Below are positions 1 through 64,000 of a stretch of 64,000 bases of DNA, piece by piece. The position numbers and the translations under genes were made by a program. Location of the stretch: the IMG/VR virus record IMGVR_UViG_3300028800_000001, positions 263,296 through 327,295 of that record. The stretch is one strand, 5' to 3'. The stretch is from a virus. The notes below the pieces were generated by a model that ran no database searches, had not been told where the DNA came from, and saw only the letters and a program-made list of their open reading frames with translations. How positions within the stretch are numbered: position 1 is the stretch's first letter; each line of letters begins with the position of its first letter.

Positions 1-220
1 GACTTTCGCGCAACCATTTTTCTAGTGCATTTTGATTGCCTTGATATGCTTTCCAGGCATCTCTGGCACACAGAGAAATTAAGGGCATTGCTGGATAGAG
101 TGTTTTCGTCTGCCGATCAAGCACCCGACCGCACGGAAGGTTTTGCCAACGTGGATGATTCTTCTCTTCATCATCCACCAGATACACATTTTCGTTTCTG
201 AGATATCCTATAATTTTCAT
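1..220 (-). CDS. partial small protein, member of the ~70-90 aa 'LYP...W..Y....EWLK' partner family (runs off the window start)
   Basis: Minus-strand ATG at 218-220, open to position 1. Translation MKIIGYLRNENVYLVDDEEKNHPRWQNLPCGRVLDRQTKTLYPAMPLISLCARDAWKAYQGNQNALEKWLRES aligns with 2172..2444, 11896..12174 and 13008..13220. Confidence 0.45.
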   Translation of the reverse strand, partial: MKIIGYLRNENVYLVDDEEKNHPRWQNLPCGRVLDRQTKTLYPAMPLISLCARDAWKAYQGNQNALEKWLRES

Positions 221-240
221 ATTTCTTTCTTCTTTCTTTT

Positions 241-1029
241 TTAACAATTGTGGAAGCGATACGGGATCGAAGCCGCATCTAGCTTATCAGTGATTGCTTT
301 GGTTGCATACTTACGCTCCATGAAGACCACTTCTTCAATGTGCTTCACGCGTAACCCCTTGTGATACTGCACCTCTGGATAGGAACGCACCTGCTGCACA
401 CTGGTATAGGAGAGGACGGTGTTGAGGTAACTGGTATCCACTGCTCGGTGATCAGGCGCGGCTACTGGCATTGCCACCAGTTCCATATAGCCACCAAGAG
501 ATGCCTTTCCCAGGCTGTCATCAAACGTAAAGGTCGCTTTACGAGCCACTACATCACGCTTGAACTTTACGGCGATTTGGCCGTACATGCCAACGCTATC
601 ACGGCTTCCTCCCAGCTCACCGTCTGGACTATTGGTCATATATCCGTAGACCGGACGTTTGGTTGGCTCCATATCTTCTGGATAGGAGAACATTGCCAGC
701 TCAAACCTTGCGCGTCCGTCAGGATGATACGAGCCACAAGAGTTCCCTGTTTCAAACTGTGATTTGAAGCGTCCTTCCTCAAGAATCTTTTCGAAGGCCG
801 TAGAACGAACACGCATCCAAAGACCACTTTCGTCTACCAGCTTTTTGACGTGGGCGTCTACCAGCTTTAAAAAAGCTTCAGCCGTGATGCCACGATAATT
901 TGCATGATATTTGACGGTATTCTCAGCATCCTTGTCATAGACGGCCAACATCTTGTCAGAAGGGCGAACATCTTTCAGACGATTGGATGCACCAGGAAAG
1001 CGTTTTGTCGTTGCAACAGCGGTACCCAT
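241..1029 (-). CDS. member of the multi-copy 'GRFKSQFETG / RPxYGY / YPExQxH / GIPY' module family (262 aa), function unknown
   Basis: ORF track. Conserved motifs WMRVRS, GRFKSQFETGNS, RPVYGYMT, YGQIAVKFK, FTFDDSLG, YPEVQYHKG, EVVF, SIPYRF are shared with 1162..2103, 6811..9870 (twice), 12188..13006 and 13223..14170. Strong RBS AAGGAG and an AT-rich promoter lie upstream. Confidence 0.6.
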   Translation of the reverse strand: MGTAVATTKRFPGASNRLKDVRPSDKMLAVYDKDAENTVKYHANYRGITAEAFLKLVDAHVKKLVDESGLWMRVRSTAFEKILEEGRFKSQFETGNSCGSYHPDGRARFELAMFSYPEDMEPTKRPVYGYMTNSPDGELGGSRDSVGMYGQIAVKFKRDVVARKATFTFDDSLGKASLGGYMELVAMPVAAPDHRAVDTSYLNTVLSYTSVQQVRSYPEVQYHKGLRVKHIEEVVFMERKYATKAITDKLDAASIPYRFHNC

Positions 1030-1034
1030 AATAA

Positions 1035-1144
1035 TCTCCTTGAATTAATTATTTTTTTATTTTCCCGCGTAAATCTCTTTACAAAATTAATTATATGCCA
1101 CTAGTATGTAAAAGACAAGCTTTTCTTCTATGAATATTCAGAAA
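1035..1144 (-). promoter_or_regulatory. promoter/leader for 241..1029: TTCTGAATATTCA element, then -35 TTGTCT, N17, -10 TATAAT, then TAATTTT, then AATAATTAATTCAAGGAGA leader
   Basis: Minus-strand reading ...ctgtatttctgaatattcatagaagaaaagcTTGTCTtttacatactagtggcaTATAATtaattttgtaaag...ataaaaaaataattaattcaaggagattattATG. The architecture is almost identical to 39589..39720. Confidence 0.5.
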
Positions 1145-1161
1145 TACAGAAAAGTGGTACT

Positions 1162-2103
1162 TTACGCATGTGGGTTTTTTGCACGATAGGGAATGCCCAA
1201 TGCTTTCAGCTTTTTTACGACTGCGGGTTTGATGTCAGAGCCGTTCTCAAAGACGACTTCAGCAATGTGAGACGTGTTGACGCCACCATGATATTGTGCT
1301 TCAGGGTACGTAGGAACTTCAGCAAGACTGGCATACTTGAGAGGGCTGTCATATTTGAGTGCTGCGAAGCCTGTATGATCTGGCTTTGAGAGTGCAGAAG
1401 GCAGCAAATAGCCAGCAGAAGAGAGTGAATCGTTGCCTGTCCAGGTTGTGTTGTCTTTTATACTCTCTTTTAAGCGTACGGAGACAGAGCCGTACATATC
1501 AACGGTGTCACCCCAACCGGCCTTTGTGGGATCAGCACTTTTGAGGCGTCCATCGCCGTCAGCCGAGAGATAGCCGTATATCGGACGATCTTCATCTTCA
1601 GTTTTCATTTGGTCGTAGCCAAAAAGGTCTTCTTCCACACTAGCGCGATGCCAAACATCCAATAATCCGCCAGATTTACCGGTTTCATGTTGTGATTTGA
1701 AGCGACCATCTGTCAACACCTTGCCGAGTATTTGTGGACGCACTCGTATCCAGGGCTGTGCATCCTTAAAGAGATCAACTGCTTTTTGATCAAGCGCTTT
1801 GGTGTAGTCTTCAACGCTCATGCCAGCTTTGGCTGCTTTAAATGCAAAGACCGTGGCCTTATTGTTGTTATACTTATCAATGATTGCTTGTGGTGGTTTG
1901 AGCTTTTGTAAAATCTTAGGCACAAGGTTATTGGGATGCAGTGGATTCTTCGGTCCTGGCGTTCTGGTGCCATCGCGTGCCACAATCAGGTGCGCTTCTC
2001 CTGCGGTAGAAAAGCGTCCAAGATGATCATGATGTGGGTTGTACTTCTCTTGAAGTTGCAGCACAAGACGTTTAATCAGCCGAATGTCTTTTTGAAAATA
2101 CAT
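1162..2103 (-). CDS. KYNPxH-leader module-family protein (313 aa), function unknown
   Basis: N-terminus LQLQEKYNPHHDHLGRFSTAGEAHLIVARDGTRTPGPKNPLHPNN. Core motifs PWIRVRP, GRFKSQHETGKSGG, LFGY, RPIYGYLS, YGSVSVRLK, TWTGNDSL, YPEAQYHGG, EVVF, GIPYRA. Confidence 0.65.
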   Translation of the reverse strand: MYFQKDIRLIKRLVLQLQEKYNPHHDHLGRFSTAGEAHLIVARDGTRTPGPKNPLHPNNLVPKILQKLKPPQAIIDKYNNNKATVFAFKAAKAGMSVEDYTKALDQKAVDLFKDAQPWIRVRPQILGKVLTDGRFKSQHETGKSGGLLDVWHRASVEEDLFGYDQMKTEDEDRPIYGYLSADGDGRLKSADPTKAGWGDTVDMYGSVSVRLKESIKDNTTWTGNDSLSSAGYLLPSALSKPDHTGFAALKYDSPLKYASLAEVPTYPEAQYHGGVNTSHIAEVVFENGSDIKPAVVKKLKALGIPYRAKNPHA

Positions 2104-2171
2104 ACAAATCTCCAGGCAGAAAAAAGTGTGGTTGCTTTTTATTTTGTGTGAAGATTTGTATGAACGAAGTT

Positions 2172-2444
2172 TTACGAAGCAGGAATGATTTTGACACCTT
2201 TGAGCAATTCTTCTAGCTTGTTTTGGTCACCATCATACTTTTGCCAGGGATCACGTGCTCCCAGCGATACTAAGGGAAGGGGTGGATACAGTGTTTTACT
2301 ATTGAGATCTAACACACACCCATATTTCAGGTCTTTGTTTCCGTGTTCTGGCACGTCGGCTGAGAGGACATAAAGATTGGGATCGTCAGGATGCGATGCA
2401 ATGATTGTTTGTTTTCCCATTGGGGGTTTCTCCTTACTATGCAA
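2172..2444 (-). CDS. small partner-family protein (90 aa) upstream of module-family gene 1162..2103
   Basis: KTLYPPLPLVSLGARDPWQKYDGDQNKLEELLKG matches the 11896..12174, 13008..13220 and 1..220 products. Confidence 0.5.
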   Translation of the reverse strand: MHSKEKPPMGKQTIIASHPDDPNLYVLSADVPEHGNKDLKYGCVLDLNSKTLYPPLPLVSLGARDPWQKYDGDQNKLEELLKGVKIIPAS

Positions 2445-2883
2445 CTTTCTTTACTACTACTAATAACAAATTTTTGAGTGCCAAAATTTCTGCATCCTGT
2501 GCTTCAAGATGCTTTTTTAGCTCTTCATTTTCATGAAAGATCTTGAGCGTGGTTTGATACGTTTCTTCCGCTTGCAATTGCTGATGTCTTCCTAACACGT
2601 CTTGCCCGACCGATAAAATTGATAAGGCAACTAATTGGATGAATGTCTGGCTTGTCCACTGCACATACTGATTGGCGGTTGCATGAAAACCAGGAAAGCC
2701 AAGGATGGCAAGAAATACAAAGAAGTAAGCACACCACATGTTGCTGAGCACATTGGTTACAAAAACCGCCACACGTTGATTGAAGCCACCTGCTTTGCGT
2801 TCTAATGCTTGCAACACATTGACGTTACGCACTTTGTGTGGGTGTTCTTTGTGTTCATATAAAGTTACTTTGTGATCACTCAT
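2437..2883 (-). CDS. membrane protein with 2 TM segments and an N-terminal coiled coil (148 aa), possibly lysis- or virion-associated
   Basis: Hydrophobic stretches FFVFLAILGFPGF and FIQLVALSILSVG; heptad-like N-terminus. Overlaps the stop of the upstream gene. Confidence 0.4.
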   Translation of the reverse strand: MSDHKVTLYEHKEHPHKVRNVNVLQALERKAGGFNQRVAVFVTNVLSNMWCAYFFVFLAILGFPGFHATANQYVQWTSQTFIQLVALSILSVGQDVLGRHQQLQAEETYQTTLKIFHENEELKKHLEAQDAEILALKNLLLVVVKKVA

Positions 2884-2896
2884 CGCTTCCTACTTC

Positions 2897-4234
2897 TTAC
2901 GAATAATAAAAGGTCACACCAGGGCAGTTGGCTACCCCATTGGAAACAATGCCTACGGAAGCACGACCACCTCCACCAATGCTATAAATGCTGCCAACTG
3001 TAGCATTGGCTGGAATAGAAAGCAGCTTTGTTCCACTATTGGTGGTGGCATTGTCATAGATATCAAGCTGCGCGGTTCCGGTCGTTGTCACTACTGCACT
3101 CCAAAGATAGCCAGGAGTGCCTTTGACCACCACATTACCTGCGGTATTGGCAGCTTGCGCAGCGTTCGCCGTCGCTCCAGCCGTGAGCCATGGATTCGTA
3201 TTTTGTGTATTTCCAGGCTGCACTGTCCAGGTTCCTGCTTGCGCACTTTGCATCCCACCAGGAGCAGAACTACTGGTGTAGAGCTCTAGTGTCGCGTTTG
3301 CGGTGCCGCTGGTATACGCCGTCATGCGCACACGAAAGTAGCGAAACGTCACCGCTCGTTCATAGATGACACTCACTGTATTGGTAGTAGTTGAGAGTAG
3401 TGAGCCACTGGTAACATTGGTCATGAGCACATTGACAAAAGCAGCGCCATCATTAGAACCTTGAAATGTGAGTGTTCCTGAATAGGCACTAGAACTAATA
3501 TGAATACTCAGCCATTTATACGCACTGACATCTGTAGAGGGAACCAGATCAGCATTGAGTGATGCGGCGCTCAGCCCTGTTTGTTCAGTAAAGTTTCCTC
3601 GTACTGCCTGTGAACCAGCGGCGTCTATCATTGCTTTATTTGTGCCAGCGCTATCAACCACAGTGACTCCACCGACAAGATTGCTTCCAGCAGGAAGGCT
3701 AGAGAGCAAACTAATATCACCGGTTGCAGCGCTTGCATTTAAGGTTACCGTGAGTGTTTCTGTACTTCCAAGCACACTTGCACGCACACGTATCTTTGTC
3801 AGCCCTGCACAATTTCCTCCTAGCTCCAACGGGCCAGGGCCAACAATGCTTTGCACTGATGTGCTGGTCAAAGAGCCGCCCACTTTTATCCCTTTGGCGA
3901 TCCAGTTTGTGCCATCGACACTGCCATCGACCACGATTGTTGTTGCAGAAGTAAAAGTGCTCAGTGCCACAATTTCTGCTTTCCAGCTTCCTTGACCAGC
4001 ACCAAGAGAAAGGACAACGGTGCCACCAGCAATCGGTGTTTGCTGCGTGCTTTGTGCAGCAGTAATCGTACCGCTTACGCTGAGATCGCTCGTGCTACTG
4101 TAAAGTGGGTTGACAGCAACTCCCAACGCATTATCAGACGTATCCACAAGCACTGTTGGGTGCACAATCATTACCGTACTGTTCGGGCCGGTGTCCACGC
4201 CTGGGACGGTTGGCTCTGTTTGATTAATAGGCAT
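2897..4234 (-). CDS. tail fibre / receptor-binding-like protein (445 aa), rich in T/S/G/A/V
   Basis: The N-terminal 45 aa MPINQTEPTVPGVDTGPNSTVMIVHPTVLVDTSDNALGVAVNPLY are near-identical to the N-terminus of 5370..5822. The rest is a low-complexity Thr/Ser/Gly/Ala beta-rich sequence typical of fibres. Confidence 0.6.
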   Translation of the reverse strand: MPINQTEPTVPGVDTGPNSTVMIVHPTVLVDTSDNALGVAVNPLYSSTSDLSVSGTITAAQSTQQTPIAGGTVVLSLGAGQGSWKAEIVALSTFTSATTIVVDGSVDGTNWIAKGIKVGGSLTSTSVQSIVGPGPLELGGNCAGLTKIRVRASVLGSTETLTVTLNASAATGDISLLSSLPAGSNLVGGVTVVDSAGTNKAMIDAAGSQAVRGNFTEQTGLSAASLNADLVPSTDVSAYKWLSIHISSSAYSGTLTFQGSNDGAAFVNVLMTNVTSGSLLSTTTNTVSVIYERAVTFRYFRVRMTAYTSGTANATLELYTSSSAPGGMQSAQAGTWTVQPGNTQNTNPWLTAGATANAAQAANTAGNVVVKGTPGYLWSAVVTTTGTAQLDIYDNATTNSGTKLLSIPANATVGSIYSIGGGGRASVGIVSNGVANCPGVTFYYS

Positions 4235-5368
4235 CTATTGTATCCTTCCACTGGTGTGCCGCATTTCCCTGATATAAGGAGAGCCCACCACTGCTTTATA
4301 GAGTGAGTTGAGAAAGAAGTTCAGCCAGAGATTTTGATAGGCTACGTAGCCTGCGGGAAGTGTGGGATGAATATTGTCCACATCAATTAAGCTTTGATGC
4401 GTAGAAAAATACGCATAGAGATCAGGGCCAAGAATGATGGACGGAAAACTGGCTTTGAGTGTCAAGATCTTGGTATTAATTGTAGGCGCATTCGCCAGTA
4501 AATTCGTCGTATTGCCCCAACAAATTGTCTTTGGTAATACCACCGTTTTCCCAGCACCAATCACGGCATTGATCATGGTGGTCATGTTACTGATAAAATT
4601 CGTGACGTACGTTCCGCCCTGGTTTGCATCATTGGTACCGTAGAGGAGTCCCACATATTTACCAGGAAAGAGTGCAAGCCACGTCGCAATATTGGCCGCG
4701 CCTTCGACTGCCGTAAACCCACCAATGCCGCCATCCTCCATCAAAGGAAAATTGCTGACCTGGGCATTGATTTGTGCAGGGAGTGTGGTATCGGTGTGCA
4801 AAAAACCTTGTTGCGCAATAGAGTCGCCATAAAAGATCCAATCATCAGCCAGCCCATTTGCTTTATGCACATCCATATTGATCTGCACATTATTGTTAGA
4901 AACCGATCCATTGATTGCAGTGATGCGAATGCGCACCCATTTGTACCCAGTGAGATTCACACTATGCTGACGGCTGTGATAGACGTTTCCGGTTACCGTC
5001 GCAAGCGTTATCCATCCACTTGAGGGTAAACTTCCACCGGCTGCACTATTGGCATCAATCGTGTAAGCAGCAGGAACGTTATAGGAATTATTGCTAATCA
5101 AGGTCGGATCATAGGCACCCGTTGAGGGATCGTTATACCAGACCACAACAGCCGTCGTGAGACTACTCACACCAGAAAGATCATAGGCCAGATACACGGC
5201 TTGCGTCAGCGTGCCACTGTCTGTATTTCCTGTGGGTGCTGTGAGGCAACGCCAATAATTGCCATACGTGCTGTCGTTGGCTTGCGAGGCTGGAAACGCA
5301 CCTGAAAAGTCATCATTGGTATAGGCAGGCACACCACGTGAGATCAGGGGCATTGGAGCTATCGTCAT
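4235..5368 (-). CDS. SGNH/GDSL-type hydrolase (esterase/deacetylase) with an N-terminal carbohydrate-binding-like region, tail-associated (377 aa)
   Basis: Block I FYGDSIAQQG (GDS), block III LLYGTNDA (GxND), block V DVDNIHPT (DxxH). Its start is 2 nt from the stop of 5370..5822. Confidence 0.65.
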   Translation of the reverse strand: MTIAPMPLISRGVPAYTNDDFSGAFPASQANDSTYGNYWRCLTAPTGNTDSGTLTQAVYLAYDLSGVSSLTTAVVVWYNDPSTGAYDPTLISNNSYNVPAAYTIDANSAAGGSLPSSGWITLATVTGNVYHSRQHSVNLTGYKWVRIRITAINGSVSNNNVQINMDVHKANGLADDWIFYGDSIAQQGFLHTDTTLPAQINAQVSNFPLMEDGGIGGFTAVEGAANIATWLALFPGKYVGLLYGTNDANQGGTYVTNFISNMTTMINAVIGAGKTVVLPKTICWGNTTNLLANAPTINTKILTLKASFPSIILGPDLYAYFSTHQSLIDVDNIHPTLPAGYVAYQNLWLNFFLNSLYKAVVGSPYIREMRHTSGRIQ

Positions 5369-5369
5369 A

Positions 5370-5822
5370 TTAATTCCAAGCCCTGACTACAATATTGCTC
5401 GCGCTTGTTCCATTGACGTTGCTAATGCCTGGAGTATAGAGATGCAGCGCTGTTACCTGCACATCCAAAAATAGCGTTTGTCCAGCAGCGAGTACTGGGC
5501 TTCCTGCGGTAGCTGTAACATCTAAGTCCCATTGGATATTGCTAGCCGTGTTATTTTGCACCATCAAATGTGAGATAACGGTGGTGCCAGCGGCTCCCCA
5601 TTTAAAACTATAATCAGTGGTAGCCGCCGTTGCCGCGCCATTAGAGGCGTAGGCTGCAACGTAGCCTGATTGGACGGTTTGTTCAACAAAGAGAGGGTTG
5701 GCAACAATCCCAAAGGCATTATCAGAGGTATCTACAAGCACGCTTGGATGCACAATCATCGTGGTGCTATTGGGGCCAGTATCGACACCAGGAACGGTTG
5801 GTTCAGTTTGGTTGAGTGGCAT
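5370..5822 (-). CDS. tail fibre N-terminal anchor-domain protein (150 aa), paralogous to the N-terminus of 2897..4234
   Basis: MPLNQTEPTVPGVDTGPNSTTMIVHPSVLVDTSDNAFGIVANPLF. It abuts the SGNH hydrolase gene, so the pair may be a split or frameshifted fibre-enzyme fusion. Confidence 0.55.
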   Translation of the reverse strand: MPLNQTEPTVPGVDTGPNSTTMIVHPSVLVDTSDNAFGIVANPLFVEQTVQSGYVAAYASNGAATAATTDYSFKWGAAGTTVISHLMVQNNTASNIQWDLDVTATAGSPVLAAGQTLFLDVQVTALHLYTPGISNVNGTSASNIVVRAWN

Positions 5823-5896
5823 TGTTTTCTCCAGTACAAATCATTGCAACAGAAATGCTATTTTTGTTTGTACTGAAGAATTTAGGAGAAATACAG

Positions 5897-6814
5897 TTAT
5901 TTTTGTTCGTGGCCTTGCAGGGCAAATGCAGTGCGATCTTCCCCAATGCAGAGCCAGAGATTTTCAAACAAGAGTGCTTCGGCAGGAACACTCATTGTTG
6001 GAAAAGCAGCATCTTTGTCAATATACGCTAAAGTGCAGTGTGGTGTAAAGCCATGTGTGTTGTCAATAGGAACAGGCAGAGACGTTCGAAGCTGTTCACG
6101 CCACTCTGCTATCCCTGGAAGGTCTACAGAGGCGTAAAACGGCAGCGTAGCGCTCTCTGTGGGGGTGTTTGTGAAGCACCCGATCCCTGAGACAATGCCA
6201 TGTACCGGAACCGCGTTTGTCGCATAGTCACCGATTGCTTTTTTGAGCTGTGCGGAAAGGGCATCAGGAACATTCTCAGCGCTTCCTAGTATCATCAAAG
6301 TGACATGCAGCTCTTGTGGCTCACATTTCCCTTCACAGTCCAGTGCTATTTTTTGTGCGGCATCTGGCTCCAGATAAAATGCCACCATGATTGGCAAGGC
6401 CGACACAGGTTTAGGTTGCTCTGGTGTTTCTTCTTTGCGTAGCCACAGCGTCTTTAAAAAAGAAACATGCTCTTCGTTGGCGCGAAAGATTGGCGTCTGC
6501 AAAAAGTCTTTGACAGCTATATCGTGTGCTGCAAGATAGCCAATTAATTGTTCTTCATTCTTGACAGGCAACGTCCATGTCGTCTCTTCAAAGATGCTTT
6601 TCTTCTTTGCAGGTTCTTCATCTGAAAGGGTTGCGCGCTCCTCTTCTGGGAGATCATCAAGATTTTCACAAGGCAGCACACGATTCAAAAAATCTTCACG
6701 TGCTTCATCAGTCAATTGGTGCCGTTGCAAAAACTTGGCAACGCGGCGTGAGAGATCAGGTGACATATTGTCAGGTACACTGCTTTTTGCACTATCGTCT
6801 TTGAGTATTTTCAC
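5897..6814 (-). CDS. 2H phosphoesterase superfamily protein (LigT / cyclic phosphodiesterase-like) with an acidic N-terminal extension (305 aa)
   Basis: Two H-x-T-x motifs at the expected spacing: ELHVTLMILG (around aa 170) and FTPHCTLAYI (around aa 262). Confidence 0.6.
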   Translation of the reverse strand: MKILKDDSAKSSVPDNMSPDLSRRVAKFLQRHQLTDEAREDFLNRVLPCENLDDLPEEERATLSDEEPAKKKSIFEETTWTLPVKNEEQLIGYLAAHDIAVKDFLQTPIFRANEEHVSFLKTLWLRKEETPEQPKPVSALPIMVAFYLEPDAAQKIALDCEGKCEPQELHVTLMILGSAENVPDALSAQLKKAIGDYATNAVPVHGIVSGIGCFTNTPTESATLPFYASVDLPGIAEWREQLRTSLPVPIDNTHGFTPHCTLAYIDKDAAFPTMSVPAEALLFENLWLCIGEDRTAFALQGHEQK

Positions 6815-9800
6815 AAAGTGTCTCCATTCAAAATGGTTTTGCCTACACGGGTTGCTGTTCTATTTAAAACTACCAGAAAGTCAGCACGTTTATTGATCGA
6901 ATCTACATGAGAGCGATCAACATAAATGGCATCATAGCCCTTCATTGCGGCGTAGCGACCAGGATCGTTGGCAAGATCAAAGAGCCGATCAATGCGGCGT
7001 GACTCCGTATACTTCCCAGCATCATCCAAGGCTTTGCCCCGTGTACGCAAATCATTCTTGTAGTCAATCCACTCATTGATTAAACGTCCCTTCTCAATTG
7101 CGGTGGTATTTTTGAGTACGGACATATGCAGCACATCATCGCCATAAGTAGCGGCCACATGAGACGCACTATATCGGTCAGATACTCCTTCTGTGGTAAG
7201 CGCGGTATAGGTTCCGTTGCCATAGACGCCAAGTCCTGCAAAATAGTGCCCACTTTGATAGCTTGCAGCATAGCCCAGGCCGTCAGAGGGATCACCACCA
7301 TCATCCACACCGCGATAGAGCTCAGCCTCACCGTCTTTAATGTGCTGCGCAAGCACATTATCTTCAACCACATGTGGAGGGCCATCAAACCCCTGTGCTT
7401 TATAGATTTCCTGTAAGCAGGCGTCGGCATCCGTGGCGCTACTGCTTCCTGGGATTGGGCCTTTGCCTGTATCCATATAGTTTTTGACGTAGGGAATATC
7501 TTCAGGGTTGCTATATTTGGCTTCCGTCTTCTGAAATTCCTGGTTATCAGGGTGTTTCGGTCCTTTCTCGCGGGTACCATCAGCATGCACAAGCAGGTGT
7601 GCATTTTCTGTCGTGGTAAATTTCCCTACGTGATCATGCGCAGGGTTGTACTTTTCTTCAAACTGCTCAACACTTTTTGTTCCTGAGACGCGGTAAGAAA
7701 TGCCTTTGGCTTTGAGTTGTGCCTCAAGCGGTGGTGTAAGCTCATAATCATTATGAAACACAATTTCTGCAATAGTTGAGGTGTTTAGACCACCATGAAA
7801 TTGTGCCTCTGGATAGCCGCGTACATCACTCACGTTTTGGTAGGTCAGTGGATCTGGACCATGCACACTAAAATTGGTATGATCAGGATGCAGCATGCTT
7901 CCTGGCAAGAGATAGCCACCCATACCAAGTGAGTCATCACCTGTCCAGGTGGTTTTTTGCTTCACCTCTGGTTTGAAGCGAACCGCAACGCCTCCATATT
8001 CATCAACAGAGTCGAACATGCCATGCCGCGTCTGTCTCAGGCTTGCGCCGTCAGGATGATCGCTTAGATAGCCGTAAAGTGGACGCTGCTCTTTGGCAAG
8101 ATCGTCTGGATAGCCAAAGAGATCATGTTCTGCTTCAGAACGTGAATCGTGATCCATAATTCCCGCAGAGGTATTGGTTTCAAATTGCGACTTGAAGCGT
8201 TCATCATCCAATATCTTTGAAAGAATTGTTGGGCGTACCCGCATCCAAGGTTCTGCATTCTTGAGCAGTTCCACGGCTTTGTCATCAACGGCTTTGTTGT
8301 ACTCTTCAGCCGTCATGTTATGCGTCTGCGCATGCTTTTCAGCGAACGCTGCACCTTGTATGTCATATTTTTTGAGGACGGCGTCTGGTGGACGCACCTG
8401 TTCTAAGATATCTTTTTTCTGATTATCAGGATGCGCCGGTCCTTTTTCAGTGGTACCATCACGATGCACTAAAAGGTGGGCATTTTCGGTGGTCGTAAAT
8501 TGTCCATTGTGCCCGTGGGCTGGATTATATTTCGCTTCGCCTGTGAGCAGCTCTTGATCACGTGCGGATAAATCTTCTAGCGATTGCACACCCATCAAAC
8601 GATTGAAAAAGTCCTGACGCTCTGCGAGTGTCCAAGAGGCCGCAACAGGGCCAGCAAGAAACTTTTCTACCAGTGGTACTAGATCAGGGGCAAGCGTATC
8701 AGGGATTGTGTTAATGGCTTGATTTTCTGCATCAGTGATTTGATCTTTATGTTCTGGGGTATCATCATCTATTTCCTCGTCATTTTGCTTCTCCTCTGGT
8801 AAATACAATGAAAGATCAAGTGGTTCATGCATCTTGCCGTGGCTGCGATGCCCTGGCTTTTTGCGCGGCACAGGGATAACGCCATGAGCAGGTTTGCCGT
8901 GAGGAGCCGCATGTGGTTTTGCAGCAGGTGCGCCGTGAGCAGCAGCAGGTTTCTTGAGTGGCTTCACGCTCGTTGGCACTGCTGGATGCTTTGGTGGCAT
9001 TCCACCGGTTTGTGACTCAGGGTGTGCCGTAATCTTGAAAAAGTCTTCCCAGGTGGGATTCTTCATTCCAGCTAGCTGATGCAAAATCTCAAAACGTTTT
9101 GCGAAACCTAACGCTGCTTCATCATTGGCTGCATACTCTTTTGAGAGGATCAGGGCTTTGGTTTCTTTGGTGAGAAACTTTCCCAGGATGCCATGATCAA
9201 TGCTGTTGCGCAGAAAACTTTTTCCAATGACTTTCATCAGAAAGCTATGCGACTGGATTGCAATATCTTTTTTGACGAGTGCCGAAGAAAGTTGTGTCAG
9301 GTTAATCTTGCCGGTCTTTTGATTGAGGGTATAGTGTCCAGATTGATCTTGTTTCATGCCAAGAATATATTCCAACATGCCGACTTTGGTCACCTGATCA
9401 GGGGGCATTTTCTCCATTGCCTCGGTTGCCGTCTTATCATCCAGGGGAGTGCTTTTTACATCCTCAGAGACCACTACGGGCTCTTTGTCCACTGTTCCAC
9501 TGTGGACTACAGGCACCGTATCAGAGGCTCCTACCAGATCTGCAATGCGGCTTGCACCGGTCTGTGAAAAGGCAATGCGCGTGCTACCAGTGGGCACAAT
9601 ACGATACGTCTTGCCATTAATGTTGGCGGTATAGACGCCGTCAGCCCCTCTGGTCATTGCCCCTTTGTCGGAGAGGGCTTTCGCAATGTGGGCAGGCATG
9701 GTGGTGAGCACATCAGCGTGCACACCGCCTGCGCCATCATCAGCACCGATGAATTGTCCGGTCGTAGTGCTGTGATTACGGTTATATTTTTCTTCAGGAA

Positions 9801-9870
9801 GATAGAGTGTAAGGTCAGGTTTCTCCTGTTCTTCTATCTCTTTACGAAAGAGAGCATAATGATACTTCAT
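6811..9870 (-). CDS. 1019-aa polyvalent protein: N-terminal unique region, His/Pro/Ala/Lys-rich linker, two tandem KYNPxH-leader + GRFKSQFETN modules, C-terminal ~230-aa domain
   Basis: Repeated LYLPEEK(Y/Q)N, EAKYNPAHGHNGQFTTTENAHLLVHRDGT and EEKYNPAHDHVGKFTTTENAHLLVHADGT. One complete core module (WMRVRP, ERFKSQFETNTSAG, RPLYGYLS, TWTGDDSL, YPEAQFHGG, GISYRV). C-terminus has ELYRGVDDG...GVYGNGTY. Low-complexity linker KPAAAHGAPAAKPHAAPHGKPAHG. Confidence 0.7.
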   Translation of the reverse strand: MKYHYALFRKEIEEQEKPDLTLYLPEEKYNRNHSTTTGQFIGADDGAGGVHADVLTTMPAHIAKALSDKGAMTRGADGVYTANINGKTYRIVPTGSTRIAFSQTGASRIADLVGASDTVPVVHSGTVDKEPVVVSEDVKSTPLDDKTATEAMEKMPPDQVTKVGMLEYILGMKQDQSGHYTLNQKTGKINLTQLSSALVKKDIAIQSHSFLMKVIGKSFLRNSIDHGILGKFLTKETKALILSKEYAANDEAALGFAKRFEILHQLAGMKNPTWEDFFKITAHPESQTGGMPPKHPAVPTSVKPLKKPAAAHGAPAAKPHAAPHGKPAHGVIPVPRKKPGHRSHGKMHEPLDLSLYLPEEKQNDEEIDDDTPEHKDQITDAENQAINTIPDTLAPDLVPLVEKFLAGPVAASWTLAERQDFFNRLMGVQSLEDLSARDQELLTGEAKYNPAHGHNGQFTTTENAHLLVHRDGTTEKGPAHPDNQKKDILEQVRPPDAVLKKYDIQGAAFAEKHAQTHNMTAEEYNKAVDDKAVELLKNAEPWMRVRPTILSKILDDERFKSQFETNTSAGIMDHDSRSEAEHDLFGYPDDLAKEQRPLYGYLSDHPDGASLRQTRHGMFDSVDEYGGVAVRFKPEVKQKTTWTGDDSLGMGGYLLPGSMLHPDHTNFSVHGPDPLTYQNVSDVRGYPEAQFHGGLNTSTIAEIVFHNDYELTPPLEAQLKAKGISYRVSGTKSVEQFEEKYNPAHDHVGKFTTTENAHLLVHADGTREKGPKHPDNQEFQKTEAKYSNPEDIPYVKNYMDTGKGPIPGSSSATDADACLQEIYKAQGFDGPPHVVEDNVLAQHIKDGEAELYRGVDDGGDPSDGLGYAASYQSGHYFAGLGVYGNGTYTALTTEGVSDRYSASHVAATYGDDVLHMSVLKNTTAIEKGRLINEWIDYKNDLRTRGKALDDAGKYTESRRIDRLFDLANDPGRYAAMKGYDAIYVDRSHVDSINKRADFLVVLNRTATRVGKTILNGDTL

Positions 9871-10493
9871 TCGGACTCCTCAACTTCAGCCAGAACGCGC
9901 TCCAGCGCAATTAATTGTTCATTGGAAAGTTTTTCCAGATCAATTGTTAGCTTGTTATGGGTGACGCTTTCTGAGAGCCCTGGAATGTTCTCCATCGCAA
10001 TTTGTTCCGTTGCTGCACCACGTGCCACACGCTCCAGGGAGGAAGCTTCTTTAAAGAGCATGACAGCAGCAGTGGCTCCAAAACGTTTCTCTTTAATCAG
10101 ATCAGTGATTTGCTGTGCTGCTTTAATTGCCATACCAGAGCCGAGTGTGGCATGATTCTCATTCATCTTCTCAATTTCAGCATCACGCTTGCGCTTTTTC
10201 TCTTCTAATTGCTCTTTATCATAGCTACGCACCTGCTCTTGCCAGCCATAGGCACTGCTCCAAATGCCTATTTGCTTATGTGAAGAGCTAATTAATTTTT
10301 CTCTCTTCTCGTCCGTGACCTGTGGTGGAAAAACGCCACTGGCTAGCAGCCGTTCTTGTTCAGCACGCAGCCGCTCCTCCACCAATTGTTCAGCAAGCCT
10401 GCGCAAGCTTCTGGTGTAGCCTTGTTGTTTATAAAGTTCTAATGCATAGAGTGAACGGGTGGTTTCTTCACCCTTTGGCAGTTTACGCGCCAT
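9867..10493 (-). CDS. coiled-coil protein (208 aa), possibly scaffold-like
   Basis: E/K/R/L/Q-rich heptad-like sequence throughout. Start overlaps the stop of 6811..9870 by 4 nt. Confidence 0.45.
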   Translation of the reverse strand: MARKLPKGEETTRSLYALELYKQQGYTRSLRRLAEQLVEERLRAEQERLLASGVFPPQVTDEKREKLISSSHKQIGIWSSAYGWQEQVRSYDKEQLEEKKRKRDAEIEKMNENHATLGSGMAIKAAQQITDLIKEKRFGATAAVMLFKEASSLERVARGAATEQIAMENIPGLSESVTHNKLTIDLEKLSNEQLIALERVLAEVEESE

Positions 10494-10610
10494 ACTTGTC
10501 TCCCCAAGAGATAGTTTTCTTTTTCGTATTTGGTATTTCTCTTTGAGAAGATTTGGAGATTTGATGGGGGATTAATTTTTGAGGTTGTTTCTTTTTCTAA
10601 GTATTTTTTA

Positions 10611-10850
10611 TTACATGGTCTCAATAGAGAGTTCGTTGTCCTTTTTTTTAATTTCTTTTGCCCATAAGACACTGGTGAGCGTTTGCAACAAATAGAGGAG
10701 AATCTTTTCATCAGGAAGATGTGTTTCCTCTTTTGCACCAGCAATAACGTTGCGTAATTCTTCCTGTTTTTCTCCTGTATAGGTAAACACCGATGCAGCA
10801 AAAGAAATAGTTCCGTATACCGTTGGCCCGTAGCCAATTTCTAGCGTCAT
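10611..10850 (-). CDS. hypothetical protein (79 aa)
   Basis: ORF track only. Confidence 0.3.
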   Translation of the reverse strand: MTLEIGYGPTVYGTISFAASVFTYTGEKQEELRNVIAGAKEETHLPDEKILLYLLQTLTSVLWAKEIKKKDNELSIETM

Positions 10851-10865
10851 ATCATCTCCTTTTTT

Positions 10866-11837
10866 TTAATCAGTAAAGAAGGAAGCAGGTTTTCTTTTTT
10901 TGGCGTCCCTACTCTCCCATGGAATTGTTGCAATGACCGCATTCAATGCATTCATCGTCGGATCTTTTTTGCTTTTACTCAGTAGTGCAATTGCATGCAA
11001 ACGTAACTCCAATGCTTTGATCGTACGATCATTCGCTCCAGTGTAACGTGCCATCCGTACAATTTCGTCAGCATGCTCTACAAAAGATCTGAGTACTTTT
11101 TTATTAAATGGCTTCTCGTTTGGATCAGTAGAGCGGGTACCTGTCGCATCTTTAAAAGGGGGCGTGGTGTAATTCGTTGCAATCTTTGACTCAAAGTCAT
11201 TGGTAATTTCATCAGTGCGCAAAGCAAGTCCCATATCGATAAGTTTTAATCCCTTCTCGCCTTTTTGTGTTGAATCAACTAAATAGTTCCCTAAATGACG
11301 ATCACGATCATGAACGACATACTCATAGAGACGAAGTTTCGCATAATTCTCTATACTTAATTTGCTCACCGCAGCCACGCGCTGTTCTTTTGAGAGTGCA
11401 AGCATTGGTGTTCCCTCAACCCACGGCTGGACAGTAACATCTTGTCCATTACGTGCCATTTTTTGCACTGGAAGAGTAAAGTCGCTCACTCCAAGCACGT
11501 CAGCCGTCTTCGATGAAAAAACTGCACGTTCTTCCTGATTGGAAATGCCCATTGCGTCTGCTTCATCGCTGTTCTTTTTTACCAAATAGTTTTTTCCAGC
11601 AATGGTTGTCTTGTAGGTTGCATTCAAACTATCGCCACGCCCAAATTGCTGCAATGATGCTGTTTGAAGTTGCCCCTGGCTAGGAAAGCGTTTATCACTA
11701 TTTGGAGTCATATCTAGAGCCGAAGGCGATGACGCAAATCGACCATCTTCCTCATCGTGATAATAATTGTACTTGCGCTGATAGGCATATCTTCGTAACC
11801 GTACGGCTCGCGGCATCTTACATCTCTCCTGATACAA
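10866..11837 (-). CDS. protein kinase-like (HxDxxxxN...DMG) domain protein with a KYN-type N-terminal leader (323 aa)
   Basis: N-terminus LRRYAYQRKYNYYHDEEDGRF resembles the KYNPxHxxxGxF leader. Catalytic-loop-like VHDRDRHLGNYLV and DFG-like LIDMGLA. AT-rich promoter upstream. Confidence 0.55.
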   Translation of the reverse strand: MYQERCKMPRAVRLRRYAYQRKYNYYHDEEDGRFASSPSALDMTPNSDKRFPSQGQLQTASLQQFGRGDSLNATYKTTIAGKNYLVKKNSDEADAMGISNQEERAVFSSKTADVLGVSDFTLPVQKMARNGQDVTVQPWVEGTPMLALSKEQRVAAVSKLSIENYAKLRLYEYVVHDRDRHLGNYLVDSTQKGEKGLKLIDMGLALRTDEITNDFESKIATNYTTPPFKDATGTRSTDPNEKPFNKKVLRSFVEHADEIVRMARYTGANDRTIKALELRLHAIALLSKSKKDPTMNALNAVIATIPWESRDAKKRKPASFFTD

Positions 11838-11840
11838 AAG

Positions 11841-11898
11841 GATAATTAATTATTTATTTTGTGAGTGCGAGACATTTCTTTTTAAAATTAATTATTTA
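11841..11898 (-). promoter_or_regulatory. AT-rich bipartite promoter/leader for 10866..11837 (minus: TAGACA-N18-AATAAT-TAATTTT ... ATAAATAATTAATTATCC-RBS)
   Basis: Same TAATTAATTTT / AATAATTAATT paired elements as at 1.04, 17.46, 25.89 and 39.60 kb. The promoter overlaps the stop of 11896..12174. Confidence 0.4.
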
Positions 11899-12174
11899 CA
11901 TCGTTTCGATATCATGTCTATCTTCTTTTTTCTCAGCCAAACTATCGGCAACAGGGGTTGCATCCTTTAGCCATTCTTGTAGTACGTCTTGAGAGTCGGT
12001 GTAAGGTTCCCACTCTTGTCTGCTTTGCAGTGTCGCAAGGGCATTGACTGGATACAGTTTTTTCTCATCACTGTAGTAGATTTGCCCCAGGTGTTGTGTA
12101 CGTCCATAGAGCATTCCTGTGCCCAGGTCAAGCAGGTAATACCCATCTTCGTCACGTCCAAGTATTTTTTTCAT
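11896..12174 (-). CDS. small partner-family protein (92 aa) upstream of kinase-like gene
   Basis: MKKILGRDEDGYYLLDLGTGMLYGRTQHLGQIYYSDEKKLYPVNALATLQSRQEWEPYTDSQDVLQEWLKDA is a paralogue of 13008..13220, 2172..2444 and 1..220. Confidence 0.5.
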   Translation of the reverse strand: MKKILGRDEDGYYLLDLGTGMLYGRTQHLGQIYYSDEKKLYPVNALATLQSRQEWEPYTDSQDVLQEWLKDATPVADSLAEKKEDRHDIETM

Positions 12175-12187
12175 TTTCTTTTCTCCT

Positions 12188-13006
12188 TTAAAGCTTTACC
12201 GTAAATGGAATGCCTGCGCTGTTCAGTGCCTTTTTTATAGGGGCTGTTGGTGCTTTCCCATGAAAGGTAACACTTTTGATATCGCTTGTTGAGACTCCAC
12301 CATGCACCTGTGCTTCCATATATTCATTTGCCAGATCACGTGGTCGCAAGGGATCAATACCGTTATAGAGTGGATAAATGCGACTATCAGGATGCGTCAC
12401 TGGTTGTGGAATGACGCTTTCGTAGTGTCCACCAGAGGTCATTGCCAGTGAATCACCATAGGTCATAGTAGCACGATCTCGTGTTTCTGGCTTTAGTTCA
12501 ACAGCTACGTTCCCATATTGAGAAACATCTGCATCAGTATTGTCTCCATGAGTATCTTTTGAGAGATATCCATAAATGGGACGGTTCTCCACCCCTGCTT
12601 TTGCTTCATCAAATCCAAAGGCACCAGATTCTAGTTTATCTCTTGAATCTTTGGCAACGCTTCCGCCACTCTTGTTTGTCTCGAATTGACTTTTGAAGCG
12701 ACCGCCATCCAATATTTTTTGGAGTGCTGACGGTTTTACTCGTACAAAGAGTCCAGTATCTTTGACTGCATCTTGCGCTTGCTTATCAAGCGTTGCTTTG
12801 TAGGCATCAGGTGAGAGACCATGACGCTCCCCAAAGATTTCGTAACGCAGATGGGTGTTGTCAGCAAACTCAGAGGCCCAGTGCTCTGTAGGATGTACTC
12901 CCAGGCTTTCTAGTGTCTTGCCGGAACCACCCTCAGAAATAAATTCACCATTTGCATCGCTATGCGCATGATTGTATTTCCTTTGGACTGCGTAGCGAAA
13001 CCGCAT
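12188..13006 (-). CDS. KYN-leader module-family protein (start adjusted to MRFRYAVQRKYNHAHSD), function unknown
   Basis: The ORF-track start at 13168 overlaps the upstream gene. The internal Met at 13006 abuts the stop of 13008..13220. Core motifs FVRVKP, GRFKSQFETNKSGG, RPIYGYLS, YGNVAVELK, MTYGDSL, YMEAQVHGG, GIPFTV. Confidence 0.55.
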   Translation of the reverse strand: MRFRYAVQRKYNHAHSDANGEFISEGGSGKTLESLGVHPTEHWASEFADNTHLRYEIFGERHGLSPDAYKATLDKQAQDAVKDTGLFVRVKPSALQKILDGGRFKSQFETNKSGGSVAKDSRDKLESGAFGFDEAKAGVENRPIYGYLSKDTHGDNTDADVSQYGNVAVELKPETRDRATMTYGDSLAMTSGGHYESVIPQPVTHPDSRIYPLYNGIDPLRPRDLANEYMEAQVHGGVSTSDIKSVTFHGKAPTAPIKKALNSAGIPFTVKL

Positions 13007-13007
13007 A

Positions 13008-13220
13008 TTACTCTCCAACCTTCTTTGCCGTCTTGAGCCACTCATTGACTTTTTCTTGTACACCATCATAGGGCTCCCAGGCAGTTCCACGCGTGAGCAT
13101 CGTGGCAATGGATTGTGGTGGATACAAGAGATGTTTCTCTTGATCATAAATCTGGCCCATTTTTTCATCTTCAGTCAGGATGAAGCGTACTCCATCATCA
13201 GAGACAGCAAATATTTTCAT
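13008..13220 (-). CDS. small partner-family protein (70 aa)
   Basis: MKIFAVSDDGVRFILTEDEKMGQIYDQEKHLLYPPQSIATMLTRGTAWEPYDGVQEKVNEWLKTAKK. Confidence 0.5.
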   Translation of the reverse strand: MKIFAVSDDGVRFILTEDEKMGQIYDQEKHLLYPPQSIATMLTRGTAWEPYDGVQEKVNEWLKTAKKVGE

Positions 13221-13222
13221 GG

Positions 13223-14170
13223 CTATGATGCTCCTGCTACGCTATACGGAATATTTTCTCGTTGTAATAATTTAGTCAGCGCCGCGCTTGGTGCTTTACT
13301 ATGAAAGACAACGTGTGCAATGTGACTTTTTGAGACACCGCCATGCATTTGTGTTTCGGTGTACACATCTTTGATGAGTGAGGTATTTCCTTCTGGACTG
13401 TTATAATTGCTTGCTGCGGTCCCTGTTGGCTTGAGTACTGGATTAGGGAGCATTCGTGGTGCATCCTCACTTCCTCCTTCGTCAAGCGAATCGCCAAGTG
13501 TAAACGTACTTTTTGCCCTCACTTCAGGTTTGAAGCGGATTGCCACATCACCGTAAGCTGAGGCAAAGTTTTGTTCGCCATTTGCACCATCACTTAAATA
13601 CCCGTAAATTGGTCGATCTTCTGACTTGGTCTTTTGATCATAGCCAAACATCTGCTCTTCTTGTTCAGCTCGACTCTCAAGATAGTTGGTCAGTTTGATC
13701 TTATTGGCTCCAATAGCCGCGCCGGTCTTATTGGTTTCGAAGGCACTCTTAAAACGACCATCAGTAAGAATGCCTTGCAGTCCTTTGCTTGATGTTCGTG
13801 TCCATAACTCTCCAGGCGTTACCAGGGCAACAATGTGTGCATCTTCGCGTGCTTTGAGTGCATCAGCCGTGATAGGTTTTCCTAAATCCGTCCATGAGTC
13901 AGCAAAGTTCTTGAGTCGCTGATTGTACGTAGCTTCAAAATTCTTTGTCCAGGCGGCACTCGGATGCACATTTTTCAGCACCGGATCAAGTTGATTGTCA
14001 GGATGCTTTGGCCCCAGCGTTCGCGTTCCATCACGTGCGACAGAGATATGAGCTTCGCCAGCCGTTGAGAACTGTCCCAAATGATTGTGATGTGGGTTAT
14101 ATTTTTGTGCCCAGGCATGTGCCAACATCCGCATCCGTTTCATACGATCATAGAGAAAAATGTCTTCCAT
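13223..14170 (-). CDS. KYNPxH-leader module-family protein (315 aa)
   Basis: QKYNPHHNHLGQFSTAGEAHISVARDGTRTLGPKHPDNQ, then GRFKSAFETNKTGA, RPIYGYLS, YGDVAIRFK, FTLGDSL, YTETQMHGG, HVVF, NIPYSV. Confidence 0.65.
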   Translation of the reverse strand: MEDIFLYDRMKRMRMLAHAWAQKYNPHHNHLGQFSTAGEAHISVARDGTRTLGPKHPDNQLDPVLKNVHPSAAWTKNFEATYNQRLKNFADSWTDLGKPITADALKAREDAHIVALVTPGELWTRTSSKGLQGILTDGRFKSAFETNKTGAAIGANKIKLTNYLESRAEQEEQMFGYDQKTKSEDRPIYGYLSDGANGEQNFASAYGDVAIRFKPEVRAKSTFTLGDSLDEGGSEDAPRMLPNPVLKPTGTAASNYNSPEGNTSLIKDVYTETQMHGGVSKSHIAHVVFHSKAPSAALTKLLQRENIPYSVAGAS

Positions 14171-14182
14171 CAGAGCTCCTTG

Positions 14183-14458
14183 CTATTTACTCGCATTTTT
14201 TCTTTTTGTTCGCATGTACGCTAATCGTTTTTCAAATTCTTCAGCAATAAGTTTATTGGTTTGATAAGTCAGATGCGGATGCCATCCTCCAGCTTCAGGA
14301 AGGCCATTGACAATACGTAAGATATCTTCAATCATTTTCATACGTTCGTGGCGAATAGCCTGATCAATGCTACGCAGTGTGACAAAGATACCAAACAGCA
14401 AGATCAGGAGGAAACAGCCAAGACTGATCAGGCCATGAGCCACGATCCATTGGCTCAC
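14183..14458 (-). CDS. small membrane protein (91 aa)
   Basis: N-terminal TM IVAHGLISLGCFLLILLFGIFV. Confidence 0.35.
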   Translation of the reverse strand: MSQWIVAHGLISLGCFLLILLFGIFVTLRSIDQAIRHERMKMIEDILRIVNGLPEAGGWHPHLTYQTNKLIAEEFEKRLAYMRTKRKNASK

Positions 14459-14566
14459 GTAAAGCGCTCCTTTCGAAAGAAAAGCACAAAGTAGTGTTTG
14501 GAGGATTTTGTATTGGTGAAGAATTTGGAAGGATGTGTCTAGTATACCGCAGCGCGTGACAAAAGG

Positions 14567-15010
14567 CTATACTTTGTTGAGGGCTGTTGTGACTGCAATA
14601 GAAACGCCAGCCGCCGCGCCAATAATAAGAAACGTTTGACCATAGGCTTTGAGGATTCCAAGGCTACTCACACGTGCTTGCGCAATGAGCACTCCAAGTG
14701 CACAGGTGATGAGCGCACATAAGAGCAACGCAAGTGGTTTGGGCGCAAAAGCAAAAGGTAACGAAGGGAGCAGTATGCCAATACAAGAAGCAACACCGAT
14801 CACCAGGGCATACTTGACGGTGTTCACATTCGTCACATCAGAGAGATATGCCCCGCCTGTCATCGAAATACCAGAGGCCAGGGCCAATCCAACGGCTGAG
14901 AGTACTAATGCATGTGTATCACCGATGATGTATCCGGCTGCAATCACGCCAAGAATGCAGGTCATCCCATCAAAACTACCAAAGATGGCCTTACTGACGA
15001 TTTCCTTCAT
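14567..15010 (-). CDS. VIT1/CCC1-family-like membrane protein (147 aa), host-like cargo
   Basis: GSFDGMTCILGVIAAG motif, like the VIT family G..DG..S.L..VAG, plus multiple TM helices. Confidence 0.45.
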   Translation of the reverse strand: MKEIVSKAIFGSFDGMTCILGVIAAGYIIGDTHALVLSAVGLALASGISMTGGAYLSDVTNVNTVKYALVIGVASCIGILLPSLPFAFAPKPLALLLCALITCALGVLIAQARVSSLGILKAYGQTFLIIGAAAGVSIAVTTALNKV

Positions 15011-15386
15011 AATGCTGCTCCTTTAAGAGTTCTAGGATTTGGAGTTGTTGATGATTGATCTTCAGTAAAAGTGCATTTGTCTCATACATCTTTTCAACCT
15101 CTGCGGCTTCAATGGTGTCACGGGCACGATCTTTTCCAGCCTGTCTATTTTGACTCATGAGAATGAGCGGCGAGCTAAACGCTGCTTCTGCTGACATAAA
15201 GAGATTGCACAGAGTAAAGGGGTAACTGTCCCAATGATAGAACCAACCAACACTGTTGAGTAAAAACCAGAGAAAGAGCAACGCTGCCTGAATCAAGATA
15301 AAGTTCCAATTACCTAACGCTTTGACCGCACCATCAGCCAGCCGATCACCCGCGTCATGCGGAAGATGTATATTCATACGCTTCAC
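14991..15386 (-). CDS. DUF1003-like membrane protein (131 aa), host-like cargo
   Basis: YPFTLCNLFMSAEAAFSSPLILMSQNRQ resembles the DUF1003 signature YPFxLLNL...MSQNRQ. Confidence 0.45.
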   Translation of the reverse strand: MKRMNIHLPHDAGDRLADGAVKALGNWNFILIQAALLFLWFLLNSVGWFYHWDSYPFTLCNLFMSAEAAFSSPLILMSQNRQAGKDRARDTIEAAEVEKMYETNALLLKINHQQLQILELLKEQHYEGNRQ

Positions 15387-15760
15387 GCATCTGCTCCAAA
15401 TTCTGAGAGTGCTAACTTTGCTTCGTGTTCCTCCACCATGCGTTCAAGTTCTGCGGTCTCAATGCCATGTTCACGTAACATCTCAACCGCATACGTGACC
15501 AGAAAGAAGGCACTATCTAACAGCTTTTTGAGTTGCTCAAGATCATTGTCCATCAAGCGTTCCTCTCTTGACATGAATCCGAACTTTTGTGCATGTTCTG
15601 TTCCATCTTCTCCACGCAACCAGGAAAGAAGAAGTCCAGAAAAATCCTTGACTTCTCCCAGCCCGTAGGGTGGATCAGTGACACACAAATCGATAGAGTT
15701 TGTCTGAAGGTGACGTAAGACTTCTAAGCAATCGCCATGAATGACCGTATCAAGCATCAT
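15383..15760 (-). pseudogene. truncated N6A/N4C DNA methyltransferase: catalytic DPPY N-terminal fragment only, 125 aa, no SAM-binding FxGxG region
   Basis: IHGDCLEVLRHL...SIDLCVTDPPYGL is the classic beta-class amino-MTase N-terminus. The ORF ends after 125 aa and is followed by host-like membrane genes. Confidence 0.5.
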
Positions 15761-16626
15761 TTTGTCCTTCTGGTCTTTTTGGTGGGATCAAACCTTTCTC
15801 CGGTTAACTGGCGTTGCATGCGTTCTTCTTCGCGTTCTAAGCGAAAGCGCTGAATACGTTCTATCTCATCACGTGGTGGCAAACATTTCCACATCTGCTG
15901 CATACTGTAGTACACAATAGAATAGCGAAACGAATCCTGTTCCAACTGTGTAATGGGCGTCACACCATGCAAAATGTTTTGGCCGTCAAACATGAGCAGC
16001 GAATTATTACGCAGTTCAAAGCCCAGGCCGTATTCAGGCACCGCAAGATAGCCACCAAGCACGTTGCGTTTAAGCACAATCATGTTTGACCACACATCAC
16101 GAAAGTTGCCTGCATCAAAGTGATAAGGGAGAGGATTATTTTTGTTCACGATGCCAGAGGTGAAGACGGATTCGTCAATCTTCCAATTTTCTAGCACTTT
16201 TTCGGTCATCTCCATGTGTTGTTGATAGAGCAGCGGCGCAAATTCTTGGTAGTAGTGCGCAACTTTGGCCGCATAACTCACAATGATGTCATGCTCATCA
16301 GGATGTTCTACATAACAACTCGTGGCAGTGCAGTAATCACGACGCAGCGTGTTGCGTGGCAAAAAGCCAACGGTGCGTGATTGAGCCATCATGCCACCTG
16401 TGCGTATCTCCAGCTTGTAGTCAATCGTTTGCAGTGCTTTGATCAGCGCGCTGTTATCTTCTTGTAAGAGGAGATAGACAATCTTTGGCTCAGCATTCCC
16501 TGGCTCATAGATCACTGTTGGTTCGCTGATCAGCGTGTCATAGTCTTCGTCTTGCGCATGACGCAATTTGTACTGCGAAAGATCAAGTTGCTTTTTTGTT
16601 GCAATCCTAGTGTAAAGATCTGCCAT
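15757..16626 (-). CDS. 2OG-Fe(II) dioxygenase superfamily protein, copy 1 (HxD...H...RxS; TET/JBP- or AlkB-like nucleic-acid oxygenase candidate)
   Basis: NKNNPLPYHFDAGNF (HxD), about 50 aa later LHGVTPI (second His), then 14 aa later RYSIVYYS (Arg-x-Ser). Paralogue of 18293..19141. Start adjusted to MADLYTRIA to avoid overlap. Confidence 0.55.
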   Translation of the reverse strand: MADLYTRIATKKQLDLSQYKLRHAQDEDYDTLISEPTVIYEPGNAEPKIVYLLLQEDNSALIKALQTIDYKLEIRTGGMMAQSRTVGFLPRNTLRRDYCTATSCYVEHPDEHDIIVSYAAKVAHYYQEFAPLLYQQHMEMTEKVLENWKIDESVFTSGIVNKNNPLPYHFDAGNFRDVWSNMIVLKRNVLGGYLAVPEYGLGFELRNNSLLMFDGQNILHGVTPITQLEQDSFRYSIVYYSMQQMWKCLPPRDEIERIQRFRLEREEERMQRQLTGERFDPTKKTRRTK

Positions 16627-17440
16627 ACGCACCTTCCCTGTACGGGTTTTCCATCCCCAAATCAATGCCCTGCTCTTCTAAGTAGCGCGCCAAAAAGAAT
16701 GCGAGCACATCTGGATTTGCTTTGATCTCTTCACGGGCGCGTACTTCGCGCAGGCCACTCACCATCCAGGCAAATTCGGAAGGGGAACAAATGAGCACAA
16801 TTTGCCGAATAAGCCCATTTTCAAATTGCTCACGATTTTTGCTTGGAACACCTCGATAGACCGGTGGTGGAATATCTTCAACGACCCGTGGCAAATAGGG
16901 GGCCAGTGGTGCTTCTTCACCATCATCCTCGTCTTCTTGCTCTTCTGAAATCACAGAGAGATAGGAAGGTGTCACAGCAGGACGTACCATTTCAGGCAGC
17001 GCTTCAACAGTTTTTGGAATACTTGCGAGCAAGGTTTGCAACTCTTGTTCTGAAGAGCCCAGTGCATTCAGATCAAAACCGGCTTCATTTTGTTCACGAA
17101 GTAATTGCAAAAACATCGTTTGGTCTACGTTTTGCTCATTATGAAGTCGGTTATCGGCCACTAGATAGGCTTCCACTTCACGCGGTGACCAGTTCTTCGG
17201 CAAAATGTCGGCACGTAACTCATCCCACTGGAGATAGAGTGCCGCCTCGACCACACCATGACCGGCAACCAGCAAATAGCGCTCATCGTCTTGCTCCTGG
17301 CACACAATAGAGCGTACCTGTCCGAAGCGCTTGAGACTGGCTGCAAGGCGCACAATATCCGCATTGGTATGGATTTTATAGTTTTTAGGATGTGCTCGCA
17401 CTGCGGCAAGCGGAACAATCTTATTCGTTTTGAAGTGCAT
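16607..17440 (-). CDS. ParB-like N-terminal (ParB/Srx nuclease-fold) domain protein, copy 1 (277 aa)
   Basis: AAVRAHPKNYKIHTNADIVRLAASLKRFGQVRSIVCQEQDDERYLLVAGHGVVEAAL has the ParB N-domain pattern (xxYxLIAGHxRxxAA). Paralogues at 17710..18306 and 19141..19995. AT-rich promoter upstream. Confidence 0.6.
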   Translation of the reverse strand: MHFKTNKIVPLAAVRAHPKNYKIHTNADIVRLAASLKRFGQVRSIVCQEQDDERYLLVAGHGVVEAALYLQWDELRADILPKNWSPREVEAYLVADNRLHNEQNVDQTMFLQLLREQNEAGFDLNALGSSEQELQTLLASIPKTVEALPEMVRPAVTPSYLSVISEEQEDEDDGEEAPLAPYLPRVVEDIPPPVYRGVPSKNREQFENGLIRQIVLICSPSEFAWMVSGLREVRAREEIKANPDVLAFFLARYLEEQGIDLGMENPYREGAYGRSLH

Positions 17441-17462
17441 CTTCTCTTCCTCGGTGCGCAGT

Positions 17463-17522
17463 GAATTAATTATTTTTTCACGCTCTTCTCTTTTTTATTT
17501 TTTAAAAATAATTATTTATTTC
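17463..17522 (-). promoter_or_regulatory. AT-rich bipartite promoter/leader for ParB-like copy 1 (TAAATAATTATTTTT ... AAAAATAATTAATTCA-RBS GAGGAAG)
   Basis: Same paired AATTAATT elements as the four other copies. Confidence 0.4.
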
Positions 17523-17713
17523 TTTTCGCATTTACACTGTTGGAAGAAGGGGAAGCGCAACTCAGACTGCGAAACAAAGCTATGAAATACCAGTGCCCCG
17601 CCACAGCGTGTACAGATCAGGGCACACCAACCATGTGCAACATAGAAGAGCCGATCCCCTTGATGATAAATTCTGACTTCGCTATGCTTTTCGGTCAGTT
17701 CTCGCATACTCAT
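17516..17713 (-). CDS. small Cys-rich / zinc-ribbon-like protein (65 aa)
   Basis: ICTRCGG...QQCKCEKK. Confidence 0.3.
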   Translation of the reverse strand: MSMRELTEKHSEVRIYHQGDRLFYVAHGWCALICTRCGGALVFHSFVSQSELRFPFFQQCKCEKK

Positions 17714-18306
17714 CCTAGCCTCGTGATATCCACCAATGATAAGAGGACACGAAAACGCTCTGTGTCATCGGGCGCAACAATATGGCGCATGAGCCGTTCA
17801 TAGCGTTCTTTTATTTCTGGTGTAACACGCAAACGAATATACACTTCTTCTTTGGTTTCAAAAAAGATTTCCTGCTGTTCTAGCTTTGGCATACGGCTAT
17901 TTTGTAACAGCTTTTGTAGCTCACCATCATCGTAGCCTACAGAGAAGAGGTCAAACCCTTGCTGCTCTTGCAAGAGGTCAAGGAGCGCTACTTCATCATC
18001 TTCTGCCAGTTGGCTCAGGCGATTATCTGCTACCATGATTGCATTGATTTCAGTCGGTGCAAGATCTGGTGGCAAAATATCGATGTGTACCTCCTGTGCC
18101 CCTTCAGCACGCATTGCCTCCACCATTCCGTGTCCAGCTACAATAAGGTAGGTATTGGGCGCGCCTTGCTGCACAACAATACTACGGAATTGTCCAAAAC
18201 GCCGGTAACTGGCTTGTAAGTGTTTCATCTGTTTGGCTGGATGATGGCGATAATTGCCAGGGTGCGGATGTAGTTGCGTGAGGGCAACCCGTTTATTGGT
18301 GATCAT
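17710..18306 (-). CDS. ParB-like N-terminal domain protein, copy 2 (start adjusted to MITNKRVALTQL)
   Basis: LHPHPGNYRHHPAKQMKHLQASYRRFGQFRSIVVQQGAPNTYLIVAGHGMVEAMRA. The ORF-track start at 18468 would overlap the dioxygenase gene by 175 nt. Confidence 0.55.
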   Translation of the reverse strand: MITNKRVALTQLHPHPGNYRHHPAKQMKHLQASYRRFGQFRSIVVQQGAPNTYLIVAGHGMVEAMRAEGAQEVHIDILPPDLAPTEINAIMVADNRLSQLAEDDEVALLDLLQEQQGFDLFSVGYDDGELQKLLQNSRMPKLEQQEIFFETKEEVYIRLRVTPEIKERYERLMRHIVAPDDTERFRVLLSLVDITRLG

Positions 18307-19141
18307 GTTGCACCTTCTCAATGGTACTTTGTAATCGTTTTTCCTCACGCTCGGTACGCTTCTGGCGAATGCGTTGCATTTCTTGCCCAAGAGGCAAACA
18401 TTTCCACATACTTTGCAGTGAATAGTACACAATAGAGTAGCGATAGCCATCAGGGCGCGTTTGTGCAATAGGGGTTACCCCATGCAACAGGTTTTGTCCA
18501 TCGAACATGACCAGTGAATTATTTTTAACAGCAATGCCAAAGTTATATTCAGGAACCGACAAAAGACCACCACTGGTTCCTGCGCGAAAGACCAGCATAT
18601 TTGACCAGACGTGTTTGAAGTTTCCTGCATCAAAGTGATACGCCAGTGGGTTGTTTTTATTAATAATGCCAGAAGTAAAGACAGAGCGCTCAAGTGTCCA
18701 GTCTGGCAACACTTTTTCCACCTGCTGTTCGTGGTAACTATAGAGCTCTGGATTGTAGCGCTCGTAATAGGTTGCAACACGCTTTGCGTAGGACGTAATC
18801 AGGGCATGCGCCTGCGCACTATCGCGAGCCAGAGAAGAAACGGTACAAAAATCATCACGAATGGTGATGCGTGGACGAAAACCAAAGATACGACTTCGCG
18901 TCTTCATTCCACTGGTGCGCTCTTGCTCACGATACTCAATGCGCTTCAGGCAGTCAGTGATTGCACGACAATCATCATCGAGCTCTAGGTAGACAATAGA
19001 GACGCGTCCACTTTCTGCGTCGCGCACCACTGTAGACGTTTCAATGCGTTCTGCAAAGTCGGCTTCTGTGGCACTACGGAAGCGATAGGATTGCAAATCA
19101 ATGACACCGCGTGTGCGTGTCATCACCTGTGGCTCTTGCAT
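18293..19141 (-). CDS. 2OG-Fe(II) dioxygenase superfamily protein, copy 2 (282 aa)
   Basis: INKNNPLAYHFDAGNFKHVWSNM...LLHGVTPIAQTRPDGYRYSIVYYS shows the same HxD/H/RxS layout as copy 1. Confidence 0.55.
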   Translation of the reverse strand: MQEPQVMTRTRGVIDLQSYRFRSATEADFAERIETSTVVRDAESGRVSIVYLELDDDCRAITDCLKRIEYREQERTSGMKTRSRIFGFRPRITIRDDFCTVSSLARDSAQAHALITSYAKRVATYYERYNPELYSYHEQQVEKVLPDWTLERSVFTSGIINKNNPLAYHFDAGNFKHVWSNMLVFRAGTSGGLLSVPEYNFGIAVKNNSLVMFDGQNLLHGVTPIAQTRPDGYRYSIVYYSLQSMWKCLPLGQEMQRIRQKRTEREEKRLQSTIEKVQHDHQ

Positions 19142-19995
19142 TACGCCTCCACTGGCATTGGCTCAAGGGCATGTTCTTTGGCATAGAGCCGTAAGAACTC
19201 AGTAAAGACATCCGTATTGGTATCCAGTTGCCATTTTGCCCTGGCCTGTGAAAGGACATTCATCACCCAAATATATTCCTCTTGTGAATAAATCAGCACA
19301 ATCTGGCGAATAGTTGTGGTGTTATAGGTATGTAAGAAGTCTTGTGGAGTGGTGCCAATAATTTGTTCGGGGGCCGCAAAGACGGTGGTTCCTTTTTCGT
19401 CAGAAGTGGCAACGGTTCCTGGTGCATACACAGGGCTATAAGGTGCTGGCGTAAAAAGTGGATTATGCGGGGCTGGAGGACCATCATCCTCTTCCTCAAT
19501 ATATTCTTGATTGACACGCATGGACTCACGAATAGCGCTTTGCGCTTCTTCTTGTCCACCAAAGGCCATTTCCTCTAGCATACGTGCCATATCTTGCTCA
19601 GAAGTTCCTAGCGACAAAAGGTCAGCACCAATGGTAGCTTGCTCACGGAGTAGCGCGAGTAACTTCTCTTGATCATCGTGGCCTGCGTCGCTGAGCTTAT
19701 TGTCAGCAACCAGATAGCCAGAGACCATGCTGTCGTCCCAGGACGCAGGCAAGAGATCCGCACGTAGCTCTTGATAACCTAAACGGCGTGCCGCTTCGAA
19801 GACGCCATGACCAGCGACCAGCAAATAGGTACCATCAGGCTGTTCTTGACACACGATACTTCTGCCTTGTCCAAAGCGGGTGAGGCTAGAAGCAATATTG
19901 CGTAGTTGTGTTTCGGTATGGACACGATAATTCTTGGGATTTGGACGCACCGCAGAGAGGGCAATGCGATGGTTTTCTTTCAGCATTTCTATCAT
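19141..19995 (-). CDS. ParB-like N-terminal domain protein, copy 3 (284 aa)
   Basis: SAVRPNPKNYRVHTETQLRNIASSLTRFGQGRSIVCQEQPDGTYLLVAGHGVFEAARRL. The C-terminal RQIVLIYSQEEYIWVMNVLSQARA block is shared with copy 1. Confidence 0.6.
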   Translation of the reverse strand: MIEMLKENHRIALSAVRPNPKNYRVHTETQLRNIASSLTRFGQGRSIVCQEQPDGTYLLVAGHGVFEAARRLGYQELRADLLPASWDDSMVSGYLVADNKLSDAGHDDQEKLLALLREQATIGADLLSLGTSEQDMARMLEEMAFGGQEEAQSAIRESMRVNQEYIEEEDDGPPAPHNPLFTPAPYSPVYAPGTVATSDEKGTTVFAAPEQIIGTTPQDFLHTYNTTTIRQIVLIYSQEEYIWVMNVLSQARAKWQLDTNTDVFTEFLRLYAKEHALEPMPVEA

Positions 19996-20096
19996 AAAAA
20001 CTCCTCAAAATGACAAAGCCAGAGATAAGTGGATGTTTTTCTCTACTGAAAATTTGAGGAATTTTGTATAGGAGGATTGCTGCTAGTATAGCATAC

Positions 20097-20669
20097 CTAA
20101 GAAATAAACAAAAGAGAAAGAAGTGTTTCTACATTGCGCCGCAACTGTGTTGGAGTATCATTACGCAGGTGATAGCTTGGAATGGTGTGCTGATAGGCGA
20201 GAAAGACGTTGTTGATTTGGGTCTGGATACCTTTCACCCAACTCTCACTCTGGTTCCCTCTGGCCTTTCTCCGCAGCAATGCGGCCTCGCTACACAGTTC
20301 CACGAGCGTCACTTTCCCAGGAAAATTGGTTGAGAATAATTCAATACAAGAGCGCGTAAAGATGCGGCTTCCTTCAGCCAGCAACGTGTACTCTTCGAAA
20401 AAAGGATGCTGTAGCTTCTCGCACAGCGCTGGAATATCGCACAGCAGCGCGGTCGAGAGACGATCTGTCCCTGCAAAGACTTCGTTCTCTGCGTAGAGCC
20501 CAAGAAGAAGTACACGCGTCGAGGGATAGAGCTGCCCACGAACTGTACCACAACGAAACTGTGTACTGGCACAGGGGCCAAGGGCCGGAAGCAAACTGCG
20601 CACTGTGGTGGTTTTGCCAACTCCAGGCGCGCCGCCAAGAAAAACAAACGCTTTCACAAAAAACTCCAA
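20097..20669 (-). CDS. P-loop kinase-like protein (190 aa)
   Basis: Walker A FVFLGGAPGVGKTTT. Small-kinase size. No further family assignment possible. Confidence 0.5.
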   Translation of the reverse strand: MEFFVKAFVFLGGAPGVGKTTTVRSLLPALGPCASTQFRCGTVRGQLYPSTRVLLLGLYAENEVFAGTDRLSTALLCDIPALCEKLQHPFFEEYTLLAEGSRIFTRSCIELFSTNFPGKVTLVELCSEAALLRRKARGNQSESWVKGIQTQINNVFLAYQHTIPSYHLRNDTPTQLRRNVETLLSLLFIS

Positions 20670-20981
20670 GAAGAAGATAGATGTTTGGTGTTTTTTGTGA
20701 AGATGAATATTTTTTTCTCTAACCCCTCTATAGGACCAGTCTTATACAAGAGTAATAACAATCTAAGAAGATATATTACTTCTCTCAGTCTTACTCATAT
20801 ACCAGTCTTTAGAAGAGTAAGTAAGTATAGTAATAACTATATATCTTCTATAGTATATAGTCTTTCTTTTTTTTCGGCGCTCTATAAGCTATATTCTCCA
20901 AAAATCAGGACTTTATAAGAAAATCGAGACCAATTTTCACCAGTTTTGGGCGCATTTTCAAAACTCTCAGGAAAGTCGCAT
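20670..20981. repeat. AT-rich noncoding island with short direct repeats (CCAGTCTTA x3, AGAGTAA x2, TATAGTATATAG)
   Basis: Composition differs sharply from the flanking coding DNA, and no ORF lies here. Repeats: ccagtcttatacaagagtaa, cagtcttactcatatac, cagtctttagaagagtaagtaag. Confidence 0.4.
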
Positions 20982-21413
20982 CTAGTCCTCCCAACGTAAT
21001 TTCCAAACGTTCATACGACTTTTCTTTCCTTGTACCGTGGCCGAAAGGACAAAGCCCTGCGCACGATAGAATTTGTTGGCGTCAATGGTTTCAATCGCTT
21101 TGAGACTCACACAATGTTTTCCTGCCTGATGCGCGGCAAGAACGGTACGTGCTACCAGCATGTTTCCAATACCTTTGCGACGAGTATTTTGATCGACACA
21201 AAGATAGGAAAGCGTGGTTTGTTCGTCACGACGATGGTGAAAGAGCACAAAGCCCACCAGTTTTTCTTCTTCCCAGGCCGTAATAAGACTTTCATGCTTT
21301 ATTGCTTCAAAGTATTGTGGGTAGAGAATAAAGCCAAGCTCTTTTTTACTGGCAGAAGCAAGACGCGCAAGCAAAGGAACGTCTTCGTCACACGCGGGGC
21401 GTAGCGCAATCAT
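20982..21413 (-). CDS. GNAT family N-acetyltransferase (143 aa)
   Basis: Acetyl-CoA binding motif RRKGIGNMLVARTVLAAHQAG and ...NKFYRAQGF. Confidence 0.6.
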   Translation of the reverse strand: MIALRPACDEDVPLLARLASASKKELGFILYPQYFEAIKHESLITAWEEEKLVGFVLFHHRRDEQTTLSYLCVDQNTRRKGIGNMLVARTVLAAHQAGKHCVSLKAIETIDANKFYRAQGFVLSATVQGKKSRMNVWKLRWED

Positions 21414-22288
21414 ATGAGACTCCTCAATTGACTACAGAGCAGCGGTGCCATGCGTACTCCAGAGCCACCCATCGCAGGAGCATAATAGATGTCATCTTGT
21501 TTGTAGAGTTGTTTTTTGAGTGCCATTGCTGGCCTCCATCCTTCTATCAGGGGTTGCTCTTCTTCCGCAACCAGGACAAGATCACCGGTAAGCCGCGCAA
21601 AAAGTTCTTTCCAAAGCGCATACTTTGGCTCCATGCTGTAGCCTTTCAGTTTCTTTTGCGAGAGGGTAGAACTGCCTGCATAGTGATAGGGGGTATTCGG
21701 CACAAGATTGGCATAGGCAAACTGAAAACGATTCTCTCGTAAATAAAAGGTTGGCCGCGCTGGTGAGGCAATAAGCACTTCTTCAGAGACCAATAACTTT
21801 ACTTTGCGTGACCAGCCCCATACATAGTGATCGGCAATGCGAAAGCCATGTGAAATGATCTGTTGTGCGCCAGTAGGCACATCGTCAGTGCGCCGTTCGG
21901 CAAAAAAGAGCCGACTTTGCTCAACAAAGCGCTGAACATTGAAGTGATAACTTGGATACGCACCAAGATAGAGAGGTCCGATATGGGTGAGAATATCATA
22001 TTTGGCTCCATGTGGCGGATGTTTACTGGAAAACCAGAATGCGCCATTTTCACTCAGGCGTCCCAGGTGTGCCGTCCAGGGTGCGCCTCGCTGGTGCCAC
22101 TTTGACCAGCCATGGTAGGCTCGCATCTCTTCTGGCTCTCCGCTTGGATAGATGAGCCCTGTACTGGCTTTCCAGGCAACATGTTCCGCATCGATATCGT
22201 TCCAGGTAAATGCTTTTTTTGCGGCGAAGAGTTCCCAGGCAAAAAAGGCACCAAGAACGCCCATGCCATGTAAATGATAGTGTGTCAT
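21410..22288 (-). CDS. FAD-dependent oxidoreductase-like protein (292 aa)
   Basis: N-terminal dinucleotide-binding HLHGMGVLGAFFA (GxGxxG) and C-terminal YYAPAMGGSGVRMAPLL (G-G-x-G), typical of the DAO/glycine oxidase family. Confidence 0.45.
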   Translation of the reverse strand: MTHYHLHGMGVLGAFFAWELFAAKKAFTWNDIDAEHVAWKASTGLIYPSGEPEEMRAYHGWSKWHQRGAPWTAHLGRLSENGAFWFSSKHPPHGAKYDILTHIGPLYLGAYPSYHFNVQRFVEQSRLFFAERRTDDVPTGAQQIISHGFRIADHYVWGWSRKVKLLVSEEVLIASPARPTFYLRENRFQFAYANLVPNTPYHYAGSSTLSQKKLKGYSMEPKYALWKELFARLTGDLVLVAEEEQPLIEGWRPAMALKKQLYKQDDIYYAPAMGGSGVRMAPLLCSQLRSLI

Positions 22289-23190
22289 CGAAGAAGTAAG
22301 ACTCCTGTCTTTTTATAGAGTGTTTTGCGCACGCGGTCTGGCCCATTCCAGCCATGCACTTCTCCCAGGTAGGCATCAGGGAACAACTCAGCGCGTAAAC
22401 TAAAAAGTTCTTTAGCTTCTAGTGGAGAAAGCGTGTAAAGTTGCGCAAGCATTTGATCAATATCATGACCGATATAATAGCGTCCTTCATAGACGGCGTG
22501 AAAGTCACAGAGCATTGTTTCCAATTGTGCAATATGCAGCACGATATCATGTTTGTGTACACGGCGTAACAAATCTTCTCCTTGCTCGTCAAGTATGCGT
22601 ACTGCCTGTGGGGTGTTACCAACAACGGTGGGATAAAAGAGAGCAAGTCCTTGTCGTGGGCCACTAGAAAACTCATTGCCCATATTGGGTGCAACGAGCG
22701 GATAGTGATGCACACTCATGAGTATTTCACAGGTCTTATATGCAGCCCAGCGGCCATTGCCCCAAAAGCGTTGCAGGCGATCTGTGAGCGTTTGCCAGTT
22801 TGCATAGGGATCGCTACGGGACAATCCTTCTTGAAAAAAGGCCGTGAGACTTTCATAGGGGCGCGTGATTTCCTGCACAGAGAGCAGGTGCTTGCTGATA
22901 GTGCCGCCACGAAAGCCACGCCGTTCGGTCGCACAGGAGAGCCGCGCAAACTGCGCAGGCAGCGCACTGCGCACAGGAGTGTGAGGGTAGACGCGTGTTA
23001 CAGAACCAAGATGATAATAGCTGACGTAGAGTAGCGTATGCCAGAGCGCTTCTTCAGGAGTGAAGTGGCTGTAGAGTCGTTCAAGAAGTGGGTACACCGG
23101 ATCAACATCTTTGGTAAGCAACTGGGCATGACAAAAGGAAAGGAAATCTTGAAAAAGTTTATCTTCTGAAAAGAACATTGGATATTTCAC
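22285..23190 (-). CDS. hypothetical protein (301 aa) in the modification-gene cluster
   Basis: ORF track. Translationally coupled to the downstream FAD oxidoreductase gene (4-nt overlap). Confidence 0.45.
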   Translation of the reverse strand: MKYPMFFSEDKLFQDFLSFCHAQLLTKDVDPVYPLLERLYSHFTPEEALWHTLLYVSYYHLGSVTRVYPHTPVRSALPAQFARLSCATERRGFRGGTISKHLLSVQEITRPYESLTAFFQEGLSRSDPYANWQTLTDRLQRFWGNGRWAAYKTCEILMSVHHYPLVAPNMGNEFSSGPRQGLALFYPTVVGNTPQAVRILDEQGEDLLRRVHKHDIVLHIAQLETMLCDFHAVYEGRYYIGHDIDQMLAQLYTLSPLEAKELFSLRAELFPDAYLGEVHGWNGPDRVRKTLYKKTGVLLLR

Positions 23191-23282
23191 TTTCTAGCAG
23201 CGCGGAGAAGAGCGTAGCAGGGTTTGCCCACCATCGCCTGAGTATTTCACGCTTTGAAGAGGACAAACCCTGAAAACGCTTC

Positions 23283-23666
23283 TTATTGTGAAGGAAGCTG
23301 TACCGCAGGAGGATTGCCTGGAACACTAGGGATCACTCCTGTTGTGCCACTAGGCAGTGTTCCCTTGCCACCCACATCTTTCCAGAAACGTTGCTCGGCT
23401 GTTTCTACAACGGGCTCTGCGGCAATGATAACTGGAGTTGCGTCAGGGACATTGACTCGCAGGTAATGCAGCGCGCCATTGATAAAGGAGAAAACAGCAA
23501 GCGTTGCGCCTTGCGTGACAATCAGTTTGATATCGTTGCTGTTTGGGGCAAGCAGGAGTGTTCCAATGGCCTCCAAGAAAACGATAGCAGCGCTGATAGC
23601 AAGCTGTAAAAATGTGTGGATGAGTGCGGCCTTTTGAGCAGAAGACATATGCATCCCTTTCTTCAT
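23283..23666 (-). CDS. membrane protein (127 aa)
   Basis: TM segments LIHTFLQLAISAAIVFL and LAVFSFINGAL. Confidence 0.4.
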   Translation of the reverse strand: MKKGMHMSSAQKAALIHTFLQLAISAAIVFLEAIGTLLLAPNSNDIKLIVTQGATLAVFSFINGALHYLRVNVPDATPVIIAAEPVVETAEQRFWKDVGGKGTLPSGTTGVIPSVPGNPPAVQLPSQ

Positions 23667-23754
23667 ACAAATGAAAAAGTATCATGTTTTTTCTATGAAG
23701 ATTTAGGATATGTTCCTCAGTATACCGGACTTCAAGAAGAGGTGCAAGAGTGGG

Positions 23755-23958
23755 TCAAAAACCATGCTCTTTTGCTTGGCGCACATCCTCTTCGCTATAA
23801 ACAAAGGTTCCGGTAATTGTTGGATGCTGTTCACTATACTTTTTCATCAGCCGATCCATCGCTTTGCGTGCGATTTTATATGCTCTTGGTGTCGCGCCAG
23901 GATCATATAAGACTTTTCGCAATCGTGCCTGTTCTTCAAGAAATTCACGGTCGTTCAT
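23755..23958 (-). CDS. hypothetical small protein (67 aa)
   Basis: ORF track. Confidence 0.3.
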   Translation of the reverse strand: MNDREFLEEQARLRKVLYDPGATPRAYKIARKAMDRLMKKYSEQHPTITGTFVYSEEDVRQAKEHGF

Positions 23959-24098
23959 CAGGTTCTCCTCTTTTTAGTACTTTTTGTTTTGAGTATAGCA
24001 GCCGTGTCCTCCATCCCAGTTTTGAGTTTTCTCCAAAGTGGCTCTGATTTTATAATAGGATGGAAATTGGACAATATAGTAAATGAGATACGAAAAAA

Positions 24099-24629
24099 GT
24101 GCTAAAAAAAGAAAGTGAGACGGCTGTGAGCTGTACTGAAATTTACGTTGAACGAAAAAATGGAGATGTTGAACACTACGGTGATGCCCATAACGCCTGG
24201 GGTGGAGCGATGCATATCTGGATGACACTTAAAGAGCACTACGCCATCAGTGGTCGTGATCTCTTTGGTGGCTTTGAAGCGCTCTGGAGTCGCATTCAGG
24301 AATACGCACCAATGGATCAGTGGGTGCTGGCCTCCACCTTTGATGGAATGATCATTCCTGTCGAGACACTGGGCATTTTCCTTGGGCATCTCAAGAACTT
24401 CATCAAAGCGCATCCAACGGACACCTTAAAAGAAGAGTTGAGCATTCTCACGCGAGCGCTTAGTGACACAGAGGTGGTAGGCGTGTGCTTCAATCAGACC
24501 AGTGTCAATAGTAATCCCTGGTATGTCTACAATTCTGAAGAAGACGAAGGACGACCATACAATACGCAGCAGGACAGCGACCATCAGCGTTTAACGCCGG
24601 ACTACTTTACTACTTCTGAAAATACCTAG
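24099..24629 (+). CDS. hypothetical protein (176 aa)
   Basis: ORF track. First gene of the plus-strand block 24.1-33.5 kb. Confidence 0.4.
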   Translation: MLKKESETAVSCTEIYVERKNGDVEHYGDAHNAWGGAMHIWMTLKEHYAISGRDLFGGFEALWSRIQEYAPMDQWVLASTFDGMIIPVETLGIFLGHLKNFIKAHPTDTLKEELSILTRALSDTEVVGVCFNQTSVNSNPWYVYNSEEDEGRPYNTQQDSDHQRLTPDYFTTSENT

Positions 24630-24674
24630 AAAATTATTGACTTTTCCCGTGAAAACGGGTATACTGAGAGTACG

Positions 24675-25265
24675 GTGAGTGCTGTACTCTCCAGGTTGCA
24701 AGAGAGAAAAAAGATGTTTGAAAGCAATATGCACAGAGTGTACGGCGATGCCTACACCATCAGCGCCTCCTACCAATTGCAGGAAGATGGTCTCTATGTA
24801 CATGATCTGGACAAAGATGGCATACGACTCCTTTCTAGTGTGGAGATATCCACCATCAATACCTATCTGGATACGCATGTACGCGCCAAAGATTCTGTCA
24901 ACGACATCGCTTTTATGGGAAACCTTTCAGGCTACGCATATCAGAAACTTCGCTTAGAGCAGACGCAAGCAGACATGCCAGAGGTTGTAGCGGGGCGCTG
25001 GATTGTGACGTGGCCGTATCTTACCAGAACTCCCACGTCAGGCAGTCTTGCGGTGCGCCACGATCTTTTTTACGATTGGGTATGTGTACTCAAAGCCAGC
25101 AAGCCACAAGAAATTTTAGAGTATCTTGCAACGCATCTCTTACTCGATGAGCTGATTACCTTTCAGGAAGAGGAGGACGCCGTCTACGATTACCCGTCAT
25201 TTCACAAAGAGATACGAAGCAGGGAAAGAGAACGGCGCGTACAACGAAACGGCACTATCTTATGA
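24675..25265 (+). CDS. hypothetical protein (196 aa)
   Basis: ORF track. Confidence 0.4.
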   Translation: MSAVLSRLQERKKMFESNMHRVYGDAYTISASYQLQEDGLYVHDLDKDGIRLLSSVEISTINTYLDTHVRAKDSVNDIAFMGNLSGYAYQKLRLEQTQADMPEVVAGRWIVTWPYLTRTPTSGSLAVRHDLFYDWVCVLKASKPQEILEYLATHLLLDELITFQEEEDAVYDYPSFHKEIRSRERERRVQRNGTIL

Positions 25266-25597
25266 GTGATTACTACAACGAGTGCCTGGAGACGGTGAAG
25301 AACCGTTTTCCCGAATTGCTCTTTGAGCTCTATGACCGACGTGATCCGGTGTATCTGCGCAGCAATTTTGATACCATCGTACAGGGGATTGAGCATCTGA
25401 TGCCGGTTGGTGCTCAGGTCTGGACGCTCACCCTCGCAGAGGCGCAAAGCGTCACCGCAATTGGCTATCTAGAACTGATCAAGCGCAGCGACGAAACCGT
25501 TAAGATTGCTTTTATGGATGTTCCAGCACAGTATAAGCAACCAATTCTTGAGAGTCTTGCCCTGTTCTTTAGTATTCAGGAGTTGGAGAAACTATGA
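25262..25597 (+). CDS. hypothetical protein (111 aa)
   Basis: ORF track. 4-nt overlap with neighbours. Confidence 0.4.
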   Translation: MSDYYNECLETVKNRFPELLFELYDRRDPVYLRSNFDTIVQGIEHLMPVGAQVWTLTLAEAQSVTAIGYLELIKRSDETVKIAFMDVPAQYKQPILESLALFFSIQELEKL

Positions 25598-25896
25598 GCG
25601 TGTACGTTGATCCGCTTTTTACTACCACGCCAAAGGCGAATTGGGCGTATAAAAAAGCATGCCATATGACGGCTGACACTGAAGAAGAACTGCACGCAAT
25701 GGCAGAGCGTCTGGGACTCAAACGCTCCTGGTTTCAAAATCATCATCCACGCGCCGTCTTCTGGCATTACGATTTAACCGTAAACAAACGCAGGCAGGCC
25801 ATTGATTACGGAGCTGTTCCCATCACAGGGCAGCAAGTATTGGCACGTGTTCTGGCATACAACGAACGAGAACGAAAAGAGAAAGAAACGAATTAA
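25594..25896 (+). CDS. DUF4031-like protein (100 aa)
   Basis: YKKACHMTADTEEELHAMAERLGLKRSWFQ resembles the conserved CHM.AD...ELH.mA.r.G core of DUF4031. Confidence 0.45.
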   Translation: MSVYVDPLFTTTPKANWAYKKACHMTADTEEELHAMAERLGLKRSWFQNHHPRAVFWHYDLTVNKRRQAIDYGAVPITGQQVLARVLAYNERERKEKETN

Positions 25897-25949
25897 TTAA
25901 TTTTTCAACCTTCTTTTTATAAAAATAAAAAATAATTAATTATTTATTT
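25891..25949 (+). promoter_or_regulatory. AT-rich bipartite promoter/leader for the helicase gene (AATTAATTAATTTTT ... ATAAAAAATAATTAATTATTTATTT, then RBS AGGAGG)
   Basis: Fifth copy of the paired AATTAATT architecture, here on the plus strand. Confidence 0.45.
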
Positions 25950-25983
25950 CCAATCTTACTATGAGAAGGAGGATCTTTTTTTT

Positions 25984-28560
25984 ATGGCACTAGCACTCGC
26001 ACCGCGACCATATCAGCAAGAAGCATTTGATGCGATTATGGCACAGAATATCAAAGCATTGGTGAAGCTCCCGACAGGGTGCGGGAAAACTTTGTTGTTC
26101 CCGATGTTGGCAAGGCATAAACGTTTTAGCAAAAAGATAACGCTTATTCTGGCAGAGCACGAAGAACTGTTAGAACAGGCCCGTGATAAGATTTTGCGCA
26201 TGTACCCCAATGCTGACGTTGGTATTGTGGGCTTTGGGAAAGCGGAGTGGGACCATCGGATAATTCTAGGGGGCGTGGATACGCTTTCCTATTCAAAGCG
26301 CTTAGAGAAATTGGCAACGCTGGATATCGGGTTAGTTATCTGTGACGAGTGTTTTCCGGCAGGAACACTTGTTGACGGGCGTCCTATTGAGACGTTGAAA
26401 GTTGGTGATACTGTCACGGCGTTTGATGAGAAAACGCAGACGTTTGCACAAAGACGTATCACTTCTGTCTCTCAGAAGTCGGCAGTAAGACTTTTAAAAA
26501 TTATAGTAAATGGTGCATCGGTAGTATGCACGCCAAACCATCCATTTTACACTGAATCTGGATGGAAATATGCTGAGAACATTTTGGTAGGAGAGAGAAT
26601 ACTGTATGCAAATCTTACTAGCAACGTGCCCGATTTGCGAGCAACAATTTCCGGTGTTGGAAAGTCACAAGCGAATCAAGTTCAGGAAAGGAATTCCAGT
26701 GTTTTGCTCACCAACATGCACAAAGATTGCAGTCTCAAAGATGAATTCAGAGAGAATGGCGAAGACAAACAAGAAATATGCTTCGCAGCGTATGAGAAGA
26801 AACAATCCGATGCGCAACGAATCTTCGAGAAAGAAAATGAGATCAACTTTGGTGGCAATGGGACATGTTCCGAAGATTCGTGGGGGCAACGGAAAAGGAT
26901 TAACAGTTCCGCAGCGGCTTTTGTTCGAGAGACTTGGTTGGGAACCGAAAGAAACTATTGTGAGAACGAACATAGTGAAAGCGGAGAATCTAGAGCGGTA
27001 TCCAACACATTACAAGGTGGACATTGGCAACGAAGCGCTGATGATAGCTATAGAAATCGATGGGGGGTCTCATTATTCGATAATGAGGAGAAAACAGGAC
27101 GCGAAGAAAACGAAGTTTCTTGTTGGAAGAGGGTGGACGGTATTGAGGTTTACGAACCAGGAAGTGATGGAACATTTGGAGGATTGTGTCCAGGCGGTTC
27201 AGTCTACAATTTTGAAGTCGAAGACCTCCATACCTATACAGCAAATGGCTTCGTAGTTCATAACTGCCATCATGCGGTCACCAAGAGCTATCTAGATATC
27301 TTTGCGGCCTGCAAAAATGCTTTTTTGTATGGCAATACTGCAACGGTGGATCGCCATGATCAGCGTGACATTACGGCTATCTTTGGCCCACCGGTTTACA
27401 GTAAATCTATTAATGAAATGATTGATGCCGAATATCTTTGTGGCATCGTTCCTTTTACTATTCGAACACAGAACACCATCAATGTTGCGGTTTCTGCAAC
27501 CTCTGGTGATTATAGTGAAGCGCGGCTGGAGCAGGCCGTCAATCGAAAGGATCGTAATGATTGCATCGTTCGGGCGTGTTGTGAAGAAAAGTATGGTGGA
27601 CCTGATTTGCCTACTGTTGTCTTTTGTGCTGGTACGCAGCATGCGAAAGAGCAGGCTTTGGCATATGTTCGAGCAGGAATACCTGCCGCGCATATTACGA
27701 TGGATGTTCCCAAAGAAATTCGTGAACAGCATTATGCTGATTTTGCTACCGGCGCAATTAAAGTCCTCACCAATGTCCAAATTCTTACTGAAGGATGGGA
27801 CGCGGATGTACGAAGGATTGTGTTTGCCCGTCCTACAAAAAGTCGCCCTCTCTTCACTCAAATGCTGGGGCGCGGGACTCGTATCGCTCCTGGTAAGGAA
27901 GCTTGTATTCTCTTAGATTTTACCGACAATTATCTTGACCATGATCTTGAGCCCTGCACACTAGAAGATGTTCTTGGTGTACCAGTACGCGAAGGGGTGG
28001 ATTGCCGAGAGGTTATTCGTAAAGAGAAGGAGGCCAGTGGTGGCGCGGTTCCTGAAGACGGTGAAGAGAAGAAAAAGCGTGAGAAGCAGGAAATTGACGA
28101 GCGCAACAAACTGGTTGAGAAGCAGCTCACGTTCCGCTACAAGTGGCAGCAGGTGCAAGGTGGCGCATACATTGCCACCGTTGGCGATAAGCGTGCCGGA
28201 GGCGATTTGATCCTCTACCCATCAAAAGCCGGTGGTTATATCGTCGGGGTCTCCTATAAAGAAACACCAATGGCAAAGCAACCAAAAGAGGTGGTGGTTG
28301 CAAGAAACGTGCCGCTTTCCTGGGCTCAATCAATTGCAGAGCAGCAAGGGAAAAACTTGCAACTGGGCAATTATCAATTTATTGATCCTGATGCTCCCTG
28401 GCGGAAAAGTAAGCCATCGCAGGCGCAACTTGACCAAATCAAAATGCTTTCAAAAGCAACTTATGGGAAAATTCTTCCAAAGAAGAATATGACCAAGGGT
28501 GAAGCTTCAGAACTGATCTCTAAAGGGTTTGCGCTCTTGCAGCAAAAAGGGAGAAAGTAA
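25984..28560 (+). CDS. SF2 DExH-box helicase interrupted by an intein in motif II (858-aa precursor)
   Basis: Motif I LPTGCGKT. Motif II is split as LVICDE|C...intein...HN|CHHA, restoring DECHH after splicing. Motifs V/VI ...VLTNVQILTEGWDA...FTQMLGRGTRIAP. C-terminal ~200-aa extension. Confidence 0.75.
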   Translation: MALALAPRPYQQEAFDAIMAQNIKALVKLPTGCGKTLLFPMLARHKRFSKKITLILAEHEELLEQARDKILRMYPNADVGIVGFGKAEWDHRIILGGVDTLSYSKRLEKLATLDIGLVICDECFPAGTLVDGRPIETLKVGDTVTAFDEKTQTFAQRRITSVSQKSAVRLLKIIVNGASVVCTPNHPFYTESGWKYAENILVGERILYANLTSNVPDLRATISGVGKSQANQVQERNSSVLLTNMHKDCSLKDEFRENGEDKQEICFAAYEKKQSDAQRIFEKENEINFGGNGTCSEDSWGQRKRINSSAAAFVRETWLGTERNYCENEHSESGESRAVSNTLQGGHWQRSADDSYRNRWGVSLFDNEEKTGREENEVSCWKRVDGIEVYEPGSDGTFGGLCPGGSVYNFEVEDLHTYTANGFVVHNCHHAVTKSYLDIFAACKNAFLYGNTATVDRHDQRDITAIFGPPVYSKSINEMIDAEYLCGIVPFTIRTQNTINVAVSATSGDYSEARLEQAVNRKDRNDCIVRACCEEKYGGPDLPTVVFCAGTQHAKEQALAYVRAGIPAAHITMDVPKEIREQHYADFATGAIKVLTNVQILTEGWDADVRRIVFARPTKSRPLFTQMLGRGTRIAPGKEACILLDFTDNYLDHDLEPCTLEDVLGVPVREGVDCREVIRKEKEASGGAVPEDGEEKKKREKQEIDERNKLVEKQLTFRYKWQQVQGGAYIATVGDKRAGGDLILYPSKAGGYIVGVSYKETPMAKQPKEVVVARNVPLSWAQSIAEQQGKNLQLGNYQFIDPDAPWRKSKPSQAQLDQIKMLSKATYGKILPKKNMTKGEASELISKGFALLQQKGRK
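26350..27264 (+). other. intein (305 aa) inserted in the helicase DECH box
   Basis: N-terminal Hint blocks CFPAGTLVDG...KVGDTV and CTPNHPFYTESGW. C-terminal blocks VYNFEVEDLHTYTANGFVVHN, followed by the +1 Cys. Boundaries come from codon arithmetic, with C123 at 26350. Confidence 0.7.
26606..27256 (+). CDS. nested out-of-frame gene inside the intein: Zn-finger + DUF559/Vsr-like PD-(D/E)xK endonuclease (216 aa), putative homing endonuclease
   Basis: Frame +2 relative to the helicase. N-terminal CPICEQQ...CSPTC. C-terminal KVDIGNEALMIAIEIDGGSHY...RRKQDAKKTKFLVGRGWTVLRFTNQEV matches the DUF559 core (vDf..klaIEvDG..H...D..R...L...GW.VlRF.n.ev). The helicase/intein frame stays open across the same 651 nt. 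Confidence 0.55.
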   Translation: MQILLATCPICEQQFPVLESHKRIKFRKGIPVFCSPTCTKIAVSKMNSERMAKTNKKYASQRMRRNNPMRNESSRKKMRSTLVAMGHVPKIRGGNGKGLTVPQRLLFERLGWEPKETIVRTNIVKAENLERYPTHYKVDIGNEALMIAIEIDGGSHYSIMRRKQDAKKTKFLVGRGWTVLRFTNQEVMEHLEDCVQAVQSTILKSKTSIPIQQMAS

Positions 28561-28866
28561 ATGCTTATTGGAATGTATCCAACGCTACTCAATACACAGG
28601 GGCTTCCGGTTTCGGTGTCCCTGTTCGAGTTCCTTGCCAGTGATTCGCTAGAGGAATTGAAACCATTTGCTGTACAGGAGGCGCAAGAGAAGAACAAACG
28701 TCAGTTCATTGCGCTACTTGGAGGTCGTTACGTCCTCATTGATACCCATTGGCGCGCAAGCGAGTACTTTCAAGCGTGTCCCATAGTAGCGCAATTTGCA
28801 AAAAGTGGCAAAGAGACCACACGAAAGAAGAAAAATCATGAGAATAAAAATTACCAAGTGGCTTGA
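28561..28866 (+). CDS. hypothetical protein (101 aa)
   Basis: ORF track. ATGCTT start overlaps the helicase stop. Confidence 0.3.
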   Translation: MLIGMYPTLLNTQGLPVSVSLFEFLASDSLEELKPFAVQEAQEKNKRQFIALLGGRYVLIDTHWRASEYFQACPIVAQFAKSGKETTRKKKNHENKNYQVA

Positions 28867-29350
28867 AGTGAACATGACCGTAGAGGTGGAGGATGAAGAG
28901 GAAGCAGCGCAACTAGCAGGAGAAATCAGCGCACAGTCGCCAGTATTGGAGGAAATGCACTTACTTGCGTTTAACTATAAAACGGTTCCGCACACAACAG
29001 CATTTACGAGAGAACTGGTACTGGAGGCAAACGAAGCACACATGGATAAGACAGTGCGATTACCTGGGATGGTGATGACACCGCCCATTGATAGCAGTTA
29101 TTGGCTCTTTCGGGTGCAGCTCTATAAAGATCAGGCCATCGTAGGCTTCAAGAAATTTGGCACCATCGGCATTGGGTTTGCAAGAGAAGAAGATTGGAAT
29201 ACGAACTTTCCTTGTAGTTGCTCAGTTGAAGAAATTTATGATCATATTGAGCACAACAAAGAATACGAAGAGATCAGCAAAGAGGAAGTGCTAGAGGCGA
29301 TCACATTGGTGCGTGATGCGGCTCTGGAGTATCAGAAACAGGAATGCTAG
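28838..29350 (+). CDS. hypothetical protein (start adjusted to MRIKITKWLEV, 170 aa)
   Basis: An RBS-like GAAAGAAGAAAAATC precedes the ATG at 28838. Confidence 0.4.
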   Translation: MRIKITKWLEVNMTVEVEDEEEAAQLAGEISAQSPVLEEMHLLAFNYKTVPHTTAFTRELVLEANEAHMDKTVRLPGMVMTPPIDSSYWLFRVQLYKDQAIVGFKKFGTIGIGFAREEDWNTNFPCSCSVEEIYDHIEHNKEYEEISKEEVLEAITLVRDAALEYQKQEC

Positions 29351-29649
29351 AGAGAGAAGATTTCACCTATGCGGAACGTTATGCGCTGCTTTCTCGTGAG
29401 GCCAACGCACTGCTTAGCACCTGGATGGATAGCCACGGCGACTTCATTCATACAGAAACGATAACCTGCTGGCATCTTTTGTGCTTTTTGGAGGACCATC
29501 ATAAGAGTGAGACGTGGTCCTTTGGCTACAATGGCGTGTACTGGTTTGTAGGGACAGAGGGGAGCGGCTTCTCAGGCCGCACACCATTTACGGCACTGTG
29601 GAGCGCTCTGGTGCTTATCCTTGAGAAAGAATTACGGGGAAATACATGA
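29344..29649 (+). CDS. hypothetical protein (101 aa)
   Basis: ORF track. Confidence 0.35.
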   Translation: MLEREDFTYAERYALLSREANALLSTWMDSHGDFIHTETITCWHLLCFLEDHHKSETWSFGYNGVYWFVGTEGSGFSGRTPFTALWSALVLILEKELRGNT

Positions 29650-29924
29650 CAGATATACATAATGCAACAAAAATACAAGAAGTAATGGAAGAAGAATACG
29701 AACGCGATTACGAAAATGGGCGCAAAACTTTTGCACGCGCTTACGCAGAATCGTCAGCACTCGGAGATTTTGAGACGGCGCTCACCACGGCCAAGCTTTC
29801 CGCAGAACTGCGCTATCGCAATTATCCGCATTGTAAAGAAACGATGGAGCGCATGTTGGCGTACGTCATGGGCCGCATGATGGGATGGAAAGAAACACAA
29901 GAGGAAAAGAATGAAAGAATTTAA
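29646..29924 (+). CDS. hypothetical protein (92 aa)
   Basis: ORF track. Confidence 0.35.
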   Translation: MTDIHNATKIQEVMEEEYERDYENGRKTFARAYAESSALGDFETALTTAKLSAELRYRNYPHCKETMERMLAYVMGRMMGWKETQEEKNERI

Positions 29925-30384
29925 ATATTATCAAACTACTTGTTTTTTTTGCGATGAACAGGAAACAGTGCGTGTCGTTTCAGTAAGACAACGTGGTACT
30001 GGTGCTGCACTGGCAACTGATGTACCACTAAGTATAAATGGTTTTGGGCTGACTGATACGTACGATGAGCAGACGCGCTGTAGTAGTTGCGGCCACGAAG
30101 CAGAACTTGAACTGTATGAGGTCTCAGGGCTGCGCATCCTGGTGGAAGAAGAGTATCTCAAAGACTATCAAAATGGACGCCATGAGTTCGAGACTGATTA
30201 CGGCCATGAATTAGAACTGACAGAGTATCCAACGCTCGGTGACTATTCCGCAGCATTTCCGGCAGGAAGAGTTGCCACCTTTCAGATCTATGAACACCAA
30301 TCGCCATCACTCGAATCGCTCTCGCGTGCACTCTGGTTTTTTACTGGCTGGATGCAACGTTGGACTGAAGTGGCAGAGGGGTAA
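29911..30384 (+). CDS. zinc-ribbon protein (157 aa)
   Basis: CFFCDEQ ... CSSCGHEAE Cys pairs. Confidence 0.4.
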   Translation: MKEFKYYQTTCFFCDEQETVRVVSVRQRGTGAALATDVPLSINGFGLTDTYDEQTRCSSCGHEAELELYEVSGLRILVEEEYLKDYQNGRHEFETDYGHELELTEYPTLGDYSAAFPAGRVATFQIYEHQSPSLESLSRALWFFTGWMQRWTEVAEG

Positions 30385-30458
30385 AATCTTCTGCCACTAT
30401 TATTTTTCGCAAGCCTTTTTTGCGAGAAAGAAAAAGATACACAGAAAGAGAAAAAGAA

Positions 30459-30776
30459 ATGAACTTCCTCGAACAATGTTTAGTAACCAATGGTCTTTTT
30501 AGTATGCCCCAGGAAATGATCCTCTGTCAGCGCCACGCACAGTTTCGTCGCATGCAAGGTGAACAAGTTATGGCACAATGCCGTCTTCAGGGCGGTATGT
30601 GCAATGACTGCATGCAACAGGGCATGATGAATAACAACGGCGGCTTCGGTATGATGAACAACGGTTTCAATCAGGGCTTTGGCGGTGGTGACACCATCAT
30701 CGAAGAGACTGTTATTCAAGAGACCGTGATTGAGGCCGATCCTTTTAATGATCCCTTCAACAATAACGGCTGGTAA
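30459..30776 (+). CDS. low-complexity Met/Asn/Gly/Gln-rich small protein (start adjusted to MNFLEQ)
   Basis: ...QGGMCNDCMQQGMMNNNGGFGMMNNGFNQGFGGGDTIIEETVIQETVIEADPFNDPFNNNGW. Confidence 0.35.
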   Translation: MNFLEQCLVTNGLFSMPQEMILCQRHAQFRRMQGEQVMAQCRLQGGMCNDCMQQGMMNNNGGFGMMNNGFNQGFGGGDTIIEETVIQETVIEADPFNDPFNNNGW

Positions 30777-30835
30777 TTCTTACCTGGAGTGAGGCGATTC
30801 TTCGCTTTCACTCCCTTTTTTTAAGAAGGGGAACG

Positions 30836-31078
30836 ATGAGTATTCTTCATTTTTGTGAACTTCAGTGGATGATCGACCAGCTTGAGATATGTGGGTATAA
30901 AGATTGTACTGAGCAGGTAAAACCTTATTATCAGGGAGAGTACCAGTACCTCTGTACGTTTGATCGACCGTTTGCAGAGCAGGACGCGGGGCCAATCTAT
31001 TGCCAGACGGTCAAAGATCTGGTAGAACTATACCGCAGTGTGATCGTACAAAAAGAAGTAAAAAAAGAAAAAGAATGA
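30836..31078 (+). CDS. hypothetical protein (80 aa)
   Basis: ORF track. Confidence 0.35.
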   Translation: MSILHFCELQWMIDQLEICGYKDCTEQVKPYYQGEYQYLCTFDRPFAEQDAGPIYCQTVKDLVELYRSVIVQKEVKKEKE

Positions 31079-31087
31079 GAAAAATAT

Positions 31088-31411
31088 ATGCCCAATCGAG
31101 AATTAATGGTTTCTCTTACCGATAGCGAATGGATGTCGCTGATTGACAAAGAGCGCGGTGGACTACCACCTTGTTGCGCGAATATTAGTGAACTTCGTGA
31201 TCAAATTATTCTCCTGGCACGTGAGGGCGGCAATCTTCCACCCTGGAATGGTATGGCCTATCTCAGAGCGTATCGGGTGTGCCTGGATGGTCATCCTTTT
31301 ACTGAGACACATTTTCCAGAACTATTAAAGTTGACGAAGGATGTTGCACGTAGTATGGGCGTAACACTTGAAGAGCTCGGTGCGTTTCCGCATGAGGGCA
31401 ACGGCGAATGA
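31088..31411 (+). CDS. hypothetical protein (107 aa)
   Basis: ORF track. Confidence 0.35.
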   Translation: MPNRELMVSLTDSEWMSLIDKERGGLPPCCANISELRDQIILLAREGGNLPPWNGMAYLRAYRVCLDGHPFTETHFPELLKLTKDVARSMGVTLEELGAFPHEGNGE

Positions 31412-31800
31412 CGACCATCATCCTTGGGCAGATCAGCAAGCGAAAGTATTATGAAGCCCACTACGGGCCTCTTTCTTGTTACACCATGACGGTGAAGTCG
31501 CTCCCAGGTATAGAAAACATCGCCTGCCTCACCCCCACGAAGGAACTTGTCTATGGGCACAAGGGCTATCAAGGCTACGAGCCGCTAGACGATGATGCGT
31601 ACACGGAGCGCTATATAGGACGCCTGAACGCACATATGCGCCAGATTCGTCTGTGGTATCGTGCCCTGGCTGCGCAAGAAACAGTGCTTCTGTGTTGCTT
31701 TTGTCGCAAGGGGGCATTTTGTCATCGCAAGATTGTGTATGCGCTCTTTGGTTGGCTCAACAGCCGTCTTGATCTTTCCTATACGCTTATCTTGGAGTAG
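31408..31800 (+). CDS. hypothetical protein with CCFCRKGAFCHRK Cys/His cluster (130 aa), possibly DUF488-like
   Basis: The C..C....FCHR pattern is reminiscent of the DUF488 family. Weak. Confidence 0.3.
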   Translation: MTTIILGQISKRKYYEAHYGPLSCYTMTVKSLPGIENIACLTPTKELVYGHKGYQGYEPLDDDAYTERYIGRLNAHMRQIRLWYRALAAQETVLLCCFCRKGAFCHRKIVYALFGWLNSRLDLSYTLILE

Positions 31801-31806
31801 TTGGTT

Positions 31807-33531
31807 ATGGCAGCACATTTTCTTCTTCCCAAAAACCGTGAAGAGATTCGTCTTTTTGGCGCGGGGATGGCATTTCATCTCGCGCTGACGGAATACATCA
31901 AAGAGGAACCAAAGACCATTGAGGAGTTACAAAAGGCCGCAGAATATGCTTACGGCGTCTTAGAGCAGAGCGCTACACGCGTTGGAAAAACGCTGAGCAA
32001 TGATGATGCAAGCGCTAAAGCGTTACTTCTTGAGGCATTCTTTTGGGGTTATCATCATTGTACACGTATGCTCAATGAAGAAGGTTCGAAGTGGGCCAAT
32101 CTGGTCAATCATGTCAAGAACACGAAAACAGAAGTAGCGCTGGATATTATTTTTACACAGCTACGTGCTGACTGGGAAATACTTTCTGCGACACTTCCAC
32201 GCAAAGATGATGAGTATACCTGTGCCTATTCGGGGTGTCATGATCCGATTGTGGCGATTGTACGCACCATCACGCTTAAAAATGAACAGGGCAGACCGTT
32301 TACCTTTAAGCTTGGCGGCTGCAATGCGCATCTGGACGCACTTGCGGCGCAACTACGTGATAACGGGAAACTTCAAGTGCTCTTAGAAGAGATGGCTCCT
32401 GAGATCTTTTTGACAAAAAAGATACTTGCGGCGCGCAAAGAGAAGTTGCTCATTGATCGCTTTCGCATTGCGCAGCGCTGGGACGAGAGTAGCGCTGAAT
32501 ATCGTGGAATGCAGCAACAATTTGGGGAACGCGGTGTGCAGTTCTCTTTTGCCTTTGTTGATGCCTACGTGGATATTGCGAAGAAGTATGAGCTGACACC
32601 ATCAGCCGGTGCTTTTGTCCTCAGTCTGCCACCCATTCCTTTTTATAGAGCGATTGCCGAAGCTGTGGACTTTGCAGAGCGTGTCTTCATTACGTTTGAA
32701 GAGCCGATAGAATCGCCCTATGGCGCATGTTCTGGCTACTCCTTTGGTGTAAAATCATTAGAGAATCTTCTCTATGCAAACCGCATTGTACCGCATTCTA
32801 AAGGGCAGTTAGAGAAGATGCGCGCTATTATGTTGCAAGAAAACAGCACGACGGTTGGAATTGATGCCTTTGCGGAAAGTGGGCTGGCGATCTGGACACT
32901 CTCGTTAGAGCTTCCTCGTACCATCGTTCCTGGTGCACCACTTCAACCCATTTACTTTATGACGCAAAGCTGGCAGCAGTGTACGAGCGGCGAGTGTGGC
33001 GACGGTAAACCGGTGTGTGCAGCCTGTACAGCTATCAACGCGTGGTATTATTCACTTTACAGCAATATTTTACGGCTTATTGCTGGCGACTACGCAATGG
33101 AAGAAGAATCGTCAGGTCAGTTCCCAATAAAGAGTCGCACCTCCAAGCGAAGGCAACCCGATAAAGAGAAGTATTGGAAGATACGCGACGTGGAGGTGAC
33201 ATATGAGTACCATGTAGTGAGTATGGACGCGTTACTCAAGAAGAGTAGTGTGGAAGCCCTGCCAATAAAGCAACATCGTGGTTCCTGGCTGGAGAAACTT
33301 GATCCTGAACACATCGTGTATGTACGCAAAAGAATTAGTCTCAAGAAGGGGAGAACACTCAAAGATCCCCGTTACCATAAATACATTTTGGCACACGGGG
33401 GTAATCCTGAAGAAGGATACACGATTGCGGTCAAAGACCATGAGAAACGCATACCAATGAAGCTTGAGACGCTGACAAAACTGGTAGAACGTGTGGAGGT
33501 CAAGGGGCCAACATTCTTGAAGAGGGAATAA
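31807..33531 (+). CDS. large hypothetical protein (about 575 aa)
   Basis: ORF track (starts at TTG 31801; first ATG is 31807). Confidence 0.5.
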   Translation: MAAHFLLPKNREEIRLFGAGMAFHLALTEYIKEEPKTIEELQKAAEYAYGVLEQSATRVGKTLSNDDASAKALLLEAFFWGYHHCTRMLNEEGSKWANLVNHVKNTKTEVALDIIFTQLRADWEILSATLPRKDDEYTCAYSGCHDPIVAIVRTITLKNEQGRPFTFKLGGCNAHLDALAAQLRDNGKLQVLLEEMAPEIFLTKKILAARKEKLLIDRFRIAQRWDESSAEYRGMQQQFGERGVQFSFAFVDAYVDIAKKYELTPSAGAFVLSLPPIPFYRAIAEAVDFAERVFITFEEPIESPYGACSGYSFGVKSLENLLYANRIVPHSKGQLEKMRAIMLQENSTTVGIDAFAESGLAIWTLSLELPRTIVPGAPLQPIYFMTQSWQQCTSGECGDGKPVCAACTAINAWYYSLYSNILRLIAGDYAMEEESSGQFPIKSRTSKRRQPDKEKYWKIRDVEVTYEYHVVSMDALLKKSSVEALPIKQHRGSWLEKLDPEHIVYVRKRISLKKGRTLKDPRYHKYILAHGGNPEEGYTIAVKDHEKRIPMKLETLTKLVERVEVKGPTFLKRE

Positions 33532-33648
33532 TTTCATCAACATTTAACAAAAGTACTTGTTTTTTCCTTGATTTTTGGGTACGCTTAACAAGCATTCGCT
33601 TTTGTAGCGCGTCCTTGAACTGTGAACAAATACTCAAGGGAGTTTTGT

Positions 33649-35997
33649 ATGCGCCACCTCAAAACATCTGTGACTCTTTTTGCATTATTCTTTGTAGTCT
33701 TCTTTTTGAGTACCTCCACTGTAGCCGCGAAACCTGTAGCTGGTCCTGTCGTACTTTCTGGGGACATCCTTCCTGGTATGAAACCAGTGAGCGGGGCAGT
33801 GGTCAATTTACAAACGTCTATCCCGATAGAGTTATCCCTGTCAGTGCAAAATCAGCCAGGGCTCAATACATTGCTTGCAGAAATCTACAATCCGCAGTCC
33901 ACAGAGTACCATCACTATCTAGCAAAAGGGCAATTTGCTACGATGTTTGGGTCGTCACCTGCGCAACAAACACAAATCAAACAGTTTCTTACCCGTAATG
34001 GCCTGACATTTGATAACTTTGCCAATAGCAACTTATTGGTGCATGCGCATGGTTCACTTGCGGCCATTGATCAGGCGTTTGCCGTGAGCATGCAAACGGA
34101 ACAGATCAAAGGCACGAAGTTCCTGGCGAATACTGTAGAGCCATCGGTGCCAGCAGCAATAGCTCCACTCGTAACAGGTGTGCAGTTAGAACAAGCGCCA
34201 CAATCGCTCTTCGTCAAGCCGCAAGGAAGAACAACTGGTCAACGTTTTCTCACGCCATCAGGGTATGGCCCTGCCGATATTAAGACGGCCTTTAGTGGCA
34301 CGTCTTATCTTGGGACTGGAAGTGGACAAAAGATAGGGGTTGTCGGGTTCGATGTACTTGCAGCTAGTGACATTACTGCCTATGAACGGCAGTACGGTGT
34401 CATTTGTGGCACCTGTAATGTGAGTATAACTACTGTCACTACAGGAAACACCGCAACTGATGTCGATATTGAACAGGCATTAGATTTCGAGCAAATTATC
34501 GCACTCGCGCCATCAGCCACGTATTACTTCTATGACGAGGAAAGAAACGACTTTACTGGATTTCAGGATAATATTGCAACTGTTGCAAGTGCCGACGTGG
34601 TGAACACTGCTAGCTTGAGTTGGGGATGGGATTGTGAACAAGCGCCAGGTTCTACCATAAAATCATCTGTGAATACCTCCCTGGCTACCATGTCCAGTCA
34701 AGGGCAGTCATTCACAGATGCTTCTGGTGACGATGGTTCTGCGCAAGCAGATGTCTGTGGAGGTGGTGTACCTAATGTTGATTACCCTGGAACAGAACCG
34801 AATGCGCTCACAACTGGTGCGGTTCATGTTTCTGCAACGAGCCCACTTGCGCAGACGAATTGGTACGATGTTTCTGATCCCACTCCTGGTTTTCAGTGCA
34901 GTTCTGATCCGGTCTGTGAAAGTGGAGGTGGCGTAAGTACCTACTATGCAGCCCCCGCCTGGCAAACGGGCACAGGAGTCACTGAAGCTACATATAGCCA
35001 AACAGGAACGTATTGTGGACAGAGTACAGGTGTGCATTGTCGAGAGATGCCTGATGTTTCCGGCGATGGAGGCACAGATGGCAGTCTAGTTGGTGATCTT
35101 GCACTTTATGATAGTGGAACATGGGGATTAGTTTTTGGGACAAGTGCCTGTGCGCCGCAATGGGCAGCATTCATCGCCGATTTCAATGCTAGTTCAGGAA
35201 CCACTATTGGGACGCCAATGACTAGCCTCTACGGCTTTTGGAACGCGACCCAGAATGTTGGGTACAACGGTTTTACTGACGTAACCACTGGTTCTTCAGA
35301 TTATTATCCTGTTGGAACTGGATATGATATGGCAACAGGGCTTGGCACCCCGCGCCTTGACCAACTCCTTTGGGACTACGAAGGCTTTTTAGGTTGGGAT
35401 AAATTTGGAAATCGTAACACGATTAGTAGTGGATGGAACGGCACAAAGAACGCGCAGGACGGTCAGGCGTGGGCTGGCGATCCTGTATCCAATGCTGCTT
35501 TTAGCGTACCTGTTGCAGGCGGTGAGGGTGATATCGCGCCTTCTGCCAATACGAACTTCAATGGACAGCTTGGACCATCTAGTAGCGATGATGAGCAAGT
35601 CGTAATTGAGGCGCAGGCGTCTTCATGGACCAGTACCAATCTCGGCGCAGTAGCGAGATGGAGTTCCAACTCGAACTGGTACAGAGCCTACATCAATGGC
35701 ACAAATTTAAAAATTGATAAGCTGGTCGCAGGAACAGCGACCAATCTTGCTACCTTTGGCTTTACCGCATCAACCAGTACAAAATACTGGATTAAGTTCA
35801 AAGTCGTAGGGACCACGCTAGAAGCAAAAGTTTGGGTAGAAGGAGGTTCTGAGCCTGGAAGTTGGCAGGCAACGGTTACTGATTCTAGTTTCTCATCTGG
35901 GAAAGAAGGTATTCGCTTTGGAGTGGGGAATGGAGTGACCGCGAATCTCTTCGCGTTCTATGGAGGCAGTGGTTTGAAGTTTAAGCCAGTAGCATAA
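33649..35997 (+). CDS. secreted peptidase S53 (sedolisin/kumamolisin-like) with signal peptide, N-terminal pro-domain and C-terminal ~200-aa beta-rich extension
   Basis: RBS caAGGGAG precedes MRHLKTSVTLFALFFVVFFLSTSTVAA|KP. The active-site serine motif VFGTSACAPQWAAF matches GGTSAAAP of S53/S8 peptidases. Confidence 0.6.
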   Translation: MRHLKTSVTLFALFFVVFFLSTSTVAAKPVAGPVVLSGDILPGMKPVSGAVVNLQTSIPIELSLSVQNQPGLNTLLAEIYNPQSTEYHHYLAKGQFATMFGSSPAQQTQIKQFLTRNGLTFDNFANSNLLVHAHGSLAAIDQAFAVSMQTEQIKGTKFLANTVEPSVPAAIAPLVTGVQLEQAPQSLFVKPQGRTTGQRFLTPSGYGPADIKTAFSGTSYLGTGSGQKIGVVGFDVLAASDITAYERQYGVICGTCNVSITTVTTGNTATDVDIEQALDFEQIIALAPSATYYFYDEERNDFTGFQDNIATVASADVVNTASLSWGWDCEQAPGSTIKSSVNTSLATMSSQGQSFTDASGDDGSAQADVCGGGVPNVDYPGTEPNALTTGAVHVSATSPLAQTNWYDVSDPTPGFQCSSDPVCESGGGVSTYYAAPAWQTGTGVTEATYSQTGTYCGQSTGVHCREMPDVSGDGGTDGSLVGDLALYDSGTWGLVFGTSACAPQWAAFIADFNASSGTTIGTPMTSLYGFWNATQNVGYNGFTDVTTGSSDYYPVGTGYDMATGLGTPRLDQLLWDYEGFLGWDKFGNRNTISSGWNGTKNAQDGQAWAGDPVSNAAFSVPVAGGEGDIAPSANTNFNGQLGPSSSDDEQVVIEAQASSWTSTNLGAVARWSSNSNWYRAYINGTNLKIDKLVAGTATNLATFGFTASTSTKYWIKFKVVGTTLEAKVWVEGGSEPGSWQATVTDSSFSSGKEGIRFGVGNGVTANLFAFYGGSGLKFKPVA

Positions 35998-36003
35998 CAA
36001 AAA

Positions 36004-36046
36004 AAGAGTGGAGAAAGTTTTTCTTCTTTCTCCACTCTTTTTCTAG
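36004..36046. terminator. bidirectional intrinsic terminator between convergent genes
   Basis: aaaaaaa-GAGTGGAGAAAG-ttttt-CTTCTTTCTCCACTC-ttttt gives a perfect 12-13 bp stem, with an A-run on one side and a T-run on the other. Confidence 0.55.
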
Positions 36047-36050
36047 ATTT

Positions 36051-36476
36051 TTACGAATGCGATTGCAGCATCCAGCCGCGCAACTGAGCATCTAGCTTTT
36101 GATTGTCAACCAGTGTTGCGAAGACCTTATGGCTATCAACGACATTTCCTTGATGGTAGAGTACGTACAGTGTCTCTTTTTGTTTAGCAGTGGAATGTGA
36201 GACGCATACCCTCCAACTACCAGGAAGGATAAGATCGCCAAGGGAGAGCATTTCGTAGGCTTCAACGAAGTTTCTCGGCATACTCCCATTTTTATACTTG
36301 GGCTGCATGGCAAGATCGTCAATATCGCTCGCGTCGTACGACCGGTCTTCATTCGGGCACTGTTCTACAATGCCATTGATGACATAGAGAAGCGCATCCT
36401 CAATCTTTTCATCGTTGCCGCTGGCAAACGCAATCTCCAAACTTTTTCGAATATTGGGAAATCTACTCATTTTCAT
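36051..36476 (-). CDS. hypothetical protein (141 aa)
   Basis: ORF track. Confidence 0.4.
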   Translation of the reverse strand: MKMSRFPNIRKSLEIAFASGNDEKIEDALLYVINGIVEQCPNEDRSYDASDIDDLAMQPKYKNGSMPRNFVEAYEMLSLGDLILPGSWRVCVSHSTAKQKETLYVLYHQGNVVDSHKVFATLVDNQKLDAQLRGWMLQSHS

Positions 36477-36915
36477 CTATCTCCATATTGGGGCATCCAC
36501 ACCAGTAGAGCCCTTCGTCTAATTGTTCGGCTTCGTAAATGTTGACTTCGTGTTCACAAAAATTGCAGATGACCGTCTGTTTTGGGCCATCCGTTATCTC
36601 TTCAAAATCTTCTTCAAAATCGTATACATCCGCAATTGTGGGGAATCTGGGAATATGGGAATGGCGCGCATTGAGAATTTGCTTTCCCTCCGTGGCCTGG
36701 GCTAACTTTTGCAACAGGCGGATAAAGTGTTGAATCTTCTGGTTATAAGGTGCGAACTCTGTTGCCTCTACTGTGCCATTTTTGCACAGTAACATCGTGC
36801 GTAACTGTAAAATGAAGGGAACTGCTCGCTCAGGTTGTATGAGCGCTTCGAACTGTTCAAAGGCTTCTAACCCCTCTTCGATATGCTGCTGTAGCACTTT
36901 GTCATTGATTTCCAT
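36463..36915 (-). CDS. hypothetical protein with C-terminal Cys cluster (150 aa)
   Basis: CNFCEHEVNIYEAEQLDEGLYWCGCP. Confidence 0.4.
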   Translation of the reverse strand: MEINDKVLQQHIEEGLEAFEQFEALIQPERAVPFILQLRTMLLCKNGTVEATEFAPYNQKIQHFIRLLQKLAQATEGKQILNARHSHIPRFPTIADVYDFEEDFEEITDGPKQTVICNFCEHEVNIYEAEQLDEGLYWCGCPNMEIDENE

Positions 36916-36927
36916 GAAAACTACTTT

Positions 36928-37331
36928 CTATGAGAAAATTTCTAACTGTGGATTGGCAGGCAATAAAACTTTTTTCACGCCTGGATAGGACGGATACTGT
37001 GCGATAAATTCACTGGGCACGATGATATTGTTCTGCTGTAGGAACGTTTTGTATGCCGTGTAGGTAATCTCTTGCTCAACGGTTCGCCAGAGGACGCGAT
37101 CCTCTTGCTCAGCGCGTAGCAGTGTCGGAATCACAATTTCTTTCCAGGCCGTTCGATAGGCTTCTTGATTGCGGCTTTTCCTAGCTTTTCAATACAGAAG
37201 TTCACCGCTTCTTGTTCGTGCATATTATAGTGCGTGAAGCCATCAACGATATCGCTAAAACGAGCGAGGAGCCCGTTTGGCTGTTGCAAAATTCTCCAGG
37301 CCATCTTTGTCTTCCTTTCTACGCAATCCAT
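36928..37331 (-). pseudogene. two adjacent short ORFs (68 + 66 aa) that together resemble the C-terminal half of 37319..38002; likely a fragmented paralogue
   Basis: QEDRVLWRTVEQEITYTAYKTFLQQNNIIVPSEFIAQYPSYPGVKKVLL versus QEGRILWRTNDGTPYEEYREFFAHHDVHLPEKLNGYPGLQAIREALEKL. Confidence 0.3.
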
Positions 37332-38002
37332 ACCAGGACGCGTCTATTCAACTTTTCTAAGGCTTCTCGAATGGCTTGGAGCCCTGGATAGCCATTCAAC
37401 TTTTCTGGCAGATGCACATCGTGGTGTGCAAAAAATTCTCTGTATTCCTCGTAAGGCGTACCATCATTCGTGCGCCAGAGGATACGTCCCTCCTGCTCGG
37501 CTTGCAGCACTGCGGGGATCAAAATGTTTTTCCATGCGCGTCTCTGTATTTCTTGGTCGTCAAGCATCAGTTCTAGTTGAGAGTCTGCGCCAAGCATATC
37601 AACAACAAGCCGACGCCGCGCATTAAAAGTGAAGAGGCCAGTGCGCAGTGCTTGTTCTGGAATGGCGCTACTGGCAATCATAGGTATAAGAAAACTGAAA
37701 GATGGGAAGACGTGGAGTGCCTCTGGTTCTTGCGGCCACTCGTACGCCATAATCGGTCTCCAGCTCTGGTAGTTCTCGCCATAGGCTTTTTCACCAATTT
37801 CTTCTTCGAGACGCCTCTTTGGTGCTTTGAGTAGGATCTTTTTGCCACGTATCCAGAGGGTATATTGATCTTCAGACCAGGACTCAGGATCGCCTGCGTA
37901 GTGATGAATAACGTGTCGCTCAACAAACATATCAGGGGCAAGAAAAAAGATATCGTCCTCGCCGTATTCTTCTTTGAGCCATTGTTCAAATGTTGTGTTC
38001 AT
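37319..38002 (-). CDS. hypothetical protein (227 aa)
   Basis: ORF track. Confidence 0.45.
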   Translation of the reverse strand: MNTTFEQWLKEEYGEDDIFFLAPDMFVERHVIHHYAGDPESWSEDQYTLWIRGKKILLKAPKRRLEEEIGEKAYGENYQSWRPIMAYEWPQEPEALHVFPSFSFLIPMIASSAIPEQALRTGLFTFNARRRLVVDMLGADSQLELMLDDQEIQRRAWKNILIPAVLQAEQEGRILWRTNDGTPYEEYREFFAHHDVHLPEKLNGYPGLQAIREALEKLNRRVLVWIA

Positions 38003-38014
38003 TTTTCTTCTTTC

Positions 38015-38365
38015 TTATCTTCGTTGTCTTCGCTGGCGTGTTGCCAGCGGCAACTTGGCGCGAATGCTATCAGGGTATGCTACGTCAAGTACTCTGACAG
38101 TCTCTAGTCCAAATTCTTCAATCAAAGGCTGCATCGCTAACTCCAGCATGAGATCGCCATGCTTGCCTTCAGGCACAAAGATATCAAAGTAGCAATCCGG
38201 TCCTTTGACGCCAGTGTATTTCGCTTTGTACTCAAACGTGAGCGCGTGCATAACGGTGCGTATATTTTCCCAACATTTTCCATGCTCTGCTTCTGGACTC
38301 CCCCATGGACTCGGATAGAATTCGATCACTACGATGGGCGTTTCTTCGCCAGGAGTAATGGTCAT
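38015..38365 (-). CDS. hypothetical protein (116 aa)
   Basis: ORF track. Confidence 0.4.
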   Translation of the reverse strand: MTITPGEETPIVVIEFYPSPWGSPEAEHGKCWENIRTVMHALTFEYKAKYTGVKGPDCYFDIFVPEGKHGDLMLELAMQPLIEEFGLETVRVLDVAYPDSIRAKLPLATRQRRQRR

Positions 38366-38400
38366 TCACTTTTTCCTTTTTTGCAAAAAATGGGAGTGGC

Positions 38401-39588
38401 TTACGCCACTCCAGTTTTAACGGTGTCAAGCACCGCACAGTAGTAGAGAATAGTGGTTTGGATGCCTCTAAAGCTATCATCGTGCTTTTTAACTTTACCT
38501 TTGATGACGTAACTCTCACCTTCAATCAGTAGGTCTTTCGGAGTGAACCATGTGTATTGGTTCCCTTCTGCATCCTCCAGGTGATAAATGTTATTGACAG
38601 AGCCGCGTTTAAAGCCAGGGCAATAGTTGACGCGTACCAGCGTCAACGTACGCGTGATTTCCTCGTCTACGTTTCCTTGAAATTGGCTCACCTTTTTCTC
38701 GGTGCGCCGCGAAATCTTATGCGCAAGATCATAGGCTACAAAGAGGGAAGCGACCGTTCCACAGAATTTCCAGGGGATACTGTCGCTCTTGCAGGCCACC
38801 CACAGATTATGATGATAATCACTCGTGCTTTCGTTGATGACCAGTTCGCGTATCCAGGTGAGTGCCGTTTGTACGCGCTTTTCGTCTTCGTTGTTTGGTC
38901 GCGGCGCATCTTGATCTTTTCGCACATCGTCAATCATGAAGAGCGCGGTCTGTGACGTTTTTGCCAGTGGCTCGTAGCTTTCGTGCACCATCTTGGCGGA
39001 AACCCACCCGTAGGTACGGATTGCGAGGGCCACCCAACGCAGGTAACTTTCAGTGCCGATTCCATCAATACGACCAGCGCATCCCTCCTCGTAGGCACCA
39101 CAGGAGTCGCCTGCCAGTGACAACAGCTCTGCGTATGAGGCCATCGCCTCTGGGCTTTTGTGTCCTAAAAAGTCTTTTAAGCAGGTGCGACCAACCTGTT
39201 TGTAAACGCCGGTTGCGTTTTGACGCAGAATAAAGGTGTTGTCGCGTCTGCGATTGGTGTTACACTGTTCGCACTGCTGGGGAACATGGCGAAACTGGAC
39301 AAGCTCGCCTTCGTGGGTCATTGTTGGTACAGAGCGTAAAATATTGCCGTCTTCGGTGTGATCGACAATCGAGATGAAGCTCCATCCGTTGATAATAGGA
39401 GAATCGCCTGTGATCTCAATCTCAAAGTGGCACAAATCGATGCCACCGAGCTCTTCAACCTTGATCATCTGTGTACCAACAACAGAGAGCACAATAGGAG
39501 CGCATTTTAAGCGTTTCGCCTTGCGGTTGAGGACATTAATCTTCTCTTGAAGTTTATCCATGTTGGGCTGTGGAATGAGGTAGGTCAT
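38401..39588 (-). CDS. Cys-rich hypothetical protein (395 aa) behind a strong promoter
   Basis: ORF track. RBS AAGGAG 8 nt before the ATG. CEQCNTNRRRDNTF Cys motif. Confidence 0.5.
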   Translation of the reverse strand: MTYLIPQPNMDKLQEKINVLNRKAKRLKCAPIVLSVVGTQMIKVEELGGIDLCHFEIEITGDSPIINGWSFISIVDHTEDGNILRSVPTMTHEGELVQFRHVPQQCEQCNTNRRRDNTFILRQNATGVYKQVGRTCLKDFLGHKSPEAMASYAELLSLAGDSCGAYEEGCAGRIDGIGTESYLRWVALAIRTYGWVSAKMVHESYEPLAKTSQTALFMIDDVRKDQDAPRPNNEDEKRVQTALTWIRELVINESTSDYHHNLWVACKSDSIPWKFCGTVASLFVAYDLAHKISRRTEKKVSQFQGNVDEEITRTLTLVRVNYCPGFKRGSVNNIYHLEDAEGNQYTWFTPKDLLIEGESYVIKGKVKKHDDSFRGIQTTILYYCAVLDTVKTGVA

Positions 39589-39720
39589 CGATTTTTCTCC
39601 TTGAATTAATTATTTTATTTTTTCGTTTTCACAAAATCATTTTCTAAAATTAATTATAGGCCAGAACGGGTTAAAAGACAAGCATTTTTTCACTGTATTT
39701 TCAGAATATAAATAAAAACC
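39589..39720 (-). promoter_or_regulatory. promoter/leader for 38401..39588 (minus: TTCTGAAAATACA element, then -35 TTGTCT, N17, -10 TATAAT, TAATTTT, then ATAAAATAATTAATTCAAGGAGA)
   Basis: Near-identical architecture to 1035..1144. Preceded on the minus strand by a hairpin (ccgctca...tgagcgg) and a T-run that terminates the upstream gene. Confidence 0.55.
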
Positions 39721-39754
39721 GCTCAAACTTCTTCAAGATGAGCGGTATGCGAGG

Positions 39755-40015
39755 TTAGGGAAGCAGGGCTGTTTGTGCATCAATGAGGTGCTGTAAGTTT
39801 TCTACAAAGGCGAGACTAAGAGTGATTTGCTCTTTGACTCTGTTCACTTCTCCTTGCGCGGCTGCAATAAATTCGCGCTGTTTGGCGTAGAGCCCCTGCT
39901 TTACTTGTCTGATTTCATCTTCAATAGCGGGGCGCTCTTCGTCTGAAGAGGCGATGAGTCTTTGCCTGAGTGTTTCAATGGTGGTGTAGTGTTCGGTAAG
40001 TTGCGCGTCTAGCAT
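39755..40015 (-). CDS. coiled-coil small protein (start adjusted to MLDAQLTEHY)
   Basis: The ORF-track version overlaps 40047..40349. The internal Met removes the overlap. Confidence 0.35.
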   Translation of the reverse strand: MLDAQLTEHYTTIETLRQRLIASSDEERPAIEDEIRQVKQGLYAKQREFIAAAQGEVNRVKEQITLSLAFVENLQHLIDAQTALLP

Positions 40016-40046
40016 TTGTAAATGTTCCAAAGAGGTCTCCTTTTTA

Positions 40047-40349
40047 TTAGAAACTAAAACCGCGCTTATGCGCGTACTGTTTACTGTGCAGATACAGGGT
40101 TGGCACAATGCCCAGGTCAAGAAATTCGTCGAGGATATTGCAGATCCCACCAAGTGCCTCTTCGTCAGAGACAACTTTCATGAACGGATTCTTTTTGCTG
40201 TACTGCTCAAAATAGAAGTTTAGTTTGTTCAATTTCTTGAGTAGCGCTTTATCCTCTCTTGCCATGCGCAACATGTTCAGGCGGGTGCGCTCATCAATGA
40301 CGGTTTCTTGGAGTCTTTTGACGACTGCGAGCATTTCATCGGTGTTCAT
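40047..40349 (-). CDS. hypothetical protein (100 aa)
   Basis: ORF track. Confidence 0.4.
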   Translation of the reverse strand: MNTDEMLAVVKRLQETVIDERTRLNMLRMAREDKALLKKLNKLNFYFEQYSKKNPFMKVVSDEEALGGICNILDEFLDLGIVPTLYLHSKQYAHKRGFSF

Positions 40350-40464
40350 TGTGCTTCTCCTTGATTTTTCGTTTATTTCTTCTATACGAGAAGTATACGC
40401 CAGGAAAAGGACAAAGACAAGGGTTTTTTCATCGCATTGTCAGAGATGAAAAAACCCTTGAGAA

Positions 40465-41358
40465 CTACTTACTTTGGAACGGGTTGAGGAGAATATTACT
40501 GCCATTGGTTGAAAGGGTGCTCGGCAGGTGTCCGTCCCATTTCTGTTGGTACATCTGAATTAAGAGGTACTGCAAGTATTGTGGTGACTTTGAGAGCTCA
40601 GCATTAATGATCTGAATTTGCTGTGCCTGTGACTGCGCTTGTATCTTGGCCGCGTCAGCCGTGTACTGTGCCTTCAGTTTTAAGAATTGCGCCTGTGTGG
40701 CATCTTGCTGGGCTTGCTGTATCGCATCAATACTGGTTTGCTGCGCTTTACTGTAGTGCGGCTGTCCAAGTGAGATTTGTTCAATTGTGACGCCATACTT
40801 ATTCATAATGGGGGTGAGTTGCCCCATCATTGCGGTCTCAATGGAGTTGCCGTGTGAACTGACATCTTGCCACTGATAAGCTCCACCGACCTGATTGAGA
40901 GCATGAATGACGCTTTGGCGAATAAGCTTGGTGCTGACATCGTTATTGAAGCTACCATCCAGCGGTACTCCAGGCATCAGAAAGTAGAGCTTGGCTGGAT
41001 CGGTCACGCGCCACTGCGTTGTGATATCAACCTTGAGTGGAATACCGTTTAAGGTGACAAAGGTGACACTGTCATCACCGCCTTGCTGGCCTTCGGCAGG
41101 ATTGGCGACCATTGCCAATGTTTGCAAGGCGACAGGATATTCAAAAACCGCTTGTCCGTTCCACGAGTTGTACCAATTGAAGGTACTCTGTGGCAGGATG
41201 GTCACATTGGGTTGCCCATTGGCACTTCGCTGTGTGTAGTTGATTAAGAGCCCTACTTGCCCCGCGTTCACGCGGTAGGTAAAGCTACTCATAATAAAGA
41301 CAATCAGAAGAATAAAGAGCACGAGCGCGGCTCCTACGCTGATAAGAAATTTGGTCAT
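40465..41358 (-). CDS. SPFH/band-7 (stomatin/prohibitin/HflKC-like) domain membrane protein with Gln/Ala-rich coiled-coil tail (297 aa)
   Basis: N-terminal TM ISVGAALVLFILLIVFI, then SPFH-like region GQVGLLINYTQRS...IPLKVDITTQWRV, then C-terminal AQQTSIDAIQQAQQDATQAQFLKLKAQYTADAAKIQAQSQAQQ. Confidence 0.55.
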   Translation of the reverse strand: MTKFLISVGAALVLFILLIVFIMSSFTYRVNAGQVGLLINYTQRSANGQPNVTILPQSTFNWYNSWNGQAVFEYPVALQTLAMVANPAEGQQGGDDSVTFVTLNGIPLKVDITTQWRVTDPAKLYFLMPGVPLDGSFNNDVSTKLIRQSVIHALNQVGGAYQWQDVSSHGNSIETAMMGQLTPIMNKYGVTIEQISLGQPHYSKAQQTSIDAIQQAQQDATQAQFLKLKAQYTADAAKIQAQSQAQQIQIINAELSKSPQYLQYLLIQMYQQKWDGHLPSTLSTNGSNILLNPFQSK

Positions 41359-41361
41359 TGG

Positions 41362-41520
41362 TTACTCCTCACGCCATGTCTGGCGAATAGTTGTTTTGGT
41401 TGTTCGAAAATTTTTGCGTATCCAGAGTGCAATTCTGGTAAGTTGTTTCGCAAAGAGTGCGATGCACACGGTGATCACGCTGAGTGCACCAAGTACAGGA
41501 AAGACAATCCATTGCCACAT
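41362..41520 (-). CDS. possible small membrane protein (52 aa, below the ORF-track cutoff) translationally coupled to the SPFH gene
   Basis: Minus-strand MWQWIVFPVLGALSVITVCIALFAKQLTRIALWIRKNFRTTKTTIRQTWREE. Its stop is 3 nt before the SPFH ATG, with GGAG spacing. Confidence 0.3.
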   Translation of the reverse strand: MWQWIVFPVLGALSVITVCIALFAKQLTRIALWIRKNFRTTKTTIRQTWREE

Positions 41521-41559
41521 TGATAGTTTCCTTTCATAAGAAGAAGAACGAAAAAGTTT

Positions 41560-41883
41560 TTAAACAATAAAAAAGCCATAGTTTTTGGCTTCCTCTAACC
41601 AGATGAGTAAATCCACTACACGCTTCTCGTAGAGTGTTCCCCACGGCTCTTCGCGCTCCTGTGCGAGGTATTCTTTGGTCAGCCGGTGAAGTCTGGCCGC
41701 AAGGCGCTTACTCACATAGTGCCCATCATTGGCATAGTAGTATTCTTCTTTCCCTTTGGTCAGATAGCCACGTGCTTCAGCCATGCGTATAATATCGCCC
41801 CAGGCTACAGAAGAAGGGAGGAAGTTTTCAAGCTCCACTCCCTCTGGTATGGCGTTGCGTTTGGCTGCAAGTTCATATCCCAT
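41560..41883 (-). CDS. hypothetical protein (start adjusted to MGYELAAKRN, 107 aa)
   Basis: The ORF-track version overlaps 41888..42331 in another frame. The internal ATG at 41883 sits 4 nt after the upstream stop. Confidence 0.35.
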   Translation of the reverse strand: MGYELAAKRNAIPEGVELENFLPSSVAWGDIIRMAEARGYLTKGKEEYYYANDGHYVSKRLAARLHRLTKEYLAQEREEPWGTLYEKRVVDLLIWLEEAKNYGFFIV

Positions 41884-41887
41884 TACT

Positions 41888-42247
41888 TTACTCCCACGGA
41901 TAATCGGCAGGGCTTGCTGCCTGTTCAACGATTGCATCGAGCGCTTCACGTGAGCGCATTGCACCAGCCCAGGCAGCACGTAGATAGGTCTGCCCATGCC
42001 GCTTGTTTTCCTCCAGGTACGCTTCACGGATCTTGTCATGCTGCGCTTTGTTGGACGCAAGTGCTTCGCGTGCACTCTCCAGCGTAAATCCTTCTTTTTC
42101 GAGAAGGGCAATTCGCTCTTGTATGCCTTGAAAGACACCACCATCAGCTCTGGCCTCGCCGGAGGCGATTAAGCGCTCACAGTAGGTGATGAGGCGCACC
42201 GTTTGGTGCAGTGCGCTGTAGTGTTCGTAACTCGTAATTCCCTGCAT
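41888..42247 (-). CDS. hypothetical protein (start adjusted to MQGITSYEHY, 119 aa)
   Basis: RBS AAAGGAAAAG precedes the ATG at 42247. Confidence 0.35.
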   Translation of the reverse strand: MQGITSYEHYSALHQTVRLITYCERLIASGEARADGGVFQGIQERIALLEKEGFTLESAREALASNKAQHDKIREAYLEENKRHGQTYLRAAWAGAMRSREALDAIVEQAASPADYPWE

Positions 42248-42261
42248 TTTTCTTTTCCTTT

Positions 42262-43149
42262 TTAATAGTTCATTGGCGCACGCCAGTAATCGCAGTGATC
42301 TATCGTGCCGAGCGATTGACTGCTGAACCATCCGCCGTCGCCGTTATGCTTGCAGCGCACCAGGACGCCGTTGCCATCTTGCCAGAAGGTTTCCCATGGT
42401 TTTGAACTGTCAGAGGTAACCGCTTCTAATTGTGGGTTAACCAGTCCTGGCGGGAATAAACTGCCATCAAAGGCCGGTAACTTTTTGCACTGTGTCGCAA
42501 CACCAAAGCCGTCTTTGGCAAACCAGCTCCCGTCATTCGGTTTGGTATGCAGACACACGCTTCCATCGCTCCAGAAGCTTTGCGCATCAATATTTTGTCC
42601 AGCGTTAATGGAAACCAGCACCGCAGAAGGATCAACCCATTGCGGATGTGCAAATGGTTTACAACCGGTGACCGATGTTGCGGTATTGCCCCAAAAGGTA
42701 TTATCATGATTGCAAATGCTCATCTTGCCGTTCGGTAACAACCAGACGGATTGTGTGAGCTCGTTGTAGCCCATATTGATTGCGGCAAACGTTGCGGTAC
42801 TTGGCAGTTGCGCTGGGACGGCAAAATGATCGCAATCTGACGGATCAGCAGTAAGATTATCCCAATCATTATCGTGGTAGCAGCGAATAACGTAGCCAGC
42901 GCGAGTCGGGTCATACCAATACGACTCTGTGGTTTTACTATACTTTCCCGCACCCGCAGAGGTGACATCAGCCAACAGCAACTTTGAGGTCGCTTCCTGC
43001 TTTGTGGGTTGCTGCGTTGCGTTATGAATACAGGAACCGACACCAAAGAGCAAGAAGCCAATAACGAGACTTACCAGTATTGTGCTTATTGCTGTTTGAC
43101 AGCCTTCGCCGCTACTTGACGAGCGACGACGACCATAACGATCTTCCAT
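42262..43149 (-). CDS. membrane-anchored Cys-rich extracellular protein (295 aa)
   Basis: N-terminal TM AISTILVSLVIGFLLFGVGSCI. Many Cys/Trp/Asp/Gly in the remainder. Confidence 0.45.
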   Translation of the reverse strand: MEDRYGRRRSSSSGEGCQTAISTILVSLVIGFLLFGVGSCIHNATQQPTKQEATSKLLLADVTSAGAGKYSKTTESYWYDPTRAGYVIRCYHDNDWDNLTADPSDCDHFAVPAQLPSTATFAAINMGYNELTQSVWLLPNGKMSICNHDNTFWGNTATSVTGCKPFAHPQWVDPSAVLVSINAGQNIDAQSFWSDGSVCLHTKPNDGSWFAKDGFGVATQCKKLPAFDGSLFPPGLVNPQLEAVTSDSSKPWETFWQDGNGVLVRCKHNGDGGWFSSQSLGTIDHCDYWRAPMNY

Positions 43150-43218
43150 AAAATCTATCCTTTTTTCAAGAGAGTATTCTTTACTTTCTTCAACGTATAA
43201 TCAGATCAAAGATCAAAT

Positions 43219-43683
43219 TTAAGAATCAAAGTAAATGTGCAGTGTTGGCTCTTTGGTAAGCATGAGTGATGCCTCTTTACAGATAAAGTGCATCCAGGCG
43301 AGAATGGCTTTTTGCCGCTCCGCTGCACCTTTTTGCTGACTGTAATACGCGACTGCATCAGGGTAATCCTCATCGCAGCCTGCGATGATTTCGTTAAGCA
43401 GCGTGAGAAATTTGGGAGTGATCGCAAGGAATACGTTGTTCGTAGCCTCTTCCCACGGACCACCGTAGATGTAATCTTCCAGGCTTTTCCCTTTTGCATT
43501 TTCAACCATGAGCACATCGCCCATTTCGTGCTCCAAGATGTTGATTTCGTTTTCTTTTCCAGCGAAGATTGAAAATCCTAACTCTTTGGTTTTTGTGCAG
43601 GACATAGGTTCGATAACGCTCTGACGATGATTGTCCGTAGTTTCTAAAACAAGGTTGCCAACGCTGATCGTGACAAGGCTCAT
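43219..43683 (-). CDS. hypothetical protein (154 aa)
   Basis: ORF track. Confidence 0.4.
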   Translation of the reverse strand: MSLVTISVGNLVLETTDNHRQSVIEPMSCTKTKELGFSIFAGKENEINILEHEMGDVLMVENAKGKSLEDYIYGGPWEEATNNVFLAITPKFLTLLNEIIAGCDEDYPDAVAYYSQQKGAAERQKAILAWMHFICKEASLMLTKEPTLHIYFDS

Positions 43684-44486
43684 AGCTGTACTCCTTTATT
43701 ATTTGCTGTGCGCACTCGTACTAAAAAATCCTCTAAAGTCTTTTTCGTCTCTTGCGCGGTGAAATCTGGCAGGCTGCTCAGCGCCTTGCATTCTTCTAGA
43801 TAGTTATAGAAGTGCTCAAGCGTGCGTTCATGTTCCCAACATGCCTGTTTTTCTATCCCCTCTATCCCTTCTTTGCGATACGCAAGTAGCGTTTGTATTG
43901 TGGGCACATCATATTCTTCTGCGAGCGTTGGGAGGCAATACTCAAGGGAACCAGAGCGCATCAGGTGAACGGCCATCAGTAGACAGCGATAGCAATGCAA
44001 CAACTTCTTCACGTCGTTGAGCTGCATACGTTTCTGTTGATTAAATGCCATGCCCCGATAATGATCAGCGCAGCGCTTCGAAAAACAACCAACAGCCAAT
44101 TTTTTGAGTTCCTGGTGCGCAGCTCCACTCACCAGTGGATCAGGTGTATAGAGGTCTTCGAGCGCGCTTCCGTTTCCTTTGATGAGTAAAAGCAGGTGTT
44201 TCTTCAGGTCGTGGGTCACCACTTCTAGATTCTCTTCTGGACGCTTTATCTCGATAGTATCGCCACCAGAAGGGAAGCCAAGTACATGCTCTAATGGAAG
44301 GCAATGCACGCCGTGAAAGTCTTGATCGGAAAACGATCCTTGCATGCCATAGAGGTGTGAACCGGAAAGCCCTAAGAATAAAATGGGGTATGGGTGGTCT
44401 AACTTCATAAAAGATCTCCTACAAAAAGTATTCAATATTACATTCACCTTGATGAAAGGTGAACTCCATCGGGCCAGCCTCATCAT
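43680..44486 (-). CDS. Pol-beta superfamily nucleotidyltransferase (268 aa)
   Basis: hG[GS]x9-13[DE]h[DE]h signature: LFLGLSGSHLYGMQGSFSDQDFHGV. Confidence 0.5.
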   Translation of the reverse strand: MMRLARWSSPFIKVNVILNTFCRRSFMKLDHPYPILFLGLSGSHLYGMQGSFSDQDFHGVHCLPLEHVLGFPSGGDTIEIKRPEENLEVVTHDLKKHLLLLIKGNGSALEDLYTPDPLVSGAAHQELKKLAVGCFSKRCADHYRGMAFNQQKRMQLNDVKKLLHCYRCLLMAVHLMRSGSLEYCLPTLAEEYDVPTIQTLLAYRKEGIEGIEKQACWEHERTLEHFYNYLEECKALSSLPDFTAQETKKTLEDFLVRVRTANNKGVQL

Positions 44487-44751
44487 CCAGGGTCAGCTTG
44501 CTGCCCTCTTGGACGTAAGGGGCAAGAAGAATGAAAAAGAGCTCAAGAAATGCCCCGTTACCATTGTGGCCTTGCACCGTCAGTTTATTTTTATGGACGG
44601 CAAAGGTGAAGTCCCAGGCCGTGAAGAAGTCTTCAACAGTCCTGGCCTGAGACAGCGCAGTATTGGTGCGGTGAAACTGTGTAAAGAGTTTTTGCTCAAT
44701 CGCGTCACGTTCGTCAAGATTGAGCAAAAAAGCATTGGTCGCAATGTTCAT
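44419..44751 (-). CDS. hypothetical protein, tandem paralogue of 44751..45104 (110 aa)
   Basis: Shared FF(E/I)(V/L)LAPYVQ(N/E) motif. Confidence 0.35.
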   Translation of the reverse strand: MNIATNAFLLNLDERDAIEQKLFTQFHRTNTALSQARTVEDFFTAWDFTFAVHKNKLTVQGHNGNGAFLELFFILLAPYVQEGSKLTLDDEAGPMEFTFHQGECNIEYFL

Positions 44752-45104
44752 TAAAAGTATCTCTTTTCCAGGGTGAGATACGCCATCGTCACTTCGCCGT
44801 CACGAAATTCGATACGCATTGGCGTTTCGTCTTTTGCCCATACCAGTAAGAAACAGTTTTGCACATAAGGGGCAAGTACTTCGAAGAAGGTGCGCAGTCC
44901 ACTGCCGTATTGGTCTTTTATTTCGGTGATATAGACGTTATTTTCAAGAATCACCGTCTTGATTCCGTAGAAAGTGAAAAAGTCAGCAATGGTATCCTTA
45001 TGCTTTGGCTCATGCGAGAGTCTACGTGCGTAAGCTAAAAGTGCAAGATATAATTCTGGGAAACGCTCGTTACTGAGTACGAAAGTATTCTGTAGTAAAA
45101 TCAT
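44751..45104 (-). CDS. hypothetical protein, tandem paralogue (117 aa)
   Basis: FFEVLAPYVQNCFLLVWAKDETPMRIEFRDGEVTMAYL. Confidence 0.4.
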   Translation of the reverse strand: MILLQNTFVLSNERFPELYLALLAYARRLSHEPKHKDTIADFFTFYGIKTVILENNVYITEIKDQYGSGLRTFFEVLAPYVQNCFLLVWAKDETPMRIEFRDGEVTMAYLTLEKRYF

Positions 45105-45820
45105 AGATTTAATTCCTTTAGTTTTTCTTCAAACAGCGTGTTGCGCTCTGCCGTCAGTCCAATAACTTGATAGCCTCCAAGGTCTTCGTCAGGTTCCAAA
45201 AGTGCCACTGCGTTTCCGTAAGGTGGATCATCAGGCGTACACAACCGGTAATGATAGACGCCGTATTCAACACCATCAACGGTGACATCAATTGTGTCTT
45301 TCCCCCAGATACAGAGCTCCACCGTATGCTTTGGGTTGTCAAAGCGGAGTGTGCGTGCTGCGTCTTCTCGCAGGGCGTTAAGATGCTCTTCAACGTCTTC
45401 GAGATAAGGTTGTGGGTCAACAGGATAGCGCGCTAAGAGTGTTCTCGCCTGTTCTACTGAAGTACACCAGAAGAGGTTCGCCTCAGTGACCGTTCCGTTA
45501 TCGCTCACACGGATTAAAACATTGCGTTCATCATCGCTATCTTCATCAACGACCACAAGCAACTGCTCGTCATCACGGCAGGCCAGTAAGCGTTCACGTG
45601 CATCGCTGTAGTTGCGCTCTGCCATCCAACCAAGTTTGCTTGCCTCTTGGAGTGTTCTCGGTGGTGTCGCATTCTTAATAGGATTGCGAAGCAAAAATGC
45701 GCGTGCTTCACGCTCCCAGTGAGCAGAAAATGTTTGTTGGCTCAGCCAGTGCACATAATTGCGTGGCACCGCGCTCAGCCCTTTGCCTTTGTGTTTTCCA
45801 AACGGAAGTAGTTCTTCCAT
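45101..45820 (-). CDS. DUF3820-like protein (239 aa)
   Basis: N-terminal LPFGKHKGKGLSAVPRNYVHWL matches the conserved PFGK(Y/H)KGK.L..(I/V)P..Y..WL motif. Confidence 0.4.
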   Translation of the reverse strand: MEELLPFGKHKGKGLSAVPRNYVHWLSQQTFSAHWEREARAFLLRNPIKNATPPRTLQEASKLGWMAERNYSDARERLLACRDDEQLLVVVDEDSDDERNVLIRVSDNGTVTEANLFWCTSVEQARTLLARYPVDPQPYLEDVEEHLNALREDAARTLRFDNPKHTVELCIWGKDTIDVTVDGVEYGVYHYRLCTPDDPPYGNAVALLEPDEDLGGYQVIGLTAERNTLFEEKLKELNL

Positions 45821-45829
45821 ACGACTCCT

Positions 45830-46291
45830 TTAGAGAAAAATGAGATCAGTCTCGGTCACGCTTTCTGATTGCATAACAGTTAAGCGAGCGAGATCAAACG
45901 CTGGGTCTTTATACCCATCAAACATCGCAAAACGGCGTACCACGCGGTTGTCGTACGCCATCTCTGGCACGAGCTCCAGGTACAGGATGCAATCGTCGTA
46001 GGCGTATGGTACCCACAGCCAGACGTAGCCGACGAGCTTGCCGTTGATGACGAGCGGATACTGTGTGTCTTCTTCGTACACCTTTGGACTAGTGGGGAGC
46101 GCATCGATTTTTCTAAAGTAGCGCTCTTCTTCAATGGTTAACCGCGCTACCACCTGACGACCTGTCCAGGCCCAAGGGAACGAACCGTCGCTGTTGCGTT
46201 TGTACTTTGCGGTGTTCTTCATGAGACGCGCACAAGAATTGGCGAACGTTTGGATAATTCTTTCGGAAACGGCGCTATCGGTTGTAAACAT
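45830..46291 (-). CDS. hypothetical protein (153 aa)
   Basis: ORF track. Confidence 0.4.
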   Translation of the reverse strand: MFTTDSAVSERIIQTFANSCARLMKNTAKYKRNSDGSFPWAWTGRQVVARLTIEEERYFRKIDALPTSPKVYEEDTQYPLVINGKLVGYVWLWVPYAYDDCILYLELVPEMAYDNRVVRRFAMFDGYKDPAFDLARLTVMQSESVTETDLIFL

Positions 46292-46292
46292 G

Positions 46293-46592
46293 CTAGACCT
46301 CCTGGTTGTACTGGTTGAAATAACCGTTAATTTTTTCGAGAGAAGAAAACCAGAGATATGCGGCGTTTTGGCCGTCGATCTGTGCTTTTCTACAGAAGGT
46401 TGGAGCGAGCGCTTTGACTACATCCACCTGAACGTTTAACTGCATCACACGGTACAGACGCTCTTGCTCGTGCCAGTAGTAGGCGCTTCCGTCTTCTTCC
46501 TGCCAGACCTGTATCTTAAACTGACGCATGATCAGGTGTGCGGTCGCGGTCATATCCTCTGGTGCTTGTGCGTTCTTTGGAAGTTTATTCAT
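46293..46592 (-). CDS. hypothetical protein (start adjusted to MNKLPKNAQAP, 99 aa)
   Basis: The minus-strand promoter TTGACG-N17-TATACT lies inside the ORF-track N-terminus. RBS CAAGGAG precedes the ATG at 46592. Confidence 0.4.
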   Translation of the reverse strand: MNKLPKNAQAPEDMTATAHLIMRQFKIQVWQEEDGSAYYWHEQERLYRVMQLNVQVDVVKALAPTFCRKAQIDGQNAAYLWFSSLEKINGYFNQYNQEV

Positions 46593-46616
46593 TGCTCTTT
46601 TTCTCCTTGAATGTTT

Positions 46617-46728
46617 TCGTTTATTTCTTATACAGGAAGTATAGCTGAAAGGCGCTTCTACGTCAAGTATTTTTACCATGTATTTTCAGAAAAAAGAGGT
46701 TGACAGCCAAAAAAGTCTCTGCTATACT
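46617..46728. promoter_or_regulatory. back-to-back divergent sigma70-type promoters sharing the TGTATTTTCAGAA element
   Basis: Minus promoter: TTGACG (+46662-46667 revcomp), N17, TATACT. Plus promoter: TTGACA 46700-46705, N17 (gccaaaaaagtctctgc), TATACT 46723-46728. Confidence 0.55.
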
Positions 46729-46734
46729 AAGGAC

Positions 46735-47017
46735 TCAAGACTGGTGGCTAAGGCTCTTGCGGGTTGCTTCCCAATAAGAGAGTTGAAGGTGCGAAGAGAT
46801 AGAACGGTAGGGACTGTTTCTGCGGGGGTCGAAATGGAAACTATCAACGCGGAGCCACTCTCTTCCGTAGTAGGGCAGATGGTGTTTTTCTTGAAGACGG
46901 ACAGCAGGCGTTGAGAGAGAAATATCTTTGTTCCCAGGCACCGACCTGGAAAACGGTAGAGCAAAAAGCTTGCTCGGCAGAAAAGAACCTATAAATTATA
47001 GGTTCTTTTCTTTTTTG
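46735..47017 (+). ncRNA. candidate ~280-nt noncoding RNA, promoter-to-terminator unit with no convincing ORF
   Basis: Near-consensus promoter upstream and a strong intrinsic terminator at the end. Only a 26-codon ORF (METINAEPLSSVVGQMVFFLKTDSRR) with a weak SD lies inside. G-rich segments are capable of pairing (CTCTT...AAGAG; GGCTAAGGCTC...GCGGAGCC). Confidence 0.4.
46981..47017. terminator. intrinsic terminator (aaaagaacctata-aat-tataggttctttt then cttttttg), probably bidirectional
   Basis: 13-bp perfect stem, 3-nt loop and a T-run on the plus strand. The A-run on the other side also serves the minus-strand gene ending at 46996. Confidence 0.55.
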
Positions 47018-47340
47018 CCAGCGTAGTACGCACCATCACGCAACATTGTGCGTACTACTTTTTGGCAGGCAGTGCATTGATGCTTGCGCACGAGTATCAC
47101 ATGTGGTGTTATGACACCGCTGGCATTTATGCTATTTTGATCCCACTGCTCTTCTGCAAGAAAAACAAATTCGTGCGGTCCTTTCCCTTTCTTGCAGAAA
47201 TCTTTGGGATACTTTGCTGGGTGCCTTGGCAATTCTTCAGCCATCATGGAAACGAGTATATCATTTTTTGGGTGGCTTTGCTTTGGGAGCGGTTTTATCA
47301 CGATTATCAATCGTGCCATATTTTTCTTTATTAGGGGCAA
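46996..47340 (-). CDS. hypothetical protein (114 aa); reading frame uncertain
   Basis: ORF track. A strong RBS+ATG (TAAGGAGGATTATTATG, ATG at 47380) instead opens a 39-codon Lys/Pro-rich frame. Confidence 0.25.
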   Translation of the reverse strand: MPLIKKNMARLIIVIKPLPKQSHPKNDILVSMMAEELPRHPAKYPKDFCKKGKGPHEFVFLAEEQWDQNSINASGVITPHVILVRKHQCTACQKVVRTMLRDGAYYAGKKEKNL

Positions 47341-47391
47341 GACGCATATCGGGCGCGGTTGCCTTTTTGGGTTTTCCCATAATAATCCTCC

Positions 47392-47562
47392 TTATGCTTT
47401 CGCGCCAAGCGCATAAATGATAGCGGCAACGAGTGCGAGCACTGCGACGATACCATAGATGATTGCGTGCACGTATTGGCGTGCCATTCCGGCAGTGATC
47501 GCGATATCACCGCAGCGAACAGTAATAAAGACAAGCATGACAAAAAGTGGTTGTACGAGCAT
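47392..47562 (-). CDS. small 2-TM membrane protein (56 aa), holin-like, translationally coupled to the endolysin gene; below the ORF-track cutoff
   Basis: Minus-strand MLVQPLFVMLVFITVRCGDIAITAGMARQYVHAIIYGIVAVLALVAAIIYALGAKA. Its ATG lies 2 nt after the endolysin stop (TAATCATG). Confidence 0.4.
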   Translation of the reverse strand: MLVQPLFVMLVFITVRCGDIAITAGMARQYVHAIIYGIVAVLALVAAIIYALGAKA

Positions 47563-47564
47563 GA

Positions 47565-48704
47565 TTAGTTTCCTGTAAACTCTGAAGGGACGACATTTTG
47601 TGTTGATTTGAGTAATTCTTCCAGGTAACTGAGCACTTCGGTTGAGGTGATCTTTTGCGTTGTCGGCTGATTCGCCTGTAATGCACTCAGTTCTTTGGAA
47701 AGTGCGGTTGCGTTGGCGATAGCTGCGTCACGCTGTTGTTGCAAAATAACCATTTGTTTGCTCGTATCAGTCAGTGTTTGCTGGAGTGTTGCTGCTTGCT
47801 TTTGAAAGTTGGCCGCTTCTTCGGCTTCCTTAAAGAGATTGTCAATATGCGTCATATAGCAGTTGCTTGCCCCTGGAGGACTATCAAGCAGGTGGGAAGG
47901 GTCATAACTGATTTCACCGCGTTCAAAACGCTGTCGCGTTGCAGTACGGCCCTGATGATCAACAACAGAATGTCCAACATTGTCGAGTGCTTTCTCTTCG
48001 TTGCTTATTGGCAGGCCAAGGAGCGTAATGCCGTTGAGGCCAATATTGCCGACGTTTTGATAAAAGGCGAGAATATCGCCTCCAAGAAAGCAGCCATTCT
48101 TTTTGCATTGCCAGCGATTTGTGCCAACCAACTTAAAATAATTGGCAACAACAGGATTTCCGATATCAAGCATGGTATTTGCTCCTAAGAAGGTGAAGAG
48201 GCCGTCCCACGGGTACGTACCTGGGCAGTCGCGTCTGCTGACAGGATCGATAGAAAAGTGGCCGGTGATACCGCCTGTGGCGTCGGCTTTACGCGTCGGA
48301 ATATTCCAGCGCTGACAAATATGTTTAATGAGTGTAAAACTTGCCTGCTGCTGTTGTGGGGTGAGTGCGAGGCCATTGGTGACGTTATTGACGTGTTCAA
48401 TAGAGATAGTAACTAAGTTAGGATTGATTGACCACCAGGAATCCGCGCCTGCGGTAATCACCCCGTTTGCCCATGCCGCGTCATGTTCGCTGACGCATTG
48501 CACAATAATTCCATCACGTCCAACGACGTAGTGAGCTGAGACTTGCGATGCAGGGTTGGCAAAATAGTTGGCAATATTTTGTGCGGTTGGATCGCCTTGT
48601 GATCCGGTACCATGCAAAATAAGATGTGTAGGGCTGTGCCCATAGCGATTCGTCCACATATTTGCTGTTGGTATCCAGAGCGCTCCTGGTTCGTCCATGA
48701 TCAT
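47565..48704 (-). CDS. endolysin: N-acetylmuramoyl-L-alanine amidase (Amidase_2/PGRP) N-terminal domain plus C-terminal binding/coiled-coil region (379 aa)
   Basis: THLILHGTG, AHYVVGRDG, AAWANG and SIEHVNN are typical Amidase_2 zinc-amidase blocks. RBS GGGAGA. Confidence 0.7.
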   Translation of the reverse strand: MIMDEPGALWIPTANMWTNRYGHSPTHLILHGTGSQGDPTAQNIANYFANPASQVSAHYVVGRDGIIVQCVSEHDAAWANGVITAGADSWWSINPNLVTISIEHVNNVTNGLALTPQQQQASFTLIKHICQRWNIPTRKADATGGITGHFSIDPVSRRDCPGTYPWDGLFTFLGANTMLDIGNPVVANYFKLVGTNRWQCKKNGCFLGGDILAFYQNVGNIGLNGITLLGLPISNEEKALDNVGHSVVDHQGRTATRQRFERGEISYDPSHLLDSPPGASNCYMTHIDNLFKEAEEAANFQKQAATLQQTLTDTSKQMVILQQQRDAAIANATALSKELSALQANQPTTQKITSTEVLSYLEELLKSTQNVVPSEFTGN

Positions 48705-48721
48705 TCTCCCAAAACAAAAAA

Positions 48722-48760
48722 AGAGTAGAGAAACAAAAAGTAAATTTGTTTCTCTACTCT
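48722..48760. terminator. hairpin terminator (agagtagagaaaca...tgtttctctactct) flanked by A- and T-runs
   Basis: 14-bp stem. On the minus strand it is followed by TTTTTTTGTTTTGGGAGA immediately before the endolysin start. Confidence 0.4.
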
Positions 48761-48948
48761 GAATATTTTTTATTTTTTAGCGCGTTGTAATTTTAGTGTG
48801 ATAGAGTACATGCTGCTGATAGTGACGACGTAAGAAAGAAAGTACAAGTGAACACAAAACATAGAGCATGATAACGGTCACGGTAACTCCTCGCACTGAG
48901 TTCTGTCCCTAGTATACCAGTTTCCTGTGCCTCCTGCAAAGAGGGGGG

Positions 48949-49236
48949 TTACTTATATGTCACGTCGTGGCGCATTGAACTGGTGTACTGCGCACACAGC
49001 GTATCCTTTTTCTCGTCTAACTCACGAAGTGCCTTTTCGCAGCGCTCTATTTCTTCGTTGTACAGTTTCAGCGTAAAATCTGTAAGCTCTTGAGAGGTGA
49101 CGACCTTTGGTAACGCTTCTTTGAATTGCTGGATCGTGGCTATTCTTCTCTTAATTTCTTGTCCTTTGCTGTCTAGCGCGCTGAGGAGCAATTCAAACAT
49201 TTCGTTATCAACCACTATTGATCTACCTTCCTGCAT
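48949..49236 (-). CDS. hypothetical coiled-coil protein (95 aa)
   Basis: ORF track. Confidence 0.35.
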   Translation of the reverse strand: MQEGRSIVVDNEMFELLLSALDSKGQEIKRRIATIQQFKEALPKVVTSQELTDFTLKLYNEEIERCEKALRELDEKKDTLCAQYTSSMRHDVTYK

Positions 49237-49843
49237 AGCCTTTTTCCCTTCGTTGCATATTGATCAACTCTTCGACGGACTCCAGGTGTTCCGTACGTTT
49301 CTTTAGGTGCTCTATTTCGTGAAGGATAGCGCGCATCACACTATCATGACCGCTGCCTTTCAAAGGCGTGTCGTCTTGGAGTGTCTGATAGGCACTTTGG
49401 AGCGCTTCGCTTTCGCTATAGAGCTGTGCGCGCATGCTTCCAAGCGCTACGAGCAGATCTCGTGTGGTCTCGTCGTCTTCAACATAAAACGTGTATTCGT
49501 ATTGCATTGGTGTATCTTTTCTCACCTTCGGGGTGTAGCGAAAGTAAAACCTTGGATAATAATCATCATCATAGTTGGTGCCAAACTCCAGCCAGATATG
49601 TTTATCGTAGGTATCAATGAGTTCATAGCCGTCTCCAAAAGAACCGACAACGCGAACGTTCGCAAAGGCAAAACCGGAGAAAATGAGGCCGCTTGCATCG
49701 TGGCTCGAAACAGTCTCCAGATACGAACGGTAGCCATCGGAGGGGTCTTCTACTACTTCCCAGACACTCTGTCCCAATTTAAAACATTGGTTATCTATCC
49801 CATAAAAGGGATAGCTTTTTCCAACTATCTCATTAAATTCCAT
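49223..49843 (-). CDS. hypothetical protein (206 aa)
   Basis: ORF track. Confidence 0.4.
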   Translation of the reverse strand: MEFNEIVGKSYPFYGIDNQCFKLGQSVWEVVEDPSDGYRSYLETVSSHDASGLIFSGFAFANVRVVGSFGDGYELIDTYDKHIWLEFGTNYDDDYYPRFYFRYTPKVRKDTPMQYEYTFYVEDDETTRDLLVALGSMRAQLYSESEALQSAYQTLQDDTPLKGSGHDSVMRAILHEIEHLKKRTEHLESVEELINMQRREKGYAGR

Positions 49844-49857
49844 GACCTCTTCCTCCT

Positions 49858-50295
49858 TTATTTTTTAAGCAGCTTGTTCGCAAACGAACAATGTAGCAAA
49901 CTTGCGATCTTCTCTGGCGTCAAGGCAGCGACACGACTTGCAGCCGGTGGTGCGCCTGGGCGATGAATTTTCCAGTGCACTTCGACAATGCGTCCATCAG
50001 AAAGTACATAATGATAAACCTCTTCTGGATGCTTTGGAGGCGTCACTTGGTACAGCTCGTCTTTAAACTCAAAGATAATTTTATCTTGCACAATCTCTCG
50101 TGCCAGGATGCCATCGCCAAAGACGGCTGCAAGTGTTTGCCAATCAAGCCCCTGCGCTTCTAAAAGCTCAGAAACAATAGGTGGGTGGGTTTCAATCCAA
50201 CTTACTCCAAAGATGCGATAGTCTGGGAAGATAATATACGGTGTTCCTACGGTATCCAGTTCGTAGGTTTTCCCACCATATTCAAATGTAGTCAT
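49858..50295 (-). CDS. hypothetical protein (start adjusted to MTTFEYGGK, 145 aa)
   Basis: Minus-strand promoter TTGACT-N17-TATACT and RBS AAAGGGGAA lie inside the ORF-track N-terminus. Confidence 0.4.
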   Translation of the reverse strand: MTTFEYGGKTYELDTVGTPYIIFPDYRIFGVSWIETHPPIVSELLEAQGLDWQTLAAVFGDGILAREIVQDKIIFEFKDELYQVTPPKHPEEVYHYVLSDGRIVEVHWKIHRPGAPPAASRVAALTPEKIASLLHCSFANKLLKK

Positions 50296-50410
50296 ACGGT
50301 TCCCCTTTCTTGTACTAATCCAGGGAAGTATAGACAGTTCTCTTGTGAAAGTCAAGAAAATATTCTTTGTATTTTCAGAAAAATAAAAAAGAGCTTCAAA
50401 AGAAGCTCTC
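50296..50410 (-). promoter_or_regulatory. terminator hairpin (gagcttc-tttt-gaagctc + T-run), then TTCTGAAAATACA element, then sigma70 promoter (TTGACT-N17-TATACT) on the minus strand
   Basis: Minus reading: ...gagcttcttttgaagctcttttttatttttctgaaaatacaaagaatattttcTTGACTttcacaagagaactgtcTATACTtcc. Confidence 0.5.
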
Positions 50411-57879: not shown

Positions 57880-60400
57880 CACATCTTTTTCTGGTGTGCG
57901 CCCCGTGTGAATCAAATCAGGAACGCTTCAAACCGCTTGTATGAAGAGATATGTAAGATGTTTGAGTAAAAAATCTTGGTTCTTTCGAAATGACCGTACG
58001 AACGAGTCTTTGCGCTTTTCAAGCAAGGCGTGTGAACAAGAATGACAGTTTTTCAAGGTAGAAGTATGAGTCAGGTGTGTTCGTTTTTTCAGGAAAGGGA
58101 TGCGAGTCTAATTTACAGCGTGTTCAAAAAAAAAGTGTATGAGTAAGACAGGTCTGATCATTCAAGAAAGGTGTACGAACCGCCCATGAGGTGTTTCAAG
58201 TGGTGCGTGTGAACTATTCCTAGCGTGTTTTTAAAATAGCCGTGTGAACCGAATAAGTTGTTTTCCCAATGAAAGGGTATGAATCGCTCCTGGCGTAGAG
58301 CAAAATTACTGTATGAACGATACATCAAGTTGTTTCAAAAAAGTCGCGTGAGCACACACGCTTTGGTTGAGGCAATACATGAGAGCGAATTTTTGGATAT
58401 GGAGAGGGGTCAAGATAGAGGAATGAGTTATCTTTCACCTGCGCTTTCAGAGAAAGGGTACGAATCAGTTTAATCGTCTTTTCATTTCATGAGCATGAGC
58501 GAACTTTTGTGTAGCGTCAAAATTCTGGTGCGAATTCAATTGCAAAGTTTTTCATACAAGTGGTATGAGTCATTCCACCTGGAGGTTCAATTTAACTGTA
58601 CGAGTCGTTTGGAATGCGGTTTCAAGAACGCTGTACGAGTCAAATCACCGGTTTTTCTATGCGGGATGGTGCGAGTCAATTAATATGTTTATCGTAAACG
58701 ATGTGTATGAACGGAAGGCAACGATTTTTTCAGGATATAGGTTTGAAGCAAGTTCCATGTTTTTCGAAGTAACCGTTTGAGCCATTAAGAGCGTCTCGGC
58801 CAGCGAAAAGGTATGAGCAGCAGGGGCAACGAGTGATCAGGACATAGGTGCGAAACACTACATTGATTGTAGCAAAATACCGGTTTGAATCAATTCGCGG
58901 ATGCAATCATTCTAATGGAGTGAGCAAACTATCAAAGTGGTTTCAATTAGTAGGTGCGATTCTTGTCCTGGGTCGTTTCTCAAGACACGTGAGAGCCAAG
59001 GAAAGTGGAGATCAATTTGTGGAGGCGAACCAATACGACAGTGTTTCATGGTTTACGTCTGAGCAGATATAAGGGATTTCTCATATCATATATACGAAAC
59101 AAGAAGCCAGTTTTCACGATTGACGTTTGAGTAAGAATTATTGTTTCTTCATAATGTACGTACGATTCATCTATCTAGTGTGTCAAAATTCAAGTAAGAG
59201 TCAGCAAGCCAGTTTTCACGGTTAACGTTTGAGTAAGGTGAAAGTTTTTTTCATAGCACAGGTACGAAACGAGAAGCCAGTCTCTCCATAATTGACGTTT
59301 GAACGCCATTCAGCAGTAATGCAGATGTGAGCCATGCTCCAGATACTTTTCATAAAGGGAGAGCGAGTCAATTGTATGTCGCTGCAATACATTGTTGTGA
59401 ATGAATGTAAGACGTACCTTCAAAGCGAGCGTATGAGTAAAAGGTTCAGTTGTCTCAAACTATGAGTACGAATGGATGGAATACGTGGCGCACCAAATTA
59501 AGCGTATGAGCAAAACGGTAAGGTTACTTCAGGATGAGTGAGCGAGTTCGAATAAGGGTAAGACTCAGTTTGTAGGTACGATCCAGGTTCCATGTAGACG
59601 CAAATAAGGGAGAGAGCCACTAAAAAGGTATGATCATCTAAGGGGAACGATCCATGTTAGCTGTCCGGTCACTGATCTGGTGTGAATAAACGCGGCTTGT
59701 TTTGAACAAATAGAAGGTATGAACTATTAGCGATGTATACTTCTTAGAAGGAGATTGAGTTCTTTACGATGTGCTTTCAGATTATTGGTACGAATTATTG
59801 GCGAAGTCTTTTCATAAAAGCCGAATGAGCAAGCAATGCTGTTTTTCAAATTGCTGGTGTGAGCAGATAGCTTTAGTTTTTCATAATCGGCGTGTGAGTC
59901 TTATAATGAGTCTGTTTGTACATGGTGCACGAGCCAACCATTCTGTAGAACAAAAAGGTGACGCGAATCATTTCTAAGGCGAGTTCAAGTATAATGTGTG
60001 AGTCGCAATGAGAAGTGCAGACAAATTGCATGTACGAATTGCAAAAGGTGTATACACAAGAGAATCGTGTGAGTCAGGAATTGTGTTTTTTCAAGTTGTA
60101 GCTACGAGTTATGATAAAAGTGTCTTTCAACTAAGCAGTGCGAACACAGGATAATTGTAGTGTAAGAAACTGGTGTGATCCTTGATAGTAGTCTTTTTAT
60201 TCAACTAGCGAGAAGCAAGAAAAGCCGTCTCCATCAATAAAGAAGTTTGAACGAAGCATGATGTTTCTTTCATGTAGGTAAGTGAATCAGTCGCTATGTG
60301 TTTCAAAATAAATGTATGAGTCCAGCGAGCTGTCGTATCAGATGTTGTCTACGAAACAACAATTATGTTATTACAAAATCCTTGTTTGAACCGAAAGGAG
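57880..60400 (+). repeat. main body of the degenerate tandem-repeat field (about 2.5 kb, several dozen ~30-45-bp units; consensus GTTTTTCAA-N5-9-GGTGTGAGTCA)
   Basis: Continuous run of units such as tttttcaaggtagaagtatgagtcagg; gttttttcaggaaagggatgcgagtc; gtgtttcaagtggtgcgtgtgaact; gtttttcaaattgctggtgtgagcag; gtttttcataatcggcgtgtgagtc; gtttcaaaataaatgtatgagtcc. No ORF above 75 codons. Confidence 0.65.
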
Positions 60401-60406
60401 TTCGTA

Positions 60407-61326
60407 TGGTTGCATCCTATGCTCCAGAGCAACTGGAGAAAAGTGCGAGAAATTTACTGGCGTGCGCCAAGTGGATGCTTGCCGAAAAGCAGGCGCGGCT
60501 GAAGGAAAACCGTCCGGCCATGAAAGAGGCGGAAATTGACAAGAATACCCGCGAGCTTTTTGGCACCAATTGGGGCTCTGCCTATAATGCGCTCAAGATC
60601 TTAGAGAAACTTGGCGAAGAGTACATTGAAAAGGCCATCAAGCGGGGCATTGCTTTCAGTGCGTTGTATGCCTTTACTCATGAGGATGATCCGCAGTATG
60701 CTTATGACCTTGTGACAGAAGCTCTTGCTCGCGAAGAGATTGTCGGTCGCCCAAGTCACGATAAGCTTTTTGATTATCTCAAAAAGCTTCCTAAAGAAAT
60801 GAAAGCGCGGCCACCGGTAGAAGAGCGGGAGCCAGAAAATACACAGACAGAGGAAACCGAAAGCGCAGATCTTTCCGCACTCGATAGTCTCTTGAGCCCC
60901 TATCAGACGCGTCAAAAGCCCTACGTAAAGCCACAACACGGTCTGGTCATCATGAAGACACCAGCGCACCTGCCTATTTCTCGTGGACGGCGCGCCGTCA
61001 TTGATAGCCGCAATGAGCTGACCGAAGAGTCGCTTGCCCATATGAAGATCTACCTTGTGGCGCAAGCCAGCAACGGGAGAGTCTACGTTTCACGGCACTG
61101 GTCCTGGCTTACGATGGAACATTTTGCGCGTGAGAATAAGAAGAACGTCAACAAAGAAGAGTATATCAATAAGCGCTGCAAAGAGATGCGCGCTGCCCTT
61201 GAAGTCGATTTTAAAAAGCGAGGACTCTATCTGGTCTTTTCCGAAGAAGTACTTTCTGCGGCCCGTGACCACATCGTCCAGTTCCTCCGCAAAAAACATT
61301 ATATGGTAGGAGAGTACAAAGAATGA
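60407..61326 (+). CDS. hypothetical protein (start adjusted to MVASYAPEQ after RBS AAAGGAG, 306 aa)
   Basis: ORF track. The upstream extension to 60298 lies in the repeat field. Confidence 0.45.
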
Positions 61327-61520
61327 AAGATGAACTAAAAATAGAGACCTGGAGTATGGAAGATTTAAGTGCCCAGGTGACAATTTCGCCAGAGCTCTTT
61401 TCTGAAGAGATTGATGTCATCCAGGTGAAACGTGGCGAGAAAAGCGTCCTCGCCATTGTTCCTTGGGAGCTTTTTATGGAGATGTTGAGAAAACTGACGC
61501 TAGAAAAAATGGAGGAGTAG
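61323..61520 (+). CDS. hypothetical small protein (65 aa)
   Basis: ORF track. 4-nt overlap. Confidence 0.35.
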   Translation: MKDELKIETWSMEDLSAQVTISPELFSEEIDVIQVKRGEKSVLAIVPWELFMEMLRKLTLEKMEE

Positions 61521-61539
61521 CGTAATGCTACTCCCTCAG

Positions 61540-61824
61540 CTATACCGCAAAAAACAATACAATAAAAAGTACCATGACCAGGATCGCAAGGGGATCTGGC
61601 AGGTGTAATTTGGCGTTCCAGAATAAAATCCCAGGAACAGAAGTCCAGCGGCCCCGATTGGGTGCAAACGCCATGAACAAGCATAAAATGACGCCAATAA
61701 CTGCGAGTGTCTTCATTGTTTTCCTTTCTTTAAATGTGGCAATCCACGCCAACCAGAAGGCAATTTTGATTAGCTTGAAAGAGGGCTTTGATTTCTTGCT
61801 GCCATGCGTACCTATCCTTCTCAT
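61540..61824 (-). CDS. small membrane protein (94 aa)
   Basis: Two TM segments: FWLAWIATF and LAVIGVILCLFMAF/LVMVLFIVLFFAV. Confidence 0.35.
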   Translation of the reverse strand: MRRIGTHGSKKSKPSFKLIKIAFWLAWIATFKERKTMKTLAVIGVILCLFMAFAPNRGRWTSVPGILFWNAKLHLPDPLAILVMVLFIVLFFAV

Positions 61825-62263
61825 TGGTGGTCATACCCCACCAACCAGCCTCAGCGCGCTGGTGCCACGTACCATTAGGGGTGACAACCGCAAAACATTG
61901 GAAGTCTCCCTGAACTTCTGAGACGGGAAATGCGTTCCGTAGTTTCCCGTCATCGTTGATCTCAAATTCGATCATACTCCAATAATCCCACTGAGACTGT
62001 GGGTTGTAGGTACTCAGCTCGAAGAGTCCCAGGCCGTCCACGCCACCATCATTATTGCTCCACTCTTCCATATGCAGAGCAAGTTCGTCTAGAGCGTGCG
62101 TCTTATAATGATCTGCCATACGGTCAACATCTTCTTGGGTTTTATACTTTTTGTACGGCTCAACATCCATGTTTTCGTTGTAGGGAGCCAGCAACGCGGA
62201 TACGGCTGCTTGTACATCGGTAGAATCCTGCGGCACCAGGACAACGGTAAAAAAGTGGGTCAT
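61730..62263 (-). CDS. hypothetical protein (177 aa)
   Basis: ORF track. Confidence 0.4.
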   Translation of the reverse strand: MTHFFTVVLVPQDSTDVQAAVSALLAPYNENMDVEPYKKYKTQEDVDRMADHYKTHALDELALHMEEWSNNDGGVDGLGLFELSTYNPQSQWDYWSMIEFEINDDGKLRNAFPVSEVQGDFQCFAVVTPNGTWHQRAEAGWWGMTTNEKDRYAWQQEIKALFQANQNCLLVGVDCHI

Positions 62264-62820
62264 TCGCTCTCTCCTTCGGATGGTTCTTCTTCGGCTGCTT
62301 CTTGTTCTTCTTCGTCCATATAGAGCGCAACCGGTGCATACGTACGAAATCTTTCTAAAAGGGCTTGATCAAGATATCTTTCCAATTGCTCAACAACGAA
62401 CTTACTCTTTGAATAATGCCAGAACGGGTAATACTCTTTGAAAGGATGCCCGTCTTTGAGCATATCCGCATGCACGACATTTTGTATTGTCCAGAAGAAA
62501 TCGCCATCGCCCTCATGGGCACACTGCTTGAGTGTTTTGCCGTCAATTTGCGCAAACATGTAATCGGCAAGCGGGGTGATCATAGCATCTAAAACGCGCT
62601 GGCGTGCTTCGAGTACAGCGCGCTGACTGAGTACTGCCTCTGCTAGTTCCAATGCCTCTTTGGGCGTCCAGTATTGATTGCCATCGCGTACTGTAAAAGG
62701 GATATCTTCAAAGCAATAATCGATGGCCTGTTGCGTGATCAGGCCGTTCTCGTTCAGAAGAACGGCCCTGTCATGTGTTAACTTGATTACGTCAACGTTT
62801 TGACGCTTGTGATGTTTCAT
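62260..62820 (-). CDS. hypothetical protein with acidic C-terminal tail, tandem paralogue of 62820..63341 (186 aa)
   Basis: MKHHKRQNVDVIKLTHDRAVLLNENGLI ... EEEQEAAEEEPSEGESE versus MKHHEKEDLDILMHIGRRGIFFNEYGAL ... GDEEEAATEEE. Confidence 0.4.
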   Translation of the reverse strand: MKHHKRQNVDVIKLTHDRAVLLNENGLITQQAIDYCFEDIPFTVRDGNQYWTPKEALELAEAVLSQRAVLEARQRVLDAMITPLADYMFAQIDGKTLKQCAHEGDGDFFWTIQNVVHADMLKDGHPFKEYYPFWHYSKSKFVVEQLERYLDQALLERFRTYAPVALYMDEEEQEAAEEEPSEGESE

Positions 62821-63341
62821 TATTCCTCCTCGGTGGCTGCTTCTTCCTCATCGCCTGTGATATACATCGTTTCATTTTGATGCAGACGCATGTAGAGAAG
62901 TTCATAGAACAAATCCTCTAGTTGATCTTTGGTAAAGCACGTTGCCATCTTTGCTTTCCAGTACGGTTGAAAGAATGCATGCTCCCAGAACTTTTCTTTG
63001 AGGAGTACGTGGTGCGCTTCGTAGGCAAGCGCACCCCAATCGTAATGGAGCTTCTCAATTGTTTCTGTTCCAAGCAGTTCGATGACTTTCTCAACGACAG
63101 GGACAAGGAGTGCCTCAAGCGCTGTTTGCTGTGCTTGCAACTGTTCTTTGCGCGCCATCACCGCTTCTGCAAACTGGATGCACTCATTTGGCATCCAGTA
63201 TTGGAGCGGCTCGTATTCAAGCGCATGCGGCTCACAGTTATCCTCTTTTTGAAAAAGAAGCGCGCCATATTCATTGAAGAATATGCCACGCCTTCCTATG
63301 TGCATCAGGATATCAAGATCCTCTTTCTCGTGATGTTTCAT
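62820..63341 (-). CDS. hypothetical protein, tandem paralogue (173 aa)
   Basis: See 62260..62820. Confidence 0.4.
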   Translation of the reverse strand: MKHHEKEDLDILMHIGRRGIFFNEYGALLFQKEDNCEPHALEYEPLQYWMPNECIQFAEAVMARKEQLQAQQTALEALLVPVVEKVIELLGTETIEKLHYDWGALAYEAHHVLLKEKFWEHAFFQPYWKAKMATCFTKDQLEDLFYELLYMRLHQNETMYITGDEEEAATEEE

Positions 63342-63946
63342 TTTTTTCCTTTTTGTTGTGCTTCAACCAGGGCGACCATGCGCTCTAGCTGAAGATAGCC
63401 ATCCTGGCCGTAGTCATAGTCGTGGCAATGATCATCCTCTTCGGTGTGATCGCGCTCTTTGAACCAATCTTCAAGTTTTCCCTCAACAGAGACGGTTCTA
63501 TCAAACGTCTGCTTTGCAGCCCACTCCAAGAGTTCTTCTTTGGTCACCTCTACGGTGATGTAGCTGGAACATTGTTCGGCCTCGCAACCGGTTGAAATTT
63601 CAAACTCAAAGGGACCATCGTCTTCATCTGCCACCGCGTCTTCGTGTACAACAGGTGCTTCTTGTTGCTGTGCATTGAGAAGGACGGCAAGAACTTCATT
63701 CATCGCTATACGTTCGTCATCGCTAAAACTGTAGGTATAGGTTTCAACATCAAGCATGTCTTCGTGCTCATGCACGCGGGTAAAGTAGGCGCAAAATTCG
63801 TGTGCGATCTGATCTGCGCTTTGCACTGGATGTTCTTTTACCCAATCCAACAAATCCGTCTTAGTAAGGCTGGCGTGCACAAGGCGATGATCTTTTTGCT
63901 CCCAACTGTAGTTGCTATGAAACTTTCCATTGGCATGAAAGTACAC
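63338..63946 (-). CDS. hypothetical acidic protein (202 aa)
   Basis: ORF track. Confidence 0.4.
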   Translation of the reverse strand: MYFHANGKFHSNYSWEQKDHRLVHASLTKTDLLDWVKEHPVQSADQIAHEFCAYFTRVHEHEDMLDVETYTYSFSDDERIAMNEVLAVLLNAQQQEAPVVHEDAVADEDDGPFEFEISTGCEAEQCSSYITVEVTKEELLEWAAKQTFDRTVSVEGKLEDWFKERDHTEEDDHCHDYDYGQDGYLQLERMVALVEAQQKGKK

Positions 63947-64000
63947 GTCGTACGTGTAGTTGAGATCATAATTAGGTACAACAAAATCAGGATCAAGCGC

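Follow-up and report, generated by a model that had tools for sequence, protein, structure and literature searches.

A small gene found in many unrelated phages is the dedicated neighbour of one effector family, and its product belongs to an undescribed family of ~65-residue alpha/beta domains. That effector family is DUF3626, whose members in the window (the whole stretch of DNA analysed, 64,000 nucleotides) are SopF-like ADP-ribosyltransferases (ARTs) with an intact catalytic glutamate. The pairing of the small family with DUF3626 is very probable. The explanation we favour, to which we give about an even chance, is that the small domain binds head-packaged SopF-like ARTs and inhibits them in the manner of an immunity protein. 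The window forms part of a ~327-kb phage contig and lies in the block adjoining the terminase gene; this terminase-side block contains five SopF-like (DUF3626) ART domains, and it is likely that the proteins it encodes travel in the head and are injected together with the DNA.

Four small genes and their neighbours in the window

The features considered below all lie on the minus strand of the window, and the coordinates of the four paralogous small genes were verified.

1..220, minus strand: copy 1, small-domain protein; incomplete in the window, 77 aa in full (P0004)
241..1029, minus strand: DUF3626 / SopF-like ART paralogue 'd', 262 aa; PF12294 34.3 bits (cut-off 27); phrog_8314
1162..2103, minus strand: DUF3626 / SopF-like ART paralogue 'c', 313 aa; N-terminal leader KYNPHHDHLGRF
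2172..2444, minus strand: copy 2, small-domain protein (P0002), 82 aa from the probable start at 2420
6811..9870, minus strand: polyvalent protein, 1019 aa; three KYN delimiter motifs, at residues ~30, ~450 and ~743
10866..11837, minus strand: protein with a KYN leader and a PI3/PI4-kinase-like domain; motifs DRHLGN and IDMG, weak PF00454 match (E 0.0025)
11896..12174, minus strand: copy 3, small-domain protein (P0001), 92 aa
12188..13006, minus strand: DUF3626 / SopF-like ART paralogue 'b', 272 aa (P0007); leader KYNHAHSDANGEF; PF12294 48.5 bits
13008..13220, minus strand: copy 4, small-domain protein (P0003), 70 aa
13223..14170, minus strand: DUF3626 / SopF-like ART paralogue 'a', 315 aa; leader KYNPHHNHLGQF; PF12294 37.3 bits

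The original prediction of a four-member family with a shared core motif is borne out. All four ORFs are real, and every pair of copies is matched by phmmer against the window's own six-frame translation (E 2e-14 to 1.4e-4), a similarity far above chance, the next best ORF having E of at least 0.03. An HMM built from the four found no fifth copy in the 64 kb (next match E 0.015). The residues invariant in the four copies (G31, L41, Y42, P43, R53, W56, Y59, Q63 and L70) agree with the motif as first written. In copy 2, which comes after the gene for a 148-aa membrane protein (2437-2883), the ATG at 2420 is the start preferred by the gene caller. None of the window's small proteins has the KYN leader by which all other effector modules are marked.

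A leader-bearing gene does lie directly 3' of every small copy, as had been claimed: copy 4 is 5' of 12188-13006 (1 nt gap), copy 3 of 10866-11837 (58 nt) and copy 2 of 1162-2103 (68 nt), while copy 1 is followed by an off-window gene (326 aa, leader-like YKGNTNHSTANGQFISG) and then by the large terminase. The idea that these downstream genes form one family holds only for 1162-2103 and 12188-13006, which are DUF3626; 10866-11837 and the off-window gene are PI3/PI4-kinase-like. Moreover, three of the four small genes are packed equally tightly behind a DUF3626 gene, with 13223-14170 upstream of copy 4 (2 nt gap), 12188-13006 upstream of copy 3 (13 nt) and 241-1029 upstream of copy 1 (20 nt). 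We infer the pairs 13223-14170/copy 4, 12188-13006/copy 3, 241-1029/copy 1 and 1162-2103/copy 2. The last of these has the minority order, with the small gene upstream; the copy 2 orthologue is placed alike in the closest relative (L008), and the order recurs in Bacillus phage SP-15.

The kinase-like gene 10866-11837, which has relatives in the off-window 326-aa gene and in fusions of L008, was considered as the partner of copy 3 and rejected, as the small family does not have it as a conserved neighbour. Its kinase-like domain is located elsewhere in L008, where the gene after the copy 3 orthologue is instead a 208-aa gene; the kinase-like leader genes are thus not the partners. The 'KYN leader' itself marks off modules in polyvalent packaged phage proteins generally. 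The 1019-aa protein comprises an N-terminal kinase-like module, an internal DUF3626 ART (7621-8508) and a C-terminal domain common to SP-15 gp271; no HMM-detectable small domain accompanies its DUF3626 domain.

The DUF3626 partner and the pairing across phages

PF12294 (DUF3626) scores above its cut-off for three of the window copies, and motifs of the RPIY, YG and Glu type are kept in all five window DUF3626 domains. Paralogue 'd', in which they appear as RPVYGY and YPEVQYH, is the sole DUF3626 copy that has no KYN leader. SopF, a DUF3626 protein, is an ART with an I-Y-E triad (PMC6682159, PMC10333799). A profile of 125 DUF3626 homologues matched SopF chain 7dn8_C by sequence (E 2e-7); the alignment pairs RPIY, YG and Y-x-E-A-x-I-H-G, and the aligned glutamate is the residue mutated to Asp in the NAD complex 7dn9. 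The top Foldseek matches of the AF2 model of a DUF3626 homologue were SopF (E 2e-6) and DarT (E 1e-3).

Where sampling was anchored on the small domain, DUF3626 lies directly upstream of 30 of the 46 distinct copies and is fused in front of 3 more (together 33/46); seven of eight context look-ups of unbiased hits gave the same picture. The leader or delimiter motif follows the small domain in just 2 of 59 distinct copies. For the most part, then, the partner and orientation originally read from the window find no support, and the co-occurrence analysis then proposed supports an adjoining or fused DUF3626, not a leader gene downstream; in 13 of the 46 no DUF3626 lies nearby. Viewed from the other side, ~40% of 78 DUF3626-anchored viral loci have a detectable small domain, and its position is always immediately 3' of DUF3626: as a neighbour (from an overlap to a ~50 nt gap), as a fusion behind it, or as the N-terminal part of the following ORF. 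Some 25 cluster representatives carry both domains in one chain, and four fusions have the small domain N-terminal to DUF3626. Paralogue 'b' is 51% identical to its L008 orthologue, behind which the orthologue of copy 3 still lies; the two pairs are co-orthologous. In L008, a small domain lies beside both DUF3626 genes and beside none of the Alt/VIP2-type ART modules (PF03496). The ~60% of DUF3626 loci that lack an HMM-detectable small domain, together with the 13 small copies that lack DUF3626, count against the explanation we favour.

The small domain in phages and bacteria

The family core reads G-[RQ]-[VI]-x-D ... L-[YF]-P ... S-[IL]-x-A-R-x-x-W-E, with a strongly conserved A-R-G-Y-W-E motif. 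Pfam, PHROG, NCBIfam and PADLOC hold no model for it, and no significant fold match was found. Shortness and the lack of a database family are what one would expect of chance ORFs or decaying fragments of duplicated genes, a reading that can practically be dismissed: the conserved motif recurs in at least 120 stand-alone homologues from unrelated phages and bacteria, the L008 orthologues are 52-59% identical in amino-acid sequence, the AF2 model is confident (pLDDT 88.5), and a homologue is annotated in the cultured Bacillus phage SP-15.

In bacterial chromosomes the domain occurs in other company. A Bacillota genome (L097) carries it joined to an ADP-ribosylglycohydrolase (PF03747, E 9e-63), a fusion known from one or two genomes; other fusions are with a PD-(D/E)XK nuclease of the PADLOC candidate family PDC-S26 (E 2e-12) and with a REase-ARP nuclease. 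Elsewhere a duplicated small domain adjoins a restriction-modification pair (methyltransferase and EcoRI-like), and another overlaps an EVE + AAA_5 McrB-like gene. Bacteria have apparently taken over an ART-recognition domain and joined it to ADP-ribosylglycohydrolase or nucleases or set it next to restriction systems; the purpose may plausibly be to neutralise or sense injected ARTs. Of the original comparison of the repeated small-protein and effector cassette, the immunity/toxin type is supported; the chaperone/effector type is disfavoured by the hydrolase and nuclease fusions in bacterial chromosomes.

What the small domain may do

As an immunity-type 'safety catch', each small protein would bind its cognate ART and keep it inactive while late proteins build up in the producing cell; the leader-bearing ART would be packaged and become active only after injection into the next host. 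Two observations speak against this. Where the small domain is fused C-terminally (DUF3626, linker, small domain), no delimiter motif separates the two; an inhibitor attached for good would have to be released first, and such fusions are expected rather of a positive cofactor. In several phages, furthermore, a large and probably packaged polyprotein begins with the small domain, so the domain may travel with the ART. Alternatively, the phage ART might depend on the small domain as a positive subunit, a phage-supplied and co-packaged functional analogue of the ARF GTPase required by SopF, which activates the enzyme or directs it to substrate. SopF is inactive unless its protein cofactor ARF1 is bound (PMC10333799; 7dn8, 7dn9), frequent in-chain fusions in both orders are a classic sign of cooperating proteins, and a place as first module in probably packaged polyproteins fits as well. 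We nevertheless regard it as rather unlikely, since fusion to an ADP-ribosylglycohydrolase, which reverses the modification, is hard to rationalise for an activator, as is an N-terminal position on bacterial nucleases in defence-like contexts. The gene order and the small overlapping ORF fit toxin followed by immunity (PMC5576092), and stand-alone copies lack the leader although all other cargo modules have it.

It might also be supposed that the domain binds not the ART but NAD+, ADP-ribose or an ADP-ribosylated product, as a reader regulating the attached ART, hydrolase or nuclease. These partners are all involved in ADP-ribose chemistry or able to respond to it, and the A-R-G-Y-W-E motif could make a ligand pocket. 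The domain has just ~65 residues, however, and resembles none of the known ADP-ribose readers, Macro, WWE and PBZ included, and its association is specific to DUF3626, as the L008 PF03496 modules illustrate; a ligand sensor is accordingly quite improbable. Less probable still is a packaging chaperone or adaptor that escorts the KYN-leader protein encoded 3' into the procapsid. A leader gene does follow every small gene of the window, and a few phages fuse the small domain before a delimiter and another effector (topoisomerase IB in L048, for example), but the rarity of a following delimiter among the distinct copies largely refutes it. The downstream genes are diverse (DUF5824, DUF5872, thioredoxin, K/P-rich ORFs) and unlinked to small-protein similarity: copies 1 and 3 belong to different subgroups, yet both have a kinase-like gene next downstream. 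Nor are the small proteins uniformly acidic (pI 9.1, 5.5, 4.7 and 5.1), and bacteria have the domain outside any phage context as well.

Several known systems come close to this one. In MuF polymorphic toxins, a toxin domain on the head protein MuF is followed by a small 'immunity' ORF of <150 aa (Jamet et al. 2017, PMC5576092, a text in which 'DUF3626' is absent). Many DUF3626 homologues are likewise fused to MuF or located after portal and MuF genes, and then followed by the small family; immunity is putative in both systems. The window ARTs, in contrast, are stand-alone and leader-bearing, in four paralogous pairs of a ~327-kb phage, and fusions of the present small family to the toxin also occur. 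Polyvalent phage proteins combine ARTs, 2H phosphoesterase and MuF, lie near terminase or portal and are predicted to be injected (Iyer et al. 2017, 2022; PMC5512222, PMC9503650); this description suits the 1019-aa protein and its neighbours, and neither text contains 'DUF3626' or 'SopF'. The prophage ART Bxa is neutralised by the small binding protein Bsi and the ADP-ribosylhydrolase BAH (Alexei et al. 2024, PMC11699363). The small domain, too, sits beside ARTs, and its fusion to an ADP-ribosylglycohydrolase in one bacterial lineage may offer a parallel in arrangement; binding and inhibition are experimental for Bsi, and would be expected by analogy for the small domain.

Similar logic may underlie the L097 fusion and Tri1, which reportedly combines active-site occlusion and ADP-ribosylhydrolase activity in one immunity protein against the T6SS ART Tre1; toxin family and delivery route differ. 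Salmonella SopF shares domain family, fold and catalytic Glu motif with the phage DUF3626 proteins, but is a T3SS effector directed against the eukaryotic V-ATPase that requires an ARF GTPase host cofactor (PMC6682159, PMC10333799), whereas the phage proteins lack the SopF N-terminal region and have a KYN leader and a phage-encoded small partner. In DarT/DarG, whose DarT ranks second among the structural matches of the DUF3626 model, an enzymatic macrodomain serves as antidote, the toxin targets DNA, and the pair is a host defence module and not phage cargo; a fused DarTG exists (7omu), and thus fusions of an ART to its antidote do occur.

Small proteins, effector genes and their leader

All genes from 1 to 14.2 kb of the window lie on the minus strand, in the order listed here.

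Genes of the block in order of transcription
13223-14170, minus strand: DUF3626 gene 'a'
13008-13220, minus strand: small copy 4
12188-13006, minus strand: DUF3626 gene 'b'
11896-12174, minus strand: small copy 3
10866-11837, minus strand: kinase-like protein
9867-10493, minus strand: 208-aa protein
6811-9870, minus strand: 1019-aa multi-domain protein
5897-6814, minus strand: 2H phosphoesterase
2172-2444, minus strand: small copy 2, after four more genes
1162-2103, minus strand: DUF3626 gene 'c'
241-1029, minus strand: DUF3626 gene 'd'
1-220, minus strand: small copy 1, last in the block and cut by the window edge

On other contigs, copy 1 is complete (P0004, 77 aa) and is followed by a 326-aa gene and then by the large terminase. 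This adjoining terminase, together with the length of the longest contig encoding these proteins (327,295 bp), indicates that the block belongs to the cargo or late genes of a very large phage. The IMG/VR contig L009 is identical over the 1-14.2 kb region, and a near-identity search of GenBank phages with window positions 1-14500 gave no match, i.e. no close relative has been deposited.

The original prediction of four related small proteins is borne out: they are similar in every pairing (phmmer, E 2e-14 to 1.4e-4), with G31, L-Y-P 41-43, R53, W56, Y59, Q63 and L70 common to all, and no fifth copy was found in the 64-kb window. The AF2 model of the small domain is confident (pLDDT 88.5) and has three beta-strands, a short hairpin, a helix (47-53) closing with the conserved A-R-x-x-W, and a C-terminal helix. 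A word-indexed search with the four window copies returned one outside relative and suggested a tiny family; this view was ruled out by iterated HMMs on DUF3626 loci and by a 40-sequence profile, which revealed how large the family is. The profile yields at least 120 stand-alone proteins of 39-156 aa, and every one that is named in its source is annotated 'hypothetical'. The consensus of the wider family is K-[IV]-[IV]-A-x-[RQ]-G-x-x-x-Y-L-[IL] ... G-[QR]-[IV]-x-D ... L-[YF]-P-P ... S-I-L-A-R-G-Y-W-E; the window copies form a divergent branch with A-R-[DEQ]-x-W. Searches of the small proteins against Pfam, PHROGs, NCBIfam and PADLOC gave no accepted match, sub-threshold matches to spectrin and GH120 being discarded. 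The idea that they are the C-terminal end of the Pfam DUF3626 model, separated off as a gene of its own, was rejected: it has no sequence support and is at odds with the occurrence of the domain N-terminally and away from DUF3626. The small proteins are a new family and, as none of these four collections holds a model for it, its definition would annotate more than 100 'hypothetical' proteins.

Matches to Pfam DUF3626 and phrog_8314 were obtained for four genes that stand alone (a, b, c and d) and for the central part of the 1019-aa protein. The PF12294 scores are above the gathering score of 27 bits for 12188-13006 (48.5 bits), 13223-14170 (37.3) and 241-1029 (34.3), and below it for 1162-2103 (22.1) and the domain in 6811-9870 (23.1); these last two share 34-49% identity with copies a, b and d and with one another. 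DUF3626 is the domain of Salmonella SopF (PMC6682159), an ADP-ribosyltransferase (ART) with an I-Y-E triad that is switched on by ARF GTPases (PMC10333799). A profile of 125 phage and metagenome homologues matched the SopF chain 7dn8_C by sequence (E 2e-7), in an alignment spanning RPIY, YG and Y-x-E-A-x-I-H-G. The Glu of this last motif (Y-I-E-A-H-I-H-G in SopF) corresponds to the position at which 7dn9, the complex with NAD, carries Asp instead. Foldseek likewise gave 7dn8_A (E 2e-6), 7dn9_A and then DarT as the best matches for the AF2 model of a homologue from outside the window (P0108). The motifs RP[IVL]YGY and Y-x-E-x-Q-x-H are invariant across all five window domains, and the triad Ile and Tyr of SopF would map onto them via the RPIY alignment. 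Because all five keep these residues, they are predicted to be active ARTs. The partner genes belong to the DUF3626/SopF family; text searches of the literature, including searches for 'SopF-like' and PF12294, found no paper tying such ARTs to phages.

A leader-motif gene directly follows each small copy, including the off-window gene, which has a looser form of the motif; to this extent the original prediction stands. Its 'leader-carrying family' does share a leader, but is not a single family: since two of the leader genes are kinase-like, not DUF3626, two unrelated effector families are involved. The product of 10866-11837, that of the off-window 326-aa gene and the N-terminal module of the 1019-aa protein are mutually related, with a weak resemblance to PI3/PI4 kinases. 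The members (window 10866-11837, minus strand; L001, 10311-11291; residues ~30-290 of 6811-9870) all bear the leader and have DRHLGN and IDMG motifs, and in L008, the closest relative phage, an Alt/VIP2-type ART precedes this domain in a fusion protein. The module may be a packaged atypical kinase.

The leader, K-Y-N-x-x-H-x-x-x-G-[QRKE]-F, occurs seven times in the window, always within 1-14.2 kb, and three of the seven motifs lie inside the 1019-aa protein, at its module starts.

KYN motifs in the window
14092, minus strand
12964, minus strand
11759, minus strand
9774, minus strand
8517, minus strand
7638, minus strand
2034, minus strand

In the 983-aa protein of locus L046 (1604-4552), K-F-N-P-N-H-D-A-R-G-R-F alternates with H-x-D-Q-K-x-H-G, so that H-x-D-Q-x-x-H-G is a variant alternating with the KYN type within one protein; other lineages use H-P-R-x-x-x-G-x-F, and further examples are found in L052 (2731-5496) and protein P0178. 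A delimiter follows the small domain where this is N-terminal in a polyprotein, none separates it from DUF3626 where it lies behind that domain in one chain, and stand-alone small proteins carry no leader. Judged from these patterns, the KYN motif is one variant of a general delimiter preceding the modules of polyvalent phage proteins. Literature searches with the motif strings found no description of it. Among phage internal proteins, the T4 capsid-targeting sequences offer an analogue, and the delimiter may serve in capsid targeting or in processing. Recognising a delimiter common to cargo modules opens the processing and packaging of polyvalent proteins to experiment.

The partner of the small family

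Since the small genes have neighbours at 1-20 nt on either side, adjacency inside the window does not decide which neighbour is the partner. The small ORF is 3' of a DUF3626 ORF in three window pairs, with gaps of 2, 13 and 20 nt, and the fourth pair is in the reverse order. Related loci settle the matter. In them, the small ORF comes after DUF3626 with an overlap or a gap of up to ~50 nt. P0005, at first the sole outside homologue, starts 3 nt after a DUF3626 gene, itself after a portal-MuF fusion; downstream of P0005 come small ORFs rich in K and P instead of a leader gene. L008 has orthologues of 'b' (51% identity) and copy 3 (52%) in the same succession, 'b' first; the next gene encodes the 208-aa protein, the kinase-like domain being elsewhere, and a second DUF3626 gene has the small domain fused at its C-terminus.

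Wider surveys give the same picture. An iterated HMM detected the small domain in ~40% of 78 DUF3626-anchored viral loci, with only three placements: directly 3' of the DUF3626 ORF, as a C-terminal fusion to it, or as the N-terminal part of the ORF that comes next. Many of the other loci have an unassigned 60-130-aa ORF with family-like features in the same position. For seven of eight small proteins looked up on long contigs, a DUF3626-containing gene (in one case a gene that had escaped the gene caller) ends -4 to +12 nt upstream. Pattern scans of metagenome and viral contigs gave 46 informative distinct small copies, with DUF3626 directly upstream in 30, fused in three and lacking in 13. 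The co-occurrence that the original prediction expected with a downstream leader gene is therefore found with a DUF3626 ART, usually upstream, and the delimiter motif follows the small domain in only 2 of 59 distinct copies. One-chain fusions among the 150 cluster representatives listed have the order DUF3626-then-small in ~25 cases and small-then-DUF3626 in four. P0108 and P0130 are natural fusions. It should be noted that, in the exhaustive representative search, sequence weighting made the DUF3626 columns of three fusions profile positions, and most of the 2488 matches are DUF3626.

The minority order, with the small gene upstream, is that of copy 2 with 'c', and is kept in L008. It is also found in Bacillus phage SP-15, where gp270, a small-family member (36% identity, TM 0.76), runs into the beginning of gp271, a protein with a DUF3626 domain. 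Both genes (SP15_270 and SP15_271; L096, NC_031245, 7001-9518) are annotated as hypothetical; SP15_271 also ends in a domain with homology to the C-terminal part of the window 1019-aa protein, and SP-15 provides a cultured system for experiments. A paralogue comparison in the mirror-tree style supports b with copy 3 only, and is too weak alone for a with copy 4. Taken together, these data leave us in little doubt that the small proteins partner the DUF3626 ART, usually from a gene just behind that of the ART. For the window, we infer the pairs a/copy 4, b/copy 3, d/copy 1 and c/copy 2. The conserved partner domain can serve as a marker for locating these effector cassettes.

The family member P0271 (L088, 4001-4204) has no DUF3626 within 4 kb. 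It is part of a small element that carries an integrase and a fragment of an S78 protease, and that may be a satellite or degraded prophage retaining only the small gene.

Possible functions of the small domain

It is the bacterial genomes that gave the most discriminating evidence on function. There, an ADP-ribosylglycohydrolase (PF03747, E 9e-63; L097, 1297-2427) carries the small domain as a C-terminal extension. The domain also forms the module after a Zn-ribbon in PD-(D/E)XK nucleases matching the PADLOC candidate PDC-S26 (a match confined to the nuclease part), and precedes a REase-ARP nuclease. Sources include JAJZCB010000102.1 for the ADP-ribosylglycohydrolase fusion, and Lederbergia citri and Bacillus sp. 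IITD106 for the Zn-ribbon nuclease type. Tandem copies lie beside a methyltransferase/EcoRI-like pair inserted in an arg operon, and one small-domain gene overlaps an EVE + AAA_5 (McrB-like) gene.

Loci other than L097 for these forms in bacterial genomes and metagenomes
L101, L102, L104: ~3836-5326
L113
L121: 3839-5164
L099, L100: 3935-4747
L098: 3620-4168
L110: 1576-4414

Each of these contexts suits a module with ART-binding and ART-blocking activity, and for this reason an immunity-type inhibitor of the DUF3626 ART is favoured, on a balance of arguments that we would call even. The main counter-argument comes from the undelimited DUF3626-small fusions, since an attached inhibitor would need a release mechanism. 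Such fusions are frequent, and are expected equally if the small domain is a positive cofactor of the ART, as ARF is for SopF. The ADP-ribosylglycohydrolase, nuclease and restriction contexts do not fit an ART activator, however, nor do they fit a capsid-packaging chaperone, and both are disfavoured on these grounds. The chaperone/effector likeness raised in the original prediction was not upheld: a pair resembling those of type III secretion, with a small acidic dimeric chaperone, is disfavoured by the pI values of the small proteins, which are not uniformly acidic (9.1, 5.5, 4.7 and 5.1), by the lack of a fold match to any chaperone and by the presence of the domain in bacterial enzymes outside delivery contexts. 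A type II toxin-antitoxin system with an ART (DarTG, ParST), in which a two-gene host operon encodes a macrodomain or Xre/HTH antitoxin, was also rejected, as the small proteins have no Pfam domain and no macro or HTH fold match and lie in a phage late or cargo block. Nor do they belong to a known anti-phage defence family of PADLOC, in which P0004 and the small protein P0263 are without a match.

The inhibitor reading has precedents. In MuF polymorphic toxins, a small putative immunity ORF follows 89% of toxin genes (PMC5576092); it is of <150 aa and directly downstream, as in three window pairs. Fusion or adjacency to MuF is seen in relatives (MuF + DUF3626 in proteins P0017, P0031 and P0034 and locus L095; after portal-MuF in L007), whereas the window ARTs are stand-alone with a KYN leader, and MuF and portal were not located in the window. 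Two proteins neutralise the prophage ART Bxa, one of them small and binding it, the other an ADP-ribosylhydrolase (PMC11699363). By analogy, the cassette may work like a MuF-toxin/immunity or a Bxa/Bsi module. Head-packaged ARTs in polyvalent proteins have been described (PMC5512222, PMC9503650), with which the window phage context agrees; they are thought to be widespread first-strike weapons of phages, and almost none besides T4 Alt has been characterised (PMC9503650). As the small domain may well be an inhibitor, it would be a reagent for expressing and studying toxic ARTs.

More tentatively, the ~65-residue domain might be a portable module for recognising SopF-like ARTs that is used by both sides. 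Phages would employ it as the safety catch of injected ARTs, and bacteria as the captured sensor or antidote head of defence proteins against an incoming phage ART. The bacterial forms would then be the ADP-ribosylglycohydrolase fusion, the Zn-ribbon + domain + PD-(D/E)XK proteins (PDC-S26), the REase-ARP fusion, the tandem copies in the restriction-modification islet and the gene overlapping the EVE/McrB-like gene. If true, bacteria would have made a defence out of the immunity protein of the phage itself. The domain also points to bacterial proteins, open to experimental test, that may detect injected phage enzymes or render them harmless. New here are the small family, its presence as four paralogous pairs, its fusion in either order and its co-option by bacteria.

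Other genes of the block

The 2H phosphoesterase (2'-5' RNA ligase superfamily) directly follows the polyvalent protein in both phages (window 5897-6814, minus strand; L008, 17054-18211), a placement that agrees with the published association of 2H domains with packaged effectors. The 208-aa coiled-coil-like protein lies between effector genes in both (window 9867-10493, minus strand; L008, 11422-12048; 71% DNA identity), and its sole database hint is a small terminase subunit model, far below threshold (16.8 bits against a cut-off of 120). The GDSL-lipase-like gene at 4235-5368 is flanked by genes for a 445-aa protein (2897-4234, minus strand) and a 150-aa protein (5370-5822, minus strand), the N-terminal ~45 residues of which are near-identical (MP[IL]NQTEPTVPGVDTGPNST.MIVHP.VLVDTSDNA) and may be a shared attachment module of structural or fibre proteins.

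At 15383-15760 (minus strand), a 125-aa ORF corresponds to the first 64 residues only, with the DPPYG motif, of a syntenic 446-aa N6/N4 DNA methyltransferase of L008; the remainder is missing, and two membrane-protein genes occupy its place (14567-15386 region, minus strand). The window methyltransferase appears truncated or replaced. Finally, a 75-aa ORF upstream of the L008 DUF3626 gene (9702-9929) resembles the N-terminus of DUF3626 'a' as far as just before the leader (FDQIKRMRMRAEVWAKKF vs YDRMKRMRMLAHAWAQKY), and looks like the remnant of a lost ART + small-gene unit, or like the starting point from which the window phage gained such a unit.

What the first reader, a model, noticed from the sequence alone, without database searches (positions are those of the whole stretch)
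241..14170. Expanded paralogous family built on a conserved ~250-aa module (GRFKSQFETG ... RPIYGYLS ... GDSL ... YPEAQxHGG ... GIPY) with a KYNPxHxxxGxF N-terminal leader
Five genes (241..1029, 1162..2103, 6811..9870 with two modules, 12188..13006, 13223..14170) share a module with invariant R-V-R, GRFKS-FET, FG(Y/F), RP(I/V/L)YGY(L/M)(S/T), YG-V-V, T-T-GDSL, E-Q-H-G and (G/S)IPY positions. I cannot assign it to a known domain. The invariant S (GDSL), H (QxHGG) and acidic residues could be a hydrolase or transferase active site. Several copies, plus the unrelated kinase-like protein 10866..11837, begin with (R/Q/E)KYN(P)xHxxxG(R/Q/K)F, a shared leader that could be a virion-packaging or processing signal. 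The multi-copy, multi-fusion pattern resembles phage polyvalent or injected effector proteins.
Basis: partly seen in the sequence, partly recalled or inferred. Interest (0 to 1): 0.7.

Follow-up and report, generated by a model that had tools for sequence, protein, structure and literature searches.

The report
Five phage SopF-like ADP-ribosyltransferases with shared leader
An uncultured phage carries five diverged copies of an enzyme domain related to the Salmonella toxin SopF (an ADP-ribosyltransferase); most copies have a short leader peptide that recurs in phage head proteins and a small partner gene alongside, so they are probably effectors loaded into the virion and injected into the host.

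Summary
Five minus-strand genes share a ~250-aa module, but the 1019-aa protein holds one module, not two. Its "second" is only the leader.

The module is assignable. It is Pfam DUF3626, the catalytic domain of Salmonella SopF, an NAD+-dependent ADP-ribosyltransferase. A family profile hits SopF (E 1e-8). An AlphaFold model (pLDDT 89.5) has SopF as best PDB match, then DarT and Tpt1. SopF's catalytic Glu aligns with the invariant Glu of Y-x-E-A-Q-x-H. The proposed GDSL Ser/His hydrolase site is not supported.

In other phages the domain is usually the C-terminus of large proteins fused to MuF, portal or other effector domains. That is the known injected-toxin or polyvalent-protein pattern.

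The KYN(P)xHxxxGxF leader occurs seven times, at each domain's N-terminal boundary. It is kept at the amino-acid level despite many synonymous changes, and a related phage conserves it. It is a variant of KFNPYHDxxGRF, found in over 119 viral contigs in portals, MuF proteins, XkdF-type proteases and effector polyproteins. I found no description of it.

A new point is an unannotated 70-92-aa gene family next to four of the five copies and directly after DUF3626 genes in many phages. This resembles a toxin-immunity pair. Packaging, processing, target and immunity are inferred, not shown.

The parts
13223..14170 (-). DUF3626/SopF-like ADP-ribosyltransferase paralogue 5 (315 aa). It has the extended ~45-aa leader, with the core KYNPHHNHLGQF at 14069-14104.
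   Evidence: Pfam PF12294 E 2.1e-9; phrog_8314; module HMM E 6e-135; leader
13008..13220 (-). Small partner protein (70 aa). It lies 2 nt after paralogue 5 and 1 nt before paralogue 4. Candidate immunity protein or inhibitor.
   Evidence: Family alignment; HMM hit E 7e-32; same family directly downstream of DUF3626 genes in 31 of 75 viral loci
12188..13006 (-). DUF3626/SopF-like ADP-ribosyltransferase paralogue 4 (272 aa). It has a short leader, KYNHAHSDANGEF, at 12941-12979. This is the protein that was modelled.
   Evidence: Pfam PF12294 E 1.4e-12; AF2 pLDDT 89.5; Foldseek top hit SopF 7dn8_A E 5e-7; metagenome gene calls give 272 aa
11896..12174 (-). Small partner protein (92 aa), 13 nt after paralogue 4.
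   Evidence: AF2 pLDDT 84.6, beta-sheet plus two helices, no PDB fold match
10866..11837 (-). PI3/PI4-kinase-like effector candidate carrying the same leader (KYNYYHDEEDGRF at 11736-11774).
   Evidence: Pfam PI3_PI4_kinase E 0.0025, below cut-off. In L001 the homologous domain is fused after an ADPrib_exo_Tox ART and a leader.
9867..10493 (-). Terminase small subunit. Its stop overlaps the start of the 1019-aa gene.
   Evidence: phrog_6299 'terminase small subunit' E 8.9e-14; conserved in L001
6811..9870 (-). Polyvalent 1019-aa protein. Layout: leader 1 (9751-9789), unknown domain, P/A/H-rich linker, ~55-aa helical element, leader 2 (8497-8532), DUF3626 module (about 7669-8538), leader 3 (7618-7653), then an unassigned C-terminal domain (about 6814-7503).
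   Evidence: The C-terminal domain has 55 homologues, no Pfam match and only a weak ART hint. The L001 orthologue carries two ADPrib_exo_Tox domains instead of DUF3626.
5897..6814 (-). 2H (LigT-like) phosphoesterase. Its N-terminus shares the ~55-aa helical element with the 1019-aa protein. It is another likely effector of the cluster.
   Evidence: Pfam 2_5_RNA_ligase2 E 1.9e-9; sequence comparison
2172..2444 (-). Small partner protein (90 aa), just upstream of paralogue 2.
   Evidence: HMM E 8e-34; alignments
1162..2103 (-). DUF3626/SopF-like ADP-ribosyltransferase paralogue 2 (313 aa) with the extended leader (KYNPHHDHLGRF at 2011-2046).
   Evidence: Pfam PF12294 E 8.5e-5, below gathering score; module HMM E 1e-150; phrog_8314 E 2e-12
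241..1029 (-). DUF3626/SopF-like ADP-ribosyltransferase paralogue 1 (262 aa), without a leader.
   Evidence: Pfam PF12294 E 1.6e-8; no motif
2..244 (-). Fourth small partner gene, overlapping the stop of paralogue 1 and cut by the window end. It is complete in L017 (5414-5671).
   Evidence: HMM E 3.7e-16 for window 2-283, E 3.7e-17 for L017; jackhmmer

Best explanation
The region is an effector cluster of an uncultured tailed phage, wrapped around the small-terminase gene. Five paralogous genes encode SopF-type (DUF3626) NAD+-dependent ADP-ribosyltransferases. These keep the aliphatic-Tyr-Glu catalytic positions of SopF (RP[I/V/L]Y, YG and Y-x-E-A-Q).

I propose that these enzymes are made late, loaded into the procapsid and delivered into the next host cell with the DNA. 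There each would ADP-ribosylate a different host target. The same would apply to the kinase-like protein, the 2H phosphoesterase and the other domains of the 1019-aa polyvalent protein.

The KYN(P)xHxxxGxF leader is the local form of a widespread phage motif, Phi-x-K-F-N-P-Y-H-D-x-x-G-R-F-[TS]-[TS] followed by a Gly/Ser/Ala linker. It marks the N-terminal boundary of each cargo domain. I propose it is a docking and/or prohead-protease processing signal that replaces covalent fusion to MuF or portal. It would then be functionally analogous to the T4 capsid-targeting sequence.

The 70-92-aa proteins encoded beside four of the five transferases are proposed to be cognate inhibitors (immunity proteins). 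They would keep the enzymes silent in the producing cell.

Shown: homology and fold, conservation of the catalytic Glu, domain architectures in relatives, motif distribution, and gene adjacency.

Inferred: enzymatic activity, packaging, cleavage, immunity and the targets.
For: Identity of the module:
- Pfam DUF3626 hits all five proteins (E 1e-12 to 8e-5).
- DUF3626 is the SopF domain (PMC6682159). SopF is an ADP-ribosyltransferase with an I-Y-E triad, solved as PDB 7DN8 and 7DN9 (PMC10333799).
- A 120-sequence family profile hits 7dn8 at E 1e-8. It aligns RPIY, YG and Y.EAQ.HG with SopF's RPIYAAL, YGKSFF and YIEAHIHG. That Glu is the residue changed to Asp in the NAD+ complex 7dn9.
- The AF2 model has pLDDT 89.5 and pTM 0.86. 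Foldseek ranks SopF first (E 5e-7, probability 1.0), followed by DarT and Tpt1, which are all ART folds.
- The Glu, the Tyr and RP.YG are invariant or nearly so across 120 and 59 sequences.

Head association of the domain:
- At least 110 viral contigs carry the domain.
- Of 59 non-redundant ORFs, 21 have MuF, 3 have minor-capsid-2, 2 have portal, 4 have ADPrib_exo_Tox and 2 have 2H domains.
- Three independent loci show a 594-855-aa DUF3626 protein in or next to the packaging and head genes: between portal-side genes and the major capsid gene in two, and just upstream of terminase and portal in the third.
- Mycobacteriophage Tierra gp9 is annotated 'capsid maturation protease and ADP-ribosyltransferase'.
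- In the window the cluster flanks TerS.

Leader:
- 7 copies against 0 in 200 shuffles.
- It is conserved as protein with many synonymous changes, for example 11 identical, 19 synonymous and 12 non-synonymous codons between two copies.
- It is predicted to be flexible (pLDDT 55-60).
- In the syntenic phage L001 it precedes every cargo domain: DUF3626, three ADPrib_exo_Tox domains, a kinase-like domain, a GNAT-like domain and others.
- The strict DNA pattern finds more than 119 viral contigs, with up to 10 copies in one. About 0.1 would be expected by chance, by my estimate.
- Of 58 motif-bearing ORFs, 10 are portals, 7 have MuF and 7 have an S78-type prohead protease. The rest carry toxin or effector domains.
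- The motif lies 12-20 aa after the portal domain in 6 of 6 portals checked. In protease polyproteins it lies at the N-terminus or at domain junctions.
- At least 16 of 55 homologues of the unrelated C-terminal domain start with HPRDxxGRF or YNPNQPRDERGRF variants.

Small partner:
- Four paralogues lie next to four of the five transferases, with gaps or overlaps of 1 to 13 nt in the three downstream cases and about 70 nt in the upstream one.
- The same family lies directly downstream of the DUF3626 gene in 31 of 75 viral loci.
- The reverse check held in 3 of 3 look-ups that started from the small protein.
Against: - No window protein is itself fused to MuF, portal or a protease. No portal, MuF or protease gene was identified in the 64-kb window.
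- There are no virion proteomics or expression data, so packaging and cleavage are inferred only from what relatives look like.
- On its high-coordinate side the cluster abuts DNA-hypermodification genes (Tet/JBP, methyltransferase). Such genes are not typical head genes.
- SopF needs the eukaryotic GTPase ARF1 for activity (PMC12560355), so activity of the phage enzymes without a cofactor is uncertain.
- Two of the five modules score below Pfam's gathering threshold.
- One paralogue lacks the leader, and the copy inside the 1019-aa protein has no adjacent small gene.
- Mycobacteriophage L5 gp2 has neither a leader nor a detectable member of the small family, so neither feature is obligatory for the domain.
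- The small protein has no structural or annotated relative, so calling it an immunity protein rests on gene position alone.
Confidence: 0.6

Rival explanations
1. The transferases are ordinary cytoplasmic host-takeover enzymes, like T4 ModA and ModB, and are never packaged. The shared leader would serve another purpose, for example binding a common host or phage partner, regulating stability, or oligomerisation.
For: The window proteins are stand-alone and not fused to head proteins. The cluster abuts DNA-modification genes. L5/D29 gp2 homologues sit at the genome left end without a leader.
Against: Both the domain and the motif are repeatedly fused to portal, MuF and prohead protease domains in other phages. 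The cluster surrounds TerS. The motif also occurs in portal proteins themselves, which are not host-takeover enzymes.
Confidence: 0.22
2. The small adjacent proteins are not immunity proteins. They would be packaging chaperones or adaptors, or activating cofactors of the transferase, playing the role ARF1 plays for SopF.
For: SopF is cofactor-dependent. The small family shows conserved positions (invariant Arg and Trp, with an S-x-LARGYWE consensus) although members share only about 20-35% identity, so it is not clearly hypervariable in the way many immunity proteins are. It is coupled to the transferase gene.
Against: A small gene directly downstream of a toxin domain is the canonical polymorphic-toxin/immunity arrangement described for MuF toxins (PMC5576092). 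The paralogues within the window are only about 25-36% identical, as expected for partners that co-diverge with their toxins.
Confidence: 0.25
3. The module is a Ser/His/acid hydrolase (GDSL-type).
For: D-S-L and Q-x-H-G-G are well conserved within the phage family.
Against: Profile and fold searches give the ART fold with SopF, DarT and Tpt1, and no hydrolase. In the alignment to SopF the Ser position is Ile (DSL against DIY). The invariant Glu aligns with SopF's catalytic Glu.
Confidence: 0.02
4. The module is a non-catalytic structural virion domain, and the leader similarity comes only from recent duplication or recombination.
For: Many relatives are annotated only as 'minor capsid protein' or 'hypothetical'.
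Against: The catalytic positions are invariant across thousands of homologues. The leaders differ by many synonymous substitutions, which indicates selection on the peptide. They are also attached to unrelated domains in unrelated phages.
Confidence: 0.03

Closest known systems
Salmonella T3SS effector SopF (Pfam DUF3626/PF12294; PDB 7DN8, 7DN9)
   Same: Homologous catalytic domain: profile E 1e-8, best structural match, and the RPIY / YG / Y-x-E-A-x-x-H-G motifs including the catalytic Glu. Both are effectors delivered into a target cell.
   Different: SopF is secreted by a type III system into eukaryotic cells, is activated by ARF GTPases and modifies Gln124 of ATP6V0C. The phage proteins would act in bacteria on unknown targets. 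Their N-terminal regions differ, and they carry additional near-invariant GRFKSQFET residues. They occur as five paralogues with leaders and small partner genes.
MuF polymorphic toxins of temperate phages (Jamet et al. 2017, PMC5576092)
   Same: A variable C-terminal toxin domain, often an ART, is proposed to ride in the capsid and be injected, and is followed by an immunity gene. Many DUF3626 homologues have exactly this MuF-toxin layout.
   Different: The window proteins lack the MuF domain and carry a short leader instead. DUF3626 is not mentioned among the toxin domains in the main text of that paper. Five copies occur in one genome.
Polyvalent proteins of phages and conjugative elements (Iyer et al. 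2017, PMC5512222)
   Same: The 1019-aa protein and its 1175-aa L001 counterpart string several effector domains (ARTs, 2H-type neighbours, a kinase-like domain) into one polypeptide encoded next to packaging genes.
   Different: No zincin-like MPTase processing domain was detected. Domain boundaries are instead marked by the KYNPxHDxxGRF motif, and a term search of that paper turned up no such motif.
Phage T4 capsid-targeting sequence of internal proteins, and packaged Alt ADP-ribosyltransferase
   Same: It works like this system is proposed to work: a short N-terminal peptide directs cargo into the prohead and is removed by the prohead protease, and an ART is injected with the DNA. This is established T4 knowledge (reviewed in PMC9958956; see also PMC9503650).
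   Different: There is no sequence similarity. The T4 signal is cleaved at L/I-x-E, whereas this motif also occurs internally, in portals and in protease polyproteins. Its function is untested.
Mycobacteriophage L5/D29 gp2 and Tierra gp9
   Same: They carry the same DUF3626 domain (HMM E 3.5e-23 and 1.7e-31). Tierra gp9 is already annotated 'capsid maturation protease and ADP-ribosyltransferase'.
   Different: They are single copies. No leader motif was found, and no detectable member of the small partner family lies downstream. L5/D29 gp2 is still annotated as hypothetical.
DarT (DNA ADP-ribosyltransferase toxin of DarTG)
   Same: It is the next-best structural neighbour (Foldseek E 7e-4), and it is a toxin with a cognate neutraliser.
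   Different: There is no sequence-level relationship. DarG is a macrodomain that reverses the modification, whereas the partner here is a small protein with a new fold.

Membership tests
DUF3626 / SopF-like ADP-ribosyltransferase (PF12294) | Match to the Pfam PF12294 model above its gathering score (27 bits) | tested here: met
   Three of five are above the threshold (47.7, 37.3 and 34.3 bits). Two are below it (23.1 and 22.1 bits) but are unambiguous paralogues: 31-41% identity and module HMM E below 1e-118.
DUF3626 / SopF-like ADP-ribosyltransferase (PF12294) | Sequence-profile and fold similarity to the solved SopF structure | tested here: met
   hmmsearch against 7dn8 gives E 1e-8. Foldseek against 7dn8_A gives E 5e-7, probability 1.0 and TM 0.54/0.51 with a model of pLDDT 89.5.
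DUF3626 / SopF-like ADP-ribosyltransferase (PF12294) | Catalytic triad (aliphatic-Tyr-Glu; 'I-Y-E' in SopF) | tested here: met
   The Glu is invariant in all five modules and aligns with the SopF Glu that is Asp in 7dn9. The Tyr of YG and the I/V/L of RP(I/V/L)Y are conserved. Assignment of the I and Y positions is by alignment only. The primary SopF structure paper could not be read.
DUF3626 / SopF-like ADP-ribosyltransferase (PF12294) | NAD+-dependent ADP-ribosylation of a substrate, and ARF-GTPase activation as in SopF | not testable with these tools
   These are biochemical properties. ARF does not exist in bacteria, so this feature probably does not carry over.
MuF polymorphic toxins | N-terminal MuF (PF04233) domain | tested here: not met
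   No MuF hit in any window protein. MuF is present in 21 of 59 viral homologues and in 15 of the 118 listed protein homologues.
MuF polymorphic toxins | Variable C-terminal toxin domain followed by a small immunity gene | tested here: inconclusive
   The toxin-type domain is present. A conserved small gene lies next to four of the five copies and directly downstream in 31 of 75 viral loci. Immunity function was not tested.
Polyvalent proteins (Iyer et al. 2017) | Two or more distinct effector domains in one polypeptide of a phage or conjugative element | tested here: met
   The 1019-aa protein consists of an unknown domain, DUF3626 and a distinct C-terminal domain family. The L001 1175-aa protein has two ADPrib_exo_Tox domains plus the same flanking domains.
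Polyvalent proteins (Iyer et al. 2017) | Zincin-like metallopeptidase (MPTase) domain for self-processing. This is frequent in the family but not universal. | tested here: not met
   No peptidase family hit in the 1019-aa protein at E up to 0.1.
Capsid-targeting / propeptide signals (T4 CTS type) | The peptide is sufficient for incorporation into proheads and is removed by the prohead protease | not testable with these tools
   Only contextual evidence is available: the motif is found in portals, MuF proteins and XkdF-type protease polyproteins.

The most novel reading that the evidence does not exclude
The K(F/Y)NPxHDxxGRF peptide, with its HPRDxxGRF and (F/Y)(D/N)PxQPRDxxGRW variants, may be a general and so far undescribed 'address label' of tailed phages. 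It would dock cargo domains to the portal or procapsid interior, and/or mark them for cutting by S78-type prohead proteases. If so, any protein carrying it could be predicted to be a virion-delivered effector. In this phage it would label at least seven cargo domains, including five SopF-like ADP-ribosyltransferases, four of which have a gene of a new small inhibitor family alongside.
Probability: 0.3. Interest if true: 0.8.

Novelty: new variant of a known kind. Interest (0 to 1): 0.6.

Why it matters
The finding turns a domain of unknown function into a testable enzyme family. In the library clustered at 50% identity, 4,513 cluster representatives match the module profile at E up to 0.001. 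The matches include gp2 of the model mycobacteriophages L5 and D29, found separately by tblastn.

SopF-type ADP-ribosyltransferases appear to be common phage cargo, not a Salmonella oddity. This raises the question of which bacterial proteins or nucleic acids they modify. It also suggests that SopF may descend from a phage or bacterial-conflict enzyme.

If the leader motif proves to be a packaging or processing signal, it would give a simple sequence rule for finding injected phage effectors in metagenomes, and a tag for loading foreign proteins into capsids.

The conserved small partner family offers a ready-made inhibitor for studying these enzymes.

Tried and rejected
- **Phage identity:** megablast of the first 20 kb against 50,697 phage genomes gave no match, so the phage has no cultured close relative there.
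- **PDB sequence searches:** a single-sequence search and a 5-sequence profile search of the PDB found nothing. Only the 120-sequence profile reached SopF.
- **Literature on the leader:** full-text searches for the leader as a sequence string (QPRD, NPYHD, HDxxGRF and others) and for capsid-targeting motifs found nothing relevant. Term searches of the MuF-toxin and polyvalent-protein papers turned up no such motif. The primary SopF structure paper is not held.
- **C-terminal domain of the 1019-aa protein:** there is no Pfam or NCBIfam hit. The profile search of the PDB gave only a non-significant diphtheria-toxin-like match (E 0.14), and one of 53 homologues touches ART-PolyVal (E 0.004). It is left unassigned as a 'possible ART'.
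- **Small partner:** there is no Pfam, NCBIfam, PHROG or PADLOC hit and no PDB fold match (best E 0.14).
- **Defence systems:** PADLOC gave no defence-system hit for any cluster protein.
- **Host:** the genome-contig scan found only distant DUF3626 genes in Actinomycetes, candidate-phyla bacteria and others, so the host remains unknown.
- **Model phages:** L5 gp3 and Tierra gp10 were tested as members of the small family and are not detectably so.
- **Technical failures:** one 88-sequence alignment failed and was repeated with 58 sequences.
- **tRNAs:** none were found in the window.

Full report
**1. Observation**

The region 1-14200 is one minus-strand gene array. They align over about 250 aa at 31-41% identity with the invariant positions it listed.

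An HMM built from that alignment was searched against every six-frame ORF of the 64-kb window. It finds exactly five full modules. In the 1019-aa protein only aa 445-734 is a module.

The leader core K-Y-N-x-x-H-x(3-5)-G-[RKQE]-F occurs seven times, all in this array. It occurs zero times in 200 residue shuffles. Three copies lie inside the 1019-aa protein at domain boundaries. One heads the kinase-like protein 10866-11837. Gene 241-1029 has none.

**2. What the module is**

All five proteins hit Pfam DUF3626 and PHROG 8314, which has unknown function. DUF3626 is the domain of the Salmonella effector SopF (PMC6682159). SopF is an ADP-ribosyltransferase with an 'I-Y-E' triad, solved as 7DN8 and 7DN9 (PMC10333799).

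Single sequences and a five-sequence profile do not reach the PDB. A profile of the window modules plus 116 homologues hits SopF at E 1e-8. The alignment pairs these segments:
- RPIYGY with RPIYAAL
- YG-V-V with YGKSFF
- T-T-GDS with CTFSPFD
- Y-x-E-A-Q-x-H-G with YIEAHIHG

The aligned Glu is the one replaced by Asp in the NAD+ complex 7DN9.

An AlphaFold2 model of the 272-aa paralogue is confident (pLDDT 89.5, pTM 0.86). Its best PDB match is SopF (E 5e-7, probability 1.0), followed by DarT and the tRNA 2'-phosphotransferase Tpt1, which are all ART folds. The conserved Tyr and Glu fall on predicted strands (144-149, 167-171 and 230-234), as expected for an ART core.

The GDSL-Ser/His hydrolase idea is not supported. 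In the alignment to SopF the Ser position is Ile, and nothing hydrolase-like appears in any search.

**3. Where the domain lives**

The family is large. A full HMMER scan of 1.84 billion representatives gives 4,513 hits at E up to 1e-3 and 731 at E up to 1e-30. Many hits lie inside proteins of 1,000-5,800 aa, and some have several tandem modules. P0294, for example, has four.

IMG/VR holds at least 110 contigs with the domain. In these it is typically the C-terminal domain of a 400-2,400-aa ORF. Among 59 non-redundant ORFs, the co-occurring Pfam domains were:
- MuF: 21
- Phage_min_cap2: 3
- portal: 2
- ADPrib_exo_Tox: 4
- 2H: 2
- ART-PolyVal: 1
- PI3_PI4 kinase: 1

This is the architecture of MuF polymorphic toxins (PMC5576092) and of polyvalent proteins (PMC5512222). 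Both are proposed to be carried in the head and injected.

The domain also occurs in cultured phages. These include Bacillus phages SP-15 and CP-51, Nodularia phages, and 34 mycobacteriophage records including L5 and D29 gp2, which are annotated as hypothetical. Tierra gp9 is annotated 'capsid maturation protease and ADP-ribosyltransferase'. The ART assignment therefore already exists in some phage annotation, although a full-text search for DUF3626 returned only two papers, both on Salmonella.

**4. The window's phage and its relative**

The same phage is assembled in several metagenomes. No cultured relative or host was found. The window encodes a helicase, an endolysin and Tet/JBP, methyltransferase and GNAT genes for DNA modification.

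The 208-aa gene 9867-10493 is a small terminase (phrog_6299, E 9e-14). It overlaps the start of the 1019-aa gene.

A syntenic relative, L001, has this gene order:
- a DUF3626 gene
- a small gene
- TerS
- a 505-aa protein (leader, ADPrib_exo_Tox, leader, kinase-like domain)
- a 1175-aa protein (leader, ART, leader, ART, leader, unknown domain, helical element, leader, C-terminal domain)
- a 2H phosphoesterase
- a leader-tagged GNAT-like protein

The same cassettes are thus shuffled between stand-alone and fused forms. Every cassette begins with the leader.

**5. The leader**

Within the window the four extended leaders are much better conserved than the catalytic domains. They nevertheless differ by many synonymous substitutions, for example 11 identical, 19 synonymous and 12 non-synonymous codons between two copies. 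The peptide itself is therefore under selection. It is modelled with low confidence (pLDDT 55-60).

By my estimate about 0.1 hits would be expected by chance.

Across 164 unique contexts the consensus has three parts: an aliphatic residue at position -2, then K-F-N-P-(Y/N/H)-H-D-x-x-G-R-F-(T/A/S)-(T/S), then a Gly/Ala/Ser-rich stretch. In 46% of uncut ORFs the motif lies within 70 aa of the upstream stop.

Among 58 motif-bearing ORFs, the Pfam content was:
- 10 portals
- 7 with MuF
- 7 with S78-type prohead proteases (6 of the XkdF type)
- the remainder with NUDIX, glutamine-deamidase toxin, ART-PolyVal, 2H, topoisomerase IB, REase toxin, Acb1-like, ART or DUF3626 domains

In six of six portals checked, the motif sits 12-20 aa after the end of the portal domain. 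In protease polyproteins it lies at the N-terminus or between the protease, NUDIX or 2H block and the next effector.

Homologues of the unrelated C-terminal domain of the 1019-aa protein begin with HPRDxxGRF, YNPNQPRDERGRF or YNANHDPANGEF in at least 16 of 55 cases. Some DUF3626 homologues carry FDPSQPRDxxGRW at the same place.

The leader is therefore a genuine and widespread short linear motif of head-interior proteins and their cargo. Its mechanism is not shown. The candidates are docking to the portal, capsid or scaffold, a prohead-protease recognition site, or both. I could not find a description of it.

**6. The small partner**

Four paralogous small genes sit next to four of the five transferases: 13008-13220, 11896-12174, 2172-2444, and 2-244 (cut by the window end). 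The three that lie downstream of a transferase are separated from it by a 2-nt gap, a 13-nt gap or a short overlap; 2172-2444 lies about 70 nt upstream of paralogue 2. L001 has the orthologous pair.

Among the ORFs immediately downstream of DUF3626 genes in the viral loci, 31 of 75 belong to the same family (jackhmmer, E 1e-24 to 1e-7). Starting instead from the small protein, three of three look-ups place it directly after a 594-855-aa DUF3626 protein. Two of these lie between portal-side genes and the major capsid gene, and the third lies just upstream of terminase and portal.

The family has at least 285 members, none annotated and none with a Pfam domain. A confident model (pLDDT 84.6) shows a small beta-sheet plus two helices, with no PDB match.

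This is the gene-order signature of a toxin-immunity pair. A role as chaperone or activator cannot be excluded.

**7. Mechanism proposed**

See the best explanation. Five SopF-type ARTs and the other leader-tagged domains would be virion-delivered effectors. The leader would be the loading and/or processing tag that replaces covalent MuF or portal fusion. The small proteins would be cognate inhibitors.

Shown:
- homology and fold
- conservation of the catalytic residues
- domain architectures in relatives
- motif distribution
- gene adjacency

Inferred:
- enzymatic activity
- packaging
- cleavage
- immunity
- the targets

The main rival is cytoplasmic host-takeover enzymes that are not packaged. 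It is weakened because both the domain and the motif are repeatedly fused to portal, MuF and prohead protease domains.

**8. Novelty**

The enzyme family and the general strategy (injected phage ARTs, MuF toxins, polyvalent proteins) are known. Three things appear to be new:
- the five-fold expansion of SopF-like ARTs in one phage
- the modular leader shared by unrelated cargo domains, and its wide distribution in portal, MuF and protease proteins
- the conserved small partner family

I rate the finding a new variant of a known kind, with moderate to high interest.

Noticed in passing
window 5897-6814 (-) and 8533-8700 (-); L001 17054-18211: A ~55-aa helical element (PDL..FL....W..E.R..F..R......L.DLS.ED..LL) is shared by the N-terminus of the 2H phosphoesterase and the segment just before leader 2 of the 1019-aa protein. 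It is duplicated in the L001 2H protein and also present in the L001 1175-aa protein. It may be a second shared adaptor module.
   Followed up: partly
window 5370-5822 (-), 2897-4234 (-); L001 18283-18681: Three otherwise different proteins (150, 445 and 132 aa) share a nearly identical ~40-aa N-terminus, MP(L/I)NQTEPTVPGVDTGPNST.M(I/L)VHP.VLVD. They have no family hits. They lie next to a GDSL/SGNH-lipase-like 377-aa protein (4235-5368), so they could be fibre or decoration proteins with a common anchor.
   Followed up: no
window 11896-12174 (-), 10611-10850 (-); L001 10946-11212: Three small proteins end with the same C-terminal residues (D/S)IETM just before the stop. The 79-aa protein 10611-10850 is otherwise not detectably related to the small partner family.
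   Followed up: no
window 15757-23190 (-); L002 1-7250: There is a block of DNA-hypermodification genes: two Tet/JBP dioxygenases, an ADDT-family protein, a GNAT acetyltransferase and, in a variant contig, an N6/N4 methyltransferase. The relative L001 instead carries QueD, QueE and FolE-like 7-deazaguanine genes.
   Followed up: no
L226 (Mycobacterium phage L5) 1305-2084; D29 gene 2: gp2 of the model mycobacteriophages L5 and D29 is annotated as hypothetical, but it is a clear DUF3626/SopF-like domain (HMM E 3.5e-23) that retains the Tyr/Glu motifs. It has no leader motif.
   Followed up: partly
P0294 (1213 aa): This metagenomic protein consists of four tandem DUF3626 modules joined by linkers containing a repeated (F)LERHGPVA motif. 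It shows a different way of multiplying the same enzyme, and a different junction motif.
   Followed up: no
L164 2923-10713 (-); L131: A 2597-aa viral ORF carries six copies of KFNPYHDELGRFTTA, and neighbouring ORFs carry more, giving ten in a 14.7-kb locus. It is an extreme polyvalent protein whose domains were not examined.
   Followed up: no
(BFVD hits): Proteins with the DUF3626 fold also occur in giant eukaryotic viruses (Bodo saltans virus, Yasminevirus; E 1e-13 to 1e-11).
   Followed up: no
window 2437-2883 (-) and 14991-15386 (-): Two DUF1003-like small membrane proteins bracket the effector array. A VIT1-like membrane protein lies at 14567-15010. A homologue of the first is also present at the end of L001.
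   Followed up: no
L077 6823-8841, L067 2731-5493, L083 6652-8667: In some phages the small-partner domain appears as the N-terminal part of a 670-920-aa ORF directly downstream of the DUF3626 gene, not as a free-standing small protein.
   Followed up: no

What the first reader, a model, noticed from the sequence alone, without database searches (positions are those of the whole stretch)
1035..39660. Conserved AT-rich bipartite promoter/leader (TAATTAATTTT ... AATAATTAATT(C/A) then RBS) upstream of five genes on both strands
Copies at 1041-1096, 11842-11897, 17463-17522, 25891-25949 and 39603-39660 all show two AATTAATT-containing blocks 20-30 nt apart, the second directly abutting the Shine-Dalgarno. 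In two copies the first block is the TATAAT of a TTGTCT-N17-TATAAT promoter. The genes served (a family effector, the kinase-like protein, ParB-like copy 1, the intein-helicase, a Cys-rich 395-aa protein) may form a co-regulated temporal class. The palindromic AATTAATT could bind a phage factor or structure the 5' UTR.
Basis: seen in the sequence. Interest (0 to 1): 0.6.

Follow-up and report, generated by a model that had tools for sequence, protein, structure and literature searches.

The report
Twin AT-box promoter islands in a phage
Five short, almost pure A/T islands in this uncultured phage each carry the same 10-base box twice, four DNA turns apart, just upstream of a gene; they are real and most likely a special class of promoter/leader with a built-in pair of regulator sites, which is an ordinary kind of phage control element with a previously undescribed sequence.

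Summary
The 10-mer ATAATTAATT occurs 10 times against 0.18 expected, and the twin pattern 5 times against 0. All copies lie in five intergenic islands, oriented with the downstream gene. These islands are the five most AT-rich 60-mers of the window.

- The conserved unit is the directional box A(A/T)ATAATTAATT. It is repeated directly at 42, 42, 42, 39/43 and 44 bp.
- The second box abuts the Shine-Dalgarno at only 2 of 5 sites.
- Box 1 of site 3 is degenerate.

At three sites box 1 is the -10 hexamer of a sigma-70-type promoter. In the only diverged relative found, islands and ordinary promoters swap at orthologous positions. The islands are therefore promoter/leader modules.

RNA folding and Rfam give nothing, so a structured 5' UTR is not supported.

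What the twin box does is unresolved:
- My best guess (about 0.35) is a pair of sites, on one face of the helix, for one DNA-binding regulator.
- Second is a twin -10-like element read by sigma or RNA polymerase.
- Third is a -10 element plus an AU-rich translational enhancer.

No binding protein was identified. This is a new member of a known kind, of modest interest.

The parts
1085..1094 (-). Site W1, box 1 (ATAATTAATT). It contains the -10 hexamer TATAAT (1090-1095).
   Evidence: promoter TTGTCT-17-TATAAT
1113..1118 (-). Site W1, -35 hexamer TTGTCT. The upstream element CTGAATATTC (1132-1141) begins 23 bp before the -35.
1043..1052 (-). Site W1, box 2 (ATAATTAATT), 42 bp downstream of box 1. 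It directly abuts the SD AAGGAGA (1035-1041). The served gene is 241-1029 (DUF3626/SopF-like).
11886..11895 (-). Site W2, box 1. It is fused to the TAA stop of gene 11896-12174. The -10-like hexamer AATAAT lies at 11891-11896, with -35-like TAGACA at 11915-11920 (spacer 18).
11842..11853 (-). Site W2, box 2 (perfect 12-bp palindrome ATAATTAATTAT), 42 bp from box 1 and 12 nt before the SD AGGAGAG (11824-11830). The served gene is 10866-11816 (weak PI3/PI4-kinase-like hit).
17506..17515 (-). Site W3, box 1, degenerate (ATAATTATTT). It is fused to the TAA stop of the small upstream ORF. There is no -35.
17464..17473 (-). Site W3, box 2, 42 bp from box 1 and 12 nt before the SD. The served gene is 16607-17440 (ParB_N-like activator), which leads into Tet_JBP 15757-16665.
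25891..25902 (+). Site W4, box 1 (AATTAATTAATT, two overlapping cores). It contains the TAA stop of DUF4031 gene 25594-25896. There is no -35.
25932..25943 (+). Site W4, box 2 (perfect palindrome ATAATTAATTAT), 24 nt before the SD GAAGGAGG (25965-25972). The served gene is the intein-containing SF2 helicase 25984-28560. This is the only island whose position is conserved in the relative.
39648..39657 (-). Site W5, box 1. It contains the -10 hexamer TATAAT (39653-39658). The -35 TTGTCT is at 39676-39681, and the upstream element CTGAAAATAC is at 39695-39704.
39604..39613 (-). Site W5, box 2, 44 bp from box 1. It abuts the SD AAGGAGA (39596-39602). The served gene is 38401-39588 (395 aa, no known family).

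Best explanation
Each site is a roughly 56-60-bp A/T island that works as a promoter plus 5' leader module for the gene just downstream.

Its two ends carry the same 10-bp box, ATAATTAATT, whose core AATTAATT is a palindrome. The boxes lie 42-44 bp apart, which is four helical turns, so both face the same side of the DNA.

The upstream box supplies the -10 hexamer ((T/A)ATAAT) and the AT-rich melting region of a sigma-70-family promoter. The unconserved, A-rich spacer and the downstream box are then transcribed as an unstructured leader that ends 0-24 nt before the Shine-Dalgarno.

The twin boxes are most likely two binding sites for one sequence-specific DNA-binding protein, encoded by the phage or the host and not identified here. 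Binding cooperatively at about -9..-2 and +34..+41, it would occlude the promoter and block elongation. That would switch these five transcription units together.

Shown here:
- the motif, its statistics, its orientation and its spacing;
- the overlap with -10 hexamers;
- the interchange of islands with ordinary promoters in a relative;
- the absence of RNA structure.

Inferred:
- that transcription starts there;
- that a protein binds the boxes;
- that the effect is repression.
For: Motif statistics:
- ATAATTAATT gives 10 hits against 0.18 expected.
- The twin pattern gives 5 against 0.
- All hits are intergenic and co-oriented with the downstream gene.
- The islands are the five most AT-rich 60-mers of the window.

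Pairing and spacing:
- Boxes occur in pairs; the window holds no single ATAATTAATT box. The flanking 18 kb of the same phage holds none either, apart from weaker two-mismatch hits.
- Box-to-box spacing is fixed at 42-44 bp, while the distance from box 2 to the SD varies from 0 to 24 nt. The partner of box 2 is therefore box 1, not the ribosome site.
- The spacer sequence is not conserved, so selection acts on the boxes and their distance, not on recent duplication.

Symmetry and promoter overlap:
- The core is a perfect 8-bp palindrome in 9 of 10 boxes, and a 12-bp perfect palindrome in 2. Recognition of a -10 element alone does not require this.
- Box 1 is in register with the -10 hexamer of 10/12 sigma-70-type promoters at W1, W5 and W2, and at R1 and R2 in the relative.

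Comparison with the relative:
- W5 corresponds to TTGACA-17-GATACT.
- W3 corresponds to TGCTATACT.
- R1 corresponds to the window's TTGACT-17-TATACT at 50296-50408.
- The helicase island is conserved in place, including the box ATAATTAATTAT.

No RNA structure and no Rfam family were found.
Against: - The box flanks are asymmetric: the left AT is present in 9 of 10 boxes and the right AT in 2 of 10. A symmetric dimer site would not predict this; a directional reader such as sigma would.
- In the relative the boxes have drifted to ATAATTAT, ATAATTAA and ATAATAAA. Spacing there is 43-50 bp, and what survives is mainly the ATAAT hexamer.
- W3 and W4 have no -35, so promoter occlusion is not demonstrated there.
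- No DNA-binding protein candidate was found among about 60 ORFs scanned.
- The ParB-like proteins nearby are activators of thymine dioxygenases and have no DNA-binding domain (PMC13229309; model).
- There are only five sites and one diverged relative, and there are no transcript data.
Confidence: 0.35

Rival explanations
1. Twin -10-type elements are read directionally by RNA polymerase itself. Each box is (T/A)ATAAT plus TAATT.

Box 1 would be the promoter -10. Box 2, on the non-template strand about +31 to +36, would do one of three things:
- re-capture sigma, giving a promoter-proximal sigma-dependent pause;
- act as a second promoter without a -35;
- serve, like box 1, as the 10-nt AT-only promoter element of a phage-specified sigma or RNA polymerase, in the style of T4 gp55 TATAAATA or jumbo-phage virion-polymerase early promoters.
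For: - The box is directional, and the always-conserved left flank completes a -10 hexamer in 9 of 10 boxes.
- ATAAT is what survives in the relative.
- W3 and W4 have no -35, yet they sit where the relative has promoters.
- AR9 and phiKZ-type early promoters are 10-13-nt AT-only motifs centred at -10 (PMC7598289; PMC5312081, consensus AAATATATATTAT-N6-G).
Against: - It gives no reason for obligatory pairs at a fixed 42-44 bp, or for the palindromic core.
- At W1, W5 and R2 a start 7 nt after box 2 would fall on or inside the Shine-Dalgarno, so box 2 is a poor productive promoter there.
- No phage RNA polymerase or sigma gene was seen in 82 kb. Most of the genome is unseen, though.
Confidence: 0.25
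2. The two boxes have two separate functions that only look alike. Box 1 would be the -10 hexamer plus an AT-rich discriminator of a strong promoter. Box 2, with the A-run in front of it, would be an AU-rich, unstructured translational enhancer and multi-frame stop (TAA) insulator ahead of the ribosome site.
For: - The spacer and the left flank of box 2 are strongly A-rich on the sense strand. This points to selection at the RNA level.
- Box 2 abuts the SD at W1, W5 and R2.
- The relative has a single box filling a 27-bp intercistronic gap directly before an SD (L020 987-1046).
- Each box carries TAA in two or three frames.
- The leaders are unstructured.
Against: - It does not explain why the same 10-mer is used at both ends of all five islands.
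- It does not explain the constant 42-44 bp between boxes while the distance from box 2 to the SD varies from 0 to 24 nt.
- No gene in the window has box 2 without box 1.
Confidence: 0.15
3. RNA-level hairpin or processing site. In read-through transcripts the two self-complementary AAUUAAUU cores would pair and loop out the spacer. This would create a nuclease site or mask and unmask the ribosome site.
For: - The cores are self-complementary.
- W2, W3 and W4 are intercistronic and begin at the upstream stop codon.
Against: - The box-box stem appears in the minimum-free-energy fold only at W5.
- Energies are -2.9 to -14.1 kcal/mol with z-scores from +1.25 to -1.38, no better than shuffles.
- There is no Rfam hit.
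- The SD is not part of the stem.
- An all-AU 8-bp stem closing a 34-nt loop is marginal.
Confidence: 0.03
4. T4 oriF/oriG-style replication origin. A promoter would be followed by a roughly 50-bp AT-rich DNA-unwinding element, in which the transcript forms an R-loop that primes replication.
For: - The architecture of a promoter followed at once by the most easily melted 50 bp in the region matches.
- One island sits in front of the helicase gene, and that position is conserved in the relative.
Against: - There are five copies in 40 kb, all tied to gene starts.
- rA:dT hybrids are weak.
- A separate 2.5-kb non-coding repeat region with strong GC skew (57.9-60.4 kb) is a better origin candidate.
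- Nothing in this model requires twin boxes.
Confidence: 0.04

Closest known systems
Paired operators that flank a transcription start.
   Same: - A palindromic core is repeated on the same helical face.
- One copy lies over the -10/+1 region.
- Several transcription units carry the same box.
   Different: - Spacing is four turns, with the second site inside the leader.
- The flanks are asymmetric.
- No cognate regulator is known.
- The sequence ATAATTAATT matches no operator I could find; a literature search on the motif returned only primers.
Jumbo-phage virion-RNA-polymerase early promoters (AR9 AAATATATATTAT-N6-G, and phiKZ-type), and T4 late promoters (TATAAATA)
   Same: - A 10-13-nt, highly conserved, A/T-only motif lies at about -10.
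- It is repeated before many operons.
- It often follows directly on the previous gene, with no -35 (PMC7598289, PMC5312081).
   Different: - Here the motif always comes in twos, 42-44 bp apart.
- At three sites it is combined with a normal -35.
- No phage polymerase or sigma gene was seen in the 82 kb available.
- The same genome has many canonical sigma-70-type promoters.
T4-type PeSL regulatory cassettes and strong T5/T7 early promoters with AT-rich downstream regions
   Same: - Repeated promoter cassettes are scattered between genes and exchange position between related phages.
- W5 has a terminator hairpin followed by a promoter.
- The initially transcribed region is AT-rich.
   Different: - W2, W3 and W4 have no hairpin and no -35.
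- The defining feature here is the duplicated box, which those cassettes lack.
AU-rich translational enhancers upstream of the Shine-Dalgarno, such as the T7 gene 10 leader AAATAATTTTGTTTAACTTTAAGAAGGAGA
   Same: AAATAATT-type AU-rich sequence lies directly 5' of a strong SD at W1 and W5.
   Different: - The distance to the SD is not constant.
- The element is locked to an identical copy upstream.

Membership tests
Sigma-70-type promoter | A -10 hexamer TAnnnT, close to TATAAT | tested here: met
   Box 1 gives TATAAT (W1, W5) or AATAAT (W2, W3). W4 gives only ATTAAT.
Sigma-70-type promoter | A -35 hexamer close to TTGACA, 16-18 bp upstream | tested here: inconclusive
   Present at W1 and W5 (TTGTCT, spacer 17) and at W2 (TAGACA, spacer 18). 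Absent at W3 and W4. Matches of 10/12 are common by chance: 35 found against 27 expected in 20 kb.
Sigma-70-type promoter | A mapped transcription start 6-8 nt downstream of the -10 | not testable with these tools
   No transcript data are available.
Paired operator of a dimeric regulator | A dyad-symmetric site | tested here: inconclusive
   The core AATTAATT is palindromic in 9 of 10 boxes. The outer flanks are asymmetric: left half 59/60 matches, right half 47/60 (counted).
Paired operator of a dimeric regulator | Two or more sites in helical phase, at least one over the core promoter | tested here: met
   Spacing is 42, 42, 42, 39/43 and 44 bp. Box 1 covers -9..-2 at W1, W2 and W5.
Paired operator of a dimeric regulator | A cognate DNA-binding protein | tested here: not met
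   - Pfam and PHROGs scans of about 60 ORFs found none, apart from an HTH_17 protein at 53600-54664 with no link to the boxes.
- The ParB-like proteins lack a DNA-binding domain (PMC13229309).
- Most of the genome is unseen.
Jumbo-phage virion-polymerase early promoter or phage-sigma promoter | A conserved AT-only motif of about 10 nt centred near -10 | tested here: met
   A(A/T)ATAATTAATT is present in 9 of 10 boxes. The family is described in PMC7598289.
Jumbo-phage virion-polymerase early promoter or phage-sigma promoter | The phage encodes its own RNA polymerase or sigma factor | tested here: inconclusive
   None was found in the window or in the 18 kb of flanks. The genome may be much larger: a cluster table lists a 327-kb contig.
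Sigma-dependent promoter-proximal pause element (lambda PR' type) | A -10-like hexamer on the non-template strand of the early transcribed region, typically +1 to +25 | tested here: not met
   A -10-like AATAAT is present in box 2, but at about +31 to +36 (derived). The typical range is from my own knowledge.
AU-rich translational enhancer | A fixed position immediately 5' of the Shine-Dalgarno, acting independently of upstream DNA | tested here: not met
   The distance to the SD is 0, 12, 12, 24 and 0 nt. Box 2 is never found without box 1 in this phage.
Structured RNA element or known RNA family | A stable, conserved secondary structure, or a match to Rfam | tested here: not met
   Fold z-scores run from +1.25 to -1.38, with different structures at each site. 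There are 0 Rfam hits at gathering threshold.

The most novel reading that the evidence does not exclude
The phage carries a thymine-hypermodification pathway: two ParB-activator/T-dioxygenase pairs, a DNA kinase-like P-loop protein and an amino-acid:DNA transferase. Characterised phage T-dioxygenases prefer NTC or NTG/NTA contexts (PMC13229309).

A box made only of A and T has no NTC or NTG. The twin boxes could therefore be islands that escape hypermodification, or that alone receive it. In that case polymerase or regulator binding at these five promoters would read the modification state of the DNA: injected versus newly replicated. The result would be an epigenetic-style timing switch.
Probability: 0.06. 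Interest if true: 0.8.

Novelty: new member of a known kind. Interest (0 to 1): 0.33.

Why it matters
The finding defines a clean regulatory signature that can be tested directly in a phage lineage with no cultured relative. That lineage carries a thymine-hypermodification pathway.

If the twin box is an operator pair, it marks a regulon. The regulon would comprise a SopF-like ADP-ribosyltransferase paralog, a kinase-like protein, the ParB-activator/T-dioxygenase operon, the helicase operon and a widespread 395-aa protein of unknown function. The box could then serve as bait to find the regulator.

In kind it is what one expects in any large lytic phage: several promoter classes, each with its own motif. 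It is useful for annotation but not surprising.

Tried and rejected
1. RNA hairpin or structured leader. Folding all five sites gave no common or stable structure, and Rfam gave nothing.

2. ParB-like protein as the box binder, with autoregulation at W3. Rejected for three reasons:
- The AlphaFold model shows a ParB_N domain, a disordered linker and C-terminal helices.
- The PDB matches are weak.
- The literature identifies these proteins as dioxygenase activators that lack a DNA-binding domain (PMC13229309).

3. Search for relatives to test conservation.
- No near match in INPHARED.
- The exact twin pattern over IMG/VR returned only AT-rich unrelated genomes, plus L006, which is the same phage at 99.8% identity.
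- Protein-seeded scans of IMG/VR and of metagenomes found only distant helicases of 37% identity or less.
- A third ParB/TET phage (L189) has no islands.
- Only one useful relative exists (L020/L107), plus a 2.6-kb fragment (L022).

4. Host identification.
- The transposase-like ORF against genome contigs found nothing.
- Terminase and ADDT tblastn gave only distant hits.

5. Literature search on AATTAATT returned only primer sequences.

6. Leader peptides. Mini-ORFs in the spacers are not consistent between sites (inspection).

7. Mobile element with target-site duplication. The spacers share no sequence, so this was rejected.

8. More copies in the same genome. There are none in the 8 kb left or the 9 kb right of the window, nor in the extra 5 kb of L006.

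Full report
**What is there**

Reading the five stated sites shows the same layout each time on the strand of the downstream gene. First comes [A(A/T)ATAATTAATT]TT. A 31-36-nt spacer follows, unconserved but A-rich. Then comes AAAA(T)AAAAT[AATTAATT](C/A).

Aligning the ten boxes gives a conserved unit of ATAATTAATT. The 8-bp core AATTAATT is a perfect palindrome in 9 of 10 boxes. The flanks are not symmetric: AT is present on the left in 9 of 10 boxes and on the right in only 2 of 10. Those two are the perfect 12-mers ATAATTAATTAT at W2 and W4. The two blocks are therefore direct repeats of a directional box that contains a palindromic core. Core-to-core spacing is 42, 42, 42, 39/43 and 44 bp.

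**Is it more than chance?**

Yes.
- AATTAATT gives 13 hits against 1.97 expected.
- ATAATTAATT gives 10 hits against 0.18 expected.
- The twin pattern gives 5 hits against 0.00 expected in shuffles.

Matches to the 12-mer with two or fewer mismatches are confined to the five islands, apart from one coding hit at 10288. The islands are the five most AT-rich 60-mers of the window, at 80-92% AT against a mean of 53.5% with sd 7%.

All five islands are intergenic and point the same way as the next gene. No further copies occur in 8 kb to the left or 9 kb to the right of the window (loci L103-L106).

- Box 2 abuts the Shine-Dalgarno only at W1 and W5 (AATTC-AAGGAGA). At W2, W3 and W4 there are 12, 12 and 24 nt in between.
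- Box 1 of W3 is degenerate.
- The W2 gene starts at the ATG at 11816.

**Promoter evidence**

W1 and W5 carry TTGTCT-N17-TATAAT, with the TATAAT formed by box 1. W2 carries TAGACA-N18-AATAAT in the same register.

W1 and W5 also share an upstream element with the other canonical promoters of the window (24637+, 46666-, 50355-, 56535-). This element, TTCTGAAAATAC, begins 23 bp upstream of the -35, or 21 bp at 24637 (distances counted by hand). A further promoter at 40350-40464, TTGTCT-N17-TATACT, fell below the thresholds of that scan and shows no such element in the sequence read. W3 and W4 have no -35 and begin exactly at the stop codon of the upstream gene.

**Evidence from the relative**

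Only one informative relative could be found. It is an ENA contig (L020/L107) with about 72-79% nucleotide identity in genes, a 66%-identical helicase, and conserved gene order.

The three most AT-rich segments of the 30 kb read from it are again islands of this type:
- R1 is TTGTCT-17-TATAAT-TATTTT...AAATAATAAAT-SD.
- R2 is TTGACG-17-GATAAT-TATTTT...AAATAATTAAGGAG.
- R3 lies upstream of the helicase and keeps a perfect ATAATTAATTAT before the SD.

Islands and ordinary promoters replace one another at orthologous positions:
- W5 corresponds to TTGACA-17-GATACT.
- W3 corresponds to TGCTATACT.
- R1 corresponds to the window's TTGACT-17-TATACT.

This is the best evidence that the islands, including those without a -35, are promoter modules.

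The same comparison shows that the exact box and spacing are not conserved. The boxes have become ATAATTAT or ATAATAAA, at 43-50 bp. What survives is mainly ATAAT.

**RNA level**

Folding each island with its leader gives different, weak structures, with z-scores from +1.25 to -1.38. There is no Rfam hit. At W1, W2 and W5 box 1 lies upstream of the expected start, so it would not be in the primary transcript. A structured 5' UTR is not supported. The sense-strand A-richness of the spacer does suggest that it is transcribed and selected to be unstructured.

**What the twin box does**

Three facts must be explained together:
- the same box appears at both ends of every island;
- the spacing of four helical turns is fixed, while the distance to the SD floats;
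- the core is palindromic but the flanks are directional.

A pair of sites for one DNA-binding regulator, at about -9..-2 and +34..+41, explains the first two facts and the palindrome. This is my best guess, at 0.35. It is weakened by the asymmetric flanks, by the drift in the relative, and by the absence of any candidate binder.

The nearby ParB-like proteins were considered as binders and rejected. They are the activators of phage thymine dioxygenases and lack a DNA-binding domain (PMC13229309). The model of 16607-17440 agrees with this.

The main rival, at 0.25, is that RNA polymerase itself reads both boxes. This could work as a promoter plus a sigma-dependent pause or tandem start. It could also work as the AT-only promoter element of a phage-specified sigma or polymerase, as in AR9 and phiKZ early promoters (PMC7598289, PMC5312081). 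This reading fits the directionality and the sites without a -35. It does not explain the obligatory pairing or the palindrome. At W1, W5 and R2 a start after box 2 would land on the SD.

A reading of -10 plus AU-rich translational enhancer, at 0.15, fits the A-rich leader and a single box before an SD in the relative. It does not fit the identical boxes or the fixed spacing.

Lower-ranked readings:
- RNA hairpin, 0.03.
- T4-style promoter plus unwinding-element origin, 0.04.

**Context**

The phage is uncultured. It has no near relative in INPHARED and only an 18-kb fragment in IMG/VR (L006).

The served genes are:
- a SopF-family (DUF3626) paralog (PMC6682159);
- a kinase-like protein;
- the first ParB-activator/Tet_JBP operon of a thymine-hypermodification cluster;
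- the intein-containing helicase;
- a widespread 395-aa protein of unknown function.

No common function or temporal class can be assigned from sequence.

**Verdict**

The promoter/leader interpretation is largely supported, the 5' UTR structure idea is not, and factor binding is plausible but untested. This is a new sequence class of an ordinary kind of phage regulatory element.

Noticed in passing
window 15757-23190 (- strand): A thymine-hypermodification cluster. It contains two ParB_N-like/Tet_JBP pairs (16607-17440 with 15757-16665, and 19141-19995 with 18293-19141), a P-loop nucleotide kinase3 (20097-20669), a GNAT (20982-21413) and an amino-acid:DNA transferase PF18724 (22285-23190). 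It matches the ParB-dependent T-dioxygenase systems of PMC13229309. Having two cognate pairs in one phage may be worth a look.
   Followed up: partly
window 241-1029, 1162-2103, 12188-13168, 13223-14170, and residues 548-647 of 6811-9870: Five paralogous DUF3626 domains. This is the family of the Salmonella effector SopF (PMC6682159). One copy lies inside a 1019-aa protein. The relative has one copy preceded by a single AT box (L020 1-996).
   Followed up: partly
window plus flanks (81.4 kb); relative L020/L107: Nineteen of the 64 six-base palindromes are completely absent. Examples are TGGCCA (0 against 21.6 expected), CTGCAG (0 against 22.1), CGCGCG (0 against 18.4) and AGGCCT (0 against 13.4). 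Largely the same set is absent from the relative. AT-only palindromes are not avoided. This is strong restriction-site avoidance, despite the DNA-modification genes.
   Followed up: partly
window 24610-24621, 39693-39704, 46689-46700, 50378-50389, 56558-56569 (approximate), and 1132-1141 (variant): A conserved element, TTCTGAAAATAC, begins 23 bp upstream of the -35 at six canonical TTGACN-N17-TATA(C/A)T promoters, or 21 bp at 24637. It also occurs in the right flank (L104 8258) and in the relative. By eye it matches the CodY box consensus AATTTTCWGAAAATT, as I recall it, at 12-13 of 15 positions. It could be an activator or host-factor site.
   Followed up: partly
window 14459-14566, 19996-20096, 23649-23754, 48699-48948; also 2104-2171, 5823-5896, 10494-10610: A third promoter class has no -35, (T/C)G(G/C)TATACT(A/G)G. 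It is followed 15-20 nt later by a leader motif, AAAT(T)CTTCA. The leader motif also occurs alone in three intergenic regions.
   Followed up: no
window 57867-60405: A 2.5-kb region has no convincing ORF, 41% GC and GC skew +0.22. It is filled with dozens of degenerate 34-36-nt units, TTTTTCAAG-N8-10-GT(A/G)YGARYCA. TRF and Rfam find nothing. It is a possible origin or iteron field, or an array of small RNAs.
   Followed up: partly
window 25984-28560 versus L020 10001-11656 and L022 36-1682: The helicase carries an intein (PT-HINT/Intein_splicing, residues about 134-427). The intein is absent from the 66%- and 65%-identical orthologues of the two relatives.
   Followed up: no
L020 1024-2987 versus window 20097-23190: The relative carries FolE-, QueE- and QueD-like genes (the 7-deazaguanine pathway). 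They sit next to its ParB-like gene and a homologue of the window ORF 17710-18306. The window phage has the kinase, GNAT and ADDT genes in that neighbourhood. The DNA-modification module has been exchanged between close relatives.
   Followed up: no
L006 3808-5357 versus the left flank (L103): The IMG/VR contig 3300031238_000012 is the same phage at 99.8% identity. It has a 1.55-kb segment where the ENA contig has 0.9 kb, so this is a variable region near the terminase side.
   Followed up: no
window 56982-57866: A 294-aa ORF has a faint Transposase_20 hit recorded in the contig tables. No relative was found in 185,579 reference genomes.
   Followed up: partly

Follow-up and report, generated by a model that had tools for sequence, protein, structure and literature searches.

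A candidate polyvalent effector of an uncultured tailed phage, with a SopF-type ADP-ribosyltransferase cassette and a repeated leader

In a 64-kb stretch of viral DNA (the window, here meaning the whole stretch that was analyzed), we describe a 1019-aa gene that, in our estimate at roughly six chances in ten, encodes a polyvalent effector from a large tailed phage not yet in culture: a chassis of pseudokinase, linker and ADP-ribosyltransferase-fold (ART-fold) domain with an R-Y-D site, plus a SopF-type cassette, tagged by leaders, packaged and injected. The protein fits the polyvalent-protein concept put forward for phages and conjugative elements by Iyer, Burroughs, Anand, de Souza and Aravind in 2017 (PMC5512222). 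A single SopF-type (DUF3626) cassette is inserted between two leader copies within the chassis, and it is the leader tag that is the most interesting part of the protein.

The gene and its neighborhood

The gene occupies positions 6811..9870 as one ATG-to-stop open reading frame (ORF) of 1019 aa on the minus strand, as do all features given below; the plus-strand frame is riddled with stops. The ORF proposed in the initial annotation is real, and every sequence motif quoted there could be located in the translation. The start codon overlaps the stop of a translationally coupled upstream gene (ATGA), a 208-aa, terminase-small-subunit-like gene at 9867..10493 (phrog_6299, E 8.9e-14); this call has a single PHROG match as its basis, and tblastn against phages returned nothing. 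The order of the 208-aa gene and the homologue of the 1019-aa gene is kept in L002 and L008, and in L001 a 491-aa ADPrib_exo_Tox gene intervenes between the two. Downstream, with synteny kept, lies a LigT/2H phosphoesterase (5897..6814; Pfam 2_5_RNA_ligase2, 38.2 bits).

Several paralogues of the gene's modules share the window: a leader-tagged kinase-like paralogue with intact motifs (VKK, HDRDRHLGN, IDMG) at 10866..11837, two leader-tagged single-module DUF3626 paralogues at 12188..14170 (12188-13168 and 13223-14170), and two further DUF3626 paralogues at 241..2103, the one at 1162-2103 with the leader and the one at 241-1029 without. The window also encodes an endolysin, a phage-type helicase and Tet/JBP-ParB-ADDT DNA-hypermodification genes, which identifies the DNA as phage-encoded; cultured phages gave distant matches only, at no more than about 33% protein identity. 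Within the 64-kb window we recognized no gene for a portal, MuF, major capsid or prohead protease protein, and no T4 gp21-like protease among the approximately 40 window ORFs scanned.

Domain architecture

The protein opens with the peptide MKYHYALFRKEIEEQEK and a first D-L-T-L-Y-L-P-E-E box (aa 1-27; 9790..9870), much as the orthologue P0003 does (MNYRYATFRKHIQQQEK). The N-terminal region had been thought unique; it is in fact paralogous to the kinase-like protein at 10866-11837, though diverged from it, and aa ~57-282 (9025..9702) adopt a PI3/PI4-kinase-like or HipA-like kinase fold in a model built from a 4-sequence alignment (pLDDT 68). In all three orthologues the ATP-binding Lys, the catalytic-loop DRHxxN and the metal-binding IDxG motifs have become RIVP, KQDQSGH and LTQL, respectively. 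Unlike PI4K type II alpha, Helicobacter pylori CtkA and the HipA-family kinases, the phage domain thus lacks the ATP-binding Lys, the D and N of the catalytic loop and the metal-binding Asp, and we predict a catalytically dead, PI4K-II/CtkA-like pseudokinase.

A His/Pro/Ala/Lys-rich low-complexity linker follows (aa 284-348; 8827..9021), with KPAAAHGAPAAKPHAAPHGKPAHG at aa 307 and a composition over aa 286-355, which include the first box residues, of P14 A10 K9 H8 G7 in 70 residues. The linker differs among orthologues and ends in a conserved PRKKPGHR; no DNA tandem repeat was found in it, and a 1018-aa metagenomic copy of the protein (P0001) is identical except for one Ala fewer there. Next come a second box, D-L-S-L-Y-L-P-E-E-K (aa 349-360; 8791..8826), kept in P0002 (DLSLYLPEKK) and P0003 (DFSLYLPEKV), and an acidic stretch with a ~60-aa spacer module (aa 361-444; 8539..8790). 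The spacer is also the N-terminus of the downstream LigT/2H protein (blastp of aa 382-445 against aa 6-66 of ORF 5897-6814, E 1.5e-5); the LigT protein of L001 has two copies of it, and P0002 has one.

The cassette itself had been described as one full and one partial module, and a profile search bears this out: built on the four single-module paralogues, the profile hits aa 435-733 (1.5e-145) and aa 737-781 (4.5e-16). Its core, aa 488-733 (7672..8409), is a predicted SopF-type ADP-ribosyltransferase that, judged from sequence, has an intact active site. The Pfam DUF3626 model (PF12294) scores the 1019-aa protein at 23.1 bits, under the cutoff of 27; three paralogues that are 37-48% identical to it score 34.3, 37.3 and 47.7 bits, and all of the 10 larger family members scanned lie above the cutoff. 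DUF3626 is the family of the Salmonella ADP-ribosyltransferase SopF (PMC6682159), whose NAD-binding residues are Y224, Y240 and E325 (PMC11937434). The family profile matches the SopF structure marginally (7dn8_C, E 0.007), and the profile alignment places Y599, Y625 and E688, the predicted NAD-binding residues, in register with those of SopF; all three are invariant or nearly so in 34 sequences. The phage domain probably belongs to the same Pfam family as this type III secretion effector (PDB 7dn8) and has its NAD-binding residues conserved, but sequence similarity at that profile E value is very low, and whereas SopF has a lipid-binding C-terminus and targets the eukaryotic V-ATPase, the phage domain must act on bacterial targets. 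The family is large (4757 cluster representatives), with many multi-copy proteins of 1-6 kaa and with MuF, ADPrib_exo_Tox, Ntox3, LigT or PI3/4-kinase domains as fusion partners.

What is the C-terminal domain? The initial annotation had called for a fold check of the last ~230 aa, and the answer is an ART fold with its split β-sheet (aa 781-1019; 6814..7530). The domain occurs once in the window, in keeping with the earlier remark that the other paralogues lack it, and it carries ELYRGVDDG at aa 850, GVYGNGTYTAL at 881 and YDAIYVDRSHVD at 979. R853 lies at β1, Y888 at β2 and D980 at the start of β5, an arrangement that is neither the canonical H-Y-E nor the R-S-E triad; the nearest described residue set is the H-Y-D of Tox-ART-HYD2 (PMC5512222). 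Among 54 diverse sequences of this un-named family the Arg is invariant, and the Tyr, the Asp, QGFDG and LNRTA are conserved in at least 90%. The ART-PolyVal (PF18760)/Tox-ART-HYD2 profile gives no Pfam match in the 1019-aa protein, the PF18760 profile matches one of the 54 family members (E 0.004), and Foldseek against ART-PolyVal-like phage proteins did no better than E 5.6e-3. Structure comparison matched the domain best to a cyanophage A4 pre-ejectosome protein (PDB 9k3a chain B, 1071 aa), which from its length is probably A4 gp28. The match is confined to one domain; the A4 paper assigns no function to the third α+β domain of gp28, and gp28 has lytic transglycosylase and M23 domains, both of which are absent from the 1019-aa protein.

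The protein therefore combines a kinase fold, a DUF3626 ART and a second ART-fold domain, and the earlier description of it as polyvalent and modular is borne out by its orthologues, among which modules are shuffled. All three share a chassis of pseudokinase, His/Pro-rich linker with DLSLYLPE box and C-terminal ART-fold domain; in P0002 the chassis bears two C3-like ARTs, and in P0003 it bears a DUF3626 at the N-terminus.

The leader

The initial annotation treated LYLPEEKYN as a unit. It resolves into two separately conserved elements: a D-L-S/T-L-Y-L-P-E box, which all three orthologues keep behind the linker, with or without a leader after it, and the leader proper, K-Y-N-x-x-H-x-x-x-G-x-F, with copies at aa 28-40, 447-458 and 740-751. 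The reported strings are present, with LYLPEEK at aa 22 and 355, EEKYN at 26 and 738, EEKQN at 359 and EQFE at 735, so that EEK(Y/Q)N does follow LYLPE twice and EQFE once; however, the EEKQN after the second LYLPE starts no true leader, and the genuine second leader comes 87 aa later. Leader 1 (KYNRNHSTTTGQFIG, aa 28-42; 9745..9789) is predicted to be disordered (pLDDT < 50 over model residues 1-31). Leader 2 with its extension (KYNPAHGHNGQF TTTENAHLLVHRDGTTEKGPAHPDNQ, aa 445-487; 8410..8538) heads the cassette, and leader 3 with its extension (aa 738-780; 7531..7659), the former partial module, is identical to it at 34 of 47 aa and 94 of 141 nt.

The leader pattern has seven matches in the window, three of them in the 1019-aa protein, and none in any of 200 codon shuffles, and is thus far beyond chance. 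It heads unrelated folds, in five genes of the window and ten of L001, and its flavor is uniform within one phage and different between phages, with versions such as KFNDxHDEHGRF (KFNDxHDEHGRFGSGG), WREQDHPRDxRGRF and NPNQPRDxxGRW/F elsewhere. These properties suggest an idea that we raise tentatively, at odds somewhat against it: the leader may be a portable address tag. The head machinery of a given phage, be it portal/MuF, scaffold or prohead protease, would read that phage's own flavor and in this way load, and perhaps cut apart, a set of unrelated effectors numbering 5 to 10 or more; the shuffling of cassettes into polyvalent proteins would use the tag as its junction. If true, the leader would be a widespread capsid-targeting system, analogous but unrelated to the CTS of T4; no prior description of a leader-type system of this kind was found in the searchable literature.

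Packaged effector or something else?

Homologues supply the link to the virion. Two phage proteins, gp9 of Mycobacterium phage Tierra and the minor capsid protein of Streptococcus phage MissE2, are DUF3626-MuF fusions whose genes follow the portal gene. In L003, L007, L013 and L016, homologues of the C-terminal domain are encoded either behind a portal or MuF gene or in the interval from the terminase to the major-capsid gene. In cyanophage P-SS2, ORF030 (1499 aa) joins MuF, a Zeta toxin and a distantly related domain of the C-terminal family (87.9 bits), and this protein was found in purified virions by mass spectrometry with 96.5 peptides (PMC2784084). The terminase-small-subunit-like gene, the one packaging-type gene next to the ORF, and the structural match to an A4 pre-ejectosome protein point the same way. 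The 1019-aa protein has no Pfam match to MuF (PF04233) at E <= 1, and we regard it as probably a MuF-less polyvalent effector that is packaged in the virion.

How might such an effector work? Made along with packaging genes, the protein would be taken into the procapsid, the disordered leader heading each cassette acting as an address tag, a processing site or both. Whole or cut, it would be ejected with the DNA; the SopF-like domain could then use NAD+ to ADP-ribosylate host targets, the R-Y-D domain may provide a second NAD+-dependent activity, and the pseudokinase may be a scaffold or target binder.

Could the protein instead be a host-takeover or anti-defense polyprotein that stays in the cytoplasm and is never packaged, its leader being an inherited N-terminal segment or a cassette recombination junction? 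The absence of recognizable structural core genes nearby in the window, the DNA-modification and nucleic-acid enzymes among the neighbors, the leaderless DUF3626 paralogue at 241-1029 and the precedent of T4 ModA and ModB, which are unpackaged phage ARTs (PMC5512222), all speak for this reading. We nevertheless consider it unlikely, as simple shared ancestry leaves unexplained a leader that sits on unrelated folds in phage-specific flavors, and for both ART-type domains, homologues recur in fusion with MuF or beside MuF and portal genes, one of them in a proven virion protein. Somewhat less probable still is that the constant part serves chiefly in head structure or ejection, in the role of MuF or of a podovirus core protein, with a non-catalytic R-Y-D "ART" and the DUF3626 cassette as the only effector. 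The invariant Arg and the strongly conserved Tyr, Asp, QGFDG and LNRTA fall at ART NAD+-binding positions, a pattern that enzymes typically show. Related H-Y-D ARTs frequently serve as effectors in polyvalent proteins (PMC5512222), and in P-SS2 the C-terminal-family domain coexists with a separate MuF domain.

A phage-borne polymorphic toxin, directed against competing bacteria rather than the phage's own host as proposed for MuF toxins, seems to us very improbable. MuF-toxin families do bear the same kinds of C-terminal domains (PMC5576092), and the cassette-like variability recalls polymorphic toxin loci; on the other hand, the gene has no MuF or secretion domain, a non-systematic look noticed no pattern of small adjacent immunity-type genes, and the presence of five to ten leader-tagged genes in each phage rather suggests a takeover set with several targets.

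How does the protein compare with known systems? As in the polyvalent proteins of Iyer et al. (PMC5512222), several unrelated effector domains share one polypeptide, ART and kinase domains being typical constituents, smaller nearby ORFs bear the same domains as "cassettes", and architecture varies between relatives. Unlike those proteins, ours has no zincin metallopeptidase, MuF, portal or N4-RNAP module, its ARTs are of the SopF/DUF3626 and R-Y-D types rather than the H-Y-D Tox-ART-HYD2 type, and its kinase is degenerate; a leader repeated per cassette is a feature that we did not find in that paper. It also has cargo domains in common with MuF-effector fusion head proteins: DUF3626 is shared with Tierra and MissE2, and the C-terminal family with P-SS2; but those proteins have an N-terminal MuF and a gene after the portal, whereas the 1019-aa protein has neither MuF nor a visible portal gene nearby. 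T4 Alt, a head-packed and injected phage ART, and the T4 internal proteins, which carry the capsid targeting sequence (CTS) and are cut by gp21 at L/I-x-E, are a further comparison; our protein, too, would be a phage ART that is packed in the head and injected. Like the CTS, the leader is a short N-terminal tag common to otherwise unrelated proteins, which in T4 are packaged (PMC9026906); its sequence is unrelated to that of the CTS, it also occurs internally, at cassette junctions, and no gp21-like protease was identified here. The initial annotation had weakly suggested T4-type cleavage before the leaders: L-P-E is indeed found at aa 24-26 and 357-359, but Q-F-E precedes the third leader and the single-module paralogues have no L/I-x-E site.

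Outlook

Phage-injected effectors are the first phage products that host defenses meet, and to our knowledge those outside of T4, P1 and N4 are largely unexplored. The locus described here offers a branch of the SopF ADP-ribosyltransferase family in bacterial viruses, its predicted active site intact, and a large un-named ART-fold family with an R-Y-D site that takes a head-gene slot in many phages and is present in one proven virion protein. It also offers a short tag, uniform within a phage and differing between phages, at the head of unrelated cargo domains. Should this tag serve as a signal for packaging or processing, sequence alone would suffice to predict which proteins uncultured phages inject, and there would be a general handle for loading foreign proteins into capsids.

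Architecture of the 1019-residue protein

The product of 6811–9870 (minus strand) is, as predicted from sequence, a MuF-less variant that combines a pseudokinase with two non-classical domains of the ADP-ribosyltransferase (ART) type; a MuF domain in the protein itself was rejected for want of a Pfam match to that family. Two of its family assignments are marginal. The gene is a single ATG-to-stop open reading frame of 1019 aa, its first codon overlapping the upstream gene's stop, and the plus-strand frame is stop-rich. All of the strings quoted in the initial annotation are found in the translation: LYLPEEK at residues 22 and 355, EEKYN at 26 and 738, EEKQN at 359, EQFE at 735, the KPAAAHG...KPAHG linker at 307, ELYRGVDDG at 850, GVYGNGTYTAL at 881 and YDAIYVDRSHVD at 979. 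A tandem-repeat search of the linker revealed no DNA repeat, and the linker is compositional. A metagenomic copy of the protein, P0001 (1018 aa), is identical except for one linker alanine, reading KKPAAHG where the window (8900–8960) reads KKPAAAHG.

Four neighboring minus-strand genes (241–1029, 1162–2103, 12188–13168 and 13223–14170) encode proteins with 37–48% identity to residues ~432–730, and because the profile of these four paralogues matches the large protein fully at residues 435–733 (1.5e-145) and partially at 737–781 (4.5e-16), the earlier description, a full module plus a partial one, is borne out. The partial module is merely an extended leader, KYNPAH.H.G.FTTTENAHLLVH.DGT.EKGP.HPDNQ, which is identical to the copy ahead of the full module at 34 of 47 aa and 94 of 141 nt; with DNA identity of only 67%, recent gene conversion between leaders 2 and 3 was rejected. 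The conserved core of the leader, K-Y-N-x-x-H-x-x-x-G-x-F, occurs at residues 28, 447 and 740 and also close to the N-terminus in four other genes; the window thus has seven matches, and 200 codon shuffles produced no match at all. Disorder is predicted for the leader. As for LYLPEEKYN as one punctuating unit, the strings are present, but LYLPE and the K-Y-N leader are separate elements: LYLPE belongs to its own conserved box, D-L/F-S/T-L-Y-L-P-E, which follows the linker in all three orthologues whether or not a leader comes next. The EEKQN that follows the second LYLPE was rejected as a leader, having no H...G.F downstream. Also rejected were [SAG]-x-E sites ahead of the leaders, the type recognized by prohead proteases of giant phages; P3, read from the sequence, is T, Q or K.

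The mechanical open reading frame at 12188–13168 is 326 aa long, and its start is probably an internal Met near 13006, yielding a 272-aa protein that agrees with the called gene in locus L008 and with the protein P0063 and places the leader ~12 aa from the N-terminus. The gene at 241–1029, one of five DUF3626 copies, carries no leader, its open frame being too short for one; its product may be an unpackaged, ModA/ModB-like counterpart.

Predicted domains

The module shared with the paralogues is assigned as a SopF-type ART by marginal matches. The Pfam DUF3626 score of the large protein is 23.1 bits, under the cutoff of 27, and three paralogues exceed that cutoff (34–48 bits). The Salmonella effector SopF carries this DUF3626 domain (PMC6682159); it is an ADP-ribosyltransferase that binds NAD+ through Y224, Y240 and E325 (PMC11937434). 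A 34-sequence profile of the module matches the SopF structure 7dn8_C with an E value of 0.007, and, counted through that alignment, the RPxY, xYG and YxE motifs fall exactly on these three residues; the counterparts in the large protein are Y599, Y625 and E688, all invariant or nearly so. SopF was reached only by this profile, and PDB sequence searches with the whole protein and with a five-paralogue profile found nothing. An exhaustive profile search with the module gave 4757 cluster representatives, 786 of them under 1e-30, and many are 1–6 kaa long with several copies each. All 10 of the larger family members scanned lie above the DUF3626 cutoff and have additional Phage_Mu_F, ADPrib_exo_Tox or Ntox3 domains. 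Among cultured phages, it forms the C-terminal half of MuF proteins whose genes directly follow the one for the portal, as in the "minor capsid protein" of MissE2 and in Tierra gp9, annotated as a "capsid maturation protease and ADP-ribosyltransferase".

The N-terminal region had been considered unique; in fact, residues 20–183 align (pairwise E 4e-6) with the 323-aa product of the neighboring gene at 10866–11837, which has the kinase motifs VKK, HDRDRHLGN and IDMG and a weak PI3_PI4_kinase match. In an alignment with this paralogue and the kinase domain of the protein P0147, the Lys, the DRHxxN loop and the Asp of IDxG are missing from all three orthologues of the large protein, and the region thus reads as a probable pseudokinase. 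Because this domain is 94% identical between the window protein and the orthologue P0002 despite the missing kinase motifs, a conserved non-catalytic role is suggested. Searching a word index for homologues with this domain as the sole query found nothing and missed even the known orthologues, so that its result reflects a limit of the tool.

The C-terminal domain (residues 781–1019) has 56 homologues, mostly stand-alone and without a Pfam domain. R853 is invariant in their alignment, and at least 90% conserved are QGFDG, G-x-G-x-x-G-N-G-T-Y (Y888), G-Y-D-A-I (D980) and L-N-R-T-A. The initial annotation had proposed a fold search with these ~230 residues, and the outcome is an ART fold: the AlphaFold model is confident (pLDDT 88), with R in β1, Y in β2 and D opening β5, and weak profile matches to a diphtheria-toxin homologue, PARP and ART-PolyVal point in the same direction. 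On this model, the domain would represent a second, un-named ART-fold family. Its R-Y-D set is nearest to the H-Y-D site of polyvalent-protein ARTs, yet not identical to it (PMC5512222). The best structural match is a cyanophage A4 pre-ejectosome protein, PDB 9k3a chain B, which we infer from protein length to be gp28; A4 gp28 has an unassigned α+β domain alongside lytic domains (PMC12002296). Matches in BFVD include a 763-aa protein of Bacillus phage SP-15, a Microbacterium phage "capsid maturation protease and MuF-like fusion protein" and ART-PolyVal-like proteins.

Genomic context and virion link

Genes of the C-terminal domain family lie among structural genes in several loci: P0039 after terminase, portal and MuF genes (L003), P0004 after the portal gene (L007), P0016 between terminase and capsid genes (L016), and P0009 upstream of the major capsid gene, after a portal-intein-MuF fusion and the polyvalent protein P0163 (L013). 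Additionally, ORF030 of cyanophage P-SS2 (1499 aa), which also carries MuF and Zeta-toxin domains, matches the family profile with 87.9 bits over residues 1170–1376, and the P-SS2 virion proteome includes ORF030 with an average of 96.5 peptides (PMC2784084); therefore, a member of this family is an experimentally detected virion component.

The orthologues differ in their cassettes. P0002 (1175 aa) consists of two C3-like ADPrib_exo_Tox cassettes, pseudokinase, linker, spacer and C-terminal domain, and P0003 (855 aa) of DUF3626, pseudokinase, linker and C-terminal domain. Relative to P0002, a single DUF3626 cassette is inserted in the window protein, flanked on either side by a leader copy, and a leader stands at every junction. 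The spacer (residues 361–444; 8539–8790, minus strand) is common to the N-terminus of the downstream LigT/2H phosphoesterase (5897–6814, minus strand). The shared ~60-aa module, PDL..V.KFL......T..ER..F.NR.....L.DL, sits in the large protein after the LYLPE box and before leader 2, and the LigT protein of the related locus L001 has two copies. The gene order 208-aa TerS-like, polyvalent, LigT/2H is conserved in L002 and L008, the TerS-like call resting on a single PHROG match (phrog_6299, 8.9e-14); in L001, a 491-aa ADPrib_exo_Tox gene intervenes between the TerS-like and polyvalent genes.

The surrounding phage

The window comes from a novel phage. No match to the gene turned up by megablast among 50,697 phage records or in scans of IMG/VR and GTDB genomes, and a metagenome scan gave two fragments only; the products of neighboring genes find their best protein matches in large or jumbo myoviruses. 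Genes for a portal, capsid or protease did not turn up in the 64-kb window, and of three large ORFs of unknown function searched by tblastn for structural genes, two had no match and one was RecT-like.

A DNA-hypermodification cluster (15383–23190, minus strand) comprises a DPPY methylase-like fragment (15383–15760), two Tet/JBP dioxygenases (15757–16665, 18293–19141), three ParB-like proteins (16607–17440, 17710–18468, 19141–19995), P-loop nucleotide kinase 3 (20097–20669) and the amino acid:DNA transferase ADDT (22285–23190), all on the minus strand; L001 instead has 7-deazaguanine genes (PTPS, radical SAM, GTP cyclohydrolase I). ORFs of 445 and 150 aa (2897–4234 and 5370–5822, minus strand) flank an SGNH/GDSL esterase-like gene (4235–5368, minus strand) and have a common 45-aa N-terminus, 82% identical (MP[IL]NQTEPTVPGVDTGPNST...), found again in L001 at 14779–15165; they look like exchangeable receptor-binding or tail-fiber cassettes on a common anchor. 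The 791-aa product of 33622–35997 (plus strand) has a pro-kumamolisin (sedolisin/S53) activation domain (78.9 bits), a peptidase type unusual in phage, and a phosphodiesterase-like PHROG match in its C-terminal part. An excisionase/HTH-like protein (53600–54664) and an IS-type transposase (56982–57866; phrog_4285, 1.7e-45) are possibly part of an insertion sequence within the phage genome; the region that holds them has lower GC (0.436 at 56–60 kb).

The leader in other phages

L001 has 13 leaders in 10 genes with differing cargo. In L013, the flavor KFND.HDEHGRFGSGG occurs in the portal-MuF fusion, twice in P0163 (ADPrib_exo_Tox, LigT and DUF3626) and in P0009, and in L014, at least 10 genes upstream of the scaffold gene each open with WREQDHPRD.RGRF. 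Of the three NPNQPRDEQGRW-type leaders in P0147, the first precedes a DUF3626 domain and the third a PI3/4-kinase domain. Such leaders are present in 20 of the 56 C-terminal domain homologues. The L013 contig (ENA ERZ27256814, nt 1–8065) encodes, in order, a portal-intein-MuF fusion of >1900 aa, itself bearing the flavor IHDEHGRFGSGGG, then P0163 and the leader-tagged C-terminal domain protein, with the major capsid gene downstream of all three. The L014 array (JGI 3300066478 contig, nt ~580–11990) lies ahead of the Phage_scaffold gene with nearly identical leaders, WRE(Q/R)DHPRDxRGRF, and includes one C-terminal domain homologue and one PI3/4-kinase-like protein.

The leader thus appears to be general across phages and phage-specific in flavor. 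Because it is uniform within a phage, divergent between phages and placed ahead of unrelated folds, its distribution points to a shared partner that recognizes it and that may load or cleave the proteins. Among known systems, the capsid targeting sequence of T4 comes closest (PMC9026906). A literature text search for the motif found no description, and the MuF-toxin paper does not mention it; such absence is weak evidence of novelty.

The initial observation holds with corrections, and its interpretation holds in part: the protein is modular and polyvalent, the fold search proposed for its C-terminus gives an ART fold, and its N-terminal region is not unique. The protein belongs with the polyvalent proteins described by Iyer et al. 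2017 and is compatible with the concept of ARTs packaged in the phage head (PMC9503650), and of all its elements, the leader tag is the one most worth pursuing.
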